Source: Propionibacteriaceae bacterium (GTDB lineage Bacteria > Actinomycetota > Actinomycetes > Propionibacteriales > Propionibacteriaceae). From it: a DNA stretch of 64,000 bases. Both the position numbers and the translations under genes were made by a program. Under the pieces are notes generated by a model. That model saw nothing but the letters and a program-made list of their open reading frames with translations, ran no database searches and was not told the DNA's origin. The DNA lies in the NCBI GenBank assembly GCA_009779115.1, contig WREX01000001.1, positions 10,878-74,877 of the forward strand. Direction: 5' to 3'. Shown here one piece after another: positions 1 through 64,000 of this stretch (position 1 is the first letter of the stretch; every line of letters begins with the position of its first letter).

Positions 1-264
1 GACTCGCAGGCGACCGCGGATCGACGACGCCGTGACCGCTTCGAAGGTCTCGGCGCAATCCCCGCCCTGGAGGACGAAGGCTTTTCCCTCAGCCGCATCG
101 GCGATCGCCGCCTTCAGCGCATCGCACTCACCAGCGAAAACCAACGGCGGCAGACTGTGGAGTTGGTTCAAGACCTTGTCAATCAGCACAGGATCGTCGT
201 ACTCCGGCTGCTGCGGAGGGTGCAGGGCATGCAGGACATCAAGAGGAGGTACGCCATCGGTCAC
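1..264 (-). CDS. aroG: 3-deoxy-7-phosphoheptulonate (DAHP) synthase, class II, N-terminal fragment (gene runs off the window edge)
   Basis: Manual minus-strand translation from GTG at 264 gives VTDGVPPLDVLHALHPPQQPEYDDPVLIDKVLNQLHSLPPLVFAGECDALKAAIADAAEGKAFVLQGGDCAETFEAV. PPLVFAGE and FVLQGGDCAE match class II DAHP synthase N-terminal signatures. An in-frame stop at 274-276 bounds the start. The gene is absent from the ORF track because it is truncated. Confidence 0.75.
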   Translation of the reverse strand, partial: MTDGVPPLDVLHALHPPQQPEYDDPVLIDKVLNQLHSLPPLVFAGECDALKAAIADAAEGKAFVLQGGDCAETFEAVTASSIRGRLRV

Positions 265-309
265 CTGACCAGACTAGCGATCAAGCCGGTGACGAGGCTC
301 AATTCTCGG

Positions 310-1011
310 TCAGTGGCCAGGGCCTGTTCCCTTGGGATTGTACGAATACTCGTCCACCATTTCCTGCCCGGTGATCTGTTGGATGTGCTGCATGACCTCG
401 TCGGTGGCCTGGCGCAGCACCGTGTGCGATTCGGTGTGGTTGGCGGCGTCGAGGAATTGTCTGCGCATCTCCTGAGGGAAACGAAACGGTTCACCGACGC
501 GCAGTTCCGGACGGTACAGCCACGGGAAGGGTAGCCACTTGCGGGTGAAACGAGTCCTGAAACAGCCGACCGGGATCACCGGCGCGTCAGCGGTGAGGGC
601 CAGGCGGGCCACCCCGGTGCGACCTTTGTACATCCGCCCATCCGGAGATCGATGGCCCTCGGGGTGGATGGCCACGAAGCCGCCATCGGCCAAGACCTTG
701 TAGACCGACCCCATGGCGTCGGCCGCAGCGGTCCCGCCTGAACGGTCCATGGGGACCTGGTGCATGCGCCTCAAGAACCAGGCCAGGATGCGGCGGAAGA
801 AGGTGTCTGTGCGGAAGAGTTCCTGCTTCGCGGGGAAAGTGATCTGAGGGGGAACAAGCGCCACCAACAAGAAGCTCTCCCCCGTGCCCAGATGGTTGGT
901 GGCGAAAATGGCTGGCCCCGTCTGGGGGATGTTCTCTCTGCCCTTGAGGACGGGCCAGAACAAGAGAAAGCAGACAGGTGTCAAGAGGACCTTGACCGTC
1001 GAATAGAACAT
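310..1011 (-). CDS. 1-acyl-sn-glycerol-3-phosphate (lysophospholipid) acyltransferase, PlsC family
   Basis: ORF 310..1083 contains the acyltransferase blocks FATNHLGTGESF (NHxxxxE/D variant) and VAIHPEGHRSPDGRM. The likely start is M25 (MFYSTVKV) at 1011, preceded by GGAAGAGGAAAG. An alternative start lies at 1083. Confidence 0.8.
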   Translation of the reverse strand: MFYSTVKVLLTPVCFLLFWPVLKGRENIPQTGPAIFATNHLGTGESFLLVALVPPQITFPAKQELFRTDTFFRRILAWFLRRMHQVPMDRSGGTAAADAMGSVYKVLADGGFVAIHPEGHRSPDGRMYKGRTGVARLALTADAPVIPVGCFRTRFTRKWLPFPWLYRPELRVGEPFRFPQEMRRQFLDAANHTESHTVLRQATDEVMQHIQQITGQEMVDEYSYNPKGTGPGH

Positions 1012-1216
1012 GGTGTGCTTTCCTCTTCCTGGGATGACCTCCACCAACCATAGCCCGAATCCACCGATCCATGCGTACTGCACCTACGAGAGGGGACATG
1101 TTGGTTTGTCTCACACTCGTTGGATGGGAGGCTGAGGTCGTACTGGCCGGGCTGGCTTCGACCTCCGCCTGAGATAGTCATAAAAACTGATTCCACACCC
1201 ATCAGGGACCCGGTGG

Positions 1217-1612
1217 ATGATCTATCATCAAGGTATGCGTGATGAGGATGAGACCTTCGCCGATATCGTCAAACAGGAGTTCGACGAGAAGTGGACTCCT
1301 CCCGCGTCGGCTCCGTCGCCGCCCGTCACCCACGATCCAGGGCCGCTTCCTGACTTTCACCTCAATTTGTACGACGATGACGCGAGTTACCAGGATGTGC
1401 CAGCAACGGTGTGGAGGCTATCCGTCCCTGTACGGTGGGGGTTGGGGTTGATCGGCGCAGGATTGCTGATCGCCATCGCAAAGATGACTCCCCTGCCCTT
1501 GCCCGGCTGGATTGGGTGGTTGGCAGTCGCGTGTTTCGTGGCGGGAGTGATCGTCACGTTGTGGCACGTGACCCATACACAAGGGCCGCGTGACGAAGAA
1601 GGAACGGTCTGA
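1217..1612 (+). CDS. hypothetical membrane protein (acidic/Pro-rich N-terminus, two C-terminal TM helices)
   Basis: 131-aa ORF with hydrophobic segments WGLGLIGAGLLIAIA and WIGWLAVACFVAGVIVTLW. I recognise no family. The start could be the internal M at 1235. Confidence 0.5.
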   Translation: MIYHQGMRDEDETFADIVKQEFDEKWTPPASAPSPPVTHDPGPLPDFHLNLYDDDASYQDVPATVWRLSVPVRWGLGLIGAGLLIAIAKMTPLPLPGWIGWLAVACFVAGVIVTLWHVTHTQGPRDEEGTV

Positions 1613-1634
1613 CCCGGATTCAGGAATAACCGCT

Positions 1635-2642
1635 CTACAGGAGACGGCGGGCGCCAACGAAGGGCATGCCGTTGTCCATGGAGGTGTAGACGACTCCGAC
1701 TCGTTCATTGCGGGCGTCGACCAGCATGCCGCCGCCTACATAGATCCCGACGTGTCCAGGGCCTGAATAGAAGAAGACAAGGTCACCAGGCTGCAAGTCT
1801 GCCTTGGCCACAGGAACGCCCACGTGGAACTGAGCACCGGCGCTGTGCGCGAGCTTGATGCCGACTGTTGCGAATGCTTGCATCGTAAAGCCGGAACAGT
1901 CGTAGGAATTCGGACCGGCGCCACCATAGACGTACGGCAGACCGACCCGGGCCATCGCCCAATCGACGATTGCTTGGGCCTCGGCCCCATTCTGAACTGG
2001 CGGTGGTGGTGTGTACGCTTTCGTGGCCGGAGCACCGGAAGCAGCGTTGGACGAGGCGATGGCCGCCTGTTGCTGCGCGCTCAACCGGTTGACGACCTGC
2101 TGGGCAGCGGCGACATTCTGGCTGGCCTGGTTCTTCAGATCCTGCTGTTTCTGTTGATCTGCCTGGATCGCAGTGACGGTGGCCTGCTGCTCTGTCTGCA
2201 AACTGACCAAGGTGGCTTGGCTCATTTGGTAGTTCTGGAGGATAGCCGTCGTGGCGTCGGCCACCATGGAGGACATGACGAGTTTGTTGAGTGCGTCATC
2301 TTGGTTGGACGCTGTGAACAGGGCCAGGGTCGACGAGATTCCACGATCCTGGAATTGTTGCAACGACACGACGGCCACCTGTTGGCGCAGTGCTTCCACC
2401 TGTTTCTGCTGGGCGGCGATGTCACTCTGGGTCTGTTGCAGCTTGGTTTGAGCCGCGTCGAGACTGGCTTGAACCTGGTTGTATTGTTCGTCAGCCTGGC
2501 TGGCTTCCCCTTGAAGTTCGGAAAGCCTGGCCTTGGCGTCGCTCAACGCATCACCGTGAGCCAGTGGCTGCCCCAGCCACGCGAGGCTCGCTGTCAGGAG
2601 TACTGACACTAATGCAATCCCCGGGCGCTTCCAGTGTGCCAT
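1635..2642 (-). CDS. secreted NlpC/P60 peptidoglycan endopeptidase with long N-terminal coiled coil (RipA-like)
   Basis: Signal peptide MAHWKRPGIALVSVLLTASLAWLGQPLAHG, followed by about 170 aa of Gln/Ala-rich heptad-like sequence. The C-terminal NlpC/P60 core is YVYGGAGPNSYDCSGFT ... GHVGIYVG. Confidence 0.9.
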   Translation of the reverse strand: MAHWKRPGIALVSVLLTASLAWLGQPLAHGDALSDAKARLSELQGEASQADEQYNQVQASLDAAQTKLQQTQSDIAAQQKQVEALRQQVAVVSLQQFQDRGISSTLALFTASNQDDALNKLVMSSMVADATTAILQNYQMSQATLVSLQTEQQATVTAIQADQQKQQDLKNQASQNVAAAQQVVNRLSAQQQAAIASSNAASGAPATKAYTPPPPVQNGAEAQAIVDWAMARVGLPYVYGGAGPNSYDCSGFTMQAFATVGIKLAHSAGAQFHVGVPVAKADLQPGDLVFFYSGPGHVGIYVGGGMLVDARNERVGVVYTSMDNGMPFVGARRLL

Positions 2643-2668
2643 TCACTACCTCCACTATTCCTGAGGAA

Positions 2669-2698
2669 ATTCTAAGGGATCCTCAGCACCTGGTCCAA
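2669..2698 (-). promoter_or_regulatory. candidate promoter of the NlpC/P60 gene (-35 TTGGAC, 18-nt spacer, -10 TAGAAT)
   Basis: The minus strand reads TTGGACcaggtgctgaggatccctTAGAAT about 30 nt upstream of the GGAGG RBS. The core ATCCCTTAGAAT..TCAGGAA.AGTGG recurs upstream of the neighbouring M23 gene. Confidence 0.45.
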
Positions 2699-2806
2699 TT
2701 GATCCGTCTGGAACCCCCCCTGCCGATCAACTTTACCACTGCTTTTCACACGCTGGCAGTCAGTCAGGACTACCAATCCCAGGTATTGTTGCTGTGGCAA
2801 GCACCG

Positions 2807-3913
2807 TCATCCCAGGTAATTAGCAGGATCCTCAATTTGTCCGTCGGACCAGACCATGTAATGCAAATGGCAACCGGTGGACTCCCCTGTCGTACCGACG
2901 AGAGCCACTGCTTGCCCTTGGACGACTGACGTGCCAGGTTGGGCGATTCCGCCCGAGAGATGGTTGAAACTCGTGACGATGTGATGACCGTCGATGATGC
3001 CATTATCGATGACAAGACGATTGCCATAGGCTCCGGCCCAGTAGTAATCCATGACGAACCCATTTCCCGGAGCCACGATCTGTGTGCCACAGGATGCGGC
3101 CATATCCAGACCGTCGTGGAAGGAATAGGCGCCGGTGATGGGATGAATCCTCATACCGAAGGGGGAAGTGATCTTGTACGAGAGCAAGGGAGCCTTGAGG
3201 GCAGGGGAAGGATCAGGGACCTTCAATGTCGGGTCGGCCACACCCGCACCCACGGCGTCCACACCCGCCAGGCTATTGTTCACAGCGGCGGCCACGGCGA
3301 TCATCGAGTTCAGCAACAACGAAGTCTGGGCGATCTTGGCCGTAGTCTGCTGATTCAGGGAATCGATGCTGGCCGTCTCGTCGGCGATGGCGGTGATCGT
3401 AGCCTGCTCGGTGTTCTGGAGGTCCTCCAGCGTCGCCTGCTCGAGTTGGTACGTGGAGAACAATGTGTTGGTCGTGTCTGAGACCTGCTGCATCGCCTGC
3501 ATGTAGCTGAGGAGATTGTCCGAGGTGGAACTCGCCAGGATCATCGCCGTCGTGTTGAGACCTCGGTCTTGGAACTGCTGCAACGCGATCTGGCCGAGTT
3601 GGGTCTTCAGCAGTGACATTTGCTGTTTCTGAGCAGCAATCTGTGCCTGTGTGGTCGTCAACTGATTCTGCGAGGCCGTGAGTTTGTCTTGGGTTTGAGC
3701 CTTCTGGATGACAAGATCTTCTTGTTGCTGTTGCAAATCGTCCAGTTGGGCACGGACATCCACGATTGAGGTGTCACCAGTCGAAGTGGCGCTCGGGCTG
3801 GCGGACGCGGGTGTGGGACTAGCCCCAGCTTGGGCAGGCGACAAGGCTAGAGATAAACCTATGATGGTGCACAGCACCAGTACGGCGCGATTCCACCTTG
3901 GCCTCATGACCAT
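2807..3913 (-). CDS. secreted M23 family metallopeptidase with long N-terminal coiled coil
   Basis: Signal peptide MVMRPRWNRAVLVLCTIIGLSLALSPAQA, then a Gln-rich coiled-coil region. M23 motifs are HDGLDMAA and GESTGCHLHY. Confidence 0.9.
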   Translation of the reverse strand: MVMRPRWNRAVLVLCTIIGLSLALSPAQAGASPTPASASPSATSTGDTSIVDVRAQLDDLQQQQEDLVIQKAQTQDKLTASQNQLTTTQAQIAAQKQQMSLLKTQLGQIALQQFQDRGLNTTAMILASSTSDNLLSYMQAMQQVSDTTNTLFSTYQLEQATLEDLQNTEQATITAIADETASIDSLNQQTTAKIAQTSLLLNSMIAVAAAVNNSLAGVDAVGAGVADPTLKVPDPSPALKAPLLSYKITSPFGMRIHPITGAYSFHDGLDMAASCGTQIVAPGNGFVMDYYWAGAYGNRLVIDNGIIDGHHIVTSFNHLSGGIAQPGTSVVQGQAVALVGTTGESTGCHLHYMVWSDGQIEDPANYLG

Positions 3914-3940
3914 CCTTCCACCGCCCCACTTTCTGAAAAG

Positions 3941-3970
3941 ACTCTAAGAGATATTCAGAAAATATGTCAA
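3941..3970 (-). promoter_or_regulatory. candidate promoter of the M23 peptidase gene (-35 TTGACA, 18-nt spacer, -10 TAGAGT)
   Basis: The minus strand reads TTGACAtattttctgaatatctctTAGAGT, followed by about 30 nt including the RBS GGAAGGA and the ATG at 3913. Confidence 0.5.
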
Positions 3971-4088
3971 CCCTGCTCGCTCTTGGGCCTTGTCCAGAAT
4001 ACCGTGATCACTAAAACTGAGCAATAAGCTCAAGGAAGCATCAATGGATGCATGATCGTCTGGTCTGAGTGGATGGGCACGGGGAGAT

Positions 4089-5762
4089 TCAGTGCTCGCC
4101 CAGCACCTCGTGAACAGCCTCACTTGCCCACGTGGCCAGTTGTTTCTCCCTGTCAACACGGGTTTGGCGTTCGAGTTGGACGTGGATGAGACGAACTGGC
4201 GGACTGGGTGAAATCATGGCGTTCCGTAATGCTGTCAGGCTGTCCACCGAGGTCACAGTGGCACCGAAGCCCTGCGCCACCTGGGCCAAATCGACATCCA
4301 TGGGGACGCCGAAGAGCCGCTCGAAAAAGTTGGCGAGGTCACCGATTTCTGAACACGGGGCGCCGTATTCCAAGGTCTCGAACAGTGATCCCCCGTGATC
4401 GTCGGCCACCACCACGGTCAGATCGATGGGGGTTTCCAAGTGGGGTTTGGCCAAGGAAGTGATGTCGTACAGCGCTGTCAGGTCGCCGACCAGTGCTGTG
4501 ACAGGACGGGACAGGCCCAGTGCCACTCCGAAGGCGGTGGCGATTGTTCCGTCGATGCCAGCCAGGCCGCGATTGGCGTAGACATGGGGCGGGTGGGGAC
4601 TGATGGGGGCCAGATCGGCATCCCGGATCGGGTTGGAGGAACCCAAGACCACGGCGTCGGTGTGCGACAGGGCTGTCAGCACCGTTGCGGCAACAGCCTC
4701 ACCGGACCAGTGGGAGCCGGCATCCATCCGGGCTCTGAGGCTGCGATCGGCGGTTGTCCACCCCTGCATCCACGCGGAGTCACCCGTGCCAAAAGCCACG
4801 GCGGGCACGACGCGGGAGACGGCCCAGCCGGGATCAGGCCACTCCCCCGACGCGTCCACTGCGATGATCTCGATGTCGCGACGGCTCAGCAAGGCCGTGA
4901 CCGGACGGGACAGAGTCGGGTGGCCGGTCACGATGACGCGTGTGATCGAGGGAGAAAAACTGGGCAGCAGGTGTCGGTACGCCGAGATGGCGGCTGGGCC
5001 GCTGCGGGCATTGGACGAGGGTTCTGCCAGCAGGGGAATCTGGGCTCGGCCAGCTTCGGCGGCCCACCATTGTCCCTCGTCAGGCGGCATATCTCCTGCC
5101 ACGATGACTGTGCCTGTGCCCGGGTTGATGCTCACTGGTTCTGCGCTGCGACAGTGGTCGACATGGAACGAGATCCTGGCCGGGAGCACGGCCGGTGTTC
5201 CTACGAGGGGCTCGGCCAATTCGACATTGATCTGGACGGGACCGGGTCTGAGCGTGATGCGTCCCTCAGCCGTGACGACGGCGCGGCGTACTGCTGCCCT
5301 CCAGGCGTGAGGGGTCTCGTCTGAGGCCTGAATCCGGGCCACCTGGAGGGGCATGGTGCCGAAGATGCCGAGTTGATCGGTTGTCTGATTGGCGGAGGTT
5401 GCGACCAGGTTGGACGGGCGATCGGCGGTCAGGGCGATCAGGGGCACGTGGGCGTGGCGGGATTCAGCCAGTGAGGGGGCGAGGTTGGCGACAGCGGTGC
5501 CCGATGTGGTGATGATGGGGACGGCACGCCTGGTCGCTTTGGCGATCCCCAGGGCGAAGTACCCGGCTCCGCGCTCGTCCAGGCGGATATGGAGGCGGAT
5601 CCGGCCTTCGGTTTCGAGACGGGCAGCCGCGTAAGCCAGCGGTGCGCTGCGCGACCCGGGGCAGCACACGACATCGGTGACGCCCAGCGCGGCCAGCTCA
5701 TCGAGGATGACCGCTCCGGCCAGAGGAGAAGGAGATGATGTGGGGCCGACGATCTCATCCAT
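4089..5762 (-). CDS. menD: 2-succinyl-5-enolpyruvyl-6-hydroxy-3-cyclohexene-1-carboxylate synthase (ThDP-dependent)
   Basis: The N-terminus AGAVILDELAALGVTDVVCCPGSRSAPL and the ThDP motif GDLTALYD are typical of MenD. The gene sits in an operon with menC/A/E. The start is set at ATG 5762 because AGGAGG lies 6 nt upstream. The ORF track extends to 5822. Confidence 0.9.
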   Translation of the reverse strand: MDEIVGPTSSPSPLAGAVILDELAALGVTDVVCCPGSRSAPLAYAAARLETEGRIRLHIRLDERGAGYFALGIAKATRRAVPIITTSGTAVANLAPSLAESRHAHVPLIALTADRPSNLVATSANQTTDQLGIFGTMPLQVARIQASDETPHAWRAAVRRAVVTAEGRITLRPGPVQINVELAEPLVGTPAVLPARISFHVDHCRSAEPVSINPGTGTVIVAGDMPPDEGQWWAAEAGRAQIPLLAEPSSNARSGPAAISAYRHLLPSFSPSITRVIVTGHPTLSRPVTALLSRRDIEIIAVDASGEWPDPGWAVSRVVPAVAFGTGDSAWMQGWTTADRSLRARMDAGSHWSGEAVAATVLTALSHTDAVVLGSSNPIRDADLAPISPHPPHVYANRGLAGIDGTIATAFGVALGLSRPVTALVGDLTALYDITSLAKPHLETPIDLTVVVADDHGGSLFETLEYGAPCSEIGDLANFFERLFGVPMDVDLAQVAQGFGATVTSVDSLTALRNAMISPSPPVRLIHVQLERQTRVDREKQLATWASEAVHEVLGEH

Positions 5763-6708
5763 GGGCATCCTCCTGCTGGCACTGAGCCAGTCTGTCCTGC
5801 CACCAGCGGGTGGTCTGGGCATCGGCCTGGACCGCAGTGAGCCGGTCGGGGTCGATGTGGACGTCGCGTACTTCGATCCAACCGTCGTGGGCGAGAAGGG
5901 GATCCGTCACGACATCGGTGCTCAACAGTGGCCCGGTGTTCAGCCCGCAGGCGTACGGCAACTCGGGTAGGGCCGCCGCGAGGGCGATTCCGGCGCGTAG
6001 GCCAACCGAGGTCTCGACGGCCGAAGAGACCACCACGTCGATGCCGAGGTCTTCGGCCAGATTCAGGCAGGCTCGTACTCCTGCCAGGGGTTGTACTTTG
6101 AGAATCGCAACGTCGGCGCCGTGCAGTCGGACGACTCGACGGGGATCTCCGGTTTTGCGGATCGACTCGTCGGCGGCGATCCTGACCGGGAAGTCCGGCT
6201 TGAGGCGCAGAGCCGCCAACTCCTCCACCGAAGCGCAGGGCTGTTCGGCGTACTCAAGATCGAAGCGGGACAACTGCCTGAGCGCCTTGTTGGCCTGGTC
6301 GACTTCCCAGCCTCCGTTGGCGTCGACTCGGAGTTTGCCGTTGTGGCCTAGGGCGTCGCGTACGGCTTCGACCCGGGCTAGGTCGTCGGCGAGGGTTTGG
6401 CCGGGTTCGGCCACCTTGACCTTGGCGGTCTGGCAACCAGACTGGCTGGTCAAGCGATGAGCGGTCGTCGGATCGATCGCTGGAATGGTCGCATTGACGG
6501 GTACACGGTCGCGCACAGGTTGCGGGAAACCATGGTTGGCGGCTTCCATGGTGGCGCGCCACCAGAGCGCCGCCTCGGCTGGGGCGTACTCCAGGAAAGG
6601 GCTCCACTCGGCCCAGCCCGCCTCGCCGCGTACTAGCATTCCCTGCCGGACAGTGATCCCCCGGAAGCGGACAGGCATCGGGATGGAAAAGACATGTGTG
6701 TCAGGCAT
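5755..6708 (-). CDS. menC: o-succinylbenzoate synthase (enolase superfamily)
   Basis: 317 aa. Contains FSIPMPVRFRGITVRQGMLVRG, KVKV and RVDANGGW enolase-superfamily blocks. Flanked by menD and menA with overlaps. Confidence 0.85.
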   Translation of the reverse strand: MPDTHVFSIPMPVRFRGITVRQGMLVRGEAGWAEWSPFLEYAPAEAALWWRATMEAANHGFPQPVRDRVPVNATIPAIDPTTAHRLTSQSGCQTAKVKVAEPGQTLADDLARVEAVRDALGHNGKLRVDANGGWEVDQANKALRQLSRFDLEYAEQPCASVEELAALRLKPDFPVRIAADESIRKTGDPRRVVRLHGADVAILKVQPLAGVRACLNLAEDLGIDVVVSSAVETSVGLRAGIALAAALPELPYACGLNTGPLLSTDVVTDPLLAHDGWIEVRDVHIDPDRLTAVQADAQTTRWWQDRLAQCQQEDAHG

Positions 6709-7750
6709 TCCACCATCCGATCCCGAGACCGACGCCCAGGAGCAGGGCGGTGATCAGTTCTGACACACCCGTCATTTTAAGAACGTGGATCAACTCCCGG
6801 CCGGTCGCTCCTGCGATCACCCGGCCCAAAGGACGCACGATCACCATCAGACCAAGGAGGCTGAGGAGGGCGAACCACGTTGTCAGCGCAGAGATGACAA
6901 TCAGACCGAGGGCTGCTGCGATGATCAGGCAGACGTAGAGTACGCGGGTACGGCGGTCGCCTAGGCGTACTGGCAATGTTATCTTCCCAGCGTGGTGGTC
7001 CGAGTCGAGGTCACGCAAGTTGTTGGCCACGAGGATGGCCATCGCCAGGCAACCCATGACGACTCCGGTCAGGAGGGCGGGAGCCCAGGCGATGTCGCGG
7101 GCGCATGGCGGACAGCCGGTCTGACCGACACAATCGACGCAGGTCCAGGGGGCTTGGACGAAGGTTGTTCCGACAGCGGCGACCAGGCCGAAGAAGATGA
7201 AGACGAAGACCTCCCCGAATCCGGCGTAGCCGTAGGGGCGCTTTCCGCCGGTGTAGTACCAGGCGGCCAGGACGCAGGCGGCGCCAATGAGGACCAGGAC
7301 GATGGGCACGAGGACTTGGCCGGCGACAGTGCCTGGATGGGAGAACAGAGTTTTCCATGTCGATCCAGAGAACAGGTCCGTGGCATGTGCGACCAGGACG
7401 AGTCCGACCAGGCAGGCGATCCCGAAGGAGATCCAAGCGGCCCGCTTGACGACGGGCGGGGCCACCAGACCGGATCCGACCAGGCGCATCGGGCCCACCC
7501 GGTGGGCGTCGGTTCCGCGGATTCCGTCGGAGTAGTCGTTGGAAAAGTTCGATCCGATCTGCATGCCCAGAGCCACCAGCAGGCACAGGATGGGGGTGAT
7601 CAGCGTCCAAGCAGAGAAGTGGTCGCCGAAGGGAGGGTCGGTACGGGTCATCGTGAACCAGGCGACCCCCGTACCGGCGAAAACTGGCGATGTCGAAGCG
7701 GGAAGGGTCCTGACTCGGGCTCCCTCCAACCACTCATGCACGGTCGCCAT
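6701..7750 (-). CDS. menA: 1,4-dihydroxy-2-naphthoate polyprenyltransferase (UbiA family)
   Basis: Polytopic membrane protein. It has the UbiA-type motif NDYSDGIRGTD and a second Asp-rich block NNLRDLDSD. It overlaps menC and menE. Confidence 0.85.
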   Translation of the reverse strand: MATVHEWLEGARVRTLPASTSPVFAGTGVAWFTMTRTDPPFGDHFSAWTLITPILCLLVALGMQIGSNFSNDYSDGIRGTDAHRVGPMRLVGSGLVAPPVVKRAAWISFGIACLVGLVLVAHATDLFSGSTWKTLFSHPGTVAGQVLVPIVLVLIGAACVLAAWYYTGGKRPYGYAGFGEVFVFIFFGLVAAVGTTFVQAPWTCVDCVGQTGCPPCARDIAWAPALLTGVVMGCLAMAILVANNLRDLDSDHHAGKITLPVRLGDRRTRVLYVCLIIAAALGLIVISALTTWFALLSLLGLMVIVRPLGRVIAGATGRELIHVLKMTGVSELITALLLGVGLGIGWWNA

Positions 7751-9029
7751 TGTCGGTCCACCTCCTGGTCAGCGCTGCACGGTCAATCTTGCCAGAGGAT
7801 GTCAGGGGTAGGGTCTCGACCCGCACGATCCCCCTCGGACAGGCTGCTGATCCGACCAGCGGGAACAATACCTCGCGGATCGTGGCCAAAGTTGGGCCGG
7901 TGGAGGCGACGAGCACAGTCGATCCCCAGACCGGGTCGGGCACGGCGAAACAGGCGACGGCATGCGGGTAGAGGCGGTCCAGGAGTCGCTGGAGGTGGGC
8001 CAGGTCGACGTTGACACCTCCGGATTGTACGACCTCGTCCACACGGCCCAGGACGGTCAGGCGGCCATGGGTGAACCGGCCGCGGTCTGATGTTAGGAAA
8101 GAGTCATTGTGGCGTACTTGGGCAGTGGCGGCGGGGTTGCCCAGGTAGCCGTCGAACAGGGTTGGGGTGGTCAGGACGATCCTTCCGCCGAAGGAGTCGG
8201 TTGAGGGGGTGGTCTGTTGCGTCAGTGGGGAGGCGGCGGGTCTGGTCGGCTGGGCGGGGTCAGCCCGAATCGGTGGTTCCGACTTCGTTGTGGGGGCGGA
8301 GAGGACGGGAGTACGGGGGTCACCATCGGCTGTTGTCGCGGCATCCAGGGCCATGTCGAGGATCTGGACTGAGACGGGGTCCAGGGGGACATCGTCGTAG
8401 ACGACGCCGCCGCAGGTTTCGCTCATGCCGTAGGTAGTGACGATCTTCACTCCGGCTTGTTCAGCCCTGTTGCGCAGGTCTGGGTCGAGGGCCATACCGC
8501 CGATCAGGACAGCTTGATAGCCGGTCAGAATCGGCAAGAGGGTTCGGTCGGTCAGGCAGCGGTGGAGTTGGGCGGGGACGAGAGAGAGGTACGCGCGGGA
8601 AGTGGGTCGCGGGAGGTCTTCCAGGTGGGGGGACACGTCGTGGTGGGGCAGGCCGGCGACCATCGCCCGTACTCGGGTCATCAGACCAGCGACGTACCAG
8701 CTCGGCAGGGGGTTCGCCCAGGCGCCGGGGCCGCCGAGTCTGGTATGGGTCGCCTCGGTTGCGGCGACCATGGCGCGGCGGGAGAGCATCACGGTTTTGG
8801 CAGTTCCTGTGGACCCGGAGGTCGCGACCAGGGCGCCTGTGAAGTCTTCAGGGAGGGCCGACTCGTTGATCTGGGCGAGCGGGTGAGCGGGGTCTTGAAG
8901 TGCGATGACCGTGTTCGCGCCATCGAGCATATGCCCGATTTCTTGGTTGGCCGTGTCAGGGGTGGCCAGTCGCAGTCGAGAACTCACCAGATCATTATCC
9001 CCGATCAGTCGTGAGATGGGTTGGGACAA
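7734..9029 (-). CDS. menE: o-succinylbenzoate-CoA ligase (adenylate-forming enzyme)
   Basis: AMP-binding motifs TSGSTGTAKTV and YGMSETCG, plus a C-terminal SSGKIDR. The operon context supports the call. The TTG start at 9029 is uncertain. Confidence 0.8.
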   Translation of the reverse strand: MSQPISRLIGDNDLVSSRLRLATPDTANQEIGHMLDGANTVIALQDPAHPLAQINESALPEDFTGALVATSGSTGTAKTVMLSRRAMVAATEATHTRLGGPGAWANPLPSWYVAGLMTRVRAMVAGLPHHDVSPHLEDLPRPTSRAYLSLVPAQLHRCLTDRTLLPILTGYQAVLIGGMALDPDLRNRAEQAGVKIVTTYGMSETCGGVVYDDVPLDPVSVQILDMALDAATTADGDPRTPVLSAPTTKSEPPIRADPAQPTRPAASPLTQQTTPSTDSFGGRIVLTTPTLFDGYLGNPAATAQVRHNDSFLTSDRGRFTHGRLTVLGRVDEVVQSGGVNVDLAHLQRLLDRLYPHAVACFAVPDPVWGSTVLVASTGPTLATIREVLFPLVGSAACPRGIVRVETLPLTSSGKIDRAALTRRWTDNGDRA

Positions 9030-9375
9030 GGGACACCGCAGCCTGTGATGGATGGACGCGGGACATTTCTGAGATCATCTATTAATTGATATCTCTACGG
9101 TCGTGTACCCGTACATTTTCCGTTGATTGGTCGATGGGCGGATGGGATGTCTGGAGACGCGGGCCGGTGCTCCCGTCGTACTGGGGCATATCGGCAAATC
9201 AGAAGCGCATCAGGAGGGCGGAGGTATGGCTGGGTTGCGGGCTCAGCTGAGAAATCAGATAGAAATTTTCCTGATGACATGGAGGTTTATCCCTATAGCA
9301 AGGAGCCGGTGTGTGTTGTTATCGTCATCACTACACATGGCATACAGCCTGCTTATTGATCTAAGGAGATTCCCC

Positions 9376-9672
9376 ATGGCAAATGTGAATGTAACCTACG
9401 AAGAGATGACCGCAGCGGCTAACCGGCTGATGACTGGTGAACAAGATATCACTACACAGCTCAACGAGTTGAAGTCGTACATTGGGAACCTGGTCTCGAG
9501 CGGATTCGTGACCGATCAGGCATCGGTCAAGTTCAACGAGACGTACACCAACTTCACCACGAGTGCCACCCAGACCATCGGCGCTCTCGACGGACTGGCC
9601 CAGTACCTCACGCAGGCTGCCCAGGCCATGCAAGAAACTGACTCGCAACTGGCAGCCGGTCTCGGGCAATGA
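9376..9672 (+). CDS. esxA: WXG100/EsxA-like small helical-hairpin protein (type VII secretion substrate/component)
   Basis: 98 aa starting at ATG 9376, 7 nt after AAGGAG. The N-terminus reads MANVNVTYEEMTAAANRL. The C-terminal tail AQAMQETDSQLAAGLGQ parallels the S. aureus EsxA tail. The gene lies in an operon with an FtsK/SpoIIIE ATPase. The central W-x-G is replaced by SGF. Confidence 0.8.
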   Translation: MANVNVTYEEMTAAANRLMTGEQDITTQLNELKSYIGNLVSSGFVTDQASVKFNETYTNFTTSATQTIGALDGLAQYLTQAAQAMQETDSQLAAGLGQ

Positions 9673-10268
9673 CAACCATCACCGGACTGAATGGTGCCAC
9701 GGGTGCGGAGTGGTACTCCTGGCCCGTCGGCACCCCAGTCGGGGCCCTGGACGAGGTCGCCCGCCGCTTCACCGACGACACAGGACTGTGTGAAAACGCT
9801 TCCGCGTCGATCACGGCCCTAGACCACAGACTGTCCCAGATGGGGGCGGCCATGGGCGGGGTGTGGGCCCCGCCCCAGATGGCGGGGCTGATCACAGCCC
9901 AGTGGTGGGCAGGCATCCTTGTTTCTCCCGACGACAGTCAATTTCGCTCTGCCCGTCGCTATGAACGCATCGTGTCAGGACGGGATTTCGACGGGGTCGT
10001 CACGGTGTACGACCAGGACCTTCAGTCATTGTACGTTGATGACATGGAGGCGATCCTCACCATTGAGACTCGCGGCTCGGGCGATGAGACCCAACCTTAC
10101 ATTTTCGCTCGGGCTGTTTATTTCCCTTTGTGGACGACGGCTCGACCCATTCTTGAAGCCGCTTGCCCCGTCTTCACCCAGGTGGCAGAGTTCGCCGCCG
10201 AAATCACGGCGATTGCCAGCTCCCTCCACATCCTCACCTCCAACACCGAGACAAGGACTGCATCATGA
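9669..10268 (+). CDS. hypothetical protein, T7SS-locus associated (no recognisable family)
   Basis: 199 aa. Its ATG overlaps the esxA-like stop (ATGA), so translational coupling is likely. No TM helix seen. Confidence 0.6.
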   Translation: MTTITGLNGATGAEWYSWPVGTPVGALDEVARRFTDDTGLCENASASITALDHRLSQMGAAMGGVWAPPQMAGLITAQWWAGILVSPDDSQFRSARRYERIVSGRDFDGVVTVYDQDLQSLYVDDMEAILTIETRGSGDETQPYIFARAVYFPLWTTARPILEAACPVFTQVAEFAAEITAIASSLHILTSNTETRTAS

Positions 10269-11146
10269 CCCGCAGATTCTCCTTCGTCCTGCCCGATCGG
10301 TGGTGGCGCATACCGCTCATCAATAAACAGGCGCGAACAGCTAACATTGACCATGTCGTCGATAGTCAGTTCCCCAACATCGATGAGGCCGCCGCCCTCA
10401 GGCACGACATCAAGACTGAACTCCAGAAGGTGGCTGACCAAGCAGTCCGGGCTGGGGGAATTGTCATGGCCATCTACCTCCAGCACATCGAGGAAGTGCC
10501 AATCACAGCGACCATGACCTGCTACGACATTTCCGGGAAGCTCGCGCTGCCCGAGCAGATCGACCCGGCGAAGCTTCTTGCCATGTATGTGGGAGACAAG
10601 GAACTGGAGGACAGTCTGCCGGATCTAGAGGAGATGCTGTTCCCTGATCGTATTCGTACTGAATCAGATGAGGCGCCGGATTCGGCAGAGGAGACAGGCG
10701 GTACTTCCGCATCGGGAGATCGGACAGGCGAAACCCCTCCAGCGGAGGACCAGCAAAGCTACATCACCGAAGCTGGACCCCAGGAAGCTGACACCCCGAG
10801 CCTGGCAGCGCAGACACCTCCCCAAGGCGGTGACCACACCGACGAATCGGAGGAACCCCGGCCAGTATGGACGAAGGTCACTTCCTTCAATGTGCTCGCG
10901 TACCGGCAGGAGAAAATCACCCCGGGGACGGACTATTTCGGACCCGGCGCTCCGCTGATCCCCCAGCTGCAGGTCACCTACGCACAAATTGTCAAGAACT
11001 TTGGGCTCGTGCAGACAGTCTTCTCGACACCGGTGATCCCGGCAAGGGATGCCTGGGTGCCCATGTTCGACGCGATGATCGCCGCATTCCGGACCGGTGC
11101 GCCCGATGCGGACACCACAGAAACAACCGATTCCAAGGAGGTGTGA
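10265..11146 (+). CDS. hypothetical acidic protein with disordered central insert, T7SS-locus associated
   Basis: Start taken at ATG 10265, which overlaps the upstream stop (ATGA). 293 aa beginning MTRRFSFVLPDRWWRIPL. A central stretch of about 80 aa is rich in E/D/P/T. Confidence 0.6.
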   Translation: MTRRFSFVLPDRWWRIPLINKQARTANIDHVVDSQFPNIDEAAALRHDIKTELQKVADQAVRAGGIVMAIYLQHIEEVPITATMTCYDISGKLALPEQIDPAKLLAMYVGDKELEDSLPDLEEMLFPDRIRTESDEAPDSAEETGGTSASGDRTGETPPAEDQQSYITEAGPQEADTPSLAAQTPPQGGDHTDESEEPRPVWTKVTSFNVLAYRQEKITPGTDYFGPGAPLIPQLQVTYAQIVKNFGLVQTVFSTPVIPARDAWVPMFDAMIAAFRTGAPDADTTETTDSKEV

Positions 11147-11147
11147 C

Positions 11148-12146
11148 ATGCAGTATCCCCAACTACGTATCGACGCTGAGATATTGTTCAATGCAGGAAA
11201 CTCATTGAAAAGTGTTTCGGCTGATTTCGGCGAAGCCGGCCAACAGGCCAAGGATGTCGCAGGGCTAGTTGGGCATGAATCGGTGGCACATGCGATCCGA
11301 CAGTTCGCCGACACCTGGGATGACCGCAGGGCAAACATGAAGAAAGCCATCGATTCCCTCGCCGATGCCACAACCCAGATCGGCCAGGCCGTTGTGGACC
11401 TTGATCATCAACTCGGTGATTGTCTGGAGCCTCCTGGCACGGGAGTCCCCGGGCAAATCCCCAAGGAGCCGTATCCAGGACCCAACCCTCCGCCTGGTGG
11501 TCCGTACCCGCCTGGTGGTCCGTACCCGCCTGCTGGACCGTACCCGCCTGCTGGACCGTACCCGCCAGCTGGACCGTACCCGCCTGCTGGACCGTACCCA
11601 CCTGGTGGACCGTACCCACCCAGCGGACCCAACCCGCCTGCTGGACCGTACCCGCCTGCTGGACCGTACCCACCTGGTGGACCGTACCCGCCTGGTGGAC
11701 CGTACCCGCCGGCTGGACCGTACCCGCCTGGTGGACCGTACCCACCCAGCGGACCCAACCCGCCGGCTGGACCGTACCCGCCTGCTGGACCGTACCCACC
11801 CAGCGGACCCAACCCGCCTGCTGGACCGTACCCACCTGCTGGACCGTACCCGCCTGCTGGACCGTACCCGCCAGCTGGACCGTACCCGCCAGCTGGACCG
11901 TACCCGCCAGCTGGACCGTACCCGCCAGCTGGACCGTACCCGCCAGCTGGACCGTACCCACCTGCTGGACCGTACCCACCCAGCGGACCCAACCCGCCAG
12001 TAGGACCATACCCACCTGCCCCCGGACCTGGACCTACTCCTTCTCCGCTGCCCTCTCCACACCCGAACCCACCGGCACCGCACCCGAACCCGTATCCGCA
12101 TCCGTACCCAACGCCTCCACCGGACTCGACTAGACCACCCAGGTGA
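11148..12146 (+). CDS. helical N-terminal domain protein with a roughly 230-aa proline-rich tail, about 175 aa of it (GPYPPA)n hexapeptide repeats
   Basis: ATG 11148 lies 8 nt after AAGGAGG and 1 nt after the upstream stop. The N-terminal 100 aa (LRIDAEILFNAGNSLKSVSADF...WDDRRANMKKAIDSLADATTQIG) look like small helical T7SS-associated proteins. About 29 hexapeptide repeats follow, then a PxP-rich end. Confidence 0.7.
   Translation: MQYPQLRIDAEILFNAGNSLKSVSADFGEAGQQAKDVAGLVGHESVAHAIRQFADTWDDRRANMKKAIDSLADATTQIGQAVVDLDHQLGDCLEPPGTGVPGQIPKEPYPGPNPPPGGPYPPGGPYPPAGPYPPAGPYPPAGPYPPAGPYPPGGPYPPSGPNPPAGPYPPAGPYPPGGPYPPGGPYPPAGPYPPGGPYPPSGPNPPAGPYPPAGPYPPSGPNPPAGPYPPAGPYPPAGPYPPAGPYPPAGPYPPAGPYPPAGPYPPAGPYPPAGPYPPSGPNPPVGPYPPAPGPGPTPSPLPSPHPNPPAPHPNPYPHPYPTPPPDSTRPPR
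11478..12020 (+). repeat. 18-bp tandem repeat array (about 29-30 units), consensus GGACCGTACCCGCCTGCT, encoding GPYPP[AGS]
   Basis: Direct reading shows units in the pattern G A A A A G S/N-A A G G A G S/N-A A S/N-A A(x8) S/N-V A. The variant pair GPYPPS-GPNPPA recurs 4 times. All six frames are open across the array. Confidence 0.95.
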
Positions 12147-12186
12147 GAGCCGACGGTGATGACGGGAATGAGAATCAGGCATCACT

Positions 12187-12229
12187 CGGTGGTGTGTGGC
12201 GACGCACTGCTCATCGCCACACACCACTG
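12187..12229 (+). terminator. strong stem-loop (14-bp perfect stem, 11-nt loop) downstream of the repeat-protein gene
   Basis: GTGGTGTGTGGCGA (12189-12202) pairs perfectly with TCGCCACACACCAC (12214-12227). It lies about 43 nt after the TGA at 12146. No U-tract follows, so it may be a terminator, an attenuator or an mRNA-processing or stabilising element. Confidence 0.5.
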
Positions 12230-12328
12230 TGAATACCAAAATCCGACACGTGGATGGCAGCCGGGCAACCCGACAAACCATCCATCCGACAATCAACGAC
12301 CACTGCGAAACAGTGAAAGAAGCCGATC

Positions 12329-13720
12329 ATGACACACAGAACCAATTGGAAAGTCTTGCGTACAACCGACCCCATGCCCGGAGATGTTCCCGGCATCCGT
12401 GACGCCGCTGATCACTATCAACAGATCACCACAGCCCTGACGACGACCCGTGATGATCTGGACACTGTGATGACTCGCGGATACAGCACAGACATGATCT
12501 CGGAGGCGGTGGACGCGATTCGTCAAACGGCCCAGAAGGTCAGAGACGCGGTGGATCAAGTTAGTGGACGCTACTGTGTTGTAGCGGGAGAATTGCACAG
12601 TTTCGCTACTTCCTTGGATGCGACCCAAACCCAGGCTGACTGGGCCGAAGGAGACGCTCAAGCCGCTACTCAGGCAGTCAAAGAGGCCCAGCAGAATGAG
12701 GCTATCTACAACGACCAGATCAACAAGCTCAAACTACAGATCAAGACCCAACAGCACGATGACCCGACGCAGTCCGACCCCACTACTCTTCAGCGGCTCC
12801 AGGATAAATTGGCTCAAGCTCAGCGACAACTCAGAGAGGTCGTACACGACATTTCTGATGCCCAAGGACGCATCGAAACAGCCTCCAACGACCTAGATAC
12901 CGCACTCGCAACATGGAACACGGCTGCAGAGCAAGTATCCGACACAATCCTGAGTCAACTCCAGTGCGACGGCCTGAATGACACCTGGTGGCTGAACTGG
13001 GGCCAAGACCTCTTCGGGTGGGCAATAGACCTCGCTGATTGGTTTGTCGACTCCATGGCCGAAATCTTGGATGGGATCTCCAAGATGATCGAAGGCTTGA
13101 TGGGCATGCTGGATGCGCTGGAAACGGGAGACCGGGATAAGTTCACGGATGCTTTCTTGGGCATGATGGACGGGTTGTCACTCTTGGCTGGCGCCCTTTC
13201 TAGCCTCCTGGGTGCCATAGCAACTGTTCTGAGTTTTATCCCGGGTTTGCAGGAGGCCGCTTTAGGCTTTAGCCTGGCGTCGGTCATCGTAGCAGGGGTC
13301 CAAGTCCTGGCCGACGTCGTCCTCGCCGCCAATCACAGGAAATCGTGGTCGACTGTGGGAGAGGAAGCGGTTTTAGCATTGGCGGGTGCTGCCCTGCGCG
13401 GACTCTCAGGACCGACCTTCGAAGGTGCCCTGCGTTCGGTTCTCCCCGCAAACGTGGTCAAGACCTTGTTTGCAGATGATACATTTGGCGCTGTCCTGGA
13501 CACATTTGGTACTGGCCTCACGGAATATCAGATTATCAACAATCAAGAATTGAACTACTCCATGCCGTCATTGAACCCCTCCTACGACTGGAGCAATATG
13601 CCTGAAAGTGAACAAGTGGGCATGGCCACCATGTTTGTCGCCGACGCCTATGTGCAATCGGAGGCGACTAGCTGGCGTAACTGGGGCAACACACTCGACA
13701 ACATCAAGAATGACTTCTAA
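12329..13720 (+). CDS. putative T7SS-secreted protein: N-terminal helical targeting domain plus C-terminal small-xxx-small membrane hairpin
   Basis: 463 aa. The N-terminus TTDPMPGDVPGIRDAADHYQQI resembles the actinobacterial putative T7SS secretion-signal domain. Residues 100-215 are coiled-coil-like. Residues 281-335, GLSLLAGALSSLLGAIATVLSFIPGLQEAALGFSLASVIVAGVQVLADVVLAA, form a glycine-zipper-like hydrophobic hairpin. Confidence 0.6.
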   Translation: MTHRTNWKVLRTTDPMPGDVPGIRDAADHYQQITTALTTTRDDLDTVMTRGYSTDMISEAVDAIRQTAQKVRDAVDQVSGRYCVVAGELHSFATSLDATQTQADWAEGDAQAATQAVKEAQQNEAIYNDQINKLKLQIKTQQHDDPTQSDPTTLQRLQDKLAQAQRQLREVVHDISDAQGRIETASNDLDTALATWNTAAEQVSDTILSQLQCDGLNDTWWLNWGQDLFGWAIDLADWFVDSMAEILDGISKMIEGLMGMLDALETGDRDKFTDAFLGMMDGLSLLAGALSSLLGAIATVLSFIPGLQEAALGFSLASVIVAGVQVLADVVLAANHRKSWSTVGEEAVLALAGAALRGLSGPTFEGALRSVLPANVVKTLFADDTFGAVLDTFGTGLTEYQIINNQELNYSMPSLNPSYDWSNMPESEQVGMATMFVADAYVQSEATSWRNWGNTLDNIKNDF

Positions 13721-13738
13721 CACCGTGGGGAGTGTCCA

Positions 13739-16700
13739 GTGAAGATTCGGCTCACTCTTGCGACGGATGCGGGGCCGCGTGACATTACGGTGACTGCGGA
13801 TGCCACGGCCACCATCGGGGATGTTGCCTCCACTATCCGGCGCAGTCTCGCTTTTCAGGCGGGGCTGGCGCCGGGGGGTAACCCGGGGCCTCGGATGACT
13901 CTTCAGACGCTGTCGGCCACGGGGTTGGTCGAGCGGACGCTCTTGTCGCAGTCCAGTTTGTCGGACGCTGGTCTGTTGTCGGGGGCGACGATCCAGTTGG
14001 TGGTCTTAGACGCCATGCCCTCCCGGATTGACGACCATGCTGGTGCGGCGGCGTACCTGCATATCCTGTCGGGGCCGCAGACGGGACAGGCACTGCCGCT
14101 GCGCTCAGGACCCAACACCATCGGGCGCAGTCCGGGGGCCGACATCACCATCGACGATCCGTTCGTGTCCAGCATCCATGCCCGGATTGTCGTTTCGGAC
14201 CACATCGAGATCATCGACATGAACTCTGCCAATGGGATCGCCGTGGGGTCGGGTCTCGTGGAGCGGTCCAACCTCGAAGCCCATGACACAGTCACCCTGG
14301 GCGACACGAGCTTCCGGGTGGAACGCAACCCATCCGCGGGAGCTTCCTCGTCATGGACGACTTCGATCGAATTCAACCGTTCGCCTCAGATCTGGCCGGC
14401 TTACGCTGGTCGGACCTTCAAGCTTCCCCAGCCTGCCGGACCCACCAAGCCCGGGAAATTCCCCCTGGTCGCCATGGTTGCCCCGCTGATCATGGGAAGC
14501 GTGATGTACCTGTTCACTCACAACATCATGAGCGTCATTTTCGTGGCTCTCAGTCCGCTCATCGCGATCGGGACATGGCTGGACCGCCGGGTCACCGACC
14601 GCCGGGAGAAGAAACAACAGACCCAGCGGTTCCGGGATGAGATCGAGACCGCGTCAACTCAGATCCATCAGGCCCTGGCTGAAGAACAACAGGCCCGTTG
14701 TCAGGAAATCCCTTCCCTGCAAACCTTAGTTGCTTCGGTCTCACAACTGGCCCCCACCCTGTGGCACCGCCGTCCCGATCAGGAGAATTTCCTGACACTC
14801 ATGACCGGGTACGGCACTGCCGCCTCTCGATCAACCGTCGACTTGCCGCAACGTGGCGAAGGCTCCTCACAACTGTGGCAACTCGCCACCGACCTCCAGG
14901 CCCACTCTCAAACAGTCGACAACGTCCCCATCCTCGTACCACTGCGCACAACCGGAAACCTGGGGATCGCAGGGACTCCGGCCTGGCTCGACTCCGTGGC
15001 CTGCGCCATCGTCGCCCAACTGGCCTGTCTGCATTCTCCCGCTGAAGTCGTCATCACTGGAATCGCTTCCGTGGCCTCCTGCCGGCGGTGGAACTGGTTG
15101 ATGTGGCTGCCTCACGTCGGATCGACCCACTCGCCGATCGAAGGGCCCCACCTCGCCACCTCCCCCGCCGAAGTCTCCTCCCTGGTCTCCCGGCTGGAGG
15201 AGTTGTCCGCCAAACGCCGCGAACTGCGACGCGACGCCGCGACGGCGTTGCCAGCCGTCGTCCTCGTGGTGGAGAACGACGCCCCCATCGAGCGGGGGCG
15301 TCTGGTGTCTTTGGCAGAGAACGGCCCTGACACCGGGATACACCTGATCTGGATGACCCCCGAACAGCACGACCTGCCAGCAGCCTGCCATGCGTTCTTC
15401 GTGGAAAACCACAGTGAGCACACCATGCACATCGGTTTTACCCAGGACAACACCTGGACCCAGATCACCTCCTGCGAGACTCTGACACCGGCCGACGCCT
15501 TGGTTGTGGCCCGCAGGATGTCCCCGATCCACGACGCCGGGGCACCGATGATCGACCAGTCCGATCTGCCGCGCGCCATCTCGTACCTCGCCCTGGCAGG
15601 CCCTGAACTCGCGGATGACCCGTCCTTCACTGTGACCCGGTGGAGAGAGAACGGTTCCATCCTCGGCCCGGGGGAACTCCCGCCTTCCTCGGGGAGCAAC
15701 CTGCGGGGCCTGATCGGGCAAGGCGCCCACGGGGAGTTCGTCCTCGACCTGCGTATCCACGGGCCACACGCCCTGGTCGGTGGCACGACCGGCGCGGGCA
15801 AGTCGGAATTCCTCCAGGCCTGGGTCCTGGGGATGGCCGCCGCCAACAGCCCCAAACGAATCACCTTCTTGTTCGTCGATTACAAGGGCGGGGCGGCCTT
15901 CGCGGACTGCATCAAGCTGCCGCATTGCGTGGGTCTGGTCACCGACCTCAGCGCCCATCTGGTTCGCCGGGCTCTGACTTCACTGAAAGCCGAGTTGCGA
16001 TACAGGGAGCACTTGCTGAACGAGAAGAAAGCCAAAGACCTCGTCTCGCTGGAAGCCACCGGCGATCCGGATTGCCCACCCTCGCTCATCATCATCGTGG
16101 ACGAGTTCGCCGCGCTGGCCAAGGAGATCCCCGAGTTCGTCGACGGTGTCGTCGATGTCGCCCAGAGGGGGCGGTCGCTGGGCATGCACCTGATCATGGC
16201 CACACAGCGCCCGGCCGGGGTCATCCGGGACAACTTGCGTGCCAACACCAATTTGAGGATCGCCTTGCGCATGGCGGATGAGACCGATTCCACAGATGTC
16301 ATCGGTACTCCGCTGGCCTCCAGCTTCGACTCGCGTACCCCTGGCCGGGGAGCAGTACGAACAGGCCCGGGCCGTATCGCACTGTTCCAGTCCGGCTATG
16401 CGGGTGGCCAGACGACCAGCGAACCGGAACCGGCACGCATCGACGTGGAGACTCTGTGTTTCGGGGCCGGGGCGCCATGGGAGATCCCGAGCGACCGAGC
16501 ACCAAAACCTCAGCAATCGGGCACCAAGGACATCAGCCGGATCGTCTCCAGTATCTGCCAGGCCGCTGCGATCACCGCCATACCCGAGCCACGTAAACCC
16601 TGGTTGCCCGACCTCGACTCGGCCTATGACCTCGCGACTCTGTTCGCGGCCAGCACCCAGCGAGCGCGCGATACCTCGGTCACGGCTCTCGCTCTGGGGG

Positions 16701-18160
16701 TCATGGACGATCCGGCCAACCAGGCGCAACATCCCGTCTTCTGGAATCCCGATGAGGGCAATCTGGCCATTTATGGGGCTTCGGGCTCGGGAAAGTCCTC
16801 CACCTTGCGGACGATCGCGGTGTCAGCCAGCGTGTTGGCCCAGGTCGCGCGGGTGGATGTTTATGGCTTTGACGCCGGTTCGTCGGGTCTGGCCATGCTG
16901 GAACCGCTTCCTCATGTCGGCGCCATCATCGGAGCTGACGACCACGAGCGGGTCAACCGCCTGCTGCGCCGGTTGATCCAGACCCTCGACGAACGCGCGG
17001 ACAAGTTCGCTGCCGTTCGAGCAGGCAGTCTGGCCGACTACCGGCGCATCAGCGGTGACCAGACCACCGCCAGGATCCTCCTGCTGATCGACGGATTCGC
17101 CGCGTTCAGGGACATGTACGAGAACACCGTCGGAACGGCCCAACCGTACTCGATGCTAGCCAGGGTCTTGTCGGAAGGGCGTTCGGTGGGAATCCACGTG
17201 GCCCTGACCGCTGAAAGACCGAACGCCATCAACACCGCCCTGGCCGCCAGCATCCAGAAGAGACTGGTCCTCAAGCAGGCGGAGGAAGCGACGTACGTGC
17301 TGCTGAACATCGCCAAGGACATCCTCGACCCATCCAGTCCCCCCGGACGCGGGGTGTTCGCCGAAGACACCAACGAGATCCAGATAGCGGTCCTCAACGC
17401 GACGTCCGACACCGAGAAGCAAGCGGCGTCGATCGACTCGCTGGCCAAGTCGATGACACAGGTCGGCATCGTGGCGGCGCCGGGAGTGGAACGGTTGCCG
17501 AGCCTGATTCCGATCGGCCAGGTCCCGACATCTGTGGGCGGGCAACCAGTGTTGGGGGTCCGGGAAGACACGTTGGAACCGATCGGTTTCAGGGCCGAGG
17601 GAACCTTCGTCGTCGCGGGCATGCCAGGTACAGGGCGCACCACTGCCCTGCGCTATTTGTGCCATGCCCTGCACCGTTGGGATCCGCGGGTCCCCAAGTA
17701 CTACATCGGTCCGAGCCGGTCCGCCCTCCACGCCGAGACCATCTGGGCGGATCACGCGAGAACCGAGGAGGAGATCGCGGAGTTGTGCACCGACATTCTT
17801 CCTTCCCTGGAACGTCCAGCAGCGGGCATACCTGGTGCGGTGCTCGTCTTGGAGGCCTTGACCGAATTCATTGGATCCTCGGTGGAGAATCCCATCGTCG
17901 GTCTCATCCGGGCGGCCCGCCGCAATGGGCATCTGGTCATCGGCGAAACCGAGACTGCTGGTTGGGGATCGGCGTGGCCACTGATCTCTGAGATCAGAAA
18001 CGGACGCCGGGGCATCGTGCTTCAGCCCGACCAGGCGGACGGTGACGGGCTGTTCCGGGTGGCTTTCCCTCGCGTCAAGCGGGCCGACTTCCCCGTGGGA
18101 CGCGGAATCAGCGTGGATGCAGGCAAGTCATGTACGGTCCAGATTCCGCTGCCGGACTGA
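13739..18160 (+). CDS. essC: EssC/YukB-like type VII secretion ATPase: Ubl(beta-grasp)-FHA-2TM-3x FtsK/SpoIIIE
   Basis: GTG start 13739, 8 nt after GGGGAG. Residues 1-90 end in the YukD/EccD-like signature LSDAGLLSGATIQLVV. FHA spans residues 105-195. TM helices are FPLVAMVAPLIMGSVMYLF and IMSVIFVALSPLIAIGTWL. There are three P-loops: GTTGAGKSE, GASGSGKSS and GMPGTGRTT. Confidence 0.9.
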   Translation: MKIRLTLATDAGPRDITVTADATATIGDVASTIRRSLAFQAGLAPGGNPGPRMTLQTLSATGLVERTLLSQSSLSDAGLLSGATIQLVVLDAMPSRIDDHAGAAAYLHILSGPQTGQALPLRSGPNTIGRSPGADITIDDPFVSSIHARIVVSDHIEIIDMNSANGIAVGSGLVERSNLEAHDTVTLGDTSFRVERNPSAGASSSWTTSIEFNRSPQIWPAYAGRTFKLPQPAGPTKPGKFPLVAMVAPLIMGSVMYLFTHNIMSVIFVALSPLIAIGTWLDRRVTDRREKKQQTQRFRDEIETASTQIHQALAEEQQARCQEIPSLQTLVASVSQLAPTLWHRRPDQENFLTLMTGYGTAASRSTVDLPQRGEGSSQLWQLATDLQAHSQTVDNVPILVPLRTTGNLGIAGTPAWLDSVACAIVAQLACLHSPAEVVITGIASVASCRRWNWLMWLPHVGSTHSPIEGPHLATSPAEVSSLVSRLEELSAKRRELRRDAATALPAVVLVVENDAPIERGRLVSLAENGPDTGIHLIWMTPEQHDLPAACHAFFVENHSEHTMHIGFTQDNTWTQITSCETLTPADALVVARRMSPIHDAGAPMIDQSDLPRAISYLALAGPELADDPSFTVTRWRENGSILGPGELPPSSGSNLRGLIGQGAHGEFVLDLRIHGPHALVGGTTGAGKSEFLQAWVLGMAAANSPKRITFLFVDYKGGAAFADCIKLPHCVGLVTDLSAHLVRRALTSLKAELRYREHLLNEKKAKDLVSLEATGDPDCPPSLIIIVDEFAALAKEIPEFVDGVVDVAQRGRSLGMHLIMATQRPAGVIRDNLRANTNLRIALRMADETDSTDVIGTPLASSFDSRTPGRGAVRTGPGRIALFQSGYAGGQTTSEPEPARIDVETLCFGAGAPWEIPSDRAPKPQQSGTKDISRIVSSICQAAAITAIPEPRKPWLPDLDSAYDLATLFAASTQRARDTSVTALALGVMDDPANQAQHPVFWNPDEGNLAIYGASGSGKSSTLRTIAVSASVLAQVARVDVYGFDAGSSGLAMLEPLPHVGAIIGADDHERVNRLLRRLIQTLDERADKFAAVRAGSLADYRRISGDQTTARILLLIDGFAAFRDMYENTVGTAQPYSMLARVLSEGRSVGIHVALTAERPNAINTALAASIQKRLVLKQAEEATYVLLNIAKDILDPSSPPGRGVFAEDTNEIQIAVLNATSDTEKQAASIDSLAKSMTQVGIVAAPGVERLPSLIPIGQVPTSVGGQPVLGVREDTLEPIGFRAEGTFVVAGMPGTGRTTALRYLCHALHRWDPRVPKYYIGPSRSALHAETIWADHARTEEEIAELCTDILPSLERPAAGIPGAVLVLEALTEFIGSSVENPIVGLIRAARRNGHLVIGETETAGWGSAWPLISEIRNGRRGIVLQPDQADGDGLFRVAFPRVKRADFPVGRGISVDAGKSCTVQIPLPD
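14051..14324 (+). other. FHA domain of the EssC-like ATPase, with a canonical phosphothreonine-contact set
   Basis: YLHILSGPQTGQALPLRSGPNTIGRSPGADITIDDPFVSSIHARIVV...NSANGIAV...TLGDTSFRV. The G-R, S-x-x-H and N-G positions are all retained. Confidence 0.8.
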
Positions 18161-18316
18161 GGAGACCTGGCGCCAGCCAGCCGTCACCGGGACTCAGGGT
18201 ACGTCCAAGGGGCACTTCGCCAGAACCTAGAGCCAGGGCATCTTCGTAGTGACGCATCCGTTCAGGCCACGCCCCGCGTACTGCTTGTCACGGCGGAAAT
18301 CGGTACTCGTCGTTGG

Positions 18317-19036
18317 TTACTCGTCGTCATCGTGAACGGCGCCAGGGTCGTCCAGCAGGGTGAGGTCTTCCGCGGTCACGAAACCGGTCGACACCGCCCA
18401 CTCGACCAGGCGCGAGCGGCGGCCCGAGGCGTGTTGGCGCACCCCTCCGCGCATCCCGTCCACACCGAGGTTGTCCAATTTCATACAGATATTGTCGATT
18501 TTCTTTTCGTAGCGTTTGACGGACCAGCCGATCCGGTCGGCGGCGTCGGCATTCGAGGGGACATGGATCATCCCGAAGCCTTCACGCCTGAGCGCGGGCT
18601 CAGCCAGGGCCACGACTGCCAGCCGCTGGGCCATGGTCCAGCCCACACCGTCGATCGTGGTCCCCGATTCCGCCGTGGCAGTCCCTATCCCCTCCTGCCA
18701 CAAGGGGATTTCATTCACCAGATGGATTTGGTACGTGCATGGACCGGCGGTGAACACCACGTCGACAGAACCGAACACCAGGGGCAGCCGGGTGGAGGGG
18801 CCCAGCCATGCCTGCAGGCTCGTCTTGCGGTCATAGACGGTGGCCGCCGTCGTGCCGCCGATGTTGACCAGCCACCACAGGTCGTACTCGTACACCAACC
18901 GCAGGAAACGACGATGCAGGTACGGGTTGGCGTCGAGAACCATGTCTGCCTCGCGGCCGATGTCGAACACCTGGCCCGGGCTCACCACGTGCGTCCGTCC
19001 CTCGAACTCGATACGAACAGTCGACTCCTCTGCCAT
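18317..19036 (-). CDS. FHA-like N-terminal domain / C-terminal helix-turn-helix putative regulator
   Basis: Start at ATG 19036 after GGGGAGGA (ORF track extends to 19276). The N-terminus reads VRIEFEGRTHVVSPGQVFDIGREADMVL...LHRRFLRL...NIGG. The C-terminus ADRIGWSVKRYEKKIDNICMKLDNLG...RRSRLVEWAVSTGFVTAEDL resembles a LuxR/GerE-type HTH. Confidence 0.6.
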   Translation of the reverse strand: MAEESTVRIEFEGRTHVVSPGQVFDIGREADMVLDANPYLHRRFLRLVYEYDLWWLVNIGGTTAATVYDRKTSLQAWLGPSTRLPLVFGSVDVVFTAGPCTYQIHLVNEIPLWQEGIGTATAESGTTIDGVGWTMAQRLAVVALAEPALRREGFGMIHVPSNADAADRIGWSVKRYEKKIDNICMKLDNLGVDGMRGGVRQHASGRRSRLVEWAVSTGFVTAEDLTLLDDPGAVHDDDE

Positions 19037-19061
19037 GCGTCCTCCCCTTCGTGTATGGATA

Positions 19062-20762
19062 TCAGGCGACAGCACAACGCCTCGTTGTGTCCGATGGTAC
19101 CCCGTGACGGACGACTTGCACGTCAAGACAAACGTAACTGTCCTGCTCAGGCCAAGCCACCGTGACCGTCGTCTGATCCGTGATTTTAGCGGTGACATCG
19201 GTCGACCCGTCGACGGTGTAACGGTATTGATCACCCTCCTGGGGGTCCGGATTGACCCAGGTGAAGACTGCATCACCCGAAGAATCGTGGGTGCCGGTCA
19301 GATCGGTGACTGCTTGGGGGATGGTGGAATTCACGATGGGATTGTGGGGTGTGGCGGAGGTGGTGGTGGCATCGGGAGGAGGGGGCACGTCAGGAGCGCC
19401 GTGGAGAACCACGACGACCACGGTCACGGCAACAGCGATGATGACGACCGCGAGGGCGACCACACCCCATCGGCGTTTCCCGGGTGACTTAGGCGACCGT
19501 GGCTGAGCAGTCACCGATTCCGCAGGCTCAGGGTGGTCCAGAGTCACCGGGCGTACTTGGGTGGGATCGAGCAACCCGCCGAAGTCCACAGCGGTCGTCG
19601 GATAGGCCGGGTGGGCCATCTTGGAAGTGTTTTTCCTGCCAGGAACCTCGGAAATGGGCAATGAGCCCATACTTGCTAGTGGCAGGTCCTTGACTGGGGC
19701 ATGAGCCACGTCGGTGGCCTGTGCCACCCCCGGGAGGTGGGCCGGGTCGGGTTCCAAGGTGGGATCGATGGTCTGCTCAATGTGGGGGTCGATCACAGTC
19801 AATGGGCGCAGACTCGTCCCCGCTGTCTCGTCATCGCCGATCCGGTCATCGCCGTCAGAATCCTCCAGGATGTCCATCTGGGTCGCCGGCAGGTGGAGTT
19901 CGGCTTCGACCTCGCGCAGGGCCATGCCGAAGGCCTTCATGGAGGGATACCGGGCCTGCGGCGACTTGGCCATGGCAGTGGACAAGACCTGATCCAAGGA
20001 GGCGGGAGCGTCAACCCGGCCGAGCGGGCGGTAGGGAGCATTGCGGATCCTGTCGATCATCACATGTTGCCGATTGTCTCCACCGGGAATCTCGAAGGGG
20101 GGCCTGCCCGTCAGCAAAGCGTACATGGTGGCTGCCAGGCTCCAGATGTCCGATTGGCGGGTCGGACGAGGATTCTTGTCGAAGGACTCGGGCGGGCTCC
20201 ACGGGATCGACATCCCCTGCGCGCCTCCCCTGGAAGCCTCGACATCCGTCATGGCGATACCGAAGTCGCCGAGGACCGGGCGGGAGAAGCGGTCCATCAG
20301 AATATTGGCTGGCTTGACATCCCGGTGCAAAATCCCTTGTGAATCAGTCCCCAGGCCCGGACTCGTGTAGCGATGGGCCGACTCCAAGGCTCCAGCCAAC
20401 TGGATGCCTATCTTGAGGACATTGGCCAAGGACCACCCAGTCTTGCGCAGTCCCTGGGACAGGGCGGCACCCGGGTAGTACTCCATCACCAAGTACGGGC
20501 GCCCGTCCATCGCGACCCCGGAGGAAAAGACTGTCACGATGTTCTGGTGTCCGGACAACCCGGCCATGGCGTCGGCCTCTTTGTTGAGCCGGGCGGCTGC
20601 TTGGCTTCCCGCCATGTCGGCGTGCAAGACCTTCACGGCGACCTGGCGGTGCGGAGTGTCTTGGGAATACAAGTACACGTCGGCGAACCCACCGTGTCCG
20701 AGATCGCGCAGGTAGGAGAAACCGGGAATCTGCGGTGGGGCCTCACGCCGGGTCGAACTCAT
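19062..20762 (-). CDS. Hanks-type Ser/Thr protein kinase, single TM, FN3-like extracellular domain
   Basis: Kinase motifs are LGHGGFADVY, VAVKVL, HRDVKPANIL, DFGIA, SPPE and DIWSLA. A Pro-rich linker follows, then the TM helix WGVVALAVVIIAVAVTVVVVVL. The ectodomain is about 110 aa (AVTDLTGT..AVFTWVNPDP..GDQYRY). Confidence 0.92.
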   Translation of the reverse strand: MSSTRREAPPQIPGFSYLRDLGHGGFADVYLYSQDTPHRQVAVKVLHADMAGSQAAARLNKEADAMAGLSGHQNIVTVFSSGVAMDGRPYLVMEYYPGAALSQGLRKTGWSLANVLKIGIQLAGALESAHRYTSPGLGTDSQGILHRDVKPANILMDRFSRPVLGDFGIAMTDVEASRGGAQGMSIPWSPPESFDKNPRPTRQSDIWSLAATMYALLTGRPPFEIPGGDNRQHVMIDRIRNAPYRPLGRVDAPASLDQVLSTAMAKSPQARYPSMKAFGMALREVEAELHLPATQMDILEDSDGDDRIGDDETAGTSLRPLTVIDPHIEQTIDPTLEPDPAHLPGVAQATDVAHAPVKDLPLASMGSLPISEVPGRKNTSKMAHPAYPTTAVDFGGLLDPTQVRPVTLDHPEPAESVTAQPRSPKSPGKRRWGVVALAVVIIAVAVTVVVVVLHGAPDVPPPPDATTTSATPHNPIVNSTIPQAVTDLTGTHDSSGDAVFTWVNPDPQEGDQYRYTVDGSTDVTAKITDQTTVTVAWPEQDSYVCLDVQVVRHGVPSDTTRRCAVA

Positions 20763-22282
20763 GCCAACTCCTCGATCGTGACCATCAGGTCGTGGCTGAG
20801 GAAGTAGACGTCCTTTTCTTGGGCGATCTCCTGCTGCCCGTCAGTCAGACGGCGGTCGGGTTGCCCGACCCGGCGCAGAATGGTCCCGTTGCGGCCCAGA
20901 CTGGTCACCAGGACACTCCAATCCTCCAGGTCGACCCTCAGGTGGGTCGCCGACACATGGGGATCCTCGACGGTGATCAGGTTGGGGATGTCCAGGTTGG
21001 AGAACCGGGTCGCTTCGGGGCGGCGGCCGATGACGAAGGGATGGTCGATGGGCCTCACATCTCCCCCCGGCAGTTTCAGCCTTCCCAGGATCGGTCGCGG
21101 CACTTGAGTGGCATCGACATCCAGCGGGGAGTCACAGAACCGGCAGGTGACTCGCCGGGTCGAGTTGGCGCTGTGACACCGTGGGCAGATCCGCGCCGAG
21201 ACCATGGGGCCCGCCGGGGACGGAACTGGGCTGGCGGCCACCTGGTCGCCGACCCAGGTGTGGGTGGTCATTCCGTCGTGATCAGTGGAGGGACCTTCGC
21301 CAAAACCCGGTGCCGACATCACCGTCATGCCATCGTGGTCATCCTCGTCCTCGTACGGTTGGTTCGTCCTCGCCAGCCCTGGGTCGTACGCCGGTCCGCC
21401 AGGTGGCGGGGACATGGTCAGTTGAGTCTCGGCGGCGCTTTGAACAGGAGCAGTGGAAGCGGGATTCCCCAGGTCAGGATTCCCAGGGTCGAGATTCTCC
21501 GCTGCCTGATTCGCTGCTGCTGGGCCCTCGAAGAAGGACCGGTACAACGTGGTGTAGTGCAGGTCTTGCTCGTCACGGGATTGGACAGGGGCAGGTGGGG
21601 TACCCGACGGCGGAGTCACTGGTTCACCCTGCGGCGAGCCTGGGTGGGGAGGAGCAGCGGGACCATGGGCCGGGGGCGGGACAGCCGGTACTGGCGACAC
21701 CGGGGCCGCATGACCGGCTGGATTGGACTGCTCACCCTGGGCAGCGACCGCCGCAGGTGAAGGGGTGTCTGGCACATTGAGGGCCGCCAGTCCAGTGCCT
21801 GGGGTACTGGTCACAACACTGTGGACAGGGGCGGAGTCTGACCAGTCCCCTCCCCCCGGGAGCATGTCGATGCAAGAGACTGGCACGATGCCGTCGTTGA
21901 GCACCCAGGAGGGCAGGCCGCCGTCTTCGTCGGCAGCCACACTGAGCTGACTGGGGGCAAGAATCCTGTCTTCTTTCCAGGTCAGGACGTCAGCGCCGCT
22001 GATCAATACTGGTCCCCCAGTGGTCATCGCGCGTACTGACAATGGACCGCGTACTGCGATGTGGATGCCGCCGGATTCGGGCACGGCGATGGCGAAGGCG
22101 GGCAAGGCCGTCAGGTCCGCCGCCGCGTCGCCGACCATCCGCTGGAGGAGCTGGGCGAAACCGCTTCCACTGCGCAGGGCTGCCCATACCGACGTCACCT
22201 TCTCGCCGGTTGAGTCCGGTGCGAGGATGACACAGCCAGATCCCGACACCAGGCCGTACCATTGTCCCGTCGCGTACCTCAT
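20759..22282 (-). CDS. FHA domain protein with zinc ribbon and long Pro-rich linker
   Basis: Start at ATG 22282 overlaps the PP2C stop (ATGA); the ORF track extends to 22534. Zinc ribbon: CPRCHSANSTRRVTCRFC. C-terminal FHA: VIGRRPEA...SATHLRV...GRNGTIL. Confidence 0.8.
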   Translation of the reverse strand: MRYATGQWYGLVSGSGCVILAPDSTGEKVTSVWAALRSGSGFAQLLQRMVGDAAADLTALPAFAIAVPESGGIHIAVRGPLSVRAMTTGGPVLISGADVLTWKEDRILAPSQLSVAADEDGGLPSWVLNDGIVPVSCIDMLPGGGDWSDSAPVHSVVTSTPGTGLAALNVPDTPSPAAVAAQGEQSNPAGHAAPVSPVPAVPPPAHGPAAPPHPGSPQGEPVTPPSGTPPAPVQSRDEQDLHYTTLYRSFFEGPAAANQAAENLDPGNPDLGNPASTAPVQSAAETQLTMSPPPGGPAYDPGLARTNQPYEDEDDHDGMTVMSAPGFGEGPSTDHDGMTTHTWVGDQVAASPVPSPAGPMVSARICPRCHSANSTRRVTCRFCDSPLDVDATQVPRPILGRLKLPGGDVRPIDHPFVIGRRPEATRFSNLDIPNLITVEDPHVSATHLRVDLEDWSVLVTSLGRNGTILRRVGQPDRRLTDGQQEIAQEKDVYFLSHDLMVTIEELA

Positions 22283-23091
22283 GATTGGTCTTTCTCGCCG
22301 GACTGGCCGCCGTCTGCCAGGCCCATCGTGTCGTCGACAGTGGCCCCGCCCGGATCGCCCGCGAAATCCTCCACGTCCACGATAACGACCGACACGTTGT
22401 CGCGCCCGCCCGCGGCCAGGGCGGCGCTGACCAGTTGGGTGACAACCTCGTGGGCCGGGAGCGGTTGGGTGACGATGCGGGCGATCTCGGTCTCGGTCAG
22501 CTCTGTGGTCAGCCCGTCCGAACAGATCATCCACCGCCCAGGACCCATGACCGGAATGAGCCAGTAGTCGGGCCGCTCGACGGTGCGCGCTCCGAGGACC
22601 CGCGTGATGACATTGCGCCGGGAGTACGTCCGGGCTGAAACGGCGTCCAAACGTCCCGCCTCGATCATCTCCTGGGCTTCGGAGTGGTCCACGGACACCT
22701 GGTTGACCGTGTCACCGACGACACGGTAGGTGCGCGAATCCCCCAGATTGATCACCAGCCAGTACGGCCAGCCGTCTTGTCGCACCAGCACGATGCCGCT
22801 GACCGTCGTACCGGCCGCCCTCCACGTGTGCGAAGCCTCCAACGAGTCGATGCTCCAGCGGGCCCGGGTGAGGGCGTCACGGACATCTTCGACGCTGGGG
22901 TCGGCGCCCAGTTTGCTCATCTCATCGATCACGATGGCACTGGCACGGTCACCGGCGTCGTGGCCGCCCATGCCGTCGGCCACGATGAACACAGGGCGTT
23001 CGGCCAAGACGGCGTCCTCGTTGAAGGCACGGCGGTGGCCGATGTCGGTCGCGGAGGCGACACTGAGTTTCACATCATCCAGGACAGTCAT
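22279..23091 (-). CDS. PP2C-family Ser/Thr protein phosphatase
   Basis: ATDIGHRRAFNEDA, VADGMGGHDAG, a GDSR block and a C-terminal DNVSVV. These match PPM/PP2C motifs. Confidence 0.92.
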   Translation of the reverse strand: MTVLDDVKLSVASATDIGHRRAFNEDAVLAERPVFIVADGMGGHDAGDRASAIVIDEMSKLGADPSVEDVRDALTRARWSIDSLEASHTWRAAGTTVSGIVLVRQDGWPYWLVINLGDSRTYRVVGDTVNQVSVDHSEAQEMIEAGRLDAVSARTYSRRNVITRVLGARTVERPDYWLIPVMGPGRWMICSDGLTTELTETEIARIVTQPLPAHEVVTQLVSAALAAGGRDNVSVVIVDVEDFAGDPGGATVDDTMGLADGGQSGEKDQS

Positions 23092-23804
23092 GACTCTCGG
23101 GCCCTCTCAACATGGAATCGTCTGCGTCCCAGGATCAGGGTGTCACCGATCGACAGTCGGACCGGTTCTCCGGGAACCAGGTGGAGGGGCAGGCTCCCCA
23201 TCCGTACAAGATCCGTACCATTGGTGGATCCTCGGTCCTTGAGCCATAACCCCTGGTCATCAAGGCCATACTCGGCGTGGGTCTTCGACAAGGACCGCTC
23301 CGGGTCGTCCACTGCCGTACACACCACGGACGGGTCTGGCGACTCCGGGTTGCGTCCGACCAGGCCGTGGCTGCTCACGTGGATGCGTTGGCCGGTGTCG
23401 AACACCAAATCGATGCTGAGGCTGTCCACGGCAGGGGTGGCCATCGGGGGCCCCGCCACGGCTGGCCGGTCCATCACTGGTCCCGGACGAGGCCCGGTCC
23501 ATCCGCCCGGGGCCAAGACCGTGGAGGCCACGGCGGCCACCGCCGCAGTGGGAGGTGGGCAGACAGCGGTCAGCTGAGTTTGTCCTGTGCGCACGGCAGG
23601 CTCGGGTCGCGGTGTCGACGCCGGTTGAGCCGCCTGGGAAGGGTTGCCATCAGCCTGCCCGTGGTCGAAGAACTCCGGGGTCCTGGTCCCCGGGACATCC
23701 CAGATCAGGAAACCAGCTGGATTCGAGGGGACGGACCGCCCGCAAGCAGGGCAGGCGACGGCTGACTCGGGGATCTGAGCCCCACACTGAGGACATGATC
23801 GCAT
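23088..23804 (-). CDS. FHA domain protein with N-terminal zinc ribbon
   Basis: Start at ATG 23804, 2 nt below the upstream stop; the ORF track extends to 23942. Zinc ribbon: CPQCGAQIPESAVACPACG. A Pro-rich linker follows. FHA: LVGRNPES...SKTHAEY...STNGTDL. Confidence 0.8.
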   Translation of the reverse strand: MRSCPQCGAQIPESAVACPACGRSVPSNPAGFLIWDVPGTRTPEFFDHGQADGNPSQAAQPASTPRPEPAVRTGQTQLTAVCPPPTAAVAAVASTVLAPGGWTGPRPGPVMDRPAVAGPPMATPAVDSLSIDLVFDTGQRIHVSSHGLVGRNPESPDPSVVCTAVDDPERSLSKTHAEYGLDDQGLWLKDRGSTNGTDLVRMGSLPLHLVPGEPVRLSIGDTLILGRRRFHVERARES

Positions 23805-23806
23805 TC

Positions 23807-26101
23807 CTACGGCCCTCCCGGGATCGTGACGGTCGGTTTGGCGTGCCGACGCAAGGATGTCACTGCGATCCTGGCCCGGAATCGCCGCCACCAGGATCGT
23901 GTGTGCCCGAGGTCCGCGGCCGCCAAGACAGCCTGCTGCCACAGAGCATCGGCCTGGGCTGGAGTCGGGGGCGAGGCGCTGAACGTGCCAAGATCGGCTG
24001 CATCGGCCAGCGCATTCATCGTACCCAGAGCAAAAACGCTGGACACGATCGTGGCCGCTTGTCGCCGAGTGGCGGAAGCCGGGATCACAGTGCCGAGGTC
24101 CGCCGCCCGGTCGAGGATCTCCTGCCAGGCGAAGGCCATTCTCCAGGGCAAGCGTGCGTCGGTTCTGCGCCGAGTTCTGCGGGCTGACTTCCAGACGATG
24201 ATGACCACCATCGGCCCCACAATCACGATGAGAGGCACGGCGCCCATCCCGACCAAGGCCAGTACAGTACGCCAGGCGATCGAGTGGTGCTGTTCCTTGT
24301 TTTGGTCCTTGTTCTGCGAGTCAGGATCGGCTTGCAGAGACTGGTCGTCGTGCGAGGTCGTCGATGGCGGAGGCTGGAGGATCTGCGGTTTGGGCTTGGC
24401 TTTCGACTGATTCAACTGTTGCTGGGGTTGTTGGTTCTTGTCGGGTGTGGGGAAAAAGGCGTACCAGCCGACTCCGTCGAAGGGAACCTCCACCCAGGCA
24501 TGGGCATCCGACCCCTTGACCGACCAGGTTGTGCCGTCGAGCGTGGAATCGGCATCGGTTCTGAATCCCATGACCACACGGGCCGGGATCCCGATCTTCA
24601 TCAGCATCAGGGCAGCAGCAACGGCGTATTGCTCATCGTCGCCAACCATCCTGGAGGGATCGGCCAAGAGCTTGTCGATCCGGTACGACGAATGCCCGGG
24701 CAGGGAAGGATCCTCGGATTCCAGGCCGTGGGAGAAGTACCCGGTCGTCCGCAGCGTGCCGACGATGTCATTGACCTGGTCCAGGGCCGAGGTGTCCTCG
24801 CCTGTCCACTGGACCGCCAGCGCCCCGACAGAATCGGGAACCCATTGCGGGGCTGGCAAGGTCACTCGGGCGACAGGTGTTGCCGCAGTGGGAGTCGCCG
24901 TGGGGATCAGAGACTGGACCGTGTACGACGTCCCCGCCGACAGCCCCGTCGGGTCGATCAGGCAGTCCGACTGCGGGTTGTAATACAGCGATGAAGACAG
25001 ATCCTCGGCTTGAGGTCCTGTGAAGGTGAGGCTCCGGTTCTGGCTGAGCGACGGAACCCACACTCCCGAGTAGTCATCGTCCGTGACCGTGACCGTCACC
25101 GGCTGCCCGGGGGAGGGTGCGGGTGAATCGCCCAGATCCGGTCCGACCCGGTCGTAGCGGGAGGCTCCGGTCGCCTCGCCAACGTTGTAGACCATGCCAT
25201 CGTAGGTGTCCATCACGGCCAGGCGCAGCAAGTCATCCTGGCTCCATCCATCCACAGTGAACAAGACATCGTCCTTCTGCGTGTCGACCAGGTTCCGGAA
25301 GGAGATCAAGGGGCTGGCGAAAGCCGTCAGGTCCAGAGGCGGGACAACATGCTTGCGCAAGACATCCCGGTCGATTCCCGTGCAGAGCGCCGGTCCCGCC
25401 ACACCGGCCACCAGAGTGGCCACGCCGAACAGGACCCCAGCCTTGGCCAGCCAGGCTCCCCCGGCCAGGGACGATGGGCGGCGAGTTGCGGACATGGCGC
25501 CGGTGGCCTGGTGGTTACGCCAGACAATCCAGCAGACGCTGACCAGCGACAGGACCACCGACTGGACGGTGGGGAAGAAAGCGTTCGACGTACCCAACAG
25601 GATCACCAGCGCGGTCAGGGCCGCCACCGGGATCAGCGCGACTCCGGGGTGGCGAGCCCGCCAGGCTGCTGAGAACGCGGCCACCGAGGCCACCAGTGTG
25701 AGGATGAAGGGCACGAGCATGAAGGGATAGAAGCTGGCTACCGGAGTTGTGGCGGTGACGAACTGCCGCCACACCGACACTGAGGAGAAAACCAGCGTCT
25801 TCAGACACGCGAGGTTGGGAGCCAGCTGGGCGATTCCCCGGCTCCACAGAGCGGCAGCCGTGCCAAAGACGAAGTACGACACCACTGTCGCCACGGCCAT
25901 CGTGAAGGTCGACCACCGTCGCCAGGCCCCCAGCCAGGCGGCCCCAGCTCCGACGAGGATGCCGAAGACCACTGGCCGGATGAAGCCCGGCCCACCGAAC
26001 ACTGGCCAGAACCCCGCCAGCCCCGCCGCCAGCAAGACCATCACCGCAACGGCGTCGACCGCTGCCGGCCATGTCAGGGTTCGGGGCTTCACTGCTGGCA
26101 T
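23807..26101 (-). CDS. transglutaminase-like domain polytopic membrane protein (TgpA-like)
   Basis: Six or more N-terminal TM helices. The TGase core reads GDDEQYAVAAALMLMKIGIPARVVMGF...DAHAWVEV...FFPTPD, followed by a C-terminal TM and tail. The position normally holding the catalytic Cys is Asp. Confidence 0.8.
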   Translation of the reverse strand: MPAVKPRTLTWPAAVDAVAVMVLLAAGLAGFWPVFGGPGFIRPVVFGILVGAGAAWLGAWRRWSTFTMAVATVVSYFVFGTAAALWSRGIAQLAPNLACLKTLVFSSVSVWRQFVTATTPVASFYPFMLVPFILTLVASVAAFSAAWRARHPGVALIPVAALTALVILLGTSNAFFPTVQSVVLSLVSVCWIVWRNHQATGAMSATRRPSSLAGGAWLAKAGVLFGVATLVAGVAGPALCTGIDRDVLRKHVVPPLDLTAFASPLISFRNLVDTQKDDVLFTVDGWSQDDLLRLAVMDTYDGMVYNVGEATGASRYDRVGPDLGDSPAPSPGQPVTVTVTDDDYSGVWVPSLSQNRSLTFTGPQAEDLSSSLYYNPQSDCLIDPTGLSAGTSYTVQSLIPTATPTAATPVARVTLPAPQWVPDSVGALAVQWTGEDTSALDQVNDIVGTLRTTGYFSHGLESEDPSLPGHSSYRIDKLLADPSRMVGDDEQYAVAAALMLMKIGIPARVVMGFRTDADSTLDGTTWSVKGSDAHAWVEVPFDGVGWYAFFPTPDKNQQPQQQLNQSKAKPKPQILQPPPSTTSHDDQSLQADPDSQNKDQNKEQHHSIAWRTVLALVGMGAVPLIVIVGPMVVIIVWKSARRTRRRTDARLPWRMAFAWQEILDRAADLGTVIPASATRRQAATIVSSVFALGTMNALADAADLGTFSASPPTPAQADALWQQAVLAAADLGHTRSWWRRFRARIAVTSLRRHAKPTVTIPGGP

Positions 26102-27486
26102 CAGACCTCCAGGGACCGCATCATCCGTGGCAGCTGGTTCAAGCTGCCCAGAGTTAACACCGCAGAGTCGCCCAAGCTGCTGCGGCCCATGGGAACGGCG
26201 ATCTCACACCGCAGAACGACGGTCAGCACATCGACACCGAACCGCGAGCAGGCGGCGTGCAACCGGCCCGGTTCGACCTGTGTTCCCGTGATCACCATGG
26301 CCGCCGACGCGTCTGGAGAGGCGTTCGCGGCTTCGAGTGCAACCGCTTCCACCGGCGGGATCCGGTCAGCCAACTCCAACCGTGAGAAACCATCCAGCAT
26401 GATCATCCCGGTGACGGTGTTCAGAAAGCCTCCCGGAACGGCAATGGTCAGGTCCTTCTCCTGAAGGATCGCCTGCTGGCCCAGGGACGCGGCGACGGAC
26501 ACGGCCAACTCGAAATCCGCCGCGCTCGCATAATCCGATGAACAACCGGACAAGCAGACGACCAGGTGGGAACGACGGGTTTCCTCGAACTGGCGCACGA
26601 CCAGCCTGCCCGTGCGGGCGGAGGTCTTCCAGTGGACGTGTCTCAGGTCGTCGCCCACCACGTAATCTCGCAGCGCGTGGAAGGCGATGTCCGAAGAGGA
26701 CAAGGTGTCGGTCGGCCGGCCCTCCAAATCCCTCAGGAACCCAGCCGACGAGTCCGCCAAGGAGACGGTCCTCGGGTGGATGAACAACTCCTGGACCTCA
26801 GTCCACTTCTGCTCCCGCCTCAACAGCCCCAGCCCGTCGCCGCGCGAGGATCGTACTGGCCCGAGAGGGACGACCGCCCGCTGGCTGGTGTCCACCCCGA
26901 AGGACTCGTAGAAAGAATCGTGGCCGGTCAGGTGGCCGACATCGAAGACCCGTGTGGCCTGACCGATGGGTACGAGGAAAACCGAGGGGCGCAAGCGTCT
27001 GGCCGATGTGTTGCGCACCGTGAGCCCGCCGTGGGCGTCGTCGCCCACCCGGACCCTCAACCGGGTCATGTCGACCTGGACCGAATACGAGACCCTGCCG
27101 AGGACGAAGTAGACCGAACCCACCACCAGGACGAGCAAGAACAAGCCAATGACCAAGAATTCATGCCAGTGCAGCCAGTCCCCCACCGCCAGGGCTGCCA
27201 CGACCACCGCGATCACCACCCAGCCGATGGGCTGGATGATCCCCAGAATGGGCCGGGCCTCCTCGACCGCCGGGCGGAGGTACCGGCCCACAGTCTGTGC
27301 GCCACGGCGTACTGGAGACCAGAGGTGTGGCGCTTGGTCCAGCACCGGTCGACGATCTAACGCCAGTCTGGAGGGCGCCCTCGACCAGGGCGCTGCATCG
27401 CTGGCGTGGGCAGCCTTCACCCGGCCGGCCGGTCGCGGCGACCGGCCCCGGCCCGGCACTGCCCTGGTGGGAACGGGAGGAGTCAT
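26101..27486 (-). CDS. DUF58 (vWA-like) domain protein, MoxR partner
   Basis: Two TM helices near the N-terminus. The DUF58 hallmark ALRDYVVGDDLRHVHWKTSARTGRLVVRQFE is present. A 4-nt overlap with MoxR and a 1-nt overlap with the TGase gene. Confidence 0.85.
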   Translation of the reverse strand: MTPPVPTRAVPGRGRSPRPAGRVKAAHASDAAPWSRAPSRLALDRRPVLDQAPHLWSPVRRGAQTVGRYLRPAVEEARPILGIIQPIGWVVIAVVVAALAVGDWLHWHEFLVIGLFLLVLVVGSVYFVLGRVSYSVQVDMTRLRVRVGDDAHGGLTVRNTSARRLRPSVFLVPIGQATRVFDVGHLTGHDSFYESFGVDTSQRAVVPLGPVRSSRGDGLGLLRREQKWTEVQELFIHPRTVSLADSSAGFLRDLEGRPTDTLSSSDIAFHALRDYVVGDDLRHVHWKTSARTGRLVVRQFEETRRSHLVVCLSGCSSDYASAADFELAVSVAASLGQQAILQEKDLTIAVPGGFLNTVTGMIMLDGFSRLELADRIPPVEAVALEAANASPDASAAMVITGTQVEPGRLHAACSRFGVDVLTVVLRCEIAVPMGRSSLGDSAVLTLGSLNQLPRMMRSLEV

Positions 27487-28454
27487 GGGGTGATCCCGGT
27501 GGTGGGAACGGGCACTTCGGCGAGGACCCGGTCGATGACCAAAGCGGCAGTGACACCGGCGAATTCAGCCTCGGGGTCGAGGATGAGCCGGTGGTCCCAC
27601 ACCTGATGCGCGAGGTCTTTCACATCGTCGCAGGTGACATAAGGCCGCCCTTGGGAGGCCGCCCACACTTTCGCCGTCCTGGTCATGGCCAGAGCCCCTC
27701 GTACTGAGACTGCGATGCGGGTCTGCTCACTCGCGCGGGTCTGCTGGGCCACCGTCGCGATATAGGTCAGTACGGCATCCGCGACGTGCACTGTTGTGGC
27801 GAGATCGGCCATTTCCGCCACTTTGTCGGCGGGGATGACCGGGGAGACCAGAGAGGAACGGTTCTTCACCGCCGCTCCCGACAGGATTTCGACGGTATGG
27901 GCCATGTCCGGGTAGCCGATGGAGGTCTTCATCAAGAAACGGTCTAACTGCGCTTCGGGGAGGCGGTAAGTCCCGGCTTGCTCGATCGGGTTCTGGGTCG
28001 CGATGACCATGAAAGGGCGGCCCACCTTCCGCGTCACGCCATCGACGGTGACCTGGCCCTCCTCCATGACTTCCAGAAGAGCCGACTGGGTCTTGGGCGA
28101 CGCGCGGTTGATCTCATCGGCCAGCAGAATGTGGGTGAACACCGGCCCGGGCAGGAATTCGAAGTCGCCTTTGCGCTGGTCGAAGACTGTCACGCCTGTG
28201 ACATCGGTCGGCAACAGGTCGGGGGTGAATTGGATACGCTTGCTCGTCCCAGCGACGGTGGCCGCCAGCGCCCGGGCCAATTGAGTCTTGCCGGTGCCCG
28301 GGGCATCCTCCAGGAGGATGTGGCCCTCGGCCAGCAGGGCGGTGACCGCGTAGCGTACTTCGCGGTCCTTGCCCAACACGGCCTTGCCAACGTTGGCGAC
28401 GATTTGGGTGACAGCCTGGGCGAACCACTGGGCTTCATCGGGAGTCATGGTCAT
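27483..28454 (-). CDS. MoxR-family AAA+ ATPase
   Basis: Walker A: LLEDAPGTGKTQLA. Walker B: ILLADEINRASPKTQSALLEVMEE. The overall size of 323 aa fits the family. Confidence 0.95.
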   Translation of the reverse strand: MTMTPDEAQWFAQAVTQIVANVGKAVLGKDREVRYAVTALLAEGHILLEDAPGTGKTQLARALAATVAGTSKRIQFTPDLLPTDVTGVTVFDQRKGDFEFLPGPVFTHILLADEINRASPKTQSALLEVMEEGQVTVDGVTRKVGRPFMVIATQNPIEQAGTYRLPEAQLDRFLMKTSIGYPDMAHTVEILSGAAVKNRSSLVSPVIPADKVAEMADLATTVHVADAVLTYIATVAQQTRASEQTRIAVSVRGALAMTRTAKVWAASQGRPYVTCDDVKDLAHQVWDHRLILDPEAEFAGVTAALVIDRVLAEVPVPTTGITP

Positions 28455-28510
28455 GGGTCACGATGTCCTTTCCGGGAGATATCGGCGAGGAGTCGCCAGG
28501 GTTGCCGTTG

Positions 28511-31500
28511 TCATGCGGGTGTACAATCGACAATTTTTGATGAACCTGAATCGCCATGGGCGAACCAGAAGTAGACGGCATGGGTCTGCAAGTTCACGCC
28601 AGCCTTCCATCCTCCCACCATGAAGGTTCCTGAACCGGGATGGACGAAGCACCCGGGGGGCTGGCCGTTGTTCGACCCGCACCCCGAATCGGTGTACTTC
28701 CACCACTGGGTGGCATCCGCCGGCATGTTGGAGAACGTGATGGACACCGATGTGGGCCCGGAGACGTGATACGTACAACTGGGAGGCGCCGGGCAGGCGG
28801 CCGCAGTCGCGCTCGCAGTGGCCACCGAACTGGTCTGCCCTTGGGCGTCGACCGCCCGTACCTGGACGGTGTGGCTCTGCTCACAGGTGCTGCCCACCGA
28901 CTGGGAGCCGTTCGTCGCCCCCACGGATGTCCATCCACCGGAATCGATGTTCACCTCCAGGTTGGAGATCGCCCTCCCGTTCTCCGCCGGCATAGTCCAC
29001 GACACGCTCACTGCATCACCGTTCTGGGATGCGTTGGCGCCAGGCTGATTGGGCGGGCCGTACGGGCGGCAATTCTGGACACTGGTCTTCGGACCATCCT
29101 GGCTGACGGATTGAACAGTGGTTTCAGCCCACACCTGGATGGTGTACCCGGTGTTGCTGTTCGGCAGGGCCGCCGTCCCAGACGTCGACGCACCGAAGGA
29201 GCCCGAGGCACCGTTCGAGGCCTGCCAGCGGTACGACACCTCGGAGGCCTTGGCGCCATTGAGCGGGGCCGCCGTGAAGGACAGCGCACAACTGCCGTTT
29301 TGGTCCGAACTGGTCAGGCCCGACACCGCTCCGGGCGGTACGATCGACCGGAACCCGGCAGACGGGGTCGAGGCCGTCCCTGTCCCAGCCTTGTTGGTCG
29401 CGGAGACAGTGAAGGTGTATTCGTTCTGGCTGGTCGACAAGGTCGTCGTTTGGCAAACCTGGGTCCCGGTGGCAGAGACGGTGTACACATTGCCCGTTGA
29501 CGATGTCAGTGTGTACGTCGAGATCGCTGCCCCGTTATCCGAGGGAGCGTTCCAGCACACCTGTGCCCGGCCCTCATTGCCGACCGGGTCGAGCCGGGTC
29601 CACGTCGGCGCGGACGGAGCGGCAGGCGGACCAGCCGGGGTTTGTTCCATAGAGTACGCCGACCACTGACTGGGATCAGTACACACATCCGGGGCTGAGT
29701 TGACCGCACAGACCTGCACCTTGTAGGCCGTGCCATTTTTCAGCCCGGTCCAGGTGTAGCTGAGCCCCGTCACCCCCGTGACGACCTGCTGGCCGGACGG
29801 CGGCGCCGGAGAAATACGCAGATTGTACGAAGTGATCGGCGACCCGCGACTGGTGCCTGCCGGCCAGGTCACCCTCACGGACTGGTCACCCCAGTTGATC
29901 CCCGGAGTCGGCATGGGGTCGGGGACGGCATCCGGACGTACCTCCTGAGACGCCAGGGAGGGATCGGACACGCCCACCTCGTTCGTCGCCGTGACAGTGA
30001 AGGTATAGGTCGTGTTGTTCGTCAAGCCGTCGAGGACGCAGGTCGTCCCTGGGCACTGTTTGGTGTACCCCGGAACCCCTGTCACCGTGTAGCCGGTGAT
30101 GGCCGCGCCATGGTTATCCGGCGGTGTCCACTTCAACGTGGCCTGCTGATCGCCGATCTGGACCACGCTGACACCGCTGGGCGCGGCGGGGCGTCCTCGC
30201 ACCGTCAGATAAATGCGGCCCTGAGCCTGGCGATCCGGATCCCCGGTCTGGTCCTGGATCGTGTACCGGACCACCATCTGTCCCAGGAAAACATCGGCTG
30301 GAGTCACCAAGACGCCATTGCCGTCGCAGCCCGTGCTGACTGTGCCTTGTCCAGATTCGACGACTGCGCCGACAACACTGAGGTTCGTACCGGGGAAAGG
30401 ATTCACGTCGTTCGCCGTCACCGGCACGCAGGTCGCCACCCCCTGGCTGGCTTTCGGGACCTGGTCGTCAACGGCCACGGGCAGCGGCTTGGTGGTCCCG
30501 ACGACGGTCACAGAAATCTGAGCCTGAGTGGTCGACCGGCCATCGGTGACCTCGACTGTCACCGTGGCTTTCGTCGCCTTGGCCACCGTGATATCGGCGG
30601 CGACAGTCAGTGTCCCACCGCTGATCGCGCTGGTCATCCCCTTGACATTGACCGGCTGGGCCACGGTGAACGACAGGTGACTGGTCGGGTCGGCGCCCTT
30701 CACCAGGGGAGCCAGAGCGACCGGCGCCGACTGTCCCGCTTCGACCGTGACCGAGGCGTTGCCCATCGCAATCACGGGCTGGGGATGGACCTGGTCCGAG
30801 GGCAGAACCGTGACGGGAATCGTGATCATCGTCGTCAGCCCGGTGTCGTCCTCCAGGCTGGTCCCATCGGTCACCTCGACCAGAATGGCCGCGGGACCCG
30901 TGTAATCGGCAGGGGCGTGGAAGGTGACTTGAGTCGAGGAGGGCGCTTCAGCCGACCCGTTCCAGGCCGAGACCTTGTCAGCCTGGGTCACCTTGGGAGT
31001 ACGCCCGGAGCGCACGACGACGTAGTCCGACAAGGACACTGTCACAGACTCACCCTGTTTGACCTGAAGCGGATTGGCGGACGCGTTGAACTGGGGTGGA
31101 ATCGTGTCCACTCCCGGGACGGTGATGAATCCGTGGCCGACCAGGCCATCCGGATCGGTCAGTGAGTAGTCGATGATCTGCAGTTGAGTCGTGATCGGCA
31201 CCGTGACCAGGCCATCGTTGACACTGACAGACGGATCGGCCACCGTGACGTAATCCTGGCTCACGTCACCGTCGGGATCGCGGTCGTTGTCCCGTACTGA
31301 CACGTCCACCGATGTGTGGGTGAGAGCATCAGTCAACGAGACCGTGTCGTCGCCGAGAATCGGGGCTTTCAAGCTGACATCCGGGCTGACCGTCACCGTG
31401 ATGATGCCCGTACTCTGCAAGCCGACGCCGTTGGTGATCGCGTAGGTCCCCCAGTACGACCCGGACTGCCCGGGAGCGGTGATGAGCACATCGTTGCCCT

Positions 31501-34500
31501 GAGTCGTGGCGGTGAAACTGTCGGAGGCTGCCGAGCCGGCCACCAGCGAACAGCATGAGTTGCCATTCGGGTCGACGTCATTGTCGGTTACCGGCACGAT
31601 GACCTGACGCCCCGGCCTGGTCTCCACCGTGTCCGTGACAGCGATGGGGGGTTCGTTCTGGTCACTGGCCGGAGCGATGCCGATCAGGACTTGGCCTGTG
31701 GCTTCCAGCCCCTTGCGGTCGCGGACGACGTAGGTGAAGGAGTCGGCGCCGGTCGTGGTGTCCCCCGGGGAGTAGACGAACCCGGTCGAACTGACGGCGG
31801 TGATCAGCCCCTGGGAAGGAGCCGAGCCTATGCCCACCAGGGAGACGAAGTCACCGTTGGGATCGATGCCGTCGAGCGGAATGGTGACGGCCACCTCACG
31901 TCCGGCCAGTGTGCGTACCTCCACCTGTTTGGGCTTGGGAGCGTCGTTTCCGGTGTCGTCAGAGACGACGTGGATCGTCAGCCGGCCCGTGTCGGGTTCG
32001 GCCGACCCGGTCTGGTTCGCGACCTGGTACAAAGCGGTGTAGGTTCCCGGAGTCTGACGGGCATGGACCCGCACCACGTTGCCGGACGCGAACACCAGGG
32101 CTTCGGTGTCGGGATTGGGAGTCTGGGAAAGATCGGGCAGCAACTTCAGCGGAATCCCATTGGGCTGAGAGTCATTGGCCAGGACGTCGACGGTGGCGAT
32201 GTCGCCCACCCGGACCGTCACCTGGTCGTCTGCGGCCACTGGCGACATGATGCGGTCGGGAGCCGGTATGGGGACCACGGTGACGCGACTGGTGGCGTAC
32301 CCCTTTCCATTGGAGATCGTGTAGTCGAAGCTGACCGGCGAGGTGAAATCCTTCTGGGGGGTGATCTTCACTCGGTCATAATCGATGACCGACACCACGA
32401 ACGGCAGGTCGGCGGTCGCGTCCACCGAGGTCACGACCAAGGGATATCCCATGGGGTTGACGTCATTGTCCAAGACATTGACATAGGTCTCCTGTCCGGC
32501 GGAGACCAGAACCGTGTCCGGAACGGCCACTGGAAGCGCGTCCTGGTCGGGTGCGGGCAGGACGAGAAGGCGAATCCAGCTCTCCTGATTGGTCGAGGGC
32601 CCGTCGGTGACGGTGTACGTCAAGTACACCGACCCCGCTTCGTCACAGACCGCCGTGATGGTTCCCGCGACAGTGTCGGCCGCCACCGAACACCTCGGGT
32701 CCGAACTGACACTGGTCAACTGCAGGGCATCACCGTCCGGATCGGTGTCATTGTCCAACGGATGGATGACGATCTGGGAGCCCACCGTGCCGGAAACTAG
32801 ATCGGGGGTCGGATCGGGAGGCCGGTTCCCCGGCGGCAGGACGTTCACCGTGACCTCGCCATCCGCGACCGTACGTCCATCGGAGACCTGGATGTGAATC
32901 GTTTTCACACCCGTGGAAATCCCGCCGTCCTGAAAAGCCAAAGAGCCGTCTTCCAGGGCCTGGACCGAGTCCTCGGGCGGGCAGGTGGCCCCGACGAGGA
33001 AGATGGTGTCACCGTCTGGGTCACGCCAGTTGGACAAGACGTTGTACGACACCGTGTGGCCACTGGTCACGGTCAACGACGTAGCCCGGATCGGGGCCGG
33101 CGGGTCGTTGACAGCATCGGGATGAACATCCACCTCGACATGGGCGTCCGACGTGCCACCGCGGCCATCCGAGACCTGATAGGTGAAACCGAGTGTTCCC
33201 GACGCAGTGGGAGGAAGGGTCATCTGAAAGACGGATTGGGAATAGACCAAGGATAATTGCGTGCCCGCGGGGGCGTCGCCGACCAGGGAGGCCGTCAACA
33301 GGTCGCCATCCTCGTCGGTGTCGTTCTCCACCACGGGCAAGAGCACAGACGACCCCGGGCGGGCGCCGAACTGGTCGTCCACAGCCTGGGGAGGATGGTT
33401 CTCCGCACTGCGGTCAGGCTTGACAGATTCGTCGATCTCTTCCTTGGCCTGGGTGTCCTGGTCGCCCTTGTCCGCATCCATCATGGAATTCCAGTTGTCC
33501 ACTTTGACCACTCGGTCGGCCACAGACCACACCGCGCCCGAGGTGAGTTCGTTCAGGACGATGTGCCCCCAATTGACGCGAAACCTGAGGTCGCTGGTGG
33601 CGGAGATCGGGCCGATGGTGGTGGTCAGATCATTGCTGTCGCCAGGGCAATCGCGTAGGAAGGCACCGGTGGCAGACCAGACGGCGTACGTGCACCCGTC
33701 GAGTTGGACCGGTGGATTGGCCACCTGGACTCCCCCGGCGTCATCAGCCTGGGTGACACTGGCCTGGCTGCCGTTCAGGGGTTGGGAGACCAGTGCGGTC
33801 GGTGTCTGGTACACCACCGAACTCGCCGCCGCCGAGACCATCTGGAGCGAGACCGAGGTCGCGTCGACTGCCGCTTCATTGGCTTGTACACCCACTGTCT
33901 TCCCGCTGGCCAGGTGGAGCGTGGAATCCTGCTGGCTGAGCAGTACTGGTTGGGCGCCGACCACCGTCATGGCATAGGTTCCATCGGCCAGCAGGCCATT
34001 CATGGCCTGGTCCGTCACGACGGGGTTGGACCCGTCTGAGTCCACGCGTACTGTCTTTTCCACTCCGGCTCCAGGATCGACGACGTATGCCGTCCCGTCC
34101 TGGCCCACGGCCATCACCGCGTTCTTGGGCAGGTCGGTGAGAATGGCTGGCGTGGCTGGCGATTCGGGATCGAAACCTTGGACCATGGCCGCTGGCAGGA
34201 GCCAGAATGAGCCTTTGCCCGGAATCAATATCCCGACCATCCCACCACCCAGTTCGACATCAGTCCCCCCGCCCAGCATCATGGTGTGTCCCAGCGTCAG
34301 GTTCGCCGGGTTGAGCGGAGCGACGGAGCCGTCGTCCCGGTCGACGACAAAAACAGTCGCGCCTTCTTGGAGGACATCGAAATGAGACATGTCTGTGACA
34401 TACGCGATGGAGTCGAGTTGTTGGGCAGCATAGTTGAAACGGCCCACGGCTTGGAGTTGTTGGCTTGTCACCCACACTCCGGAATCGTTCAGATTCACCT

Positions 34501-34612
34501 GCGCGACCGGGAATCCCTGGCCGGCGATGGCCATCGCTGTGAAGCCAGTCGCCAGGACGACGACGGATCCCACAGAAAGGATTTTTCTCCACCAACGAGA
34601 TAGCATCCCCAT
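28511..34612 (-). CDS. giant N-terminally anchored surface protein: putative beta-propeller, about 9 cadherin-like/Ig-like repeats, about 5-6 FN3 domains
   Basis: 2033 aa. TM anchor: ILSVGSVVVLATGFTAMAIAG. Repeated Ca-binding-type motifs include NDTDEDGD, DPDGD, DNDTDPDGD, DNDVDPNG and DNDRDPDGD. FN3 signatures include PSGVSVVQIGDQQATLKWTPP. No LPXTG motif. Confidence 0.85.
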   Translation of the reverse strand: MGMLSRWWRKILSVGSVVVLATGFTAMAIAGQGFPVAQVNLNDSGVWVTSQQLQAVGRFNYAAQQLDSIAYVTDMSHFDVLQEGATVFVVDRDDGSVAPLNPANLTLGHTMMLGGGTDVELGGGMVGILIPGKGSFWLLPAAMVQGFDPESPATPAILTDLPKNAVMAVGQDGTAYVVDPGAGVEKTVRVDSDGSNPVVTDQAMNGLLADGTYAMTVVGAQPVLLSQQDSTLHLASGKTVGVQANEAAVDATSVSLQMVSAAASSVVYQTPTALVSQPLNGSQASVTQADDAGGVQVANPPVQLDGCTYAVWSATGAFLRDCPGDSNDLTTTIGPISATSDLRFRVNWGHIVLNELTSGAVWSVADRVVKVDNWNSMMDADKGDQDTQAKEEIDESVKPDRSAENHPPQAVDDQFGARPGSSVLLPVVENDTDEDGDLLTASLVGDAPAGTQLSLVYSQSVFQMTLPPTASGTLGFTYQVSDGRGGTSDAHVEVDVHPDAVNDPPAPIRATSLTVTSGHTVSYNVLSNWRDPDGDTIFLVGATCPPEDSVQALEDGSLAFQDGGISTGVKTIHIQVSDGRTVADGEVTVNVLPPGNRPPDPTPDLVSGTVGSQIVIHPLDNDTDPDGDALQLTSVSSDPRCSVAADTVAGTITAVCDEAGSVYLTYTVTDGPSTNQESWIRLLVLPAPDQDALPVAVPDTVLVSAGQETYVNVLDNDVNPMGYPLVVTSVDATADLPFVVSVIDYDRVKITPQKDFTSPVSFDYTISNGKGYATSRVTVVPIPAPDRIMSPVAADDQVTVRVGDIATVDVLANDSQPNGIPLKLLPDLSQTPNPDTEALVFASGNVVRVHARQTPGTYTALYQVANQTGSAEPDTGRLTIHVVSDDTGNDAPKPKQVEVRTLAGREVAVTIPLDGIDPNGDFVSLVGIGSAPSQGLITAVSSTGFVYSPGDTTTGADSFTYVVRDRKGLEATGQVLIGIAPASDQNEPPIAVTDTVETRPGRQVIVPVTDNDVDPNGNSCCSLVAGSAASDSFTATTQGNDVLITAPGQSGSYWGTYAITNGVGLQSTGIITVTVSPDVSLKAPILGDDTVSLTDALTHTSVDVSVRDNDRDPDGDVSQDYVTVADPSVSVNDGLVTVPITTQLQIIDYSLTDPDGLVGHGFITVPGVDTIPPQFNASANPLQVKQGESVTVSLSDYVVVRSGRTPKVTQADKVSAWNGSAEAPSSTQVTFHAPADYTGPAAILVEVTDGTSLEDDTGLTTMITIPVTVLPSDQVHPQPVIAMGNASVTVEAGQSAPVALAPLVKGADPTSHLSFTVAQPVNVKGMTSAISGGTLTVAADITVAKATKATVTVEVTDGRSTTQAQISVTVVGTTKPLPVAVDDQVPKASQGVATCVPVTANDVNPFPGTNLSVVGAVVESGQGTVSTGCDGNGVLVTPADVFLGQMVVRYTIQDQTGDPDRQAQGRIYLTVRGRPAAPSGVSVVQIGDQQATLKWTPPDNHGAAITGYTVTGVPGYTKQCPGTTCVLDGLTNNTTYTFTVTATNEVGVSDPSLASQEVRPDAVPDPMPTPGINWGDQSVRVTWPAGTSRGSPITSYNLRISPAPPSGQQVVTGVTGLSYTWTGLKNGTAYKVQVCAVNSAPDVCTDPSQWSAYSMEQTPAGPPAAPSAPTWTRLDPVGNEGRAQVCWNAPSDNGAAISTYTLTSSTGNVYTVSATGTQVCQTTTLSTSQNEYTFTVSATNKAGTGTASTPSAGFRSIVPPGAVSGLTSSDQNGSCALSFTAAPLNGAKASEVSYRWQASNGASGSFGASTSGTAALPNSNTGYTIQVWAETTVQSVSQDGPKTSVQNCRPYGPPNQPGANASQNGDAVSVSWTMPAENGRAISNLEVNIDSGGWTSVGATNGSQSVGSTCEQSHTVQVRAVDAQGQTSSVATASATAAACPAPPSCTYHVSGPTSVSITFSNMPADATQWWKYTDSGCGSNNGQPPGCFVHPGSGTFMVGGWKAGVNLQTHAVYFWFAHGDSGSSKIVDCTPA

Positions 34613-34848
34613 GACATTACCCCTTGTTCCCTGGCCTGCCGCCCTCCAGGTATCGCACGAATCCTAGGCAGACCTCAAGTCTCCAGACACGATGCTAACA
34701 CACCTCACCAATGCTGCTTCCATGGGGATTAATCCCTATCAAGCCCGGATTCACCGATTGCTGGCGTCGCAGCCGGTGCATTCGGGGCCAGCCCGGATCC
34801 ACTGGCAGCAATAACTGTGGAATTGACAGATCACGTAGAATTGCTTTC

Positions 34849-35088
34849 ATGACACGGGGTCTTCCGTTACTGCTCTTCATCGCGTGCACGATCTACACAG
34901 CTGTGCACGTGGTCCAGTCCGACTCCGAGCGAGTACGGGTGTTGCCGAAATTCCTCTGGCTGGTCATCGTCCTCGTCGTGCCTATCTTCGGAATGGTGGC
35001 CTGGTGGATTTTCGGGCGTCCGATCGACACCGGGTCCCTGCCGCCCCAAGCCCCGGATGACGACGCCGACTTCTTACGGCGTCTGTGA
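34849..35088 (+). CDS. small PLD-nuclease-N-terminal (PLDc_N) domain membrane protein
   Basis: 79 aa from ATG 34849: MTRGLPLLLFIACTIYTAVHVV...KFLWLVIVLVVPIFGMVAWWIFGRP. A TAGAAT hexamer ends 7 nt upstream of the ATG, so the mRNA may be leaderless. Confidence 0.65.
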   Translation: MTRGLPLLLFIACTIYTAVHVVQSDSERVRVLPKFLWLVIVLVVPIFGMVAWWIFGRPIDTGSLPPQAPDDDADFLRRL

Positions 35089-35090
35089 CA

Positions 35091-35540
35091 TCAATCGTCG
35101 CGGACCGTCAACGCCCATGAATCCGTGCCGAGCGCATAGGCTCCACGCCAGGGCCCATCCTGAAAGGTCACGCCACCGGGCGCATTGCCCGTGATGGCCC
35201 AGCCCAGACCCGGAAGAGTCTGGGTGAGGTACTCCTGCACGTCAGAAGCCTGGGCCGCTGGTCCGACCACGATCAACAGATTCGGCTGATCAGCGGTGTA
35301 CGTCAGTGTCACTCCTGCCGGGAGCCAGATGTCATTCGCAGGCCCGTTGGCCAATCCGAGTTGGGACAAGGACCGGCCATGGTCAGGCAGGACGACCGGT
35401 GTGCTCGGTGTGGAGCCAGCCTGGCCCGAAGCCTGAGAACATCCCGAAACGCCGCTCGCGAGGGCTCCGACTACCACCCAGGCGAGAATCGTCGTCACGA
35501 CGCCCGGCAGGTGCCGGTGTCGTTCGATGCTCACTGGCAC
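35091..35540 (-). CDS. hypothetical lipoprotein
   Basis: Signal peptide with lipobox ALASGVSGC. 149 aa. No family recognised. Confidence 0.6.
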   Translation of the reverse strand: MPVSIERHRHLPGVVTTILAWVVVGALASGVSGCSQASGQAGSTPSTPVVLPDHGRSLSQLGLANGPANDIWLPAGVTLTYTADQPNLLIVVGPAAQASDVQEYLTQTLPGLGWAITGNAPGGVTFQDGPWRGAYALGTDSWALTVRDD

Positions 35541-35828
35541 TTCTCAGTTCCTTCCCAGCGGACTGCCCGCACCCAGGCGTCTGAGATGATTCGGACACCG
35601 GCCCCGATGAACCAGCCTGACACGACCCACCACGTGAACCAGATTACTCCCGAATCCCATGGCTGCTACGCGACGCCAGCAATCGGTGCATCCGGGAAAC
35701 TCCCGCTCACATCCGTACTGGAGAAGAAGCATTCCCGTCATGGCCGTCCGCTGTGATGGCGACAACAAGGACGAGGGTTCCCACCCCCATCCCCTATACT
35801 CGACTTTCAGAAATCAACAGGAGGTCCC

Positions 35829-36809
35829 ATGACAGTGCTGGGCTTGATGGGCGAACAGGCTCCCCGGATCCGCGCGTCTGATCTGCTGACCGAGGACCAC
35901 CCCCATCGTCCGTACCCATCGGTGACACCAGTACGAAACTCCGCCTGGGTGCGGGGAGGGCTCTTCATCCTGGTCTACATTGTCGGCGTCCTGCTGTACT
36001 ACTCCATCAGTTTCGCCGTCACACCCGACACCCCGATGGCGAACTCCACGCCACAGATGATGGAACTGTTCGGCGCCCTGCTCGCCTACCTGGTGCTCGT
36101 CATGCTCACCGAACGGCGCGTTTGGCCCCATGAACTTCAGCCACGCCGAGCCCTCGGGGCCCTCAAGGGCATGCTCCTGGGCCTCATCCTGGTAGCGGTG
36201 TGCGTCGGCGTTCTGGCCCTGATCGGCACCTACCGGATCACGGGCTTCAATCTGTCGTACGCGCCATGGTCTGACCTACTGACGATGGGAGTCGTGGCCG
36301 GCGTGGCCGAAGAAATCTTGTTCCGCGGCATCCTTTTCCGCCTCGTCGAGGAAGGATTGGGCACCTGGGGAGCGGTGCTCGTCTCCGGGCTGTTCTTCGG
36401 CCTGATGCACTGGTCCAATCCCGACGGATCCTTGTGGGGCGGCATCGCCATCGCCATTGAAGCGGGGATCCTCTTCGCCGCCGTTTACACGCTGACCCGG
36501 TCCCTGTGGTGGACCATAGGGCTGCACTTCGCCTGGAATATCACCGAGGGTCCGATCTTCGGATCGCGCGTGTCAGGCAGCGGGGCACAGAACAGTTGGC
36601 TGACCAGCACCTGGTCGGGCCCCGACATCCTCTCCGGCGGCTCATTCGGCCTGGAGGGGTCGATTGTTCCCGTGGTCCTGCTCGGAGCGCTCGGCATCTT
36701 GCTGCTTGTCCACGCGCAGCGCAAGGGGCTGGTGGTACTTCCCTTGTGGGTCAGGAAACGGACCCTCACCCACGCGCCAGCAGATCCAACCCCCGGTCCT
36801 GCCAGGTGA
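35829..36809 (+). CDS. CPBP (CAAX) family intramembrane glutamic endopeptidase
   Basis: Motifs EEILFRGILF, FGLMHW and HFAWN within a polytopic membrane protein. Confidence 0.85.
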   Translation: MTVLGLMGEQAPRIRASDLLTEDHPHRPYPSVTPVRNSAWVRGGLFILVYIVGVLLYYSISFAVTPDTPMANSTPQMMELFGALLAYLVLVMLTERRVWPHELQPRRALGALKGMLLGLILVAVCVGVLALIGTYRITGFNLSYAPWSDLLTMGVVAGVAEEILFRGILFRLVEEGLGTWGAVLVSGLFFGLMHWSNPDGSLWGGIAIAIEAGILFAAVYTLTRSLWWTIGLHFAWNITEGPIFGSRVSGSGAQNSWLTSTWSGPDILSGGSFGLEGSIVPVVLLGALGILLLVHAQRKGLVVLPLWVRKRTLTHAPADPTPGPAR

Positions 36810-37248
36810 TCGCCCGCCTCACACCGGCTCGGGCACAGGTCCCGCAGTAGACCGGTCCCGACGGCCGGCGGTGGCGCAAGACCTCATGCCCCGCCACGCA
36901 CACCCCGCGCCACCGGGCCGACAGTCTGGCCTCAGGCACGTCGATGGTACGGCCACCGTCGTACCCCAAGGCGCGCGCTTGCTTCTTCCACACCCGTGAG
37001 TGTCCCGCTTGAGGTCCCACCAGCCCATGGGCGATCTCATGGAGGATCACCTGCTCGACCTCGTCGTCGGCCAGGTAGGCCACCAAGTAGCGCGAGCAGG
37101 TGATCGTCTGGTCGGCATAGTGGCAGCATCCCAAGCGAGTACGAGCATGGTCGAGTCCAAAGGACCACGACCCGCCGAGATGATGCTTCACCAGATCCGT
37201 ACCAAGAACTAAGGTTTGTTTCGCTGTCGCCACGGCGCCACTCGTCAC
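36766..37248 (-). CDS. SprT-like zinc metalloprotease domain protein
   Basis: HExxH motif [11 protein letters not shown], then [14 protein letters not shown], and a C-terminal Cys cluster CVAGH...CGTC. Confidence 0.75.
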
Positions 37249-37706
37249 GCGCGGTGCTGCGCGTCACCGGGCTGGTCGCCCACAGTGGCTGCCACGTGGG
37301 CCAGCGCATAGTCGTACCCGGCCAGGCCGAGCCCCGCGATGACGCCGGTGGCCACGCCCGATATCACGGAATGATGCCGGAACTCCTCGCGCGCATGAAT
37401 GTTGGAAATGTGCACTTCGACAAGGAACGGAACCTCACGAGCCGCGTCAGCCAGGGCGTACGAGTAGTGCGACCACGCCCCCGGGTTGATCACCACCGGT
37501 GTGCCACGGTCGGCCGCCTCGTGGAGCCAGGAGATCATCTCCTGTTCCGAATCTGTCTGGCGTACATCGACTGTCAAGCCGAGACCGGAACCCGTGCCCA
37601 CCAGGTGTTCCGCCAACTGGGCATAGGTCACCAAGCCGTAGACGCCTGGGTCGCGGACGCCCAAACGCCCCAGATTGACCCCGTTCAGAACCACAACCTG
37701 TTTCAT
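37245..37706 (-). CDS. aroQ: type II 3-dehydroquinate dehydratase
   Basis: [33 protein letters not shown] and [18 protein letters not shown] are AroQ hallmarks. Confidence 0.95.
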
Positions 37707-37742
37707 GACGACTCCTTTTCACTGCCACAAAGCCGGCAGGCT

Positions 37743-38729
37743 CTATTCTCTCACCGTGGCCAGATCCAGGTACGCGGCCGCGAACAGCCCCTGATGCAAC
37801 AAACTGGCGTACCGTTCGACTGGGTTACCGTCCATGCACCGGATCGTCTCCACCCGGACATCCCGGCTCTCCGCCAGCCGGGCCAGGTCCACGCCATAGG
37901 GGACATACTCCTCGTCGTCGAGGATGAGCAGGCAGAACCGGGTGACATCCGGCCCCCCTTCGACCGGATCCGCGAACAGGTCACGAGGCTCGGACTTCAG
38001 GAGCAGAGGGGCCAGAGCATGCTCGTCTGCTGCCAGAACAGGCAGTCCGGTGACGTCACGCAAGGCCTCGGCCACACGCCGCGAAGCCCTCGCCGCCAGG
38101 ACCGATCCTCCCCACAGTAGTGGCACGACATCGGCCAGCGCACAGGCCAGGTTCTTGGCCGGATTGACCTCCAGCCCGTGGCGTGGCCCACAGGTCTCGG
38201 CCACCGCGTCCAGGGCCGCTGCCGTGTCCTCCAGGTCCAGTCCGGGGCCCAAGTCCAGCAAGTCCAGGACTTTCAGAGCAAGCAACGCCGACACGAATGG
38301 ATCGTCCTGATGAGTCGGCAACATTTCCATCGACACCGACTCGTCCAGGATCGGGCACCCTTGTGGGGCGACGACGAGCAGCCAGCAACCTCGTTTGTGA
38401 GCCTCCACGCAGGCCGGCAACAGACGTGCGTCGGCTCCGGCCAGGACGATCACCAGGTCGAGAGGCCCGGCCCACGGTGGCAGCACCGTCATCGGCCACG
38501 CAACACACGGAACCGGACAGGACGGCTCGACCACAGCCCTGATCAAGCGTGCCTCCGCCCCGATGGCCACCACCGACCGGGGGCGAACCCCCCCCAGATG
38601 AGAGGCGATGTCCAACAGTTCGTCGGTGTGCTCCAGCCTGATCCGGGCACCGGTCAGAGCCAGGGCGCGAACCCGCTCCCCCTTGGCCAGCAAGGCCACG
38701 GGATCATCCAACAATGAATCGTCGAACAT
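37743..38729 (-). CDS. SIS-domain protein (PGI/PMI C-terminal-like), conserved neighbour of manB in actinobacteria
   Basis: 328 aa. The position relative to Trm112 and phosphomannomutase matches the conserved actinobacterial arrangement. Motif-level evidence is weak. Confidence 0.5.
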   Translation of the reverse strand: MFDDSLLDDPVALLAKGERVRALALTGARIRLEHTDELLDIASHLGGVRPRSVVAIGAEARLIRAVVEPSCPVPCVAWPMTVLPPWAGPLDLVIVLAGADARLLPACVEAHKRGCWLLVVAPQGCPILDESVSMEMLPTHQDDPFVSALLALKVLDLLDLGPGLDLEDTAAALDAVAETCGPRHGLEVNPAKNLACALADVVPLLWGGSVLAARASRRVAEALRDVTGLPVLAADEHALAPLLLKSEPRDLFADPVEGGPDVTRFCLLILDDEEYVPYGVDLARLAESRDVRVETIRCMDGNPVERYASLLHQGLFAAAYLDLATVRE

Positions 38730-38741
38730 GGCCGTGCCAGA

Positions 38742-38942
38742 TCAGGACCGCCTGGGAGGCAGTCGCGTGTCACGGGCTTCTTCGACGAGCATGACCGGAA
38801 TCCCGCCGCGAATGGGGTACGCCAATCCGCACGACACGGAATTGCATACCAGTTCCTTGGCGTCATAGTCCACGCTCAGATTCGAGTGGCAGATCGGACA
38901 AGCCAGGATCTCCAACAGGGTCGAGTCCAATTCCAAGGCCAT
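38742..38942 (-). CDS. Trm112-family small zinc-ribbon protein
   Basis: 66 aa from ATG 38942: [14 protein letters not shown]...[28 protein letters not shown] 1-nt overlap with the manB stop. The ORF track extends to 39065. Confidence 0.8.
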
Positions 38943-40294
38943 CAGTTCTCCTTCACCAGATCCAGCACACGATCGCGCAGCCGGGCCATCAGATCCGGGT
39001 CGCGGGCTTCCACATTCAGTCGCAGCAGGGGTTCGGTGTTCGACCCCCGCAAGGATATCCACCACTGGTCGCCCAGGATCTTCACCCCGTCACCCCACTC
39101 CAGCCTGGCATCCTTGCCCATAGCCTCGGCGACGAGAGTCATCGACGCCTGCTGGTCGCGTACGTGGGAATTGATCTCGCCGGACGAGGTGTACCGGGTG
39201 TACTGGCGCACCAAAGACGACAAGGGCTGGTCGGACTTCCCCAGGGCCGACAAGACATGCAGAGCCGCCAGGATGCCCGTGTCCGCCCCGAAAAAGTCAC
39301 GGAAATAGTAATGGGCCGAATGTTCGCCGCCGAAAATGGCGTTGTGTTCAGCCATCAGTGCCTTCATGTACGTGTGCCCCACGCGCGAGGTGACCACCTG
39401 ACCCCCGTGCTCGGCGACGATCTCAGGCACCGCCGAAGAGGTGATGGTGTTGATGACGATCGTCCCACCGGGCTCAAGGCCCAGCTCGTCGACCGCGATC
39501 AAGGCGGTGATGGCCGACGGGGTGACGACCTCGCCCTGCTCGTCGATCATGAAAGCCCTGTCCGCGTCCCCGTCGAAGACGAACCCGATGTCAGCCCGAT
39601 GAGCCCTGACGGCGTTTTGCGCGTCGACTAGGTTCTCCGGTTCCAACGGATTGGGCTGATGGTTGGGGAATCTGCCATCGAGGTCCAGATAGAGGCCGAC
39701 AAGGTCGACATCCAGATGGGACAGCACAGCCGGAGCCGTCTGTCCACCCATGCCGTTACCCGCGTCGACGACAACCTTCAGATGCCTCATGCCCTCCAAG
39801 TCGACCAGTTCCACAAGGAACCTGACGTACTGGTCCAACGTGTCCCGATGCTCAACCGTGCCCGGATGCGGAGCCTGGACAGGCTGGCGGACACCGCTGT
39901 CAATGTCCACAGCCAGGCCGGCCAAGGTGGCCAGGAAGTCGGGTGTCACCGGTTTGGCCGCCGCTTCGCAGAATTTCATCCCGTTGTACGCGCTGGGGTT
40001 GTGACTCGATGTGATCTGCACCCCCGGACGATCAAGCGAACCGGAGGCGAACCACAAACCGTCGGTCGAGGCCAGTCCGATATCCACCACGCCGATCCCG
40101 CCCTGGGTCACCCCACGTACAAATGCCGCTTGAATTTCCGGACCGGTGATCCGCATGTCCCGACTGACAACGATCTTTCGTTCTGGCTGCAGCATGGCGT
40201 ACGCACATCCGATGGCCCACGCCCCCTCAGCATCCCAATCCTGGCCGACAATGCCGCGTATATCGTTGGCTTTGAAGATGTCGGGTTGTAGCAC
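38942..40294 (-). CDS. manB: phosphomannomutase/phosphoglucomutase
   Basis: FKANDIRG. Active-site loop: [14 protein letters not shown]. Mg site: FDGDADR. Sugar-binding: GGEHSAHY. Confidence 0.92.
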
Positions 40295-40368
40295 GATGCT
40301 ATTTTAGCCTGATCACTTGTCCACCTCAGCGAATTTCAGCGTGAAGTTGACACCATCCACATCCTTAT

Positions 40369-40383
40369 TGATAATGATTCTCA
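40369..40383 (+). promoter_or_regulatory. candidate Zur box overlapping a -10 element (GATAAT) of a possibly leaderless znuA
   Basis: TGATAAT-G-ATTCTCA is a 7-1-7 inverted repeat (6 of 7 pairs) resembling the actinobacterial Zur consensus TGAAAATnATTTTCA. GATAAT at 40370-40375 ends 7 nt before ATG 40383. The zur gene is in the same operon. Confidence 0.55.
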
Positions 40384-41282
40384 TGAAACTTCGCATCCTG
40401 ACCGTCGTCGCGATTGTGCCCTTGCTGCTGGCGGGATGCCAGGCAGCCCCCCCGGCCTCACCCCACACATTGTCCGTCGTCGTGGGACTGTATCCGTACG
40501 CCTATTTGGTCCAGACCATCGGGGGAAACGCGGTCACCGTGACCGACCTGACCCAGCCGGGCGCGGAGCCCCACGACCTTGAATTGACCGCCCAGCAGGT
40601 CGCCACCATCGCCAAGTCGGACCTGACAATCTACGAAGCCGGGCTGCAACCGGCCGTCGACGCCGCAGTCCAGCAGGGCAAGCCGGCCAACACGATCGAC
40701 ACGACCACCGTGGTGCCGCTGGAAGACCACGGGACTGGGATCGACGACGTGGGCTCGGGCAACCTCGATCCCCACATCTGGCTCGACCCGACCAAGATGA
40801 TCACCGTGGCCCAGGCCATCGCCCAGAAGCTGATCCAGATCGACCCGGCCAACCAGCCGACGTACACCCAAGGCCTTGTCACGCTGACCTTCACCCTGAC
40901 CGGGATCGACTCCCAGTACACAACAGGCCTAGCCTCTTGCCAGCGCACTGATTTTCTCACCACCCACGCGGCCTTCGGCTACATGGCCGAGCGCTACAAC
41001 CTGACGCAGATTTCCATCGAAGGTCTGTCACCCGACGCCGAGCCCAGTCCCGACCGAATCGCCGACATCCATCAGATCGTCCAGGACAAGGGCCTGACCA
41101 CTGTCTTCTTCGAACCTCTGACTTCACCCTCGCTAGCCCAGACCATCGCCAGTGACCTTGGTTTGGCCACCGACCAACTCGACCCCATCGAAGGACTGAC
41201 GAGCCAATCGCGGGGCAGCGACTACGCCCAAATCATGGCCTCCAACCTGACGGCCCTGCGCCAAGCGAATGGATGCGCATGA
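40383..41282 (+). CDS. znuA: metal (zinc) ABC transporter substrate-binding lipoprotein
   Basis: MKLRILTVVAIVPLLLAGC lipobox. Cluster-9 SBP features GAEPHDLELT and DPHIWLDP. Alternative starts lie at 40374 and 40317. Confidence 0.85.
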   Translation: MKLRILTVVAIVPLLLAGCQAAPPASPHTLSVVVGLYPYAYLVQTIGGNAVTVTDLTQPGAEPHDLELTAQQVATIAKSDLTIYEAGLQPAVDAAVQQGKPANTIDTTTVVPLEDHGTGIDDVGSGNLDPHIWLDPTKMITVAQAIAQKLIQIDPANQPTYTQGLVTLTFTLTGIDSQYTTGLASCQRTDFLTTHAAFGYMAERYNLTQISIEGLSPDAEPSPDRIADIHQIVQDKGLTTVFFEPLTSPSLAQTIASDLGLATDQLDPIEGLTSQSRGSDYAQIMASNLTALRQANGCA

Positions 41283-42019
41283 ACCTCATCGAGGTGAATG
41301 CCCTCAGCCTGAGCCTGGGCGGGCTGCCCATCCTGAAGGACATCAGCTTCACCGTCGCTCAAGGCCAGACGGTCGGCCTGCTGGGAGCCAACGGGTCGGG
41401 GAAATCCACTCTGGTCAAGGCGATCCTCGGGCTGTACCGCCGCCAACTCGGCACCGTGGTTCTGCTGGGCCAGCCCTTGGAGAAGTTCTCCGCGTGGGAC
41501 AAGATCGGGTACGTCCCGCAGCGCGCCTCGGTGTCCCTGCACTCCACCACAGTCTCCGAGGTCGTCGCATCGGGCACCCTGGCCAAACGGGCCGTGGGCT
41601 GGGTCGGGTCACGACAGAAAGCGGCTGTCATGGAGGCCCTCAGCCTGGTCGGGCTCGCCGATCAGGCACACGAACTGTATCTCCACTTGTCCGGAGGCCA
41701 ACAGCAGCGTGTTTTGATCGCCCGCGGGATCGTCAATCATCCGCAGTTGATCATCATGGACGAGCCCTTCGCCGGTGTCGACATCGCCAACCAGGGCGAG
41801 ATCGCGGCCACCCTGACCCGATCCGAGGCCACCTTGCTGGTCGTCCTCCACGAAACCGAGGCGCTATCCTCCAGCATCGACCGTTGCCTGGTCCTGCGCG
41901 AAGGCCGCCTGGTCCACGACGGTCCCCTGACACCGCCAGCTGCGCACGACCCCCACGAGACGCCCGCCCCCCAGTACACCCATCTCCTGACGGGAATGGA
42001 GCCGCAATGGACCTCCTAG
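41273..42019 (+). CDS. znuC: metal ABC transporter ATP-binding protein
   Basis: Walker A: GANGSGKST. Signature: LSGGQQQR. Walker B: IIMDEP. Confidence 0.92.
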   Translation: MRMNLIEVNALSLSLGGLPILKDISFTVAQGQTVGLLGANGSGKSTLVKAILGLYRRQLGTVVLLGQPLEKFSAWDKIGYVPQRASVSLHSTTVSEVVASGTLAKRAVGWVGSRQKAAVMEALSLVGLADQAHELYLHLSGGQQQRVLIARGIVNHPQLIIMDEPFAGVDIANQGEIAATLTRSEATLLVVLHETEALSSSIDRCLVLREGRLVHDGPLTPPAAHDPHETPAPQYTHLLTGMEPQWTS

Positions 42020-42990
42020 CCTTCGCCTTCATCCAGCGTGCTCTCCTGGCCTCCGCCCTGGTCGGGTTGTCGGCACCCACCATCGGGACGTACATCGTCC
42101 AACGCCGATTGTCCCTGCTGGGGGATGGCTTAGGACACGTCGCCATCGCCGGTGTCGGCTTGGCCCTCATGACAGGCACGGCTCCCCTGCCGTGGGCGGT
42201 GGCCATCTGTATGGTGGGAGCGATCCTGATCGAAGCCCTGCGCCAATCCGGGCGGGCCACCGGGGATGTCGGCCTGGCCGTCCTTTTCTATGGCGGCCTG
42301 GCGGCAGGGGTCCTGATGGCCTCCGTGGCCGGTCAGGGCGCAGGAGGTTTGTCCAGCTACCTGTTCGGTTCACTCAACACGATTTCACCCTCGGACCTGT
42401 GGGTTGTGGGCGGGTTGACGATCCTGATCCTGGTGGTTGCCCTGGGCCTGTCCCCGCAGTTGTTCGCCCTCAGCGCCGACGAGGACTTCGCCAAGACTCT
42501 GGGCTTGCCAGTACGGGTGTACAACTACGTCATCGTCGTTCTCGCGGCCATCACCGTGACCACGGCCATGAGAACAGTGGGACTGTTGCTGGTGAGCGCG
42601 CTGATGGTCATCCCGGTCGCCGCCGCGCAGAACATCTTCCGTGGTTTCTGGCGCGGCATGTGGGGGGCGATGGGCATCGGCCTGATCGCTTCTCTCGGCG
42701 GATACCTCGCGTCCATCTACGCCAATCTGGCCCCCGGCGCCATGATCGTGTTGATCACCATCGCCTTCTTCATCGTCTCCTGGCCGCTGGCCGGCCTGCT
42801 GCACCGCCACTGGCACCGCAACCAGGATGCCACCGATCCCCTGCCCGCCGTCCACGAACCGGTCGCGGAACACGTCCATGTCCACGGCCCGGGCTGCGGA
42901 CACGACATGGTCCGCCACGGCGACCACATCGATTACATCCACTCCGGCGAACTGCACTCCCCCCATCAGGACCACTATGACCAGCACTGA
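42007..42990 (+). CDS. znuB: metal ABC transporter permease with His-rich C-terminal tail
   Basis: Starts at ATG 42007 (MDLLAFAFIQRALLAS). Polytopic, ABC-3 family-like. The last 60 aa or so carry about 14 His residues (HRHWHRN...HVHVHGPGCGHDMVRHGDHIDYIHSGELHSPHQDHYDQH). Confidence 0.85.
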   Translation: MDLLAFAFIQRALLASALVGLSAPTIGTYIVQRRLSLLGDGLGHVAIAGVGLALMTGTAPLPWAVAICMVGAILIEALRQSGRATGDVGLAVLFYGGLAAGVLMASVAGQGAGGLSSYLFGSLNTISPSDLWVVGGLTILILVVALGLSPQLFALSADEDFAKTLGLPVRVYNYVIVVLAAITVTTAMRTVGLLLVSALMVIPVAAAQNIFRGFWRGMWGAMGIGLIASLGGYLASIYANLAPGAMIVLITIAFFIVSWPLAGLLHRHWHRNQDATDPLPAVHEPVAEHVHVHGPGCGHDMVRHGDHIDYIHSGELHSPHQDHYDQH

Positions 42991-43459
42991 CCCGCCCCTG
43001 GCCAAGACCCCGACTGATGACCGGGAAGACACCGGCCTCACCAAGGCTGCCGCTGATCAGCCCCGCCGTACTCGCCAAAGAACGCTGATCTGGGACTACC
43101 TGTGCACCCGATCCGAATTCCTCACCGCCCAACAGATTCACGACCATTTGCGGACCAGAGGAACACCGGTGAGCCTGCCCACGGTCTACCGAACCCTGAC
43201 CGCCATGGCCGAAACCGGTGATCTCGACGTCCTCACCACCGACGGACAATCCGCCTACCGGCGCTGCTCCTCCCATCATCACCACCACCTCGTCTGCCGT
43301 GACTGCGGCCAGACGATCGAAGTGACCGGCACCGTGGTCGAACAGTGGGCCGAATCCGTCGCCCACCAGTACGGATTCGCGGAGATCACCCACATCACCG
43401 AATTCTCCGGGATCTGCCCAGACTGCCAGGAGTCACACCCCCACATCACCGATCTGTGA
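42977..43459 (+). CDS. zur: Fur-family zinc uptake regulator
   Basis: ATG 42977 overlaps the znuB end by 14 nt. Winged-helix region: LTAQQIHDHLRTRGTPVSLPTVYRTL. Metal sites: HHHHHLVCRDCG and CPDC. Confidence 0.85.
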   Translation: MTSTDPPLAKTPTDDREDTGLTKAAADQPRRTRQRTLIWDYLCTRSEFLTAQQIHDHLRTRGTPVSLPTVYRTLTAMAETGDLDVLTTDGQSAYRRCSSHHHHHLVCRDCGQTIEVTGTVVEQWAESVAHQYGFAEITHITEFSGICPDCQESHPHITDL

Positions 43460-43550
43460 GAGCGATATCTCAACGACCGCGAACATGTAAAGTGTGCAGT
43501 ATTCACCCGTCATGATTCATGGCGTGTCGGAACCGGAAAGGGACGTCATC

Positions 43551-44720
43551 ATGGATGCTCCGCTAGACAGGTTAGGCAATAAGCGTTTCGTACTCCCCAT
43601 CGTTGGCATCATCGGTGTGTTCTGCGTCTTGGCCCTGGTCTTGTACCCCATGCTGCACGCGGCGCCGAAGGACGTGCCCTTCGCCATCGTGAACCTGGAT
43701 GAGGGGGTGCCGACTCGCGAGGGCATGTCCGGTGTTGGCGACTCAGTGGTGTCGGCCATGACATCCACGCCGTCCCCGATCGCGTGGACCCAGGTGGACG
43801 ACCAGGCTGCCCTTGACCAGGCAATGGACAATAATGACTACTACGGTGCGATCATCCTCCCAGCCACCTTGACCCAGGATCAGCTCGCCGCGTCCAGTGG
43901 TGGCGCCCCGGCACCCCACATCCAGCTGATCATCAACCAGGGCAAGAATGCCACCCTGGCATCGGCTATGCAGTCCAGCCTGACTGCGGCTCTCCAGCAG
44001 AAGGGGCTGACCGTCGACGTCACGGTCATCCATGCTGTAGACATCGGCGGCGGGGCCCTGGGTTCGCTGCTTCTGATCCTCCCTGCGTTGATCATGATGC
44101 CGGTGGTCTCCATCATGATCTTCTTCATCCTGCGCCCGCCTAGAGGGGCTCCACGCCAAGTACGTGCCATCACCTACATCAAGCAACTAGTCTCGACCGT
44201 TGTCATGTCGGCCCTGGTGGCCGGGGCGGTGATCCTCATGGCAACGTGGGTCGGCAGTCTGACCATCTCCGCCGGCACGCTCTTCCTCTTCCTCTGGTTG
44301 GCCGCTTTCTGCGTCATGACCTTGTTCCTGGGCGCCTTGGACATCGCGGCACCGCTGGGCGGATTGGTGATCTTCGTCATCTTCGCCTGCGGTCTGTCCT
44401 CAGCCGTCCTCGCCCCCGAGATGCTGCCCTCGTTCTGGCGGACCTGGTTCTACCCTTGGGTACCCCAGCACTTCATCGGCGGCGGCGTCTCCTCGATCGT
44501 CTCCATGGGCGACGGCATGTGGAATGGTTCCAGCGGTCCGCTGGCGATCACCGCCGGTGTCGGGATCGTCCTCATGCTCGTGGCGGTCGCGATCGGTTCT
44601 AGAGGACGCAAACCCCAGCTGACTCCCCCGCCCGACGAGAAACCCGATGCTTCCGACACCAGCGATGCGCCAAACCAGGCGGAAAAGCCCGACCAGGATC
44701 CAGAAACCACCAACAAGTAA
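43551..44720 (+). CDS. YhgE/Pip-like (ABC-2-type) polytopic membrane protein
   Basis: An N-terminal TM helix, then a roughly 150-aa extracytoplasmic loop beginning VPFAIVNLDEG, then 5 C-terminal TM helices. The start may be 43494 or 43551. Confidence 0.5.
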   Translation: MDAPLDRLGNKRFVLPIVGIIGVFCVLALVLYPMLHAAPKDVPFAIVNLDEGVPTREGMSGVGDSVVSAMTSTPSPIAWTQVDDQAALDQAMDNNDYYGAIILPATLTQDQLAASSGGAPAPHIQLIINQGKNATLASAMQSSLTAALQQKGLTVDVTVIHAVDIGGGALGSLLLILPALIMMPVVSIMIFFILRPPRGAPRQVRAITYIKQLVSTVVMSALVAGAVILMATWVGSLTISAGTLFLFLWLAAFCVMTLFLGALDIAAPLGGLVIFVIFACGLSSAVLAPEMLPSFWRTWFYPWVPQHFIGGGVSSIVSMGDGMWNGSSGPLAITAGVGIVLMLVAVAIGSRGRKPQLTPPPDEKPDASDTSDAPNQAEKPDQDPETTNK

Positions 44721-44729
44721 CCGGACCTG

Positions 44730-45554
44730 TTACCGCCCGGTCAGCCACCCTCGGGGGGCCCAGCCTGAGGGCATCAATTCCCCAATGTGTTCGGGCAGGA
44801 ATTCGGCCATCCGATCCGGTGTGTACGGCCCCATGTGACGAGTCGACACGTACGCCTGCATCCCCGCCGCCAGCAGTCCAGCCATCTCCGCTCCCACACC
44901 CTGGGCAAGCAGGGTTCCCGCCATCCCGGCGAGGACATCGCCGGAACCCGCGCGGGCCGTCCACGATGTTCCCTCCTGGGGCTGGGTCACTTTGCCGGCG
45001 GGCGTCGCCACGTACTGGATGTGTCCCTTGAGCAACACGGTGGTCTGGAATTGCCGGGCAGCCTGAAGCGCGTGCTCGACGGGTTCAGCCTCGACGCCAG
45101 ACCGCTCCACGTCGAGCAGACGTGCCAACTCCCCCGCGTGCGGCGTCAGGAGTGATCCGGTCGGACAACCATCCTTGGCGAATTCCAAGGCTCCGGCATC
45201 GACAACGACCGGCACGTCATCCTTGGTCACTTGGGCCCATCGCTGCTGATTCCCGGCCAGATCCTGCTCATCCCAGCCGCTGCCTGCCACCCAGGCGCCG
45301 ACCCGTCCAGCCCCGAAAGTCACGCTGGGAACACGGGTCAGAATCGCCGCATGGGCAGCGTCTGCCCCGCAATAGCGCACGAAACCCGCGCCAGAGTTCA
45401 CGGCCCCCAAGACTGTCAGCAGGCCGGCCCCCGGGAAGCGCTGGGAGCCTGTCATGAGTCCCACCACACCACGGGCGTACTTGTCGGCGTCACGTTCGAA
45501 TCGGGGCCAACTCCCGGCCAGTCCCACGAAGCTGAAGAGTGATATCGGGGCCAT
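44730..45554 (-). CDS. nnrD: ADP-dependent NAD(P)H-hydrate dehydratase (YjeF C-terminal family)
   Basis: DKYARGVVGLMTGS, VVDAGAL, LTPHAGELARL and GSGDVLAGM are ribokinase-like YjeF_C motifs. Confidence 0.85.
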   Translation of the reverse strand: MAPISLFSFVGLAGSWPRFERDADKYARGVVGLMTGSQRFPGAGLLTVLGAVNSGAGFVRYCGADAAHAAILTRVPSVTFGAGRVGAWVAGSGWDEQDLAGNQQRWAQVTKDDVPVVVDAGALEFAKDGCPTGSLLTPHAGELARLLDVERSGVEAEPVEHALQAARQFQTTVLLKGHIQYVATPAGKVTQPQEGTSWTARAGSGDVLAGMAGTLLAQGVGAEMAGLLAAGMQAYVSTRHMGPYTPDRMAEFLPEHIGELMPSGWAPRGWLTGR

Positions 45555-45563
45555 CGCGCGCGC

Positions 45564-47408
45564 TCACTCCACGGTCACAGATTTGGCCAGGTTCCTGGGT
45601 TGGTCGACGTCGTACCCCTTGAGGGTGGCGATTTCACAGGAGAAGACCTGCAGGGGCAGGACGGCCAGGACCGGTTGGAACAAGGTGGGAACCACCGGCA
45701 ATGGGAGGAAGGTGTCGGCGAACTCTTCCGCCAGGTCATCTCCCCGCTCGGCCAGCACGATGGTCCGGGCGCCGCGCGCTCGTACTTCTTGGATATTGGA
45801 CACCATTTTGTCGTGGAGTTGGTCCCGGCCCTGGGGAGGGACGACGACGAACACCGGAAGCCCTTCCTCAATGAGGGCGATCGGGCCATGCTTGAGTTCT
45901 CCGGCTGCGAAACCCTCGGCGTGCAGGTAGGAGATCTCCTTCAGTTTCAGCGCCCCTTCCAAGGCCACCGGGAAGCCGACATGGCGGCCGAGGAACAAGA
46001 CAGTATGTTCCGACAGCATGTCGCGGGCCAGGGCCAGCGTCGCCTCCAGGTCGTGCAGGACCTCGTCCATCTTCGCTGGAAGGGCTTCCAATTCGCGTAC
46101 CTGGGCGACGATCTCATCGCCGAACTTGGTCCCCTTGACTTGGGCCAGGTACAAACCCAGCAGGTAGCAGGCGATGAGTTGGGTCGTGAACCCCTTGGTC
46201 GAAGCCACACCGATTTCGGGCCCCGCGTGGGTGTAGATCACGGCGTCGGACTCGCGCGGAATGGTGGCGCCGTTGGTGTTGCAGATACTGACCACCTTGG
46301 CGTGCTGTTCACGGGCGTGGCGGATCGCCATCAAGGTGTCGGCGGTCTCTCCCGACTGGGAGATCGTCACCACCATCGTGGTCCGCGTGATGATCGGGTC
46401 GCGGTAGCGGAACTCGGATGCGATCTCGACTTCCACGGGAATGCGTGTCCAGTGCTCAATGGCGTACTTGGCGATCAATCCGGCATGATAGGCGGTCCCA
46501 CAAGCGACGACGATGATCTTGTCGACGCTGCGCAACTGGGCGGTGTCGATGCGCATCTCGTCCAGGGTCAACTGCCCATCGGCGTTGATCCGTCCGAGCA
46601 GAGTGTCCGCGACAGCTTTGGGTTGCTCGAAGATCTCTTTGCGCATGAACCAGTCGTAGCCCCCTTTTTCGGCGGCGGAGAGATCCCAGTCGATATGGTA
46701 CGGCCGGGTGACGGCGGGCGTGCCGTCGAAACTGGTCACGGTGACACTGCTCGGCGTCAGTTCGACGATCTGATCCTGGCCCAACTCGATGGCCTCACGG
46801 GTGTACTCGATGAAACTGGCCACATCGGAGGCGAGGAAGTTCTCACCCTGCCCCACGCCGACCACCAGGGGCGAACTGCGCCGGGCCGCGACCACCGTGT
46901 CAGGGCTGTCGGTGTCGACGGCCACCAGCGTAAAGGCCCCTTCGAGCCGCCCCACCGTGGCCCGCATGGCGTCCAGCAGCGACTGGCCCGAGGCCACTTC
47001 GCGCTCCAGCAGGACAGCGACCACTTCGGTGTCGGTGTCCGAGGTGAAGGTGGCGGCTTGCTTGGCTAATTCAGCCTTCAGGGTGGCGAAGTTCTCGATG
47101 ATCCCGTTGTGGACCAGGGCCACCCGACCGGTTTGGCCGAGGTGCGGATGGGCGTTCTGATCGGTCGGGCCGCCGTGCGTCGCCCAGCGAGTGTGCCCGA
47201 TGCCCTGATGAGAACTGGCCATGGGATGAGCCTGGAGTTCCTTCTCCAAGTTGACCAATTTGCCAGACTTCTTGCGTACGTCAATCCCTTGGCTAGTCAC
47301 CAGGGCGATCCCCGCCGAGTCGTACCCCCGATATTCCATCCGTTTCAAGCCTGAGATGATGACCGTCTGGGCGTCACGTTCCCCGACGTATCCGATGATT
47401 CCACACAT
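45564..47408 (-). CDS. glmS: glutamine--fructose-6-phosphate aminotransferase (isomerising)
   Basis: Start MCGIIGYVG at 47408 (N-terminal nucleophile Cys). Two SIS domains. The C-terminus reads PRNLAKSVTVE. Confidence 0.97.
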   Translation of the reverse strand: MCGIIGYVGERDAQTVIISGLKRMEYRGYDSAGIALVTSQGIDVRKKSGKLVNLEKELQAHPMASSHQGIGHTRWATHGGPTDQNAHPHLGQTGRVALVHNGIIENFATLKAELAKQAATFTSDTDTEVVAVLLEREVASGQSLLDAMRATVGRLEGAFTLVAVDTDSPDTVVAARRSSPLVVGVGQGENFLASDVASFIEYTREAIELGQDQIVELTPSSVTVTSFDGTPAVTRPYHIDWDLSAAEKGGYDWFMRKEIFEQPKAVADTLLGRINADGQLTLDEMRIDTAQLRSVDKIIVVACGTAYHAGLIAKYAIEHWTRIPVEVEIASEFRYRDPIITRTTMVVTISQSGETADTLMAIRHAREQHAKVVSICNTNGATIPRESDAVIYTHAGPEIGVASTKGFTTQLIACYLLGLYLAQVKGTKFGDEIVAQVRELEALPAKMDEVLHDLEATLALARDMLSEHTVLFLGRHVGFPVALEGALKLKEISYLHAEGFAAGELKHGPIALIEEGLPVFVVVPPQGRDQLHDKMVSNIQEVRARGARTIVLAERGDDLAEEFADTFLPLPVVPTLFQPVLAVLPLQVFSCEIATLKGYDVDQPRNLAKSVTVE

Positions 47409-47550
47409 AAACATCACTGTACCCGAGGATCCCGGTGTCACTGGGGATGGCACGACGCCACAAGACATGTGACTGGGATCCAGGTTCGTCGCCACCCGCG
47501 TCACGCGTCACCAGAGCAGGCCATCGGGCTCCAATGTGACAGAATGAGGC

Positions 47551-48507
47551 GTGAGGACTGCCATGTTGGACACGAAATCTGCACCCACCGGAGCCTACTT
47601 GACCCTGACGCGGGACCACTGGGCGAATCTGGCACGCGAGCGCAACCTGAGCCTGACAGCCCAGACTCTGGCCGGACTGTTGGCCATCGGAGATCCTTTG
47701 AATATCGATGGTGTACGGCAGGTCTACCTCCCGCTGACCGAACTCATCAATGTCTATATAGACAATACGTCTTCACTATCCGCCCAGTCGAACGCCTATC
47801 TTGCTCTGGACGAACTCCCCACTCCCTTCATCATTGGCATCGGTGGTTCGGTGGCTGTCGGCAAGTCCACCACGGCCCGCCTGCTCCGCGAATTGCTGAG
47901 CGTCAACCGGCGCGTCGATCTGGTGACCACAGACGGTTTCCTCTACCCCAACTCGGTTCTGGAGGCCAAAGGCCTGATGGAGCACAAGGGGTTCCCGGAG
48001 TCCTATGACCAAGCCGCGTTGACCCAATTCGTCATCGACGTGAAATCCGGGAAGCCCGAAGTGGAGTCGCCGGTGTACTCCCACATCATCTACGACATCG
48101 TCCCCGACCAGACAGTGACCGTACGCCACCCCGATGTCTTGATCATCGAGGGCCTCAACGTCCTGCAGCCTCCCCGCACCCGCATCAGCGGCGAGATGGG
48201 CCCTGCGGTGTCGGACTTCTTCGACTTCTCCGTCTACGTCGACGCCCCCGAACAAGCCATCAAACAATGGTTCCTCGACCGCTTCAAGAAACTGCGCCTC
48301 ACGGCTTTCACCGACCCACAATCGTACTTCCGCCAATTCGCCCATGTCCGAGACGACGAGGCCCTCGTCCTGGCCAGCGAAATCTGGGACACCACCAACG
48401 GCCCGAACCTGCGCCAGAACATCCAGCCCACCCGCGACCGCGCCACCGTCGTCATCGGCAAAGGACCCGACCACGACATTGAGTGGATTCGGATCCGAAA
48501 AATCTGA
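47551..48507 (+). CDS. coaA: type I pantothenate kinase
   Basis: P-loop IIGIGGSVAVGKSTTAR, plus FPESYD and IIEGLNVLQ blocks. Confidence 0.93.
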   Translation: MRTAMLDTKSAPTGAYLTLTRDHWANLARERNLSLTAQTLAGLLAIGDPLNIDGVRQVYLPLTELINVYIDNTSSLSAQSNAYLALDELPTPFIIGIGGSVAVGKSTTARLLRELLSVNRRVDLVTTDGFLYPNSVLEAKGLMEHKGFPESYDQAALTQFVIDVKSGKPEVESPVYSHIIYDIVPDQTVTVRHPDVLIIEGLNVLQPPRTRISGEMGPAVSDFFDFSVYVDAPEQAIKQWFLDRFKKLRLTAFTDPQSYFRQFAHVRDDEALVLASEIWDTTNGPNLRQNIQPTRDRATVVIGKGPDHDIEWIRIRKI

Positions 48508-48594
48508 CCATCAGGGCCGTACAACCTGCAATGTACACAATGTGAGACGGTCGAAACTGAGATAGCGCTTCATTTCAAGATATAATGTTTATCC

Positions 48595-49359
48595 ATGAAA
48601 AAGTCTCCGACCCACACTCACCGCCACATCCAAACAATCGCCTGGACATCGGCGCTTCTCCTGGCCGCCGTTCTCACGGTTGCGGGATGCTCCTCGACTC
48701 CAACCACTGACACGGGAATCGGCACGTCAAGCCCGGAATCGACACCATCCGGTCACGAATCGGCAACGGCCACACCCAGTCAGGATGCCCTGGTGTCCAC
48801 ACCTGGTCCGTCAGCCGCCACTGCTGATTTCGAGGCTGACTGCCAGACGAAGATTGGGGCCGACGCACATGCCACGGGGACTGTGACGATCGACCACAAG
48901 GCCTGGGGGAAGATAACGATCGTATCCTGCGGTCCGACGGATGTCGTGCCCAGCAGCGCTGAAGGCGTCCTCGCCGTGGACTCGTCCGGAATCGTCACCT
49001 GGAACTCCGGTGTGCCCGCTGACGTCAGCAGCCAACAGTTCTCCCTGGCCCACCCCGCCACGGACGCGAGTGGAAACGTGTTCATCACGTACAACCCGGG
49101 CCGCTACGAAGGAGTCATGATCCTCCACCCGAGTGACACTGGGATCGACATCCTCGCCGGCAGCTACTACGAAAACCACGACCCAGCGGCTACAAGCTCA
49201 TATCCCAATGACTTCTACGACTCACAATTGATCGGTCCGGGCTCCGACGGCCTCTACCAGATCGCCAAGTCTGTCAACAACTGCGATCCCGACTGCGCGA
49301 GTGGACAAACCACCACGCAGGTGTACACCTGGGACCGCCAGTCGTACGTGACGAAGTGA
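48595..49359 (+). CDS. hypothetical lipoprotein
   Basis: Signal peptide with lipobox LTVAGCSS. A Ser/Thr/Pro-rich linker follows. No family recognised. Confidence 0.6.
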   Translation: MKKSPTHTHRHIQTIAWTSALLLAAVLTVAGCSSTPTTDTGIGTSSPESTPSGHESATATPSQDALVSTPGPSAATADFEADCQTKIGADAHATGTVTIDHKAWGKITIVSCGPTDVVPSSAEGVLAVDSSGIVTWNSGVPADVSSQQFSLAHPATDASGNVFITYNPGRYEGVMILHPSDTGIDILAGSYYENHDPAATSSYPNDFYDSQLIGPGSDGLYQIAKSVNNCDPDCASGQTTTQVYTWDRQSYVTK

Positions 49360-49517
49360 TCAACACTCGCACCGTGGTGACGATGCCCTCGTGGGTGTCC
49401 GACATGAGCTCAGGACTGCCCCTGCATAAAGTGCTACCCTAGACTGACTCTGGAACCCTTGCCACCGGTGATCAACGGTGGCCCACGTGTCATCCACAGG
49501 GGAAGAGAGGACCACAG

Positions 49518-51485
49518 ATGGCCAGTACCGATATCACTGCGCCACTGAATCCTTGGCGGCAGCGCCTACACTCGTGGTTCACCGCACACCCGGCAACCTT
49601 GTGGATCACAGTGCCCATCGTCATCTACCTGGTGTTCGTGTGTCTCGGGGTGACACAATCCTCCATCGGCATCGACCTGTTGAGGCAAGACCCTTCAGCA
49701 CCGATGGGTTTCCAGATCGGAGTGGCGCGTCCCATCCGAAGTGACGAATTCCTGACCGGAACCCCGACGGCCCTGGGCATCGCTGAAACCGGGCAAACCA
49801 CTGACCTCAACCCCCTCACCAGTGGCGCCGGGGTGCTTTCTGGCTACCCGACTGATCCGATCTCATCGATCGTTCTGTTCGACCGGTCTCTGCTCCGGCT
49901 GGGAACCATCCTTCCTGTGGCAAGTGTGTTCTCGGCCTATTGGTGGTTGCCCACTCTGCTTCTGACGTTGGCCCTGCCTGCGCTGTTCAGGTTCTTGACT
50001 GGCAATCGTTGGTTGGGACTGTTCGCAGCCGTGCTCATGTTCGCCAATCCGTCCAACGTGTGGTGGAGTTTCTTGCCGACCAACATCCTTGGGTACGCAG
50101 TGGCTGGTTGCTTCTGCCTGGTTGCTGCCACTCAGGCGTGGCGACGGCGGGCATATCTGAGGTCAGTCTTGCTCATGGTCCCCACGTCAGTGCTCTTGGC
50201 ACACACCGTTTTCCAGTATCAGCCGTATGCCATCGTCATGGTTCCCGGAGTCCTGCTGCCCACCGTTGTGGCCTTGTGGGCGAAGACGAAGACTCGCGTG
50301 TCAAGCCTGATCGCTGTCGGAATCGCTGGGATCCTCACGCTCGCCTGGGTCGGTGTCGTCCTCATCCAGGCACATTCTGAGCTTTCAGCGCTCACGGACA
50401 CCGTGTATCCGGGGTCACGACGATCCACCGGGTTCCCGTCATCTCCAGGATCGCTCTTCGGCGCACCGGCGCTGTTCGATCTCGGACATGCCTCAGTGGT
50501 CGGAAGCAATCAGTCCGAAATAACGTCGGGCTACAACATCTTCATTGTTCTCGCCCTGGTGCTCGCCCTGTCGGGGCTGCGCTTCACCAGCAGACGACTC
50601 GCGTGGGCCTGGCGGGCAGGCGTTGGGGTGTGTGGCGTCTGGCTGGCGTGGTGCATGGTGTTCACCGGGAACTGGAGTGCACGGTTGCCGCTGTTCAACC
50701 TCGTACCACCGGCGAGAGCACGACAATCAGTGGGTGAAGTGATCGCGTTCCTGCTGTGCCTGACACTCGCCGCCGCGCCCAAGAAGGGCAAGCCAAGAAT
50801 CGTTTTGATGGGCACCCTCATCGCAGCAGGGATCACCGCCTGGGCTGCTTCCGATCTCAGTGCCGGGATCATCCCATCACTGAGCTTTCGTGACATCGCC
50901 GTGGCCACCGTCGGCGTCGGCGTCGTCAGTGCGCTACTGCTGTGGCGGCCACGACTGTGGGTCGGTTATGGGCTGACAGTCCTCCTCAGCGCTGCGACGG
51001 TGATCACTGTCAACCCGATCCTGTTCGGTTTGGGTGATCTGTACACATCAAGCACCGCTGTGTACTTTCGGGATGCAGGCCTTCAAGCGCGACAAACAGG
51101 CCAGCTGTGGGCAACCGATGACACGGGACTGATCGCAGTGATGGCAGCCTCAGGTGTGCCAACCATCAACAGCCGAATCCTCTCCGGGCCGAACCACGCT
51201 GCCTGGAGCCGTCTGGACCCCAATCCGCAGGACAGCGACCTGTGGAACCGCGGTGGTGGTACTCACATCTGGATTCAGTGGGACGACGCCGCCACTGATG
51301 TCTCACTGTCCAATCCTTCGCCTGACGTCATCATCATCGACTCATCGCCATGCGTTCTGGCTGCCAGGATACCGAACCTTGAGATGATAACATCGCACCA
51401 ACCTCTCGACGCCTCATGCCTCACTCCAGCCGGTTCGGTCGAATGGGGTGGCCAAACCAACTACGTGTATTCGGTCAACCAGTGA
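49518..51485 (+). CDS. large polytopic membrane protein, possible GT-C-type glycosyltransferase or polymerase of the adjacent glycan cluster
   Basis: 655 aa with 12 or more predicted TM segments and a soluble C-terminal domain of about 120 aa. Function is inferred only from topology and neighbourhood. Confidence 0.4.
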   Translation: MASTDITAPLNPWRQRLHSWFTAHPATLWITVPIVIYLVFVCLGVTQSSIGIDLLRQDPSAPMGFQIGVARPIRSDEFLTGTPTALGIAETGQTTDLNPLTSGAGVLSGYPTDPISSIVLFDRSLLRLGTILPVASVFSAYWWLPTLLLTLALPALFRFLTGNRWLGLFAAVLMFANPSNVWWSFLPTNILGYAVAGCFCLVAATQAWRRRAYLRSVLLMVPTSVLLAHTVFQYQPYAIVMVPGVLLPTVVALWAKTKTRVSSLIAVGIAGILTLAWVGVVLIQAHSELSALTDTVYPGSRRSTGFPSSPGSLFGAPALFDLGHASVVGSNQSEITSGYNIFIVLALVLALSGLRFTSRRLAWAWRAGVGVCGVWLAWCMVFTGNWSARLPLFNLVPPARARQSVGEVIAFLLCLTLAAAPKKGKPRIVLMGTLIAAGITAWAASDLSAGIIPSLSFRDIAVATVGVGVVSALLLWRPRLWVGYGLTVLLSAATVITVNPILFGLGDLYTSSTAVYFRDAGLQARQTGQLWATDDTGLIAVMAASGVPTINSRILSGPNHAAWSRLDPNPQDSDLWNRGGGTHIWIQWDDAATDVSLSNPSPDVIIIDSSPCVLAARIPNLEMITSHQPLDASCLTPAGSVEWGGQTNYVYSVNQ

Positions 51486-51663
51486 CAACACGACACCCGT
51501 GACACCAGTCAGTCTGAGATACCACAATCAGCTAGCTGCCTCAACGAATCACACGTAGTTGGTCTGGGTTCCAATGGCCTGGATCACAGCGACCGGCCAG
51601 TCGTACGAAACGACATGACCGAGTTCTGTCCTCGGGGCCACGCACCCGTACTGACAAGCAATG

Positions 51664-52851
51664 CTAGTGACCCTCGTCACCCTTCACCACCGACACGATG
51701 GTGCTGACGACCTGACGAGGGGTGTAGGTGTCGAGACAGTGCTGCCGGGCTTGTCGCCCCATCTCCACCCCCGCTGAATCATAGTTGTCAATCAACCACG
51801 TCAATGCGCCCAGCCAGTCGTAGTCGTCGCAAATCAGGCCGTTGACTCCCGAGGTGATCGCCGCCGACATGGTGTACGTGGCCGACGCGATCGTGGGCAC
51901 GCTCACCGCCCCGGCATCGAAATACTTCAACTCGGATTTGCAGTTGTTGAACCGGGTCAATTCCAAGGGCGACAAGCTGATTTCCGTCTGGGCGATGAGC
52001 CTCTGCAGTTCCAGATAATGCACCAGGGGCAATCGCTCGACTCTGTCCTCCATGCCTGCCAGGTCAGTGTCCTCCAGGTCGAGGTGCCCGACGATCCTCA
52101 GATCGACATCCGAACGCTCCCACAGGAGTTGGCGCAAGGCTCCCGCCACCAACCCGAAATCCCTGACATGGCTGGGACTGCCCGAGAAATAGCCCACGGC
52201 GATTCGCCCGTTACGCCGGTTGCCCGCCTGGTCACGCGCCTGGGCGAGTTCACTGGAGTACGCCACCTGGTCATCCCCCATGAAGTTGGGGATCACGGAA
52301 ATGGGCAGGTTCGTGACTTGCCGGGCCTGTTCGGCCATGTAGTCGTTGGTCACGATCAGTCCCTCACACATCTCCATGACCAGCTTCAAACGCCCCGCCC
52401 ATCCGAACCAGGTGTTCCAGACAGACTCCATGTCCCCGTCCCTGACTTGGCCCTGGGCCGAGACGATACTGGGGATCTCCCGGTAATCGAAGACATAATC
52501 GTCACAGTCGAACAGAACGCGAGCACCCCATCGTCGAGCGATCTGGATGAATCGTGCGACCTTGCCCGTATAGGCGGCACGGCAAATCACCACCGTGTCA
52601 GCGGCTTTGGCGACGACTTCGAGGTGCTGGTCGTCATCCTTATTACTGAACCAGGACGCGCTCATGGCGTCAACGTACGCATTGATCGCGCAGGCGGTAT
52701 TGAAGCATCGATACCGGAAAGTACTGGTGTCGGGGGTCGGATAGAAGTACGCGACCTTGACGTCACCGTCTTGGAGCATCCTCAAGCGGGTGCTGATGGG
52801 GAGATCCCATGGGAATGAATGTTTCCTCTGGGCTGAGGCGAACTCAAACAC
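51664..52851 (-). CDS. glycosyltransferase (GT-B fold, GT1/GT4-like)
   Basis: C-terminal GT-B nucleotide-sugar block NNCKSELKYFDAGAVSVPTIAS...NGLIC. The start is uncertain: GTG 52851 overlaps the upstream stop, and ATG 52779 is an alternative. Confidence 0.6.
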   Translation of the reverse strand: MFEFASAQRKHSFPWDLPISTRLRMLQDGDVKVAYFYPTPDTSTFRYRCFNTACAINAYVDAMSASWFSNKDDDQHLEVVAKAADTVVICRAAYTGKVARFIQIARRWGARVLFDCDDYVFDYREIPSIVSAQGQVRDGDMESVWNTWFGWAGRLKLVMEMCEGLIVTNDYMAEQARQVTNLPISVIPNFMGDDQVAYSSELAQARDQAGNRRNGRIAVGYFSGSPSHVRDFGLVAGALRQLLWERSDVDLRIVGHLDLEDTDLAGMEDRVERLPLVHYLELQRLIAQTEISLSPLELTRFNNCKSELKYFDAGAVSVPTIASATYTMSAAITSGVNGLICDDYDWLGALTWLIDNYDSAGVEMGRQARQHCLDTYTPRQVVSTIVSVVKGDEGH

Positions 52852-54640
52852 CAGCCATCCGCCTCTCGGCCCACGCCACGGCATCCGCCATCGTGTCCTC
52901 CCAGGCCTGGAAGAACGGCGAGGACGGGAGCGTGAAGGGTTCATCCTCCACCTGGGCGAGCCGTTGTATCGCCGCTGCGATGCCATCGATCATCGACTCG
53001 ACGCTCGGCTCAGTCTCCACGATCCGGTCCATCTGACCTGCCAAGGAGGGTTTCCCCGGCCACCGGTTCACGACGGTCACCGCCCCGCTGGCGATCGCGG
53101 CCAGACACCCGTCGCTGTCTTGGAGGGCGGCTGAGGGAGCCAGGACGATATCCACGTCAGCGAGGAGTTCCGCACACTGCCCCCAGGGCAGGTCCTCGAC
53201 CAGCAGGGGTGACGTACCATCGATGAATGTGACCGACGGAGCCCCAGAACCAATGATCATCACGTCGAACGACTCGGTGTCGACGATGCCACGTTCGATG
53301 GCACCATTGAGCGCAGCCAATCCATGGCTGAACAAGCTGGCCGGACTACTCGGAGAAGCCCACAACGCAATGGTCATTTTCGTGGTGCGGGTCCTGGTGG
53401 ACAAGCGACGCCCAGGCTTGGCGAAGCAGGCGTACGACGCCGTGAGCGGGAATCCGGTCGTCGTGAGCGCATCCAGACCAGTGTCCACCAGCCCATCCCG
53501 CAAGGCGGGTGTGTTGACGAGGATGGACAACTGCGCAGTGTTCATCGCGTCGGATGCTTCCAGCCACTCGTCACCCACCGGATATCGAGATCGCTCATCG
53601 TCGTGGAGGACACAGACGATCCTCTCACTAGGGACGACGGTTTGTGTCGCCAGCGTCGTCCACACCGATGTGGTGACATAGATGTCAGAATCACTGGTGG
53701 CGATAGAGTCCTGGCCCACGCCCTCATAAGGGGCGTACGCCAATTCAATCTGGTCTGGCAGGTCGATCTGAGCCGACTCCATGGCCTGGTACACGGCAGA
53801 GGGCACAGGTCTCACGGCACGGGTGATGAGTCTGAGTGTCCGACCAGTCTGGGCGGCCCACAGACAGGCGAAGACGATCGCGCTGGTGACGCCCGCAGTC
53901 ATGGCTCTGGGCTGAATCGATCCCAGAACAACCGTGATCCGCCTGGCCGGCTCACCACGTCGCAAGGGCAGCGGCGAACGCCAACGGCCAAGGTGGCTGA
54001 GCACCTGCGAGGCCCCGGGAGCGCCCGGATCCCACACGAGACCATGCGGAACAGGCGTGCGACCTTCCTCGAATCCCTCGGCGAGATAGTGGGTCAGCGG
54101 TTCTACCTGGCTCTTCGCCACATCAGGGTTGTCGCTCAGATACCAGGCGACGTCGAACAGACCCGACGGATTCGAGCCCGCCTTCCATCCCTGGGTCAAG
54201 TAATGAATATAGGGATTGACCCGCTGCTGTCTCAGTCTGGGATGGCGCTTCAGATACCATTCGCTGTCGAAACCCCGGGGCAAGGGGTTCATCGACTCAA
54301 AAGCGCCAATGAGCAAAAAGTGCTTGACACTGGGCATATCCATCGAGGCGACCCGTCGGCAGTAATACGCTGGGTCGAACAGAACCGACGGCTGCCGCTC
54401 CTCTTTGGCCCCAAAGTGGAGATAGTGCTGGTAGGGATCGATACCGGCCTCAACCACATCAGGATTATGTTTCACATAGTAGTCCAAGTCAAACAACACA
54501 TGTAAATCTGCCTGCCACGTCTCGGCACTGTGCTGGATGACACGCCGGGTGAGTCGTGGGTACGACCGACCGGCCAACCGTCGTGCTACTGACAACACAG
54601 TGCTCACGCGCCTATTCACCACAACCCACAGTGTATCCAT
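52844..54640 (-). CDS. putative glycosyltransferase with four N-terminal ~35-aa FDxxxY...P..HY repeats
   Basis: 598 aa. Repeats span residues 49-196. The C-terminal 400 aa are Rossmann-like (ITVVLGSIQPRAMTAGV...), reminiscent of WsaF-type rhamnosyltransferases. The assignment is tentative. Confidence 0.45.
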   Translation of the reverse strand: MDTLWVVVNRRVSTVLSVARRLAGRSYPRLTRRVIQHSAETWQADLHVLFDLDYYVKHNPDVVEAGIDPYQHYLHFGAKEERQPSVLFDPAYYCRRVASMDMPSVKHFLLIGAFESMNPLPRGFDSEWYLKRHPRLRQQRVNPYIHYLTQGWKAGSNPSGLFDVAWYLSDNPDVAKSQVEPLTHYLAEGFEEGRTPVPHGLVWDPGAPGASQVLSHLGRWRSPLPLRRGEPARRITVVLGSIQPRAMTAGVTSAIVFACLWAAQTGRTLRLITRAVRPVPSAVYQAMESAQIDLPDQIELAYAPYEGVGQDSIATSDSDIYVTTSVWTTLATQTVVPSERIVCVLHDDERSRYPVGDEWLEASDAMNTAQLSILVNTPALRDGLVDTGLDALTTTGFPLTASYACFAKPGRRLSTRTRTTKMTIALWASPSSPASLFSHGLAALNGAIERGIVDTESFDVMIIGSGAPSVTFIDGTSPLLVEDLPWGQCAELLADVDIVLAPSAALQDSDGCLAAIASGAVTVVNRWPGKPSLAGQMDRIVETEPSVESMIDGIAAAIQRLAQVEDEPFTLPSSPFFQAWEDTMADAVAWAERRMAGV

Positions 54641-54717
54641 AATTGCCGGTCAGCAAACGGCATGCACACTCAGGTTGTCCCCGATTGCGTCCCTGACCGG
54701 GATGATACGATGACCGA

Positions 54718-55746
54718 GTGAAAATCCACGTCCTCAACCATCACTTCTGGCCAGACGGGTCACCGGCGGCAGTGCTCGAAGAAGAGCTGGCGGACAGCCT
54801 GCGCGAGATGGGGTATGAGACCGTTCTGGTGGCTGGTTCCGGGTCGTTCCACGAGACCACTCGTCCGGCGCCGAAGTCTCCCATCATCCGGCTCCGGTCG
54901 AAAGAACGGGGCAAGCGCAACTCACAAGTCGCCATTTTGTACGACTATTGGCGTTTCTGGAAAGCTGCCAAAGCGTACATCAAAGCCCGGGTCTGCTCAG
55001 GGGACGCACTTCTGGCGACCTCCTCGCCATTCCTCAATATCTTCCTCATCGGCGTTGTCCGCCGGCACGCCCCGGGGGCGGTCGCCATCTGTCATCTGCA
55101 TGACTATCTGCCCAGCAACCTGCGGTCCTTGAGTATCGTTCATCGTCTGGCCGCGCCGTTCCTCAAGGTGGTGACCGACCACTTCCTCACCCGCTGGGAT
55201 CTCGTCTTGTCCTGCGCGGGCAACATTGCGTACAAGAAATCGAATTGTGTGGTCGCCCGCTTCTGGCCCACGATCCAAGGCCCCCTCCCCACCGATGTGC
55301 CACGAACCCGGCGGGCGCTGTATGCCGGCAATCTGGGGATCGCGCACGATGTCGACGCGCTGTTCCGGCAGATGGAGCGTCTCCACGACGACGGGTGGGG
55401 CATCGACTTCTACGGGGACGGCCCGATGATGGACAAGCTGCCAGCCTTCGTCGACAAACATCCCTTTGTCTCCGGTGACGACTACGTGAAACTACTGTGT
55501 TCTCATCCCATCCACTTCGTCACCGGTGTCGGGCGAGACGGCACCGGCGCCTTCCCGTCGAAAACCTACAATTCCTTGTACGTGGGAGCCCAGGTGGTGC
55601 CCTGTGGATTCCGCCCCGAAATGCTCGCAGAGCTGGAACGCCTGCGCAAGATTCCTGACTTGGCCGACAACCGGCGTTACGCCGCAGCGGTCGTGGACCG
55701 GTTTCTGAAAAGAACCGTGGCCTCAGGGCACCAGTCATGGTCGTGA
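54718..55746 (+). CDS. glycosyltransferase family 4-like (GT-B)
   Basis: GTG start. The N-terminus MKIHVLNHHFWPDGSPAA is typical of GT4_N. The C-terminal part reads YAGNLGIAHD...FPSKTYNSLYVG. Confidence 0.7.
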   Translation: MKIHVLNHHFWPDGSPAAVLEEELADSLREMGYETVLVAGSGSFHETTRPAPKSPIIRLRSKERGKRNSQVAILYDYWRFWKAAKAYIKARVCSGDALLATSSPFLNIFLIGVVRRHAPGAVAICHLHDYLPSNLRSLSIVHRLAAPFLKVVTDHFLTRWDLVLSCAGNIAYKKSNCVVARFWPTIQGPLPTDVPRTRRALYAGNLGIAHDVDALFRQMERLHDDGWGIDFYGDGPMMDKLPAFVDKHPFVSGDDYVKLLCSHPIHFVTGVGRDGTGAFPSKTYNSLYVGAQVVPCGFRPEMLAELERLRKIPDLADNRRYAAAVVDRFLKRTVASGHQSWS

Positions 55747-55786
55747 GCACACTCCTGGACGCCTGAACTGCACCCGAGATCCGAGA

Positions 55787-56155
55787 TCACTCGGCTGAGG
55801 AACCATCGTCTGGCTTGGCCTCAAGGGTCTCCACAGACTGTCTGAGGATCGCGGATTCCTCTGCCAAACGCCGAACGCGGCTTTCGAGCCGCGACACCTC
55901 CAGCGACAAGTGAATACAAACACCCAATAACAGTATTAGTGCCAACGCGAACAGGAGGTTGGACGCGACCTGGACGCCCACCAATGCGGCCAGATGTGCC
56001 AACAGGGCCGGATACGCGGCCAACACGATGACAACCACGCCGACGCCCAGCCACAAGATGGCGTACTTTTCGGCTATCCGGCGCGATCGCAGCAGGACGA
56101 ACATCACCGCCACAATGACCAGGGCGAGAACCAAGAAGAGAATCGTTGTACGCAC
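55787..56155 (-). CDS. DUF2304-family small membrane protein
   Basis: 122 aa with 3 TM helices and a C-terminal amphipathic helix (LEVSRLESRVRRLAEE). It lies immediately downstream of a GT2 gene, as is typical for DUF2304. Confidence 0.65.
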   Translation of the reverse strand: MRTTILFLVLALVIVAVMFVLLRSRRIAEKYAILWLGVGVVVIVLAAYPALLAHLAALVGVQVASNLLFALALILLLGVCIHLSLEVSRLESRVRRLAEESAILRQSVETLEAKPDDGSSAE

Positions 56156-56159
56156 GGCT

Positions 56160-56897
56160 TTATTCCTTCACGGCGATCTTCGGTCGCGTCACGGCGATCA
56201 GCAATGCCAACAGACTGCGGCCCAGATACACCGCCGACTTCACCGGGGAGGTCGACGGTTGTCCCGCTTGTCTCTGCCTCATCTCAACTGGGATCTGAGT
56301 CACGGTCAGCCCGGACCGCAGTGCCATGACCAGTGAATCAACGGTGTCGGCGAGGTACTCCACCGGGAAGTGGACTCTGTACTGCTGGATGGCTCGTCGG
56401 TTACCTGCCCTAAATCCGCTTGTCACATCGGTCAAACGAGTACGTGCGATGCGGGAGACGGTGCCGGCGAGCAAGCCCATCATCAACCGCCGCGAGAATC
56501 CTGCGGAGTACGATCCGGTTCCGGCGAACCTCGCGCCGATGGCGATGTCCGCGTGGCTGAGCGCTTCCAGGATCCGGGGAATGTCTTTCGGATCGTGTTG
56601 TCCATCCGCATCGAACTGGAGAACCTGGTCATATCCGTTGCGATGCGCATACTCGAAACCTGTCCGCAAAGCCCCGCCCACACCGAGATTGAACGGCAAG
56701 GACACCACGGTGGCTCCAGCACGACGCGCGATGGCAGCGGTGTCATCGCGAGAACCGTCATCCACCACCAGTACGTCGATGTCTGGCTGGTGGCTGTGCA
56801 ATTCGTCCAGTGTCTCCCCAATCACGGCTGCTTCATTCCACGCGGGAACGATGATCAACGTTCGCGGAGGTTTCTCGCAGTCAGCCATAGGCAACAC
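56160..56897 (-). CDS. GT2 polyprenyl-phosphate sugar synthase-type glycosyltransferase
   Basis: LIIVPAWNEAAVIGETLDEL, VLVVDDGSRDDT and QFDADGQHDP motifs. 245 aa. Confidence 0.88.
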   Translation of the reverse strand: MLPMADCEKPPRTLIIVPAWNEAAVIGETLDELHSHQPDIDVLVVDDGSRDDTAAIARRAGATVVSLPFNLGVGGALRTGFEYAHRNGYDQVLQFDADGQHDPKDIPRILEALSHADIAIGARFAGTGSYSAGFSRRLMMGLLAGTVSRIARTRLTDVTSGFRAGNRRAIQQYRVHFPVEYLADTVDSLVMALRSGLTVTQIPVEMRQRQAGQPSTSPVKSAVYLGRSLLALLIAVTRPKIAVKE

Positions 56898-56924
56898 CCT
56901 ACCTCACCGGTTCTTCACACAGTG

Positions 56925-58202
56925 TCACTGGGAAACAGCGTCGTGATGGATCGCGTTGCCCCGACCCCTGACCAGCCCCACGATATGGACGACAGCCCCG
57001 CACGATGAGCCCGTGATGAGAGCCACGATCACCGCCACGGTCAGAGGCGCCGGAATCCACAGCATCCCCACGGTCACCACAATCGCAACGATCCATCCGA
57101 TCATGTACACCGTGTGCCGACTGTTCGCCAACACCAATGTTCCGGTCAAGACGACCAGGGTCAAGAAGACCGACGCCAAGGTCAGGCAGCCGACCACCAC
57201 AAAGCCGAGATGGTATTCCGAACGCAACAAACCCAGCAATGGCGGCCCGACGAGGCCGATGGCCACCGACACCACAACTCCCAGACCCAGAACAGCCACG
57301 ACGATCCGGCCAATGGCGCGAGCGCTTCCACCGCTGTTCACGAAGTGAGCGACGATCATGGACTGGAAGGCATTGAGCGGCATCATCAGAGGCGCCCGTG
57401 TCATGGAGATGGCGAAAAGCAGGCCCGCGGCACTTTGGAGCCGGGTGTACCCGACCACCAGTCCCAGGACTGTGGGGAAGCCGACGACGAGCGCCGTGTT
57501 GGCCGCGTTGGCGACGATGGCCTGCCCCACCTGGCCCACGTACTGGCGCATCCCAGCATCACCCCTGGCGCCCAAGACCGAGCGATAGCCCTTGGATGTC
57601 ATGACCACCACGATCCAGGTCAACGCTGCCAGTCCAGCCGCCGCCTTGACCCACAACAGACCCGGCAGCGCCAGGACGGCAGCGATGACCATCACCGCCC
57701 GGACCAGGGGGTCGGCGACCATGAGCAGTGCCGCACGCACCCAGTCGCCCCTGCCCCCCAAGACCCCCACAGCCGACGAGAATCCCGCGAAGGCGATCGC
57801 GGCCGCACAGATGATCGCTGAGGTGGCCAGCCAGTTGTACCCGAACACCCTGGGAGCCCACAACAGCGATGACAAGAAGATGATCATGACCACCCCGACC
57901 GACATGACCAGCCCGGCTGGCACGACGCGTACCTTGTCTTGCTCTGTGAACGCCACAAGGGAGTTCTCATCACGCAGATGCACTGTCCGCACTGAGCGTA
58001 CTGTCTCGAACTGAATCCCTCCGCCCACGGACCCGAAGACCCAGAAAAGCAACGACCAGAAAACCATGAACTCCGCATTGAGTTGGGGAGAGAGAACTTT
58101 GGCCATCACGACCATGAGGACGAGCCCAGCCACCCCGGCGATGCCACTGGCCAGACCCACCGACCCCACTCCCTTCAGGGTCTGCTTGGTCTTGGCCCTC
58201 AT
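56925..58202 (-). CDS. polysaccharide flippase-like (Wzx/MOP superfamily) membrane protein
   Basis: 425 aa with about 12 TM helices and no soluble domain. Located inside the glycan cluster. Confidence 0.55.
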   Translation of the reverse strand: MRAKTKQTLKGVGSVGLASGIAGVAGLVLMVVMAKVLSPQLNAEFMVFWSLLFWVFGSVGGGIQFETVRSVRTVHLRDENSLVAFTEQDKVRVVPAGLVMSVGVVMIIFLSSLLWAPRVFGYNWLATSAIICAAAIAFAGFSSAVGVLGGRGDWVRAALLMVADPLVRAVMVIAAVLALPGLLWVKAAAGLAALTWIVVVMTSKGYRSVLGARGDAGMRQYVGQVGQAIVANAANTALVVGFPTVLGLVVGYTRLQSAAGLLFAISMTRAPLMMPLNAFQSMIVAHFVNSGGSARAIGRIVVAVLGLGVVVSVAIGLVGPPLLGLLRSEYHLGFVVVGCLTLASVFLTLVVLTGTLVLANSRHTVYMIGWIVAIVVTVGMLWIPAPLTVAVIVALITGSSCGAVVHIVGLVRGRGNAIHHDAVSQ

Positions 58203-58236
58203 CGTGGTCTGGATCGCTCAGTCGGCATGCACGAAA

Positions 58237-59865
58237 TCATTCGTCGGCCTCTGCAATGGCGTGTACCGCCACACTGACCGGGAGCGGATCAGGGATCTCG
58301 TGGTCTGCGATCACTGCCTGTTGCCGAGGTTCCACGCTCACATCCTGGTTGTTCGGGCCCCTTGACACCACAAACAACACGAGCGCCACCACAGCGAAAC
58401 CCACCGAGCCCAGGATCCAAGTCATCATCGGAGACGGGCCGGCGTGCCACCATTCGGCTTGGTAATTCAGGTTGAAGGTGGTCACATCAACACCGGTGAC
58501 GAACCGACGGATCTGGGTGTGCAATGCCACAGCCTGAGCACCGACCAGAGCAAGGTAGGCCAGCACAGATTGTGTCCGGGACAGGCGAGAAGCACCACCT
58601 CGTCCAGGCCGGTACAAGGCCACAGCCACGATGATGGGCACAAGGGGCATGAGGTAGCGGGGCTGGACCATCTGTCCGACCGGATAAGCGCCTCGTTGGA
58701 GCACATAGAGGGGAAGCCCGATGAAGACCAGCGTCACACCTGCCAAAGTCAGGACCTTACGCCAGTCGTTTCGGCGAAGGCCCCAGAAGACCAGACCCAG
58801 CGACACCAGTAACACTGGAATCCACACAATGGCGGGCATGCCCGTGTCGACCCAGTTCAGACCCATGGATCCACCGGAGTAGCCAATCAGCAAGCTGGGT
58901 ACCTGGAAGAGATTGTTCATCAGAAATTGCAACTGACCGTTGGGGTAGACCGGTTCCAAGTCAGTGGACAAGATGTCCGTCTGGTTGCCTGAGAAAAAGC
59001 CGACCAGCCCGATGGCCATCACGAAACAGGGCACCACGATTTTCCACCACTGCCGACGGATCTGCGGAAAGAACAGGATCGTGGCGCCGACCGCAGCCAC
59101 GGCGAGATAGGCTCCTGCATCAGAGCGTGCCGTCGCACCCATGGCAGCCCCCGCCAAGGCGATCACACCCGACACGATGCCCCGCCACCGGGATTCCGCA
59201 TGGAAGGCTGCGTACATGGCGAACCATGCCACCGCGAGGCCCGTCATCGCCCACCCGCTCGGATTGATCGAACACACAAAATAGATCATGTCGGGGACGA
59301 CGACGGCCAAGGTAGCGTAGGCCATCAGCCGACGACCGGTGCGGGGCAACAAGAATGCCACCACTGCCATCAAGCCGATGGCGAGACCACCATTCACCAG
59401 TCGCATGAGGACCACTGATTTGAACACGTTCTGCCCGATGAACAGATGCATGACGTTGTAGAAACCACCCGGATACATCCCATCGTTGACCCGACTGGTC
59501 CAGACATTGTCATCGGTGAGGCTGCCCTCGCAGGCGGCTGACTGCTCCGGTTGAAAGGCATAGCAGTGTGAGGCATCAATAACCTTGTCGGGAACAGAGA
59601 CCTGCGGCACTCCAGTGGAGGTGTACGTCACAGCACAGGATTTCTCCAAGGGCATGGGGCACCACGCACTGGTCAGGTGAAAATCCTCATCGGGAGAGGC
59701 TCCGGCTGGCGCGGCGACCGCCCAGGCGTACACGGTCGCGCATCCGCCGACAATGGCCAGAACCGCGACCGCCATCACCCACAGGTGGCGACGTACCCAT
59801 CCTGGTTGGCGACTCGTGCCACCTGAATCCTCGACAGCTGTCTGCTCCCCCCCCTGTGTCGTCAT
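58237..59865 (-). CDS. DUF2142-family polytopic membrane protein (putative glycan-modifying or transferase component)
   Basis: Start ATG 59865 overlaps the upstream stop (ATGA); the ORF track extends to 60096. The motif ASPDEDFHL follows the first TM helix. At least 10 TM helices. Confidence 0.65.
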   Translation of the reverse strand: MTTQGGEQTAVEDSGGTSRQPGWVRRHLWVMAVAVLAIVGGCATVYAWAVAAPAGASPDEDFHLTSAWCPMPLEKSCAVTYTSTGVPQVSVPDKVIDASHCYAFQPEQSAACEGSLTDDNVWTSRVNDGMYPGGFYNVMHLFIGQNVFKSVVLMRLVNGGLAIGLMAVVAFLLPRTGRRLMAYATLAVVVPDMIYFVCSINPSGWAMTGLAVAWFAMYAAFHAESRWRGIVSGVIALAGAAMGATARSDAGAYLAVAAVGATILFFPQIRRQWWKIVVPCFVMAIGLVGFFSGNQTDILSTDLEPVYPNGQLQFLMNNLFQVPSLLIGYSGGSMGLNWVDTGMPAIVWIPVLLVSLGLVFWGLRRNDWRKVLTLAGVTLVFIGLPLYVLQRGAYPVGQMVQPRYLMPLVPIIVAVALYRPGRGGASRLSRTQSVLAYLALVGAQAVALHTQIRRFVTGVDVTTFNLNYQAEWWHAGPSPMMTWILGSVGFAVVALVLFVVSRGPNNQDVSVEPRQQAVIADHEIPDPLPVSVAVHAIAEADE

Positions 59866-60857
59866 CCCCGGATACCGTCCTGTCTCATAATCGCCCTCAA
59901 GTAGTCGGCACCCAGACGGGTGCGTTTGCGGATGGCCCGGCGGGATCGCGCGTACACCGGGAGCCGGAAGAACTCGCTGATGTAGGTGCCGAGGACCTGC
60001 CAGGCGCCCGTCCACCCATGATCGTGCCTGACCTGCCTCAGATAGTCCCGGATCCCGGCGACGAAGTCCGGCATGGACTTCACGATCACCGGCCACGGCG
60101 TGTTCTTGTACACCACCGCCAAGTGGTTGCGAGCCGTCATGGTCACCGTGTACATACTGGCCATCTTATTAGCACTGACCGAACCCATGTGATAAGCCAC
60201 GGATGAGGGGACAAAGTACGAGTCGTAGCCCGCCACCAAGGAACGATAGGCGACGTCCACATCCTCGTAGTACATGTAGAAACGCTCGTCGAAGAAGTAG
60301 CAGTCGGGATCGGGTTGGTTCTCGATGTACTCGCGGCTGAACATCGCGGCCGCAGCGTTGACCCCGAAGACTTTTCGGGGAAAGTACGACTCCCGGTCCG
60401 CACGCAGCTTGTAGCCGTACTGAATCCCTTGGAGCCTCTTGGACACATAGATGTGCTGGGAGTCGACCATGTCGTGATCGTAATAATCCACGGTCAAGCC
60501 CTGGACCCCTGCCACCCCTGGCCTGCCCGCGACGAACCCCAAGATGTTCGCCGTCCAGTCCGGGTCCAGGACAGCGTCTGAATTGACCAATGCGACCCAT
60601 CGAACGGGCACGTCCGACAAAGCCTGCCGGATGAGTTCGTTGTTCCCCCGGGCGAATCCCAGGTTTTCCGTCGATTCCACGAGATGGACCTGTGGGTAAC
60701 CTCGGACGATCCCGACCGTGTCATCGGATGACCCGTTGTCGAGGACATAGATCTCTGGGTGAACACCGGTTTGCTCCAACACGGAGTCAAGACATCCGGC
60801 GATGATATCCCTGTTGTTCCAAGTAACAATGATGAATGCTACAGTCTCCTGGTCCAT
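59862..60857 (-). CDS. glycosyltransferase family 2
   Basis: Start MDQETVAFIIVTWNNRD at 60857. YVLDNGSSDDT is present. The ED-type motif YMYYEDVD is present. Confidence 0.88.
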   Translation of the reverse strand: MDQETVAFIIVTWNNRDIIAGCLDSVLEQTGVHPEIYVLDNGSSDDTVGIVRGYPQVHLVESTENLGFARGNNELIRQALSDVPVRWVALVNSDAVLDPDWTANILGFVAGRPGVAGVQGLTVDYYDHDMVDSQHIYVSKRLQGIQYGYKLRADRESYFPRKVFGVNAAAAMFSREYIENQPDPDCYFFDERFYMYYEDVDVAYRSLVAGYDSYFVPSSVAYHMGSVSANKMASMYTVTMTARNHLAVVYKNTPWPVIVKSMPDFVAGIRDYLRQVRHDHGWTGAWQVLGTYISEFFRLPVYARSRRAIRKRTRLGADYLRAIMRQDGIRG

Positions 60858-60858
60858 C

Positions 60859-62466
60859 TCACCTCGTCCCCATGGAATTCCTGAACACGACGGACGCGCC
60901 ACGAGGCATGAGATTGTCGTTCAACCGCTTGTCACGGGCAGGAATCTTAGCTGGCCTGAACCGTACCGGCCCCCACATCACCAGATAGTCCGACCAGTTT
61001 CTGCCATCAACGACCCCGGGAAGGAAAAGCTCCGAGTGGCCACTGGCCCGCGGAAAAGCCACCACGCCCGGGTCGAGGCCATCGACATCACGGACGAGAT
61101 CCGGGGGGCCGGCCAAGGGATAAACCGTGACGTCACCGCCCGGGTAGAGCGGCCGGAGCCTGCCCTGGTCGTCCATCAACCCGGCGTTGACGATCTCATG
61201 GCGCATGTTCCGCATCAGCAACGGCGCGACGGCAGCGGTCTTCGGCAGAGCCAGCACACCGGCCAATTCATCCAGCCAATCAGGGGTTTCAGGAAGGAAC
61301 ATCGACCTGACGACAATCACGACATCAGCCGTGCCGGAGTCACAGTGGGCACGGATGTCGCAAGCCGGTGACAAGGCGATGAAGCTGGGCACAACCCAGG
61401 TCGCAGCGGTGGCGCCACGCAGCAGCTTCTCGAAGTGGCGGTTCGCCCGGTCATCCTCGGACACCATGACGACCACGTCGGCCCGGCACGACCAGCGAGG
61501 CCGGCAGTGGTACCAAAAGGGTCTCTCCGGCAGGACGCCCACCGGGTCATGGGACACACCGATGGCGTCCAGGTAGTCGGTCAACGCCGCCTGACCTGCC
61601 TGAACCGCGTACGTCTTGGTGTCGATCGTGCGCGAGGTGGAGTTCTCCGCCTCTCGCCAGTGGTAGAGGATCTTCGGGATGTGCACGACCTGAATCTGAC
61701 GAGGCAGGGCATGAATCCTCAGCAACAGGTCGTAGTCCTGTGCGCCGTCGCGTTCCGGTCGCAGCCCCCCAACCTCGTGGATCAGAGCCGCCTTGATCAC
61801 CGACAGGTGGTTCGTGTAGTTCATCTCCAGGAACATGTGCGGTGACCACGACGGCTTGAAATGGGGGCGCTTGCGGCGTAGCCCGTCATCGCTGAGAGCA
61901 TCCTCGTCGCTGTACAGAACATCCACGCCCGGATGGTCGGCGATCGCCACAGCCACCTCGTTCAACGCATGGTGCGACAGCGTGTCGTCGTGGTCCGCGA
62001 ACACGATGTACTGTCCGAGGGCATGGCCCAGCGCCTCGTTGGTGTTCGTCGAGATGCCCCGATTCTCGCCCAACCGCACGTACCGGAAGCGTGGGTCGCG
62101 ATGGGACAACTCCTCAATGCGCCAGGATCGATCCTCGTTTGTCGACGCGTCGGCCATGATCACTTCCCAATCGGAGAACGACTGCGACGACAAGCAGTCC
62201 AGCAGCGGCACGAGATAGGCGTCCGCGGTGTTGAAAAAGGGGATGATCACACTGAACAGCGGTTGATCGCAGGTGCTGGGCGTCTGGATCGGCGCATGGA
62301 ACGCGATCGGCTCCACGCGTTTGGTGTAGGTCACGAAAGGGTTGGCCACTAGGCGATCACGGGTGTTGCCCAGCCGCGCCATCACGATGCGAAGAACCTG
62401 GCCGCCGACAGTATGGGCGGGAAATAAGGCTTGGAGTCCTTTCCTCAGCAACCCGAACATCGTCAA
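60859..62466 (-). CDS. glycosyltransferase family 2, two-domain
   Basis: FSVIIPFFNTADAY...IMADASTN...VFADHDD in the N-terminal half. A second Rossmann-like half follows. Confidence 0.8.
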   Translation of the reverse strand: MTMFGLLRKGLQALFPAHTVGGQVLRIVMARLGNTRDRLVANPFVTYTKRVEPIAFHAPIQTPSTCDQPLFSVIIPFFNTADAYLVPLLDCLSSQSFSDWEVIMADASTNEDRSWRIEELSHRDPRFRYVRLGENRGISTNTNEALGHALGQYIVFADHDDTLSHHALNEVAVAIADHPGVDVLYSDEDALSDDGLRRKRPHFKPSWSPHMFLEMNYTNHLSVIKAALIHEVGGLRPERDGAQDYDLLLRIHALPRQIQVVHIPKILYHWREAENSTSRTIDTKTYAVQAGQAALTDYLDAIGVSHDPVGVLPERPFWYHCRPRWSCRADVVVMVSEDDRANRHFEKLLRGATAATWVVPSFIALSPACDIRAHCDSGTADVVIVVRSMFLPETPDWLDELAGVLALPKTAAVAPLLMRNMRHEIVNAGLMDDQGRLRPLYPGGDVTVYPLAGPPDLVRDVDGLDPGVVAFPRASGHSELFLPGVVDGRNWSDYLVMWGPVRFRPAKIPARDKRLNDNLMPRGASVVFRNSMGTR

Positions 62467-62684
62467 CGGCCTTCCTGTGCTTCGCCAATCAGTGAGTCTA
62501 CAGTACGACGTTATGCCCCTCCGCCTGGCTCTTTATCGTCACGAGGACCCTTTTTGTCTTCACCTGATGAAAGCGTCCGCCATCACAGCACAGCATCTAT
62601 ACTCTGTACTGGAGATGGCACCATTGGCTCGTCCGGATGGCGCGGCCCCACGACGAACGTAGAAAGGCGGATCGGACATTGAGC

Positions 62685-63578
62685 ATGGCCAGTGATCGCG
62701 CGGATCGCTTGTCGCAAGAACTCTTACGAGATCTCTTCCCGCGTCAGTCTGTCTTCCCGGCATCCATCGCATCCATCGCAGCGATCTGGCAACGCCGGGA
62801 ACTCCTCGGCCTGTTGGTGCGCCGGGAGATCCGGGCCAAGTACAAAGACTCCACCCTCGGCCTGGTCTGGTCCTTGATCCGCCCCCTAGTCCTGTTGGCG
62901 ATCTATTACGTCGTCATCGGCAAGTTCCTGGGAGCCACCAGGATGATCGCGAACTTTCCCATCCACCTCTATGCCGGACTCACCCTGTGGACCCTGTTTC
63001 AAGAAGCGGTCTTCGCCGGGACCGGGTCCATCCTCTCCAACGCGGCCATCGTCAAGAAGACGGCACTGCCGCGTGAGATCTTCCCACTGACAAGCATCGG
63101 CGCTGCCGGGTTCAATTTCATCATCCAGTTGGTGATCCTCATCGTGGCCGTCGCCTTCACCACGGGGTTCGACTGGTCAATCGGCTTCCTCCACTTCCCC
63201 TTGGCCATCTTGATCATCGTCACCTGGGCGACCGCCTTCGCCCTGCTCCTATCCGCCCTCAACGTCTACATGCGCGATGTCCAGCACCTGGTCGAAGTGG
63301 TTCTGATGATCGGCTTCTACGTGTCGCCAGTCATCTACAGCTGGGGGATGGCCGCTCCGCACCTTTCCGGAGTGTTGCAGGAAATCTACCTGGCCAACCC
63401 CATCACGCTGGCGGTGATGGGCACCCAACGAGTCGTATGGGATCCCACTCCCGCGTACCCGTGGCCCTCTCACTTGGCCTTGCGCATGCTGATCGTCTGG
63501 GTGATCGGGCTGGCTGCCGTTTTCCTGGCCCAACGCCTCTTCAACCGCCTGCAATCCAACTTCGCGCAGGAGATCTGA
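62685..63578 (+). CDS. ABC-2 type polysaccharide/teichoic-acid export permease (Wzm/TagG-like)
   Basis: The conserved N-terminal block LLGLLVRREIRAKYKDSTLGLVWSLIRPL and 6 TM helices. The start may be 62685 or 62637. Confidence 0.88.
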   Translation: MASDRADRLSQELLRDLFPRQSVFPASIASIAAIWQRRELLGLLVRREIRAKYKDSTLGLVWSLIRPLVLLAIYYVVIGKFLGATRMIANFPIHLYAGLTLWTLFQEAVFAGTGSILSNAAIVKKTALPREIFPLTSIGAAGFNFIIQLVILIVAVAFTTGFDWSIGFLHFPLAILIIVTWATAFALLLSALNVYMRDVQHLVEVVLMIGFYVSPVIYSWGMAAPHLSGVLQEIYLANPITLAVMGTQRVVWDPTPAYPWPSHLALRMLIVWVIGLAAVFLAQRLFNRLQSNFAQEI

Positions 63579-64000
63579 ATGAGTGTGGAAGTCGTCCGGG
63601 TCACTGACGTCAATAAGTCGTTCACGATCCAGAAACAGAAATCGCTCAAGGAACGTCTGGTCAACCATCGTGCGGGCAAGCTCCATGAGGAGACGTTCGC
63701 GGCGTTGAAAGACATCTCGCTGACGATCAACCTCGGGGAGTCCGTGGGCTTGATCGGACCCAATGGTTCCGGCAAGTCGACCCTGTTGAAGATCATTGGC
63801 GGCATCCTCTCCCCCGACTCCGGACAGGTGCTGACACGCGGACGTGTCGCAGCCTTGCTGGAACTGGGCGCCGGGTTCCATCCGGACTTGTCGGGCCGGG
63901 AGAACACCTTCCTCAACGCCTCCGTCCTCGGTTTGACCCGCACAGAAACCGAACGCCACTTCGACGAGATCGTCGAGTTCTCAGGCATCGGCGATTTCAT
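63579..64000 (+). CDS. ABC exporter ATP-binding protein (Wzt/TagH-like), 5' fragment
   Basis: Manual translation from ATG 63579, directly after the permease stop: MSVEVVRVTDVNKSFTIQKQKSLKERL...LIGPNGSGKSTLLKIIGGIL...ELGAGFHPDLSGRENTFLN. The window edge truncates it. Confidence 0.9.
   Translation, partial: MSVEVVRVTDVNKSFTIQKQKSLKERLVNHRAGKLHEETFAALKDISLTINLGESVGLIGPNGSGKSTLLKIIGGILSPDSGQVLTRGRVAALLELGAGFHPDLSGRENTFLNASVLGLTRTETERHFDEIVEFSGIGDF

Follow-up and report, generated by a model that had tools for sequence, protein, structure and literature searches.

A kinase, phosphatase and FHA-protein gene run beside a type VII secretion ATPase in a Propionibacteriaceae MAG, probably half of an Esr-type operon

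Gene content of the locus

The window analysed is a 64,000-nucleotide stretch of contig WREX01000001.1, from a Propionibacteriaceae MAG. Its minus strand carries, at 18317–23804, five tightly coupled genes that are convergent with the gene of an FHA-bearing EssC (Table 1). Gene order, strand, and spacing were as described in the earlier note on this DNA: three 4-nt overlaps join the ZnR-FHA, PP2C, EsrG-like, and kinase genes (23091 vs. 23088, 22282 vs. 22279, and 20762 vs. 20759), and the FHA-HTH gene starts after a 25-nt gap that contains a GGGGAGG ribosome-binding site. The same five proteins (238, 270, 507, 566, and 239 aa) came out of independent gene calling on the public contig. The convergence on the EssC stop was also correct, but as EssC ends at 18160, the spacer is 156 nt and not 157 nt; we found no terminator-like site inside it. 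While the five-gene run is real, it does not start at 23804 as had been thought. The operon has nine genes (18317–34612), of which the run is the 3′ half: 2 nt separate 23804 from the end of a transglutaminase gene upstream, and this gene, together with those for a DUF58 protein, a MoxR ATPase, and a 2033-aa surface protein, belongs to the same translationally coupled operon reaching 34612.

In this sensor half, the DUF58 gene has overlapping start and stop codons, and the MoxR protein also scores 35 bits against bpMoxR ("MoxR-vWA-beta-propeller ternary systems"), which exceeds the cut-off. The EsrA-like surface protein has a signal peptide or anchor (hydrophobic N terminus, aa 10–28) and an N-terminal beta-propeller with profile matches to PknD-sensor, Pizza, and teneurin NHL propellers (E = 1e-11 to 1e-5), followed by Big_9, cadherin-like, and FN3 repeats.

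On the plus strand, the EsxA-like WXG100 gene opens an esx operon; its product is present in 15 loci and shows 67% identity in one of them, L002. The order of the next two genes is kept in L002 (50–53% identity), and the second has homologues in three further loci; a Pfam search assigned neither to a family. The following gene encodes a candidate Esx substrate, whose repeat at 11490–12019 (period 18 nt, 29.4 copies) encodes (PPAGPY)n. Its N terminus is kept in eight loci, adjoining WXG100 genes, and the combination of a helical N terminus and a long disordered region resembles AesB (PMC13622651). The T7SS_signal-like protein has two hydrophobic segments (aa 282–327) and homologues adjoining WXG100 in four loci, and is a candidate substrate or membrane component. 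EssC itself consists of a conserved N-terminal domain of ~100 aa, a canonical FHA, two TM segments, and FtsK/SpoIIIE P-loop domains, its best NCBIfam match being T7_EssCb_Firm (553 bits, below cut-off). The profile of the N-terminal domain gave weak ubiquitin/SAMP/ISG15 matches only, and the domain is possibly ubiquitin-like.

Table 1. Features of the locus, with positions in the window
Feature	Position	Strand	Basis
First esx box, ATGGAGGTTTATCCCTAT, variant of ATGGGGA-N4-TCCCCAT	9279..9296		88 nt upstream of WXG100 start
WXG100 (EsxA-like) protein, 95 aa, first esx operon gene	9385..9672	+	Pfam WXG100 E=4e-17
Two esx-linked genes, translationally coupled	9669..11146 (9669-10268, ~10265-11146)	+	
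Candidate Esx substrate, helical WXG100-like N terminus and repeat	11148..12146	+	Weak WXG100_2 match
T7SS_signal-like (LXG-like) protein, helical N terminus	12329..13720	+	Pfam T7SS_signal E=1.3e-4, below cut-off
EssC/EccC-type T7SS ATPase	13739..18160	+	Pfam FtsK_SpoIIIE 1.8e-51, FHA 4.5e-11
Convergent spacer, EssC stop to FHA-HTH stop, 156 nt	18161..18316		
FHA + LuxR/GerE-type HTH protein, 239 aa, last gene	18317..19036	-	AF2 model, fold search
Membrane Hanks Ser/Thr kinase, EsrE/TsdD-like, 566 aa	19062..20762	-	Pfam Pkinase 9.6e-33
EsrG-like output protein, 507 aa	20759..22282	-	Sequence, FHA motif, EsrG-type architecture
PP2C/PPM Ser/Thr phosphatase, EsrF-like, 270 aa	22279..23091	-	Pfam PP2C/PP2C_2
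Zinc ribbon-disordered region-FHA (ZnR-FHA) protein, 238 aa	23088..23804	-	Pfam Zn_Ribbon_1 + FHA
Polytopic membrane transglutaminase-like protein, EsrD-like	23807..26101	-	Pfam TgpA_N 4.4e-19, Transglut_core 6.5e-15
DUF58 (vWA-like) protein, 2 TM segments	26101..27486	-	Pfam DUF58 5e-11
MoxR-family AAA+ ATPase	27483..28454	-	Pfam AAA_3 8e-62
EsrA-like surface sensor, 2033 aa	28511..34612	-	Pfam Big_9 x8, Cadherin_5, fn3
Second esx box, ATGGGGATTAATCCCTAT	34722..34739		109 nt upstream of EsrA start codon

Kinase, phosphatase, and FHA proteins

The kinase has a cytoplasmic kinase domain, one TM segment (~aa 428–453), and an extracytoplasmic tail of ~110 aa. Its catalytic motifs, previously called complete from the sequence, are conserved across 62 orthologues: of G22 and G24 of the G-loop, K44, E62, H146-R147-D148, N153, D166-F167-G168, E192, and R271, most are invariant and none is missing from more than 1 of the 62. 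Similarly, the phosphatase motifs described as intact (the metal-binding DGMGG, GDSR, DG, and DN) were invariant in an alignment of eight sequences. The best NCBIfam matches of the two enzymes, PknB_PASTA_kin and Stp1_PP2C (1.8e-48), are those of the housekeeping cell-wall/division cluster FhaA/FhaB-PstP-PknA/PknB, which has like domains in its two FHA proteins, PP2C, and Hanks kinase. Both matches nevertheless remained far below their cut-offs (171 vs. 450 and 165 vs. 230 bits, respectively), and the locus lacks PASTA domains, RodA, and PbpA and has a single kinase, the neighbors being MoxR, DUF58, transglutaminase, and EssC. A housekeeping identity, which we considered extremely improbable, is ruled out by this gene content.

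As the earlier reading had it, three of the four FHA domains are canonical, those of EssC, the EsrG-like protein, and the ZnR-FHA protein, and the fourth is divergent. The motif residues were invariant in EssC (G129-R130, S144-x-x-H147, and N165-G166; 12 orthologues), in the EsrG-like protein (G419-R420, S444/H447, and N465-G466; 45 of 45), and in the ZnR-FHA protein (S173/H176 and N195-G196; 59 of 59), the last being a predicted second canonical phosphothreonine reader or substrate. The EsrG-like protein combines an N-terminal domain (aa 1–140, kept in eight loci), a Pro-rich disordered region, a zinc ribbon, and the FHA, an architecture matching the "PPL1-IDR-(Zn)-FHA" of EsrG (PMC13622651). 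By sequence or profile, its N-terminal domain showed no similarity to PP2C, leaving the "pseudophosphatase" feature unconfirmed, nor to solved structures.

The FHA-like/HTH assignment of the last gene was confirmed by structure prediction and fold search. In the AF2 model (pLDDT 82.7), the N terminus has an FHA fold (6ccd, TM 0.73, E = 1.7e-6) and the C terminus resembles the DNA-binding domains of LiaR, VraR, GerE, DegU, DosR, and NarL (TM 0.68–0.79, probability 0.57–0.99); these TM and probability values are good, but the E-values are weak (0.3–1). The FHA retains G27-R28 and N58 and carries H41-R42-R43-F44 in place of S-x-x-H; the absence of the canonical Ser and His counts against the Esr-Esx reading developed below. 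A threonine in the linker, T127, was 100% conserved among 120 nonredundant homologues, and its family is represented at 586 or more species-level genome loci. We consider the FHA-LuxR/GerE protein a candidate transcription factor of the Esr/Esx system.

Linkage to EssC and a shared promoter palindrome

The earlier note held that a lack of conserved adjacency would refute its proposal; the outcome favored the proposal. Among 60 informative related genome loci carrying the kinase, EssC lies next to the module in 40 (38 co-directional, 1 convergent, and 1 a few kilobases away); in the 38, it comes right after the module, at a median distance of ~53 nt. The adjacency spans Microbacteriaceae, Brachybacterium, Promicromonospora, Isoptericola, Luteimicrobium, Propionibacteriaceae, and Bifidobacteriaceae, EssC identity across the linked loci being 41–49%, and 44 of the 61 loci having at least 9 kb upstream contain DUF58, transglutaminase, PP2C, and kinase genes. 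The tie between the module and type VII secretion is no coincidence, and the phosphorylation-control idea is therefore supported. As 20 of the 60 loci carry the module without an adjacent EssC, the coupling is frequent, not obligate. The convergent EssC layout found here is derived; that EssC is not co-transcribed counts against the Esr-Esx reading.

An 18-bp palindrome with the consensus ATGGGGA-N4-TCCCCAT, the "esx box," precedes the esr sensor gene as well as the Esx substrate genes, lying at about −43.5/−44.5. In the window, a −10-like hexamer, TATCGT, lies 23 nt past the first box (9320–9325), and the second is accompanied by TAGCAT on the minus strand (34692–34697). Allowing one substitution, we found 57 boxes, 38 of them exact, across 1.41 Mb of loci, in comparison with 0–1 matches in 20 shuffles; the genes downstream of these boxes were of WXG100 type in nearly all cases. 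TAnnnT followed 22–24 nt downstream in 67 of 84 nonredundant sites (mirror control 0–1). In 58 independent metagenome loci picked solely by EsrA N-terminal homology, 36 had exactly one box at the same position upstream of the EsrA homologue, always 172–252 nt before the start of the match (0–2 boxes in shuffled loci). In 50 of the 58, as in most of the genome loci, the gene just upstream of the box or EssC is the FHA-LuxR gene.

The FHA-LuxR protein is a candidate binder of the box on three grounds: position, the symmetry of the palindrome, and the linkage of the genes. A palindrome near −43.5 is classic for dimeric LuxR-type activators, such as the binders of lux and tra boxes, and the 18-bp perfect palindrome centered there fits this geometry; in each of the three gene arrangements, moreover, the conserved gene nearest the box is that of the FHA-LuxR protein. 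To our knowledge, single zinc ribbons of ~20 aa are not known as sequence-specific palindrome readers, which argues against binding by the zinc-ribbon FHA proteins. Binding by those proteins or by an unlinked regulator, with the FHA-LuxR protein having other targets, would nevertheless agree with the weak E-values of the HTH fold match and with the published suggestion that zinc-finger EsrG variants modulate transcription directly (PMC13622651), and we regard it as possible, if somewhat unlikely.

The box and the adjacency also bear on the PFNA operon of Bifidobacterium, whose domain set matches (kinase, FN3 protein, AAA-ATPase, DUF58, transglutaminase, PrpC, hypothetical protein, and FHA protein; PMC8430577). 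If the locus were such a host-signal sensor, whose FN3 protein binds cytokines, the proximity of the T7SS would be incidental, and within the window EssC is indeed on the opposite strand. This seems very unlikely given an adjacency that is usually co-directional where kept, the promoter box common to esr and WXG100 genes, and a Bifidobacteriaceae MAG in which EssC follows the FHA-LuxR gene and a box is present; moreover, most hosts are soil or environmental actinomycetes without an animal host.

A probable Esr-type operon coupled to type VII secretion

The nine-gene operon has the domain set of Esr ("epibiont sensing and response"), an actinobacterial threat-sensing pathway (Wang et al., bioRxiv Sept 2026; PMC13622651): a beta-propeller/Ig-repeat surface protein, MoxR, DUF58/vWA, transglutaminase, and a phosphorelay. 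The likeness to the Schaalia proteins is at the level of domain descriptions; T7SSd (Garrett et al. 2024; PMC11217815) shares part of the set. We judge, with a probability of roughly 80%, that the five genes make up the phosphorelay half of a threat-sensing operon of Esr type, coupled to Esx/type VII secretion. The proposal of a phosphorylation circuit acting on this machine thus gains support from the adjacency in 40 of 60 loci, the shared palindrome, and the Schaalia precedent. It is not new, although the earlier note knew of no such circuit for type VII systems: phosphorylation control was predicted in 2024 with the same T6SS analogy (PMC11217815) and tested in Schaalia in 2026 (PMC13622651). 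In Schaalia odontolytica, the FHA protein EsrG1 is phosphorylated on T152 in an EsrA-dependent manner, Esr1 acts transcriptionally, and secretion of the substrates AesA and AesB requires Esr2, the copy linked to Esx, at the post-translational level (PMC13622651).

The role of Esr2 and the invariant phosphothreonine-binding motif of the EssC FHA would also suit a purely post-translational gate on the PpkA/PppA/Fha1 model of the earlier note, in which the five genes alone act on EssC with no sensor or transcriptional arm. We consider this improbable: the transglutaminase, DUF58, MoxR, and EsrA genes form one translationally coupled unit with the module, which contains the FHA-HTH protein, a conserved promoter box ties esr to esx transcription, and Esr1 works at the transcriptional level. 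The system probably has both a transcriptional and a post-translational output.

In the Esr-type operon, the EsrA-like protein, secreted or anchored and probably fixed at the surface by the transglutaminase, would sense something at the cell surface, and the MoxR ATPase and DUF58/vWA protein would relay the signal to the membrane kinase. The kinase would phosphorylate threonines in the disordered regions of the FHA proteins and the PP2C would reset them. The canonical FHA domains of the ZnR-FHA protein, the EsrG-like protein, and the EssC N terminus may read phosphothreonine, as possibly may the divergent one of the FHA-HTH protein; we infer the pairing of each domain with its phosphosite. The EssC FHA would be a phosphothreonine reader and secretion gate, its contacts tuning secretion post-translationally. 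For the transcriptional output, an FHA-LuxR/GerE dimer is the best candidate to bind the esx box, which takes the place of the −35 element both at the promoters of Esx substrate genes and at that of the esr sensor operon.

Two features go beyond the texts of the published Esr and T7SSd papers: the FHA + LuxR/GerE-type HTH protein with its invariant linker threonine and the esx box before Esx substrate and esr sensor genes. Together, they suggest a regulon common to esr and Esx substrate genes, and a candidate transcriptional output.

The nine-gene operon and the esx genes beside it

Nine translationally coupled genes form a single minus-strand run, with junctions that are overlaps of 4 nt or 1 nt or gaps of 2, 25 or 56 nt, and the gene calls made independently on the public contig match ours. 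The first gene encodes a surface protein like EsrA, the sensor of the epibiont sensing and response (Esr) operon, and the third a DUF58 protein that we take to be vWA-like. The earlier note had listed the last five genes, between 18317 and 23804, and all five are present with the domains assigned to them. Its account of the enzymes is borne out as well: no catalytic residue of the kinase is lost in more than one of 62 orthologues, and most are kept in all, and the metal-binding motifs of the PP2C phosphatase are invariant (8/8). Three of the four FHA domains, those of the T7SS ATPase EssC, of the ZnR-FHA protein and of the 507-aa EsrG-like protein, are canonical as had been stated and keep the G-R / S-x-x-H / N-G set in every orthologue examined. 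The fourth, in the 239-aa product of the last gene (the FHA-LuxR protein), keeps the G-R and N, with H-R-R-F replacing S-x-x-H.

Features of the esx/esr block and its flanks (window positions)
Feature	Position	Strand	Evidence or content
Left flank	1635-9029		NlpC/P60 and M23 peptidases, then MenD/MenC/MenA/MenE domain types (TPP enzyme, enolase-like, UbiA, AMP-binding)
esx box 1	9279-9296		88 nt upstream of WXG100
WXG100 (EsxA-like)	9385-9672	+	first gene of esx operon
Repeat-bearing gene	11148-12146		WXG100-like helical N-terminus, then repeat
(PPAGPY)n repeat	11490-12019		29.4 tandem copies of an 18-nt unit
EssC	13739-18160	+	last gene of esx operon
EssC residues 1-100	13739-14040		conserved domain ahead of FHA
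Nine-gene run	34612-18317	-	single run
EsrA-like Big_9/cadherin/FN3 surface protein, 2033 aa	34612-28511	-	Pfam Big_9 x8, cadherin-like, FN3; hydrophobic N-terminus
MoxR	28454-27483	-	AAA_3 8e-62; bpMoxR above cut-off
DUF58	27486-26101	-	DUF58 5e-11
Transglutaminase, polytopic	26101-23807	-	TgpA_N and Transglut_core
ZnR-IDR-FHA	23804-23088	-	
PP2C	23091-22279	-	
N-terminal domain-IDR-ZnR-FHA protein (EsrG-like)	22282-20759	-	
Hanks kinase, membrane, one TM	20762-19062	-	
FHA-LuxR protein, 239 aa	19036-18317	-	
T127 codon of FHA-LuxR gene	~18656-18658		
esx box 2	34722-34739		109 nt upstream of EsrA start
79-aa hydrophobic ORF (MTRGLPLLLFIACTIY...)	34849-35088	+	divergent from EsrA gene
Right flank	35829-40294		CAAX protease, PGI-like protein, phosphomannomutase; sugar-phosphate metabolism

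The plus-strand esx operon, with four more conserved genes between WXG100 and EssC, converges on this run and ends 156 nt from its last gene; no terminator was found in the convergent spacer. The whole 25-kb esx/esr block (about 9.3-34.7 kb) is bordered by housekeeping genes, of peptidoglycan-hydrolase and menaquinone-synthesis type on the left and for sugar-phosphate metabolism on the right, in a Propionibacteriaceae MAG whose GC content in the window is ~62-64%. Neither border of the block showed tRNA or mobility genes. One esx-operon gene combines a WXG100-like helical N-terminus with a proline-rich repeat. In architecture it is reminiscent of Esx effectors of the AesB class, built from a helical N-terminus and a long disordered region; a six-frame search of the whole window gave no AesB motif GYVNP.

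Correspondence to the Esr pathway and other systems

Wang et al. (bioRxiv 2026-09-09; PMC13622651) described the Esr pathway in Schaalia odontolytica. There, EsrA, a secreted filamentous Ig-repeat protein that carries a terminal beta-propeller, is kept at the cell surface by the transglutaminase EsrD. Threonine phosphorylation of EsrG1 (T152, in its disordered region) depends on EsrA, as does a transcriptional response with Esx among the induced genes; an Esx-linked paralogous pathway, Esr2, is needed post-translationally for secretion of AesA and AesB. By domain content the nine-gene set equals this pathway: Ig/propeller protein, MoxR, vWA protein, transglutaminase, kinase (EsrE), phosphatase (EsrF) and FHA output, the kinase and phosphatase being taken as active from their conserved catalytic residues, and the esx linkage is present too. 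Residues 30-400 of the EsrA-like protein match PknD-sensor, Pizza and teneurin propellers with E values down to 1e-11. The 507-aa protein has the EsrG layout of N-terminal domain, disordered region and C-terminal FHA, which in Esr includes zinc-finger variants; here a conserved region (residues 1-140) is followed by a Pro-rich disordered region, a zinc ribbon and the canonical FHA. The corresponding N-terminal domain of EsrG is described as pseudophosphatase-like; that of the 507-aa protein showed no similarity to the PP2C profile (hhalign probability 0.06), its profile gave 0 matches among PDB sequences, and Pfam, NCBIfam and PADLOC assigned no family. The two systems differ in that EssC converges on the operon in the window but is integrated within it in Esr, in that the propeller is of NHL/PknD-sensor type where the preprint describes WD40, and in that the window carries two extra FHA genes, for the ZnR-FHA and FHA-LuxR proteins. 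The EssC of the window has its own canonical FHA and is possibly equivalent to the EsrG-EccC fusions of the preprint (PMC13622651).

The window instance belongs to the already described Esr kind of system. The interpretation of the earlier note, phosphorylation control of the secretion machine, is supported overall, and its remark that no such circuit had been described for type VII systems is outdated: besides the 2026 preprint, Garrett, Palmer et al. (Microlife 2024; PMC11217815) had proposed kinase/PPM phosphatase/FHA control of novel T7SS variants, with the T6SS analogy. Sensor-dependent EsrG phosphorylation and the transcriptional and post-translational effects on Esx come from Schaalia, and would extend to the window by analogy with a system of the same domain set. 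We infer that the canonical FHA of EssC would dock on a phosphorylated partner and so tune secretion.

Among the variants of Garrett et al., T7SSe shares a PPM phosphatase and FHA proteins with the window. T7SSd shares more: it occurs in Actinomycetota and has a WXG100 protein (TsdA) and an EssC-like ATPase (TsdC) that is nearer to Firmicute EssC and whose N-terminal FHA keeps the phosphothreonine consensus, features that the window shares, with its EssC apparently nearer to Firmicute EssC as well. Its membrane kinase TsdD, with a cytoplasmic N-terminal domain, and its giant Sec-signal Ig-repeat protein TsdI have counterparts too, and are probably the Esr kinase and EsrA. TsdI has a C-terminal TM, whereas the giant protein of the window has an N-terminal signal but no such TM, and no TsdH-like single-TM gene was identified in the window. 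The T7SSd description counts the kinase and giant Ig protein as T7SS core and does not describe MoxR, DUF58 or transglutaminase; it also raises TscD/TsdD as active counterparts of EssB, the T7SSb pseudokinase, to which no similarity in sequence was found (PMC11217815). No ubiquitin-like protein is reported for T7SSd (PMC11217815), while EssC of the window begins with a conserved domain of ~100 aa whose profile gave weak matches (E 0.1-1), five of nine to ubiquitin-like proteins (redesigned ubiquitin, ISG15, SAMP1). Judged from these sequence matches, the domain may be a fused YukD-like (ubiquitin-like) domain which, if true, would explain why no separate one was reported for T7SSd.

The PFNA operon of Bifidobacterium (pkb2-fn3-aaa_atp-duf58-tgm-prpC-hyp-fha), co-transcribed in B. 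longum, has been read as a host-cytokine sensor with no mention of a link to type VII secretion (PMC8430577). All eight of its kinds of gene recur in the window, and by domain content the two are probably the same kind of system. The run is not a PFNA operon proper: all five domain types that define PFNA are present, but in a Propionibacteriaceae MAG and with the kinase eighth, where PFNA has it first. Domain content suggests that Esr, part of T7SSd (TsdD and TsdI) and PFNA are one kind of system under three names; the 2026 preprint cites neither PFNA nor T7SSd (PMC13622651).

More distant systems were also compared. Secretion is controlled by a Hanks kinase, a PP2C and an FHA reader in the T6SS (PpkA-PppA-Fha1 of the P. 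aeruginosa H1-T6SS and TssL-Fha of Agrobacterium), which is an analogy only: the secretion system is another one, PpkA has its own periplasmic domain, and the pathway lacks MoxR, vWA, transglutaminase, a surface Ig sensor and an FHA on the ATPase. We rejected membership of the T6SS threonine phosphorylation pathway, finding no T6SS genes and a TagH model score of 27.5 bits against a cut-off of 120. An FhaA/FhaB-PstP-PknA/B division cluster was likewise rejected (PknB_PASTA_kin 171 bits against a cut-off of 450; no PASTA, RodA or PbpA genes). The MoxR-vWA-beta-propeller ternary conflict systems share with the window the bpMoxR match, a vWA-like DUF58, a propeller sensor and kinase and FHA partners, but the propeller of the window sits on a giant extracellular Ig-repeat protein. 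According to the preprint, Esr clusters went undetected in the ternary-systems study of Kaur, Burroughs, Iyer & Aravind 2020 (PMC13622651).

Linkage across genomes and a shared promoter box

As the FHA-LuxR gene is placed between the kinase and EssC, we used it as the anchor for locus sampling. Relatives were found in at least 586 species-representative genome loci, and the best 80 were examined with 10-kb flanks by tblastn with all window proteins. The adjacency to EssC on which the earlier note had built is conserved in 40 of the 60 informative kinase-bearing loci, compared with the 40% of 3502 Esr pathways that adjoin esx genes in the preprint (PMC13622651). EssC lies directly downstream on the same strand in 38 of them (median gap ~53 nt), converges as in the window in one (L002, the closest relative) and is a few kb off in another; the remaining 20 have no EssC within 10 kb. 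DUF58, transglutaminase and PP2C are also present, in unchanged order, in 44 of the 61 loci whose upstream sequence covers at least 9 kb. The hosts, like those of Esr, are several families of Actinomycetales (in the GTDB sense) and Propionibacteriales, and EssC identity among the sampled loci is just 41-49%, so the linkage is old. The kinase/PP2C/FHA module and EssC travel together between families, an independent confirmation of their association, and this conserved Esr-EssC linkage is as directly observed as the operon with its intact enzymes and readers. The convergent arrangement of the window is derived. A simple inversion does not account for it, as the order within the esx operon differs too: WXG100 is first and EssC last in the window and L002, whereas EssC is first elsewhere.

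Other layouts occur as well. Four Agromyces loci (L045, L060, L067 and L070) and metagenome loci (L083-L138) have the operon order PP2C, EsrG, kinase, FHA-LuxR, EsrA. Two tandem EsrA paralogues are found in three of the four Agromyces loci, the downstream sequence of L060 being too short for a second.

Alignment of the regions upstream of WXG100 in the window and L002 gave a conserved block with a palindromic core, ATGGGGA-N4-TCCCCAT. This 18-bp esx box is present twice in the 64-kb window, ahead of WXG100 and ahead of EsrA. When at most one substitution is allowed, the 1.41 Mb of the 80 genome loci contain 57 matches, where shuffles give 0-1. The matches lie right behind the EssC stop, with additional sites downstream, and the gene after the box is almost always of WXG100 type (~90-110 aa, several subfamilies). 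As an independent test set, we picked 58 metagenome loci by the EsrA N-terminal profile alone (27-33% identity). Exactly one box occurs in 36 of them, against 0-2 anywhere in shuffles, always 172-252 nt ahead of the start of the EsrA match, which corresponds to ~80-150 nt before the start codon. In 50 of the 58 loci the gene immediately upstream of EsrA is a homologue of FHA-LuxR; most of these loci have the kinase ahead of it and, if the flank extends far enough, an EsrG-like gene, and the box falls in the interval from FHA-LuxR to EsrA. One promoter element is thus common to the Esx substrate genes and the esr sensor operon. In the Agromyces locus L067, a box with one mismatch stands 94 nt ahead of the second EsrA gene.

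A TAnnnT hexamer starts 22-24 nt past the box in 67 of 84 non-redundant sites (0-1 in the mirror control). This fixed spacing gives the box a span of about -52 to -35 and a centre near -43.5/-44.5. Class II activator sites that replace the -35 element, such as the lux and tra boxes, have this position, and the box is a candidate for such a site in a joint esr/esx regulon. The palindrome could also be read as an RNA hairpin. We rejected this reading since sequence is conserved in the two arms and varies in the loop, and the distance to the -10 hexamer is fixed; moreover, single and double substitutions in the box are never compensatory between arms, which favours a DNA operator over an RNA stem. 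No Rfam family matches the palindrome: none reached the gathering threshold across the window, and near the box there was just a spurious snoRNA match. A literature full-text search for the motif was negative, and the texts of PMC13622651 and PMC11217815 do not mention it. In the window, the second box is 109 nt from the start codon of the divergent 79-aa ORF as well as from that of EsrA; as it is equidistant from both, the region between them may be a bidirectional promoter.

The FHA-LuxR protein as candidate output

The FHA-LuxR protein is 100% identical to NCBI FWF25_00115. Pfam, NCBIfam and PADLOC give it no family and no GerE match, PADLOC returning just generic kinase matches. Since a search of its family profile against PDB sequences gave nothing meaningful, we turned to a fold search. 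The AlphaFold model (pLDDT 82.7) has two domains, of which the N-terminal one has an FHA fold with Rv1747 FHA-1 as top match (TM 0.73, E=1.7e-6), followed by GarA and OdhI. The C-terminal domain, modelled alone (pLDDT 81), superposes on the DNA-binding domain of LiaR (TM 0.79, rmsd 2.1 A) and then on those of VraR, GerE, DegU, DosR and NarL; these LuxR/GerE-type superpositions have TM 0.68-0.79 and rmsd 2.0-3.0 A, but Foldseek E values of just 0.3-2.8. The model and fold search support the label FHA-like/HTH, given to this gene by the earlier note. The linker between the domains is variable save for G124-x-T126-T127 (G-x-T-T), and all 120 non-redundant homologues have T127, which is a possible phospho-acceptor by analogy with the ETTS switch of GarA/OdhI.

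An architectural precedent is EspM (Rv3863/MMAR_5438), which likewise has an N-terminal FHA and a C-terminal HTH and adjoins the ESX-1 locus, where it regulates T7SS-associated genes and represses whiB6 (PMC7002343). At 363 aa EspM is the longer protein, with an HTH not shown to be GerE-like; the 239-aa protein had no match to the NCBIfam EspM model, and thus no detectable homology to it. In well over a hundred sampled loci, the FHA-LuxR gene stands between the kinase gene and that of either EssC or EsrA. Six Microbacterium loci (L049, L064, L066, L075, L018 and L022) have FHA-LuxR paralogues with no adjacent kinase and, at most 10 kb upstream on the same strand, genes for EssC and/or WXG100, with a box in L018; the association of the regulator family with esx genes thus does not seem to depend on the Esr kinase.

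How EsrG phosphorylation is converted into transcription is listed as an open question by the 2026 preprint (PMC13622651), and neither its text nor that of the 2024 paper (PMC11217815) names a LuxR-type FHA protein. We infer that FHA-LuxR is the factor binding the box, and propose it as the missing transcriptional output of Esr, a reading to which we give slightly less than even odds (about 0.45). Phosphorylation of T127 or of EsrG would lead to FHA-phosphothreonine-mediated dimerization of FHA-LuxR, and the dimer would bind the box centred about -43.5/-44.5 and switch on one regulon, to which both the Esx substrate genes and the sensor operon esr would belong. With the sensor operon among its targets, the circuit would have positive feedback.

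Esx/type VII systems occur widely in actinomycetes other than mycobacteria, and it is only very recently that light has been shed on what they do and how they are controlled. The window provides a clean Propionibacteriaceae example of Esr-Esx coupling. Most of the residual interest lies in the promoter box and the FHA-LuxR candidate, leads absent from the literature searched: the box and the conserved protein encoded next to it offer a concrete way to test how the phospho-signal is passed on to transcription.

Follow-up and report, generated by a model that had tools for sequence, protein, structure and literature searches.

What does a nine-gene operon that encodes a giant surface protein, a Ser/Thr kinase, a phosphatase, and several FHA proteins do beside a type VII secretion locus, and do these two gene sets operate as one system? 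The operon lies in a 64,000-nt stretch of DNA (the window) from an uncultured Propionibacteriaceae MAG. Our analysis led to the reading, to which we assign a probability of roughly three in four, that the nine genes (g1 to g9) encode an Esx-linked, Esr2-like pathway of the Esr (epibiont sensing and response) type, that this pathway is of the same kind as the PFNA cluster of bifidobacteria, and that its mechanism is that described for Schaalia odontolytica (Wang et al., Mougous laboratory, bioRxiv, 9 Sep 2026; PMC13622651). The locus is real and coherent, and its central claim, the coupling of Esr to Esx, is already published and no longer new.

Organization of the operon and the adjoining type VII block

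The ORF list and inspection of start codons placed all nine genes co-directionally on the minus strand, from 34612 to 18317 (Table 1). The successive junctions from g1 to g9 were +56, -4, -1, +2, -4, -4, -4, and +25 nt, in agreement with the original prediction of nine co-directional genes in which neighbours overlap or lie at most 56 nt apart. The operon lies tail-to-tail with an EssC/WXG100 block (9376-18160), and a convergent spacer of 156 nt (18161-18316) separates the EssC stop codon from that of g9; no terminator-like hairpin was called in it. Across positions 17900-35900, the number of terminator-like hairpins (6) showed no excess over that expected from shuffled sequence (7.4). Upstream of the type VII block, menD, menC, menA, and menE were found at 4089-9029, and the nearest relatives of the TGase-like g4 were from Propionibacteriaceae MAGs; these two observations indicate that the host is not a Bifidobacterium, as had been predicted. 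Most of the domain labels proposed earlier were likewise recovered, by Pfam for g1 to g8 and by an AlphaFold2 model for the FHA domain of g9.

Table 1. Genes of the operon and of the type VII block, with window coordinates
Gene	Description	Length	Position	Strand	Evidence
g1	EsrA-like giant surface sensor	2033 aa	28511..34612	-	Pfam Big_9, Cadherin-like, fn3 repeats
g2	MoxR-family AAA+ ATPase	323 aa	27483..28454	-	Pfam AAA_3 (E 8e-62), AAA_lid_2, bpMoxR (E 9e-9)
g3	DUF58 (vWA-like) protein	461 aa	26101..27486	-	Pfam DUF58 (E 5e-11)
g4	TgpA-like polytopic membrane protein with transglutaminase-like core, EsrD/Tgm-like	764 aa	23807..26101	-	Pfam TgpA_N, Transglut_core
g5	Zinc-ribbon, disordered linker, and FHA protein	238 aa	23088..23804	-	Pfam Zn_Ribbon_1, FHA
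g6	PP2C/PPM Ser/Thr phosphatase, EsrF/PrpC-like	270 aa	22279..23091	-	Pfam PP2C, PP2C_2
g7	EsrG-like output protein	507 aa	20759..22282	-	Pfam FHA
g8	Hanks-type Ser/Thr kinase, EsrE/Pkb2-like	566 aa	19062..20762	-	Pfam Pkinase (E 1e-32)
g9	Conserved two-domain protein without Pfam family	239 aa	18317..19036	-	AlphaFold2 model, Foldseek
EssC	EccC/EssC-family T7SS ATPase	1473 aa	13739..18160	+	Pfam FHA, FtsK_SpoIIIE; PDB relatives
	Candidate T7SS substrate	463 aa	12329..13720	+	Weak Pfam T7SS_signal (E 1e-4, below cut-off)
	Candidate T7SS substrate with WXG100-like helical N-terminus		11148..12146	+	Weak Pfam WXG100_2 (E 0.014)
	Two soluble T7SS-block proteins	199 aa; ~293 aa	9669..11146 (9669-10268; 10265-11146)	+	No Pfam match
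	WXG100/EsxA-like protein	98 aa	9376..9672	+	Pfam WXG100 PF06013 (E 2.8e-17)

The block exhibits the generic marks of a T7SS, namely an EccC/EssC ATPase with multiple P-loops and a nearby WXG100 gene. The nearest solved relatives of EssC were T. curvata EccC (E 3e-69) and B. subtilis YukB (E 2e-58). The protein contains two TM helices, Walker motifs, two FtsK_SpoIIIE stretches detected by Pfam together with a third P-loop, and an FHA domain (aa 127-188) in which the pThr-pocket residues (GR, SSIH, and NG) are intact. Its N-terminus (aa 1-95) gave weak matches to YukD and ubiquitin, which hint that EssC may carry a ubiquitin-like domain there, a feature that goes beyond the searchable literature.

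The other genes of the block gave no Pfam match to EccB, EccD, EccE, or MycP of T7SSa or to EssA, EssB, or EsaA of T7SSb, and among the other four genes TM helices were found in the 463-aa candidate substrate only. [quoted passage not shown] In the second candidate substrate, the N-terminus is followed by ~29 GPYPPx hexapeptide repeats, and TRF detected an 18-nt tandem array of 29.4 copies at 11490-12019. The 199-aa and ~293-aa proteins are translationally coupled and have counterparts with 37-42% identity at the same positions in L082 and L083.

Architecture of the surface and signalling proteins

Scans for hydrophobicity and motifs identified a Sec-type signal peptide in g1 (aa 10-31, AIA|GQ) and neither an LPXTG motif nor a C-terminal TM helix. 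The N-terminal ~370 aa are a beta-propeller: the profile matched designed propellers in the PDB (Cake6, E 3e-7), and the top 50 Foldseek matches of a low-confidence model of this domain (pLDDT 55) were all beta-propellers. The domain is kept at 30-45% identity in 67 loci, and fn3 modules are a minority among the repeats of g1, whose distal domain is the propeller. The MoxR ATPase g2 has Walker A (GTGKT) and Walker B (LLADE) motifs and is 60-78% identical across related loci. For g3, a TM scan predicted two N-terminal TM helices, and a motif search found no vWA MIDAS motif (DxSxS).

The best solved relative of g4 was Pseudomonas aeruginosa TgpA (PDB 6G49, E 8e-11), with which it shares a polytopic TgpA_N N-terminus and a transglutaminase-like core. 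In the alignment to the TgpA periplasmic domain, the two proteins differ at the active-site motif: G-F-C-A-H-Y-A of TgpA lies opposite G-D-D-E-Q-Y-A of g4, so that Asp489 occupies the Cys position, and a Phe lies opposite the Asp of the TgpA motif GWLSVDPT, while His534 is retained. We take this Cys and this Asp to be the catalytic Cys and the triad Asp of the Cys-His-Asp triad. The thiol transglutaminase/TgpA triad is then incomplete in g4, which keeps His534 alone in this alignment. The motif GD[DG]EQ[YF] was present in all 120 of the 120 top homologues of g4, among which Asp for Cys was invariant. The substitution goes beyond the searchable literature. Since every sequence examined has Asp where the nucleophilic Cys would be, the EsrD/Tgm "transglutaminase" of the large g4 clade may be a pseudoenzyme or may use non-thiol chemistry; if this is true, retention of the sensor by an EsrD of the g4 type would differ from a classical transglutaminase cross-link.

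Among the signalling proteins, g5 has the pThr-pocket residues of its FHA domain (GR, SKTH, and NG), and its position is occupied in Micrococcales by an RDD+FHA protein. The metal-binding motifs of the phosphatase g6 (DGMGGH, GDSR, SDG, and DN) are intact. In g7, an N-domain is followed by a disordered linker (18% Pro, 17 Thr), a zinc ribbon, and the C-terminal FHA domain; the N-domain is kept in 66 loci, and its hhalign comparison with PP2C was not significant (probability 1.3%). The VAVK, HRD, and DFG motifs are present in the kinase g8, which has a single TM helix (aa 430-460) and an ectodomain of ~105 aa that is alignable in ~27 of 69 loci. An FN3-like module had been predicted on this ectodomain and was not recovered, as Pfam gave no match at E<=1, BLAST against the fn3 region of g1 gave E 0.84, and hhalign gave a probability of 1.5%.

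The AlphaFold2 model of g9 (pLDDT 87) showed an N-terminal FHA fold and a C-terminal five-helix domain. Foldseek matched the former to FHA domains at probability 1.0, including Rv1747 FHA-1 (E 5e-6), and the Arg, His, and Asn residues of the pocket are kept, with Ser missing. The C-terminal helical domain, earlier labelled an HTH, gave no Pfam or PDB-profile signal. Homologues with 45-73% identity are annotated as hypothetical, and the family has 910 representatives in a library of 1.84 billion proteins. The gene was present in 59 of 80 loci, always either flanked by the kinase and EssC or placed last in the cluster. An FHA fold joined to a helical domain at this position goes beyond the searchable literature, and the family may represent a missing adaptor that relays the phospho-signal to EssC or to transcription.

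Conservation and relationship to known systems

A survey seeded with g4 found 80 loci, of which 68 were informative for linkage to EssC. The order g1 to g9 is shared by about 60-70 of the 80, and the homologous clusters are widespread in soil, plant, and environmental Micrococcales of many genera and in Propionibacteriaceae MAGs. The linkage is clearly not confined to the present genome: of the 68 informative loci (Micrococcales, Propionibacteriaceae, and others), 50 have an EssC-like gene beside the cluster, with full-length EssC homologues of 34-72% identity adjoining g9, and in 49 of these 50 EssC is the co-directional tenth gene directly after g9. The same layout is seen in Brachybacterium, where WXG100 comes after EssC, and in a Bifidobacteriaceae MAG, where EssC is the tenth gene of one co-directional array. 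The convergent layout and the same six-gene T7SS block are kept in Propionibacteriaceae relatives. Leifsonia has a permuted cluster with no EssC in reach, intermediate between the PFNA order and the present one. The cluster occurs without a nearby EssC in 18 of the 68 loci, and control of Esx is therefore not the sole output of the family.

The closest described system is Esr. In total, 3502 Esr pathways have been reported, with 40% adjacent to esx genes and with prevalence in Propionibacteriales; the search behind this census used sequence orthology to the Esr1 and Esr2 proteins of S. odontolytica F0309, of which Esr2 is the Esx-linked one (PMC13622651). In that account, the giant protein acts upstream as an extracellular sensor that activates the kinase, and a TGase-like protein retains it at the surface. 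[quoted passage not shown] In S. odontolytica, Thr phosphorylation of EsrG depends on EsrA, deletion of esrA abolishes both this phosphorylation and the downstream response, and an esrD mutant releases EsrA. Esr2 is required for secretion of AesA and AesB but not of EsxA and EsxB, which an esrA2 mutant still secretes (PMC13622651).

The present locus shares with Esr a giant Ig-repeat propeller protein without LPXTG, MoxR, a vWA/DUF58 protein, a TGase-like protein, an STK, PP2C, and a linker-FHA output protein, as well as a directly adjacent EccC/WXG100 locus and a host within the Propionibacteriales range. This architecture and synteny lead us to infer that its proteins are orthologous to those of the S. 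odontolytica Esr. The locus differs in its three separate FHA proteins (g5, g7, and g9), the preprint (PMC13622651) making no mention of any gene like g9, and in its T7SS block, which is convergent rather than integrated. The AesB-type GYNVP motif is absent from the window, so that the regulated substrates may be different ones. Since the TGase-like core of g4 lacks both the catalytic Cys and the triad Asp, it also does not match covalent anchoring, the step proposed for EsrD. That the operon adjoins a T7SS locus had been considered new, a view that the published esx adjacency and our survey overturn. By contrast, the idea that the Esr and T7SS blocks are coupled in function gained support from the synteny in 50 of 68 loci and from Esr-controlled Esx export (PMC13622651).

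The gene order of PFNA in Bifidobacterium is pkb2-fn3-aaa-atp-duf58-tgm-prpC-hyp-fha, and in B. longum these genes are co-transcribed as an operon (Nezametdinova/Danilenko; PMC8430577). The original prediction had named this cluster, and its gene list agrees with the published one. The two loci share fn3, MoxR, DUF58, tgm, prpC, and fha in the same order and five gene types in co-directional arrangement, whereas the kinase comes first, before fn3, in PFNA and eighth here; g1 is also far larger than the two-FN3 protein of B. longum and carries a propeller. PFNA has been described as unique to bifidobacteria (PMC8430577), a description contradicted by the homologous clusters in the Propionibacteriaceae MAG and in many genera of Micrococcales. 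A link to a T7SS is absent from the PFNA papers, and PFNA and T7SSd both go unmentioned in the Esr preprint (PMC13622651).

The locus also resembles the MoxR-vWA ternary conflict systems (Kaur, Burroughs, Iyer, and Aravind; cited in PMC13622651 and PMC12067865), which combine MoxR and vWA proteins with a variable sensor, at times one with beta-propellers, and have signalling outputs such as STK and FHA; the bpMoxR family of Pfam matches g2. No polymorphic toxin or classical effector domain is fused here, unlike in those systems, and Esr clusters were missed by the ternary-system study (PMC13622651). PADLOC returned generic kinase and AAA matches only for the locus.

Proposed mechanism and competing readings

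In the Esr mechanism as we would apply it here, g1 would be exported by Sec and would present, on a long Ig/cadherin/FN3 stalk, a distal beta-propeller that recognizes an extracellular ligand; by analogy, this would be some feature of an epibiont or competitor that attacks the cell. The TgpA-like g4 would keep g1 at the surface, and the membrane-anchored DUF58/vWA protein g3 together with MoxR g2 would link the state of the sensor to the one-pass kinase g8. This kinase, opposed by the PP2C g6, would phosphorylate Thr residues in the disordered linkers of FHA proteins (g7, and probably g5), and pThr-FHA contacts among g5, g7, g9, and the FHA domain of EssC would gate the minimal type VII system next to the operon, which consists of EssC together with WXG100 and the helical substrates (9376-13720). 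In this way some of the substrates would have their export switched on post-translationally. It is by analogy that we infer that the present locus behaves as the S. odontolytica Esr, and the order of steps from sensor to kinase and the roles given to g5 and g9 should be read in the same way.

An alternative, which we consider unlikely, is that the giant protein and the kinase are parts of the secretion machine itself. The former would cross the thick wall as a conduit or as a fibre for targeting, a role that Garrett et al. proposed for TsdI, the latter would replace the EssB pseudokinase, and the two would not make up a sensory pathway of their own. T7SSd, an actinobacterial T7SS variant, is defined by WXG100, an FHA-ATPase, a membrane STK, and a giant Ig-like protein (Garrett, Higginson, and Palmer, 2024; PMC11217815), and each has a counterpart here, including an ATPase (TsdC) whose N-terminal FHA domain has a conserved pThr pocket, a one-pass kinase, and Sec export of the giant protein. 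Neither system has EccB, EccD, EccE, or MycP, and in the present block EssA, EssB, and EsaA are also missing, so something else must complete the machine; moreover, EssC is the tenth gene of a single co-directional array in Micrococcales and the Bifidobacteriaceae MAG. However, the full nine-gene cluster stands without a nearby EssC in the 18 loci noted above, the permuted cluster of Leifsonia has no EssC in reach, and basal secretion of EsxA and EsxB in the esrA2 mutant indicates that the sensor is not needed for it (PMC13622651). T7SSd as defined also lacks MoxR, DUF58, TGase, PP2C, and separate FHA proteins, and TsdI has a C-terminal TM helix that g1 does not. The ectodomain of TsdD is helical, whereas that of g8 is short and, judged by its sequence pattern, appears beta-rich; no ubiquitin-like component has been reported for T7SSd, whereas EssC may carry one on the weak evidence above; and no TsdH-like small one-TM gene was identified in the T7SS block.

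The original prediction held that MoxR, DUF58, and TGase assemble or remodel the giant protein under the control of Ser/Thr phosphorylation, with the giant protein as the output. MoxR-vWA pairs do act as chaperone or maturation systems elsewhere (PMC12067865), the PFNA MoxR ATPase was reported to be an in vitro substrate of Pkb2, and release of EsrA upon deletion of esrD (PMC13622651) would suit such a role, but EsrG phosphorylation is lost when esrA is deleted, which puts the giant protein, as a sensor, upstream of the kinase (PMC13622651), and the output suggested by the four FHA modules and the adjacency of EssC is a cytoplasmic or secretory one. We therefore regard this direction of control as improbable. 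Still less credible, in our judgement, is the interpretation given to PFNA, that of a host-communication device whose FN3 protein binds cytokines such as TNF-alpha and serves adhesion and species-specific kinase signalling. The gene content is homologous to PFNA, and bifidobacterial FN3 fragments are reported to bind TNF-alpha in vitro; against this, the cluster is widespread in environmental Micrococcales and Propionibacteriaceae MAGs, it is linked to a T7SS in most loci, and the fn3 modules of g1 are outnumbered by other repeats, with a propeller at the distal end.

On the preferred Esr reading, the coupling of Esr to Esx described from oral Schaalia is also found in an uncultured Propionibacteriaceae bacterium, in a compact nine-plus-six layout. 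Two literatures would thereby be joined, in that PFNA, long read as a bifidobacterial sensor of host cytokines, would be of the same kind as a widespread threat sensor of actinobacteria that is linked to type VII secretion. More tentatively, and with a probability well below even, we propose that the Esr model is itself incomplete in three respects jointly: the Asp-for-Cys EsrD, a g9 adaptor, and the descent of PFNA, Esr, and the T7SSd-like T7SS from one ancestral ten-gene sensor-secretion supersystem. PFNA, Esr, and this T7SSd-like minimal T7SS, whose EssC would carry a fused ubiquitin-like domain, may then be one system treated separately in three literatures. If confirmed, the Cys-less transglutaminase-like core and the unnamed FHA-helical g9 would alter the picture of the pathway.

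Layout of the operon and its borders

Gene calling from an ORF table, translations, and a survey of start codons and ribosome-binding sites gave nine minus-strand genes, g1 to g9, whose successive junctions measure +56, -4, -1, +2, -4, -4, -4, and +25 nt; the close packing of co-directional genes described in the original prediction was thus borne out. Terminator-like hairpins around the operon showed no excess (6 seen, against 7.4 expected from shuffled sequences). The plus-strand EssC gene, encoding a T7SS ATPase of the EccC/EssC family, converges on g9 across a 156-nt spacer and is preceded by five translationally coupled genes, the first of which encodes a 98-aa WXG100 protein (E 2.8e-17). 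The left flank, menD, menC, menA, and menE, abuts the WXG100 end of this T7SS block, and the right flank of the operon consists of housekeeping genes; we therefore delimited an island of ~9.4-34.6 kb. Scans of the 64-kb window for tRNA genes and Rfam families found none, and PADLOC returned only generic kinase, AAA, and PP2C matches.

Features of the window and their coordinates
Feature	Coordinates	Strand	Length	Pfam matches or content
g1	34612-28511	minus	2033 aa	Big_9, Cadherin_4/5, fn3 repeats
g2	28454-27483	minus	323 aa	AAA_3, AAA_lid_2, bpMoxR
g3	27486-26101	minus	461 aa	DUF58
g4	26101-23807	minus	764 aa	TgpA_N + Transglut_core
g5	23804-23088	minus	238 aa	Zn-ribbon + FHA
g6	23091-22279	minus	270 aa	PP2C
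g7	22282-20759	minus	507 aa	FHA
g8	20762-19062	minus	566 aa	Pkinase
g9	19036-18317	minus	239 aa	no match
EssC	13739-18160	plus	1473 aa	FHA + FtsK_SpoIIIE
EssC residues 1-95	13739-14023	plus	95 aa	N-terminal to FHA
T7SS block	9376-18160	plus		six genes, WXG100 gene first, EssC last
Tandem array	11490-12019			18-nt unit, 29.4 copies, coding for GPYPPx repeats
men genes	4089-9029	minus		menD, menC, menA, menE
Glycosyltransferase run	~50000-62500			GT1 + GT2 families

Correspondence to published systems

Three published descriptions bear on the system, and our literature search gave no other paper describing it. The PFNA genes, which are co-transcribed in B. longum, form a cluster that was called unique to bifidobacteria (PMC8430577), and comparison with that paper upheld the proposed PFNA identity of the gene set. 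T7SSd, defined in Actinomycetota, is composed of a WXG100 protein, an ATPase whose FHA domain has an intact pThr pocket, a Ser/Thr kinase of the membrane, a protein with one TM helix, and a giant Ig-like protein; its authors detected no ubiquitin-like component (Garrett, Higginson and Palmer, PMC11217815). The epibiont sensing and response (Esr) pathway was defined in Schaalia odontolytica in a preprint of 9 September 2026 (Wang et al., Mougous lab, PMC13622651), which mentions neither PFNA, T7SSd, nor Bifidobacterium, nor a ubiquitin-like domain or catalytic cysteine. Its EsrA is Sec-exported and carries about 14 Ig-like repeats and an N-terminal WD40-type beta-propeller without an LPXTG motif; the other components are a MoxR protein, a vWA protein, the transglutaminase EsrD, the kinase EsrE, the phosphatase EsrF, and the FHA protein EsrG (PMC13622651). 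EsrG consists of an N-domain resembling a pseudophosphatase, a linker that is disordered, and, at its C-terminus, an FHA domain; it takes at least 13 architectures, zinc-finger forms and EccC fusions among them (PMC13622651).

The giant protein g1 carries a signal peptide (AIA|GQ site) and lacks both LPXTG and a C-terminal TM helix. Its first ~400 residues have no Pfam match, yet are 30-45% identical across 67 loci. When a profile of this region was compared with the PDB, it matched designed beta-propellers (Cake6, E 3e-7; Cake5, E 7e-6). An AlphaFold2 model from two-sequence input, of low confidence (pLDDT 55, pTM 0.53), was all-beta with ~28 short strands, and the best 50 Foldseek matches to it were all propellers. 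With moderate confidence, these predictions point to an N-terminal beta-propeller in g1, as in EsrA. The protein encoded by g7 resembles EsrG in its layout: it combines a conserved N-domain with a Pro/Ala-rich linker of 227 residues (17 of them Thr), a zinc ribbon, and an FHA domain. Comparison of the g7 N-domain (66-locus alignment) with the g6 PP2C alignment by hhalign gave a probability of 1.3% and hence no sequence-level support for a pseudophosphatase. A second zinc-ribbon-linker-FHA protein is encoded by g5. The expected motifs were present in g2, g3, g6, and g8 on inspection; the DxSxS MIDAS motif is absent from g3. FN3-like modules had also been predicted on the g8 kinase ectodomain; they found no support there, as Pfam gave nothing at E<=1, BLAST against the fn3 region of g1 gave E 0.84, and hhalign a probability of 1.5%.

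Linkage to EssC among relatives

The closest match of g4 was an 85% identical protein from a Propionibacteriaceae MAG, and the next ~30 came from Propionibacteriaceae or were unnamed metagenome proteins. At about 40% identity and below, the matches belonged to Micrococcales (Microbacterium, Isoptericola, Promicromonospora, Cellulosimicrobium, Oerskovia, and Agreia) and Bifidobacteriaceae MAGs. A scan with the transglutaminase alignment, in which each GTDB species was represented by a single genome, supplied 80 loci, taken together with flanks of 10 kb. We searched these by tblastn with all window proteins; the sample is biased to relatives of the g4 transglutaminase. Most loci had the same gene order and orientation (g1 in 73/80, g2 in 76/80, g3 in 79/80, g5-g8 in 69-71/80, and g9 in 59/80). 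Eleven of the 80 end before the kinase gene. We treated as informative the 68 in which a kinase gene is followed by at least 3 kb of sequence.

Of these 68 loci, 50 carried an EssC-like gene whose alignment began at residue 1, with 32-72% identity. In 49 of the 50 it lay on the same strand directly 3' of g9, the median gap being some 60 nt, and in one, a Propionibacteriaceae MAG, it was convergent as in the window. Annotated neighbourhoods agree: Brachybacterium has a wholly co-directional array of DUF58-TGase-(RDD+FHA)-PP2C-FHA-STK-g9-EssC-WXG100 plus three small genes, and the order in a Bifidobacteriaceae MAG includes MoxR-giant-DUF58-TGase-x-PP2C-FHA-STK-g9-EssC. Two further Propionibacteriaceae contigs reproduce the convergent layout and the six-gene T7SS block gene for gene. 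Given this recurrence, EssC linkage is an old and frequent property of the cluster family and not a peculiarity of the window genome. The survey also rules out chance adjacency of operon and T7SS block. Nor is the window a simple inversion of the Micrococcales layout: the Brachybacterium WXG100 gene lies 3' of EssC, whereas the candidate substrate genes of the window lie 5' of EssC, and the 3' ends abut.

The remaining 18 loci (26%) had no EssC; in Microbacterium sp. Root166, for instance, the cluster is followed by unrelated genes. Leifsonia sp. AG29 (locus L084, 6354-20753), with no EssC within reach, has the permuted order PP2C-FHA-STK-g9-giant-MoxR-DUF58-TGase and resembles PFNA in that the kinase gene precedes the giant gene. 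A phage-type integrase gene and a barstar gene lie just upstream of this permuted cluster. In Micrococcales, the g5 position is occupied not by a zinc-ribbon-FHA protein, as in the window, but by an RDD-family membrane domain fused to FHA (L081, 2608-4632; L013, 12355-13590), so that the first FHA protein is membrane-anchored there.

We consider, at a probability of roughly 0.75, that the operon and the T7SS block constitute an Esx-linked Esr pathway, matched to Schaalia by architecture and synteny. The chief alternative makes the giant protein and kinase, both of which have counterparts in T7SSd, structural parts of a T7SSd-like machine. This explanation is weakened by the quarter of informative loci that carry the cluster without EssC, and the published esrA2 phenotype also counts against it. 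For the Esr reading, the Schaalia work bears on several original claims (PMC13622651). The T7SS junction, taken to be new, had already been reported, since, of 3502 Esr pathways, 40% directly adjoin esx genes; the pathways are prevalent in Actinomycetales and Propionibacteriales. Functional coupling of the operon and T7SS block holds, in view of the survey and of the post-translational requirement for Esx-adjacent Esr2 in secretion of AesA/AesB, but not EsxA/B. The proposed direction of signalling, with phosphorylation controlling the surface protein, is probably wrong, because both the transcriptional response and the Thr phosphorylation that epibionts induce on EsrG1 require EsrA1. In an esrD1 mutant, EsrA1 is released.

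Features beyond the published descriptions

Four features go beyond the published papers: a transglutaminase-like core lacking Cys, the g9 family, the EssC N-terminus, and a T7SS block without known membrane partners; the first two are the main points of residual interest. When g4 was aligned by phmmer with the TgpA periplasmic domain (6G49), G487-D-D-E-Q-Y-A493 paired with TgpA G-F-C-A-H-Y-A, placing Asp489 at the position of the motif Cys, and a Phe aligned to the Asp of GWLSVDPT; His534 (DAHAWVE) is kept. We take this Cys to be the catalytic nucleophile of TgpA and the Asp to be a triad member. Among the 120 best g4 homologues, all had GD[DG]EQ[YF] at the nucleophile site and none had Cys. 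The GDDEQ-type motif is invariant in a 17-sequence g4 alignment and, as a search pattern, matches in hundreds of genomes. Judging from these residues, the Asp-for-Cys core would be hard to reconcile with anchoring through a classical thiol transglutaminase cross-link; for EsrD, covalent anchoring was proposed and the active site not discussed (PMC13622651). In a Propionibacteriaceae relative (L082, 3159-5349), the transglutaminase gene was called as two ORFs, TgpA_N (324 aa) and Transglut_core (415 aa), which may reflect a frameshift or assembly error.

The g9 family is well conserved and has no Pfam family, and its database homologues are labelled hypothetical; it comprised 910 representatives (50% clustering) in a library of 1.84 billion proteins, mostly stand-alone at 230-260 aa. 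The g9 model (pLDDT 87) showed an FHA fold in the N-terminal half and a C-terminal five-helix domain. In Foldseek, whose output was dominated by the FHA half, that half matched Rv1747 FHA-1 (probability 1.0, E 5e-6); Gly-Arg, His, and Asn-x-Gly of the pocket are kept and the Ser is missing. The helix-turn-helix predicted for the C-terminal domain was not substantiated: the sequence pattern is HTH-like, but per-sequence Pfam and PDB profile searches were not significant, and HTH_8 matched 2 of 19 sequences (E 0.015). In every case g9 either immediately precedes EssC or closes the cluster, and its fixed position between kinase and EssC suggests an adaptor role. We found no mention of it in the searchable text of the Esr, PFNA, or T7SSd papers.

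The nearest solved structures to EssC were T. curvata EccC (E 3e-69), B. subtilis YukB, and mycobacterial EccC5, and its FHA domain keeps Arg, Ser, His, and Asn of the pThr pocket. For the N-terminal ~95 residues, YukD was matched by 4 of 23 homologues (best E 0.014), and a PDB search gave 'redesigned ubiquitin' (E 0.026); with the beta-grasp pattern of the segment, these weak matches are suggestive of a ubiquitin/YukD-like domain in EssC and its homologues. Such a fusion, if true, would be notable, as T7SSd was reported without any ubiquitin-like part. No T7SSa or T7SSb membrane partners were recognisable in the T7SS block. One protein combines a WXG100-like helical head with ~29 GPYPPx hexapeptide repeats in a long Pro/Gly-rich tail and is likely a T7SS substrate; a second candidate has an LXG/T7SS_signal-like head and two TM helices. 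Both differ from Schaalia AesB, whose GY[NV][VN]P-type motif is absent in all six frames of the window. Cell-wall polysaccharide genes are induced by Esr in Schaalia (PMC13622651). A possible locus of this type in the window is the glycosyltransferase run, where G+C is lower, at about 0.60.

Follow-up and report, generated by a model that had tools for sequence, protein, structure and literature searches.

The membrane Ser/Thr kinase examined here, from an uncultured Propionibacteriaceae bacterium, is probably the kinase component of a cassette of the Esr ('epibiont sensing and response') type in its Esx-linked form, and would act as a regulator of secretion rather than as an obligatory structural subunit. 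By gene content and order, it appears equivalent to EsrE of Schaalia and to Pkb2 of bifidobacteria. The locus was analyzed within a 64-kb window, i.e., the whole stretch of DNA under study (64,000 nucleotides). A sequence-only reading of this stretch had proposed that the kinase could fill the structural role of EssB, the T7SSb pseudokinase, a proposal that the gene neighborhoods and structural comparisons described below do not bear out.

Identity and structure of the kinase

The kinase gene and the parts of its product are as follows.

19062..20762, (-) strand: membrane Hanks-type Ser/Thr kinase of the EsrE/Pkb2 type, 566 aa, ATG start
~19893-20723: kinase domain
~19470-19865: disordered Pro/Asp/Thr linker
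~19401-19469: TM helix
~19065-19400: beta-sandwich ectodomain

The ORF matched Pfam Pkinase (E = 9.6e-33). Its top PDB sequence matches were to PknB of M. tuberculosis (~1e-27), and its top NCBIfam match, limited to the kinase domain, was to the Stk1/PknB family. The sequence-only reading had described a catalytically complete membrane kinase of 566 aa, and both the ORF and all of the motifs were confirmed: the G-loop GHGGFA (residues 22-27), VAVK with K44, E62, HRDVKPAN (146-153), DFG (166-168) and SPPE (189-192). All of the catalytic motif residues were unvaried across 120 homologs, and this invariance implies that selection acts on catalysis. As judged by its motifs, the protein is a canonical, catalytically complete PknB-like enzyme. 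T172 in the activation loop was also invariant, and T294 and T316, just past the kinase domain, were unvaried within an otherwise divergent linker.

The EssB-like topology previously read from the sequence (kinase domain, Pro-rich linker, one TM helix, ectodomain) was reproduced in an AF2 model. A bilobal kinase domain (residues 1-300, pLDDT ~90) is followed by a disordered linker (302-420), a single TM helix (432-454) and an ectodomain of seven beta strands that form a beta-sandwich (481-566, pLDDT ~90). The linker is rich in proline, aspartate and threonine (19, 14 and 12, respectively, of its 132 residues). The ectodomain had also been described as FN3-like. An FN3-like fold is plausible for the small beta-sandwich but is not borne out by sequence: Pfam fn3 did not match the ectodomain even at E<=10, and its hhalign comparison with the FN3 repeats of the neighboring giant protein returned a probability of 0.5%. 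Foldseek gave TM-scores of 0.8-0.88 to PknB, PknE and Stk1, and the closest neighbors of the model were PknB, PknA, PknE and Stk1.

Genomic context of the kinase gene

The neighbors of the kinase gene on the same strand are as follows.

18317..19033, (-) strand: 'p243', an uncharacterized 238-aa protein, directly 3' of the kinase gene, with its own ribosome-binding site
20759..22282, (-) strand: EsrG-like FHA protein with a disordered region (FHA, E = 0.0011; architecture compared with EsrG, PMC13622651)
22279..23091, (-) strand: PP2C-family phosphatase, EsrF/PrpC-like, translationally coupled at both ends
23088..23942, (-) strand: zinc-ribbon and FHA protein (Pfam/NCBIfam, codon overlaps)
23807..26101, (-) strand: TgpA-type membrane transglutaminase, EsrD/Tgm-like (Pfam)
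26101..27486, (-) strand: DUF58 protein, a vWA-type MoxR partner (Pfam)
27483..28454, (-) strand: MoxR AAA+ ATPase (AAA_3, E = 8e-62)
28511..34612, (-) strand: giant surface protein of the EsrA/FN3 type, 2033 aa; signal/anchor at the N-terminus; repeats of the Big_9, cadherin-like and fn3 kinds

The operon reads, in order, giant Ig-repeat protein, MoxR, DUF58, transglutaminase, zinc-ribbon-FHA protein, PP2C, FHA protein and kinase. Start/stop overlaps (ATGA/TGATG) couple these genes translationally from MoxR through to the kinase, and the stop codon of the EsrG-like FHA protein overlaps the kinase start in an ATGA. The true start of the zinc-ribbon-FHA protein is probably the ATG just past the transglutaminase stop, near 23804. 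The C-terminus of the giant protein is not hydrophobic and contains no TM helix. The p243 gene starts about 25 nt downstream of the kinase gene. Its product has an FHA-like N-terminal half, in which the phosphate-binding Ser is missing, and a basic C-terminal half; it gave no match in Pfam, NCBIfam or the PDB. As far as can be read from the sequence, the kinase is co-transcribed with this Esr/PFNA sensing cassette and not with the esx genes, which form a convergent operon.

9376..9672, (+) strand: WXG100 (EsxA-like) protein, 98 aa (WXG100, E = 2.8e-17)
9669..13720, (+) strand: four ORFs of unassigned function (199 aa; 293 aa; a Pro-rich (PAGPYP)n ORF at 11145-12146; 463 aa)
13739..18160, (+) strand: EssC/EccC-like T7SS ATPase, 1473 aa, with TM helices and FtsK-type ATPase domains, convergent with the kinase operon
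13739-14008: ubiquitin-like domain of the ATPase
~14051-14329: single FHA domain of the ATPase

The four unassigned ORFs are likely to encode chaperones or substrates; the 463-aa protein gave a weak T7SS_signal match. The top NCBIfam match of the ATPase was EssC (TIGR03928, 553 bits, under the cut-off), making it more EssC-like than EccC-like. The phosphothreonine (pThr)-binding residues of its FHA domain (GR 129-130, S144/H147 and N165-G166) were invariant in 12 diverse homologs, and the best NCBIfam FHA matches of this domain were the pThr readers FhaB/FipA and OdhI. AF2 modeling of the ATPase N-terminus, from four sequences, reached a mean pLDDT of 50, and its usable part was the first 90 residues (~70), not the FHA domain. 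Because a profile of ATPase residues 1-100 found nothing significant among PDB sequences and Pfam YukD did not match the N-terminus, the ubiquitin-like assignment derives solely from Foldseek.

When every sizeable ORF in the 64-kb window was compared with Pfam and NCBIfam, no EssB/YukC, EssA, EsaA, EccB, EccD, EccE or MycP was found, in agreement with the earlier remark that the locus has no EssB-like ORF. With no known T7SS membrane partner in the window, there is room for the kinase or other membrane proteins of the cassette in the apparatus. A scan of the window for the AesB GYVNP motif found none.

The conservation of this arrangement was assessed in two censuses, each covering a neighborhood of ~10 kb. 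The first comprised 52 genome loci of the kinase with at least 9 kb on each flank. The cassette (MoxR plus DUF58 or the giant protein) was present at 48 of these, in many actinobacterial families. An EssC-like ATPase was present at 13 loci, all of which had the cassette; at 35 of the 52, the cassette occurred without an ATPase within 10 kb, and at none did the ATPase occur without the cassette. The second census comprised 18 full-flank loci found from the ATPase N-terminus (Ubl-FHA-ATPase). The kinase was present at eight and absent from ten, a count that includes the kinase of locus L147, which was detected by motif scan though missed by tblastn. Sensing genes of the cassette directly preceded the ATPase at nine of the ten kinase-less loci. 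The loci in both censuses are phylogenetically non-independent, and all of these fractions are to be read with that in mind.

In all close relatives the kinase adjoins the ATPase, and seven independent Propionibacteriaceae and Microbacterium loci have an identical gene order. The p243 gene is kept beside the kinase in loci L001-L007, and was found at 12 of 13 ATPase-linked kinase loci vs 11 of 39 unlinked ones; its greater frequency in the linked loci suggests that p243 is a physical adaptor. The kinase relatives recovered include a locus from an S. odontolytica MAG (L085) and two Bifidobacteriaceae homologs (P0035 and P0073).

The appearance of PknB, PknA and Stk1 as the top sequence and structure matches would be expected of a generic PknB-like housekeeping kinase, concerned with the cell wall or division, that neighbors the secretion genes by chance. 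However, the protein is without PASTA domains, its start and stop codons overlap cassette genes, and the cassette accompanies it at nearly all of its loci. In addition, the family-specific motifs GGFADV and GMSIPWSPPE are conserved in its homologs, as is the ectodomain. A chance neighbor is contradicted by the conserved gene context and was rejected; this explanation is exceedingly improbable.

Comparison with EssB/YukC

The kinase might alternatively be a core structural T7SS subunit, i.e., a catalytically active equivalent of EssB/YukC, docked on the ATPase FHA domain, in which scaffolding is combined with signaling. Like the kinase, EssB/YukC (PDB 4ANN, 6Z0F, 9QKS) is an N-in, single-pass protein with a cytoplasmic kinase fold, and the ATPase with which it pairs carries an FHA domain at the N-terminus together with a ubiquitin-like element. 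In B. subtilis, the Ubl and FHA elements hold YukC on YukB (PMC12637312), and the EssC-like ATPase described here has the same combination. The absence of EssB, EssA, EsaA, EccB, EccD and EccE from the 64 kb and the invariable adjacency of kinase and ATPase in close relatives are also in keeping with a structural role. Garrett et al. (2024) list such kinases as components of T7SSc/d/e, naming TsdD a 'core component' of T7SSd, and that work had already drawn the comparison between active T7SS kinases and the topology of EssB (PMC11217815).

On the sequence-only reading, EssB pseudokinases would show a special structural affinity to this kinase clade. As far as this was testable, neither Foldseek, the YukC model nor hhalign revealed any special kinship. 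No EssB/YukC was among the 50 best Foldseek matches listed for the kinase model, Pfam YukC (PF10140) did not match the kinase at E<=10, and hhalign of the kinase against S. aureus EssB returned a probability of 0.2%. Against a 107-sequence EssB profile, the kinase scored 21%; Esr kinases scored 7-27% and unrelated actinobacterial kinases 0.9-21.6%, all of which are insignificant. The EssB profile was built from protein representatives and the ATPase alignments from loci; homolog searches with ATPase residues 1-260 and with the EssB pseudokinase domain gave three matches each. The kinase groups with PknB by both structure and profile, and by these measures its likeness to EssB goes no further than the generic kinase fold.

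The catalytic motifs are degraded in EssB but intact in this kinase, where their invariance points to selection on catalysis, and the ectodomain of EssB is helical (PMC3694306) whereas that of the kinase is a beta-sandwich. The kinase gene belongs to the sensing-cassette operon, convergent to the esx genes. Furthermore, in S. odontolytica, secretion of EsxA/EsxB persists after Esr2 inactivation by esrA2 deletion (PMC13622651). Finally, kinase and ATPase are not strictly paired, since each occurs without the other within ~10 kb in more than half of the loci censused. As the cassette only sometimes adjoins a T7SS ATPase, the kinase is most likely a regulator and not a living EssB scaffold; it is an optional accessory of the ATPase, and therefore does not qualify as a core subunit of the T7SS. 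A core structural role is accordingly considered unlikely. Because the Schaalia work deleted esrA2 only, and not the kinase gene (PMC13622651), some structural contribution of the kinase is conceivable.

Proposed signaling to the secretion ATPase

Among the closest known systems is the Esr pathway of S. odontolytica (Wang et al., bioRxiv 2026, PMC13622651). Both systems comprise a giant Ig-repeat protein (EsrA), MoxR, a vWA/DUF58 protein, a transglutaminase (EsrD), a kinase, a PP2C phosphatase and an FHA protein (EsrG), and both occur in Propionibacteriales and Actinomycetales. The cassette adjoins esx genes, as does that of Esr2, and its ATPase carries a fused FHA domain, as in many Esr loci: of 3502 such loci, 40% lie next to esx genes, and fusions of EsrG to EccC are frequent (PMC13622651). 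The present locus differs in having an extra zinc-ribbon-FHA protein and p243, and in containing no AesB-type GYVNP motif. In S. odontolytica, Esr1 signaling leads to Thr phosphorylation of EsrG1, and phospho-EsrG1 mediates the transcriptional action of Esr1. Secretion of AesA/AesB, but not of EsxA/EsxB, depends post-translationally on Esr2, the Esx-adjacent pathway (PMC13622651).

The FHA domains of EssC are not pThr-competent (PMC11217815), whereas the FHA domain of the ATPase described here keeps its pThr-binding residues. The presence of the kinase beside an ATPase with a canonical pThr-binding FHA domain makes a kinase-to-FHA link to the secretion ATPase credible, and such a link would agree with the published work on the Esr2 pathway (PMC13622651). 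A surface event could be sensed by the giant protein, by the MoxR-vWA-transglutaminase module and/or by the kinase ectodomain, and sensing would switch the kinase on. The kinase would then autophosphorylate, for which T172 in the activation loop and T294/T316 are candidate sites, and would also phosphorylate Thr residues in the disordered part of the EsrG-like FHA protein. The FHA domains, both those of the cassette and the one fused to the ATPase, would read these phosphothreonines, such that secretion of some substrates is gated after translation. The PP2C phosphatase would reset the switch. We infer both the kinase substrates and the binding of kinase-made phosphothreonine by the ATPase FHA domain.

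It is also possible, though rather less probable, that the kinase signals to transcription only, through the EsrG-like protein, the zinc-ribbon-FHA protein and/or p243, in which case the ATPase FHA domain would not be a target and the adjacency to esx genes would reflect co-regulation. Schaalia Esr1 works in this way (PMC13622651), the cassette has zinc-ribbon FHA proteins, the C-terminal half of p243 is basic, and most kinase loci are without an ATPase. However, the ATPase FHA domain retains every pThr-binding residue, unlike that of T7SSb EssC (PMC11217815), the Esx-adjacent Esr2 acts post-translationally in Schaalia (PMC13622651), and p243 is enriched at the ATPase-linked loci. Post-translational regulation of secretion by the kinase is therefore preferred.

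A further, distinctly improbable suggestion combines regulation with docking. In Esx-linked cassettes, the active kinase, perhaps with p243, might dock via pT294/pT316 on the FHA domain of the Ubl-FHA-ATPase and so serve as a phospho-switchable assembly factor. If so, this docking would amount to a functional and regulated form of the T7SSb EssB-FHA-YukD scaffold, and might reflect its ancestral state.

In the T6SS, the PpkA-PppA-Fha1 pathway uses a membrane Hanks kinase, a PP2C phosphatase and an FHA reader to switch secretion on post-translationally after an envelope or contact signal. The arrangement proposed here likewise places a kinase, a PP2C phosphatase and an FHA reader in control of a secretion machine; the secretion systems are unrelated, and sensing in the T6SS case is by TagQRST and not by a MoxR-vWA-transglutaminase module. 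If regulation of secretion by the cassette kinase is correct, the locus is a further case of a widespread actinobacterial design in which a surface-threat sensor communicates with a T7SS ATPase through Thr phosphorylation and FHA domains, akin to T6SS switching by PpkA/Fha1. The Agrobacterium case of the T6SS Thr phosphorylation pathway is cited in PMC11217815.

The resemblance to T7SSd is partial, as judged by its published description. TscD/TsdD/TseD are membrane Ser/Thr kinases whose active site is conserved and whose topology is EssB-like. In T7SSd/e they lie beside a WXG100 protein and a pThr-competent FHA-ATPase, often with PP2C and extra FHA proteins; the T7SSc ATPase is without an FHA domain (PMC11217815). 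T7SSd, like the present locus, is actinobacterial, includes a giant protein with Ig repeats and is without a YukD ORF. The extracellular parts of TscD/TsdD are, however, described as helical, in contrast to the beta-sandwich of this kinase; MoxR, DUF58 and transglutaminase are not among the T7SSd components; and the giant protein of the TsdD system has the C-terminal TM helix that is missing here.

The PFNA operon of Bifidobacterium, pkb2-fn3-aaa_atp-duf58-tgm-prpC-hyp-fha (Nezametdinova 2018; PMC10688814), encodes a kinase, a ~2000-aa FN3 protein, MoxR, DUF58, transglutaminase, PP2C, a hypothetical protein and an FHA protein, and many of the kinase-homolog loci share this exact order. Pkb2 is reported to be catalytically active, and evidence for its autophosphorylation and for its in vitro phosphorylation of the MoxR ATPase is cited in PMC10688814; the activity of the present kinase is predicted. 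PFNA differs in having been described as Bifidobacterium-specific and read as a host cytokine sensing system, with no T7SS link made. The shared gene content and order suggest a link between PFNA and Esr, and the literatures on PFNA, T7SSd 'core components' and Esr may concern the same or closely related cassettes.

The kinase and its operon

The identity, operon and phyletic pattern of the kinase gene were observed directly, and the kinase is best read as an EsrE/Pkb2-type signalling kinase of the Esr/PFNA cassette, a sensing gene set, in its Esx-linked form. The gene is the next-to-last of a long minus-strand operon that encodes, in order, a 2033-aa Big_9/cadherin/fn3 surface protein, MoxR, DUF58, a TgpA transglutaminase, a Zn-ribbon-FHA protein, PP2C and, further on, the kinase and p243. 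At most of the gene junctions between MoxR and the kinase, start and stop codons overlap (ATGA or TGATG). Co-translation of the kinase with the cassette follows from this, as does its convergent orientation to the esx operon, which lies downstream on the plus strand. The membrane proteins noted in the locus besides the ATPase were the kinase and the TgpA-type transglutaminase.

Features of the kinase and esx operons
9376-9672, plus strand: WXG100 gene (family match), first of the esx operon
after the WXG100 gene and before the ATPase gene, plus strand: four esx-operon ORFs without assignment
13739-18160, plus strand: FtsK-type ATPase, 1473 aa (family matches), last of the esx operon
13739-14008, plus strand: ubiquitin-like beta-grasp domain, ATPase residues 1-90 (Foldseek)
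18317-19033, minus strand: p243, 238 aa, directly follows the kinase and has a ribosome-binding site of its own
19062-20762, minus strand: kinase, 566 aa

A protein identical to the kinase is recorded for a Propionibacteriaceae metagenome-assembled genome. The kinase is of the Hanks type (Pfam Pkinase, E = 9.6e-33); its top match in a PDB sequence search was M. tuberculosis PknB (~1e-27), and its top NCBIfam match, the Stk1/PknB family, covered the kinase domain only. Every motif listed in the sequence-only reading was found (GHGGFA 22-27, VAVK with K44, HRDVKPAN 146-153, DFG 166-168 and SPPE 189-192), and all of these, together with E62, were invariant across 120 homologues. Activation-loop T172 was almost invariant (108/120), and T294 (in a TxxD context) and T316, just past the kinase domain, were both invariant in an otherwise divergent linker. 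An 11-residue insertion, YTSPGLGTDSQ (residues 132-142; window 20337-20369, minus strand), directly precedes the catalytic loop; it is restricted to this kinase and its closest relatives, and >80% of the 120 homologues have a gap there.

The topology proposed from the sequence (kinase domain, Pro-rich linker, one TM helix, ectodomain) was borne out by an AlphaFold2 model built from an alignment of 28 homologues. In the model, residues 1-300 form a confident kinase domain, a disordered Pro/Asp/Thr-rich linker spans 302-420, the single TM helix lies at 432-454, and residues 481-566 form a confident seven-strand beta-sandwich that holds an invariant W502 and an invariant pair, C545/C563. FN3 sequence support for the ectodomain was found neither with Pfam fn3 nor by hhalign against the FN3 region of the neighbouring giant protein; ‘FN3-like’ describes the modelled fold fairly.

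Published work already covers both the family to which the kinase gene belongs and the analogy with EssB. The Esr pathway described in Schaalia odontolytica by Wang et al. 2026 is comprised of EsrA (an Ig-repeat surface protein), MoxR, a vWA protein, the EsrD transglutaminase, the EsrE kinase, the EsrF phosphatase and EsrG, an FHA output protein (PMC13622651). The Bifidobacterium PFNA operon (pkb2-fn3-aaa_atp-duf58-tgm-prpC-hyp-fha) has the same gene content and order, and Pkb2 is reported to act in phosphorylation both on itself and on the MoxR ATPase (PMC10688814).

Occurrence of the kinase with the cassette and with the ATPase

The window lacks every known accessory T7SS membrane subunit: EssB/YukC, EssA, EsaA, EccB, EccD, EccE and MycP gave no ORF match across the 64 kb with Pfam/NCBIfam profiles, in agreement with the earlier statement that the locus holds no EssB-like ORF. 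The kinase had been proposed to be a ‘live EssB’, filling the structural role of that pseudokinase while still signalling. This reading has a low probability, and the distribution of the kinase counts against it. In Esx-linked loci the kinase might, with a low probability, contribute to assembly of the secretion machine as well.

The arrangement of the window was seen in all seven loci with close kinase homologues (Propionibacteriaceae, Microbacterium). A wider census, obtained by scanning with the kinase alignment and taking one genome per species, gave 80 loci from many actinobacterial families; these were scored by tblastn with the window proteins, and the 52 that had 9 kb or more of sequence on each side were counted. 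MoxR was accompanied by DUF58 or the giant protein in 48/52. The ATPase was present in only 13/52, all 13 of which also had the cassette, and no locus had the ATPase without the cassette; the remaining combination, cassette but no ATPase, was found in 35/52, many of them in PFNA gene order. For the converse, a metagenome scan with an alignment of the ATPase N-terminus (beta-grasp and FHA) gave 80 loci, of which the 18 with adequate flanks were counted. The kinase was present in eight of the 18 and was not found in the other ten by tblastn and a catalytic-loop motif scan. For this type of ATPase the kinase is therefore a facultative neighbour. Nine of the ten had the surface protein, MoxR, DUF58 and transglutaminase directly before the ATPase, without kinase or PP2C; the tenth had the ATPase alone.

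The second architecture (giant surface protein, MoxR, DUF58, transglutaminase, then directly the Ubl-FHA-ATPase) was seen in loci L108, L111, L115, L117, L118, L121, L124, L127, L130, L143, L144, L154 and L166, in most of which ~10 kb of sequence was available; they had no kinase, and no PP2C except in L127, where a possible one lies ~5 kb downstream of the ATPase. A Bifidobacteriaceae MAG locus (L168, 993-10624) encodes a kinase, a 258-aa unannotated protein of p243 size, a second kinase, an RCC1/WD40 beta-propeller protein and then the FHA-ATPase. In three loci from Microbacterium and a Propionibacteriaceae MAG (L003, L004 and L007), RDD-domain membrane proteins flank PP2C and the kinase at the positions held in the window by the Zn-ribbon-FHA protein and p243; in L007, RDD, zinc-ribbon and FHA domains are fused into one protein.

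Comparison with EssB

A special affinity to EssB, expected of a ‘live EssB’, was not found by Pfam, by hhalign profiles or among the Foldseek matches listed. The Pfam YukC model gave no match to the kinase at E<=10. The EssB query was an S. aureus sequence that agrees with PDB 4ANN but for two substitutions; against it alone the kinase family had an hhalign probability of 0.2%. A full search with HMMER, covering 1.84 billion representative proteins, returned only 155 at E<=0.001, nearly all full-length ones being EssB-like in length, and was used to build a 107-sequence EssB profile. The hhalign probability against this profile was 21% for all 120 Esr-type kinases, 7-27% for 4-sequence subsamples and 3.4% for the window kinase alone, versus 3.8% for a set of four control actinobacterial kinases that have neither cassette nor ATPase nearby, and 0.9-21.6% for these four taken singly. 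The values for Esr-type and control kinases overlap and are all insignificant; within the reach of profile methods, no special affinity to EssB is seen. PknB, PknA, PknE and Stk1 led the Foldseek comparison of the kinase model with the PDB (TM-score 0.8-0.88), and no EssB/YukC was among the 50 matches listed.

Candidate links between the kinase and secretion

Residues 1-90 of the ATPase form a beta-grasp domain, which is followed by a single FHA domain. The latter keeps GR (129-130), S144, H147 and N165-G166 in 12/12 diverse homologues aligned, and among protein families it best matches FhaB/FipA and OdhI, which are pThr readers. These features of the FHA domain, together with the conserved T172, T294 and T316 of the kinase, support a link from the kinase to the ATPase. 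The top family match of the ATPase as a whole was firmicute EssC, ahead of EccC. Garrett et al. 2024, who defined T7SSc to T7SSj, described the FHA domains of T7SSd/e ATPases as pThr-competent and put phosphorylation forward as a means of control; the FHA domains of T7SSb EssC are without the pThr-binding residues (PMC11217815). In the Esr survey, esx genes adjoin 40% of 3502 loci and EsrG is often fused to EccC; Esr1 signalling leads to EsrG1 Thr phosphorylation and transcription remodelling, and the Esx-adjacent Esr2 is needed, post-translationally, for export of AesA/AesB but not of EsxA/EsxB (PMC13622651).

Gene context and the Schaalia work together suggest what the phospho-targets of the kinase, and its effect on secretion, might be. 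Most likely, a surface signal would activate the kinase, and the resulting Thr phosphorylation would be read by FHA proteins, among them the secretion ATPase with its fused FHA domain; PP2C would reset the switch.

p243 followed the kinase in 12/13 ATPase-linked loci versus 11/39 unlinked ones (Fisher p = 6e-5, phylogeny ignored), and because of this bias it may be an adaptor between kinase and ATPase. Its N-terminal half is FHA-like but without the phosphate-binding Ser, its C-terminal half is basic, and it had no match in Pfam, NCBIfam or PDB.

The best Foldseek matches of ATPase residues 1-90 were the ubiquitin-like domains of EccD from ESX-5 and ESX-3, then ubiquitins (E ~1e-4; model pLDDT only ~70). 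T7SSd is reported to be the sole variant without a YukD-like gene (PMC11217815); if T7SSd ATPases share this N-terminus, their ‘missing’ Ubl may be fused to the ATPase.

The protein encoded at 11145-12146 (plus strand) is likely an Esx substrate: its N-terminal domain is helical and WXG-like, and ~35 PAGPYP-type hexapeptide repeats follow in tandem. The AesB-type GYVNP motif was not found anywhere in the window. On either flank of the locus are genes for menaquinone, sugar metabolism, zinc uptake and cell-wall polysaccharide. Cell-wall polysaccharide genes are induced by the Esr pathway in Schaalia. A glycosyltransferase cluster at 49518-62466, with WsaF-like, DUF2142, DUF7657 and DUF7654 proteins, resembles a locus for cell-wall polysaccharide and lies ~15 kb from the cassette.
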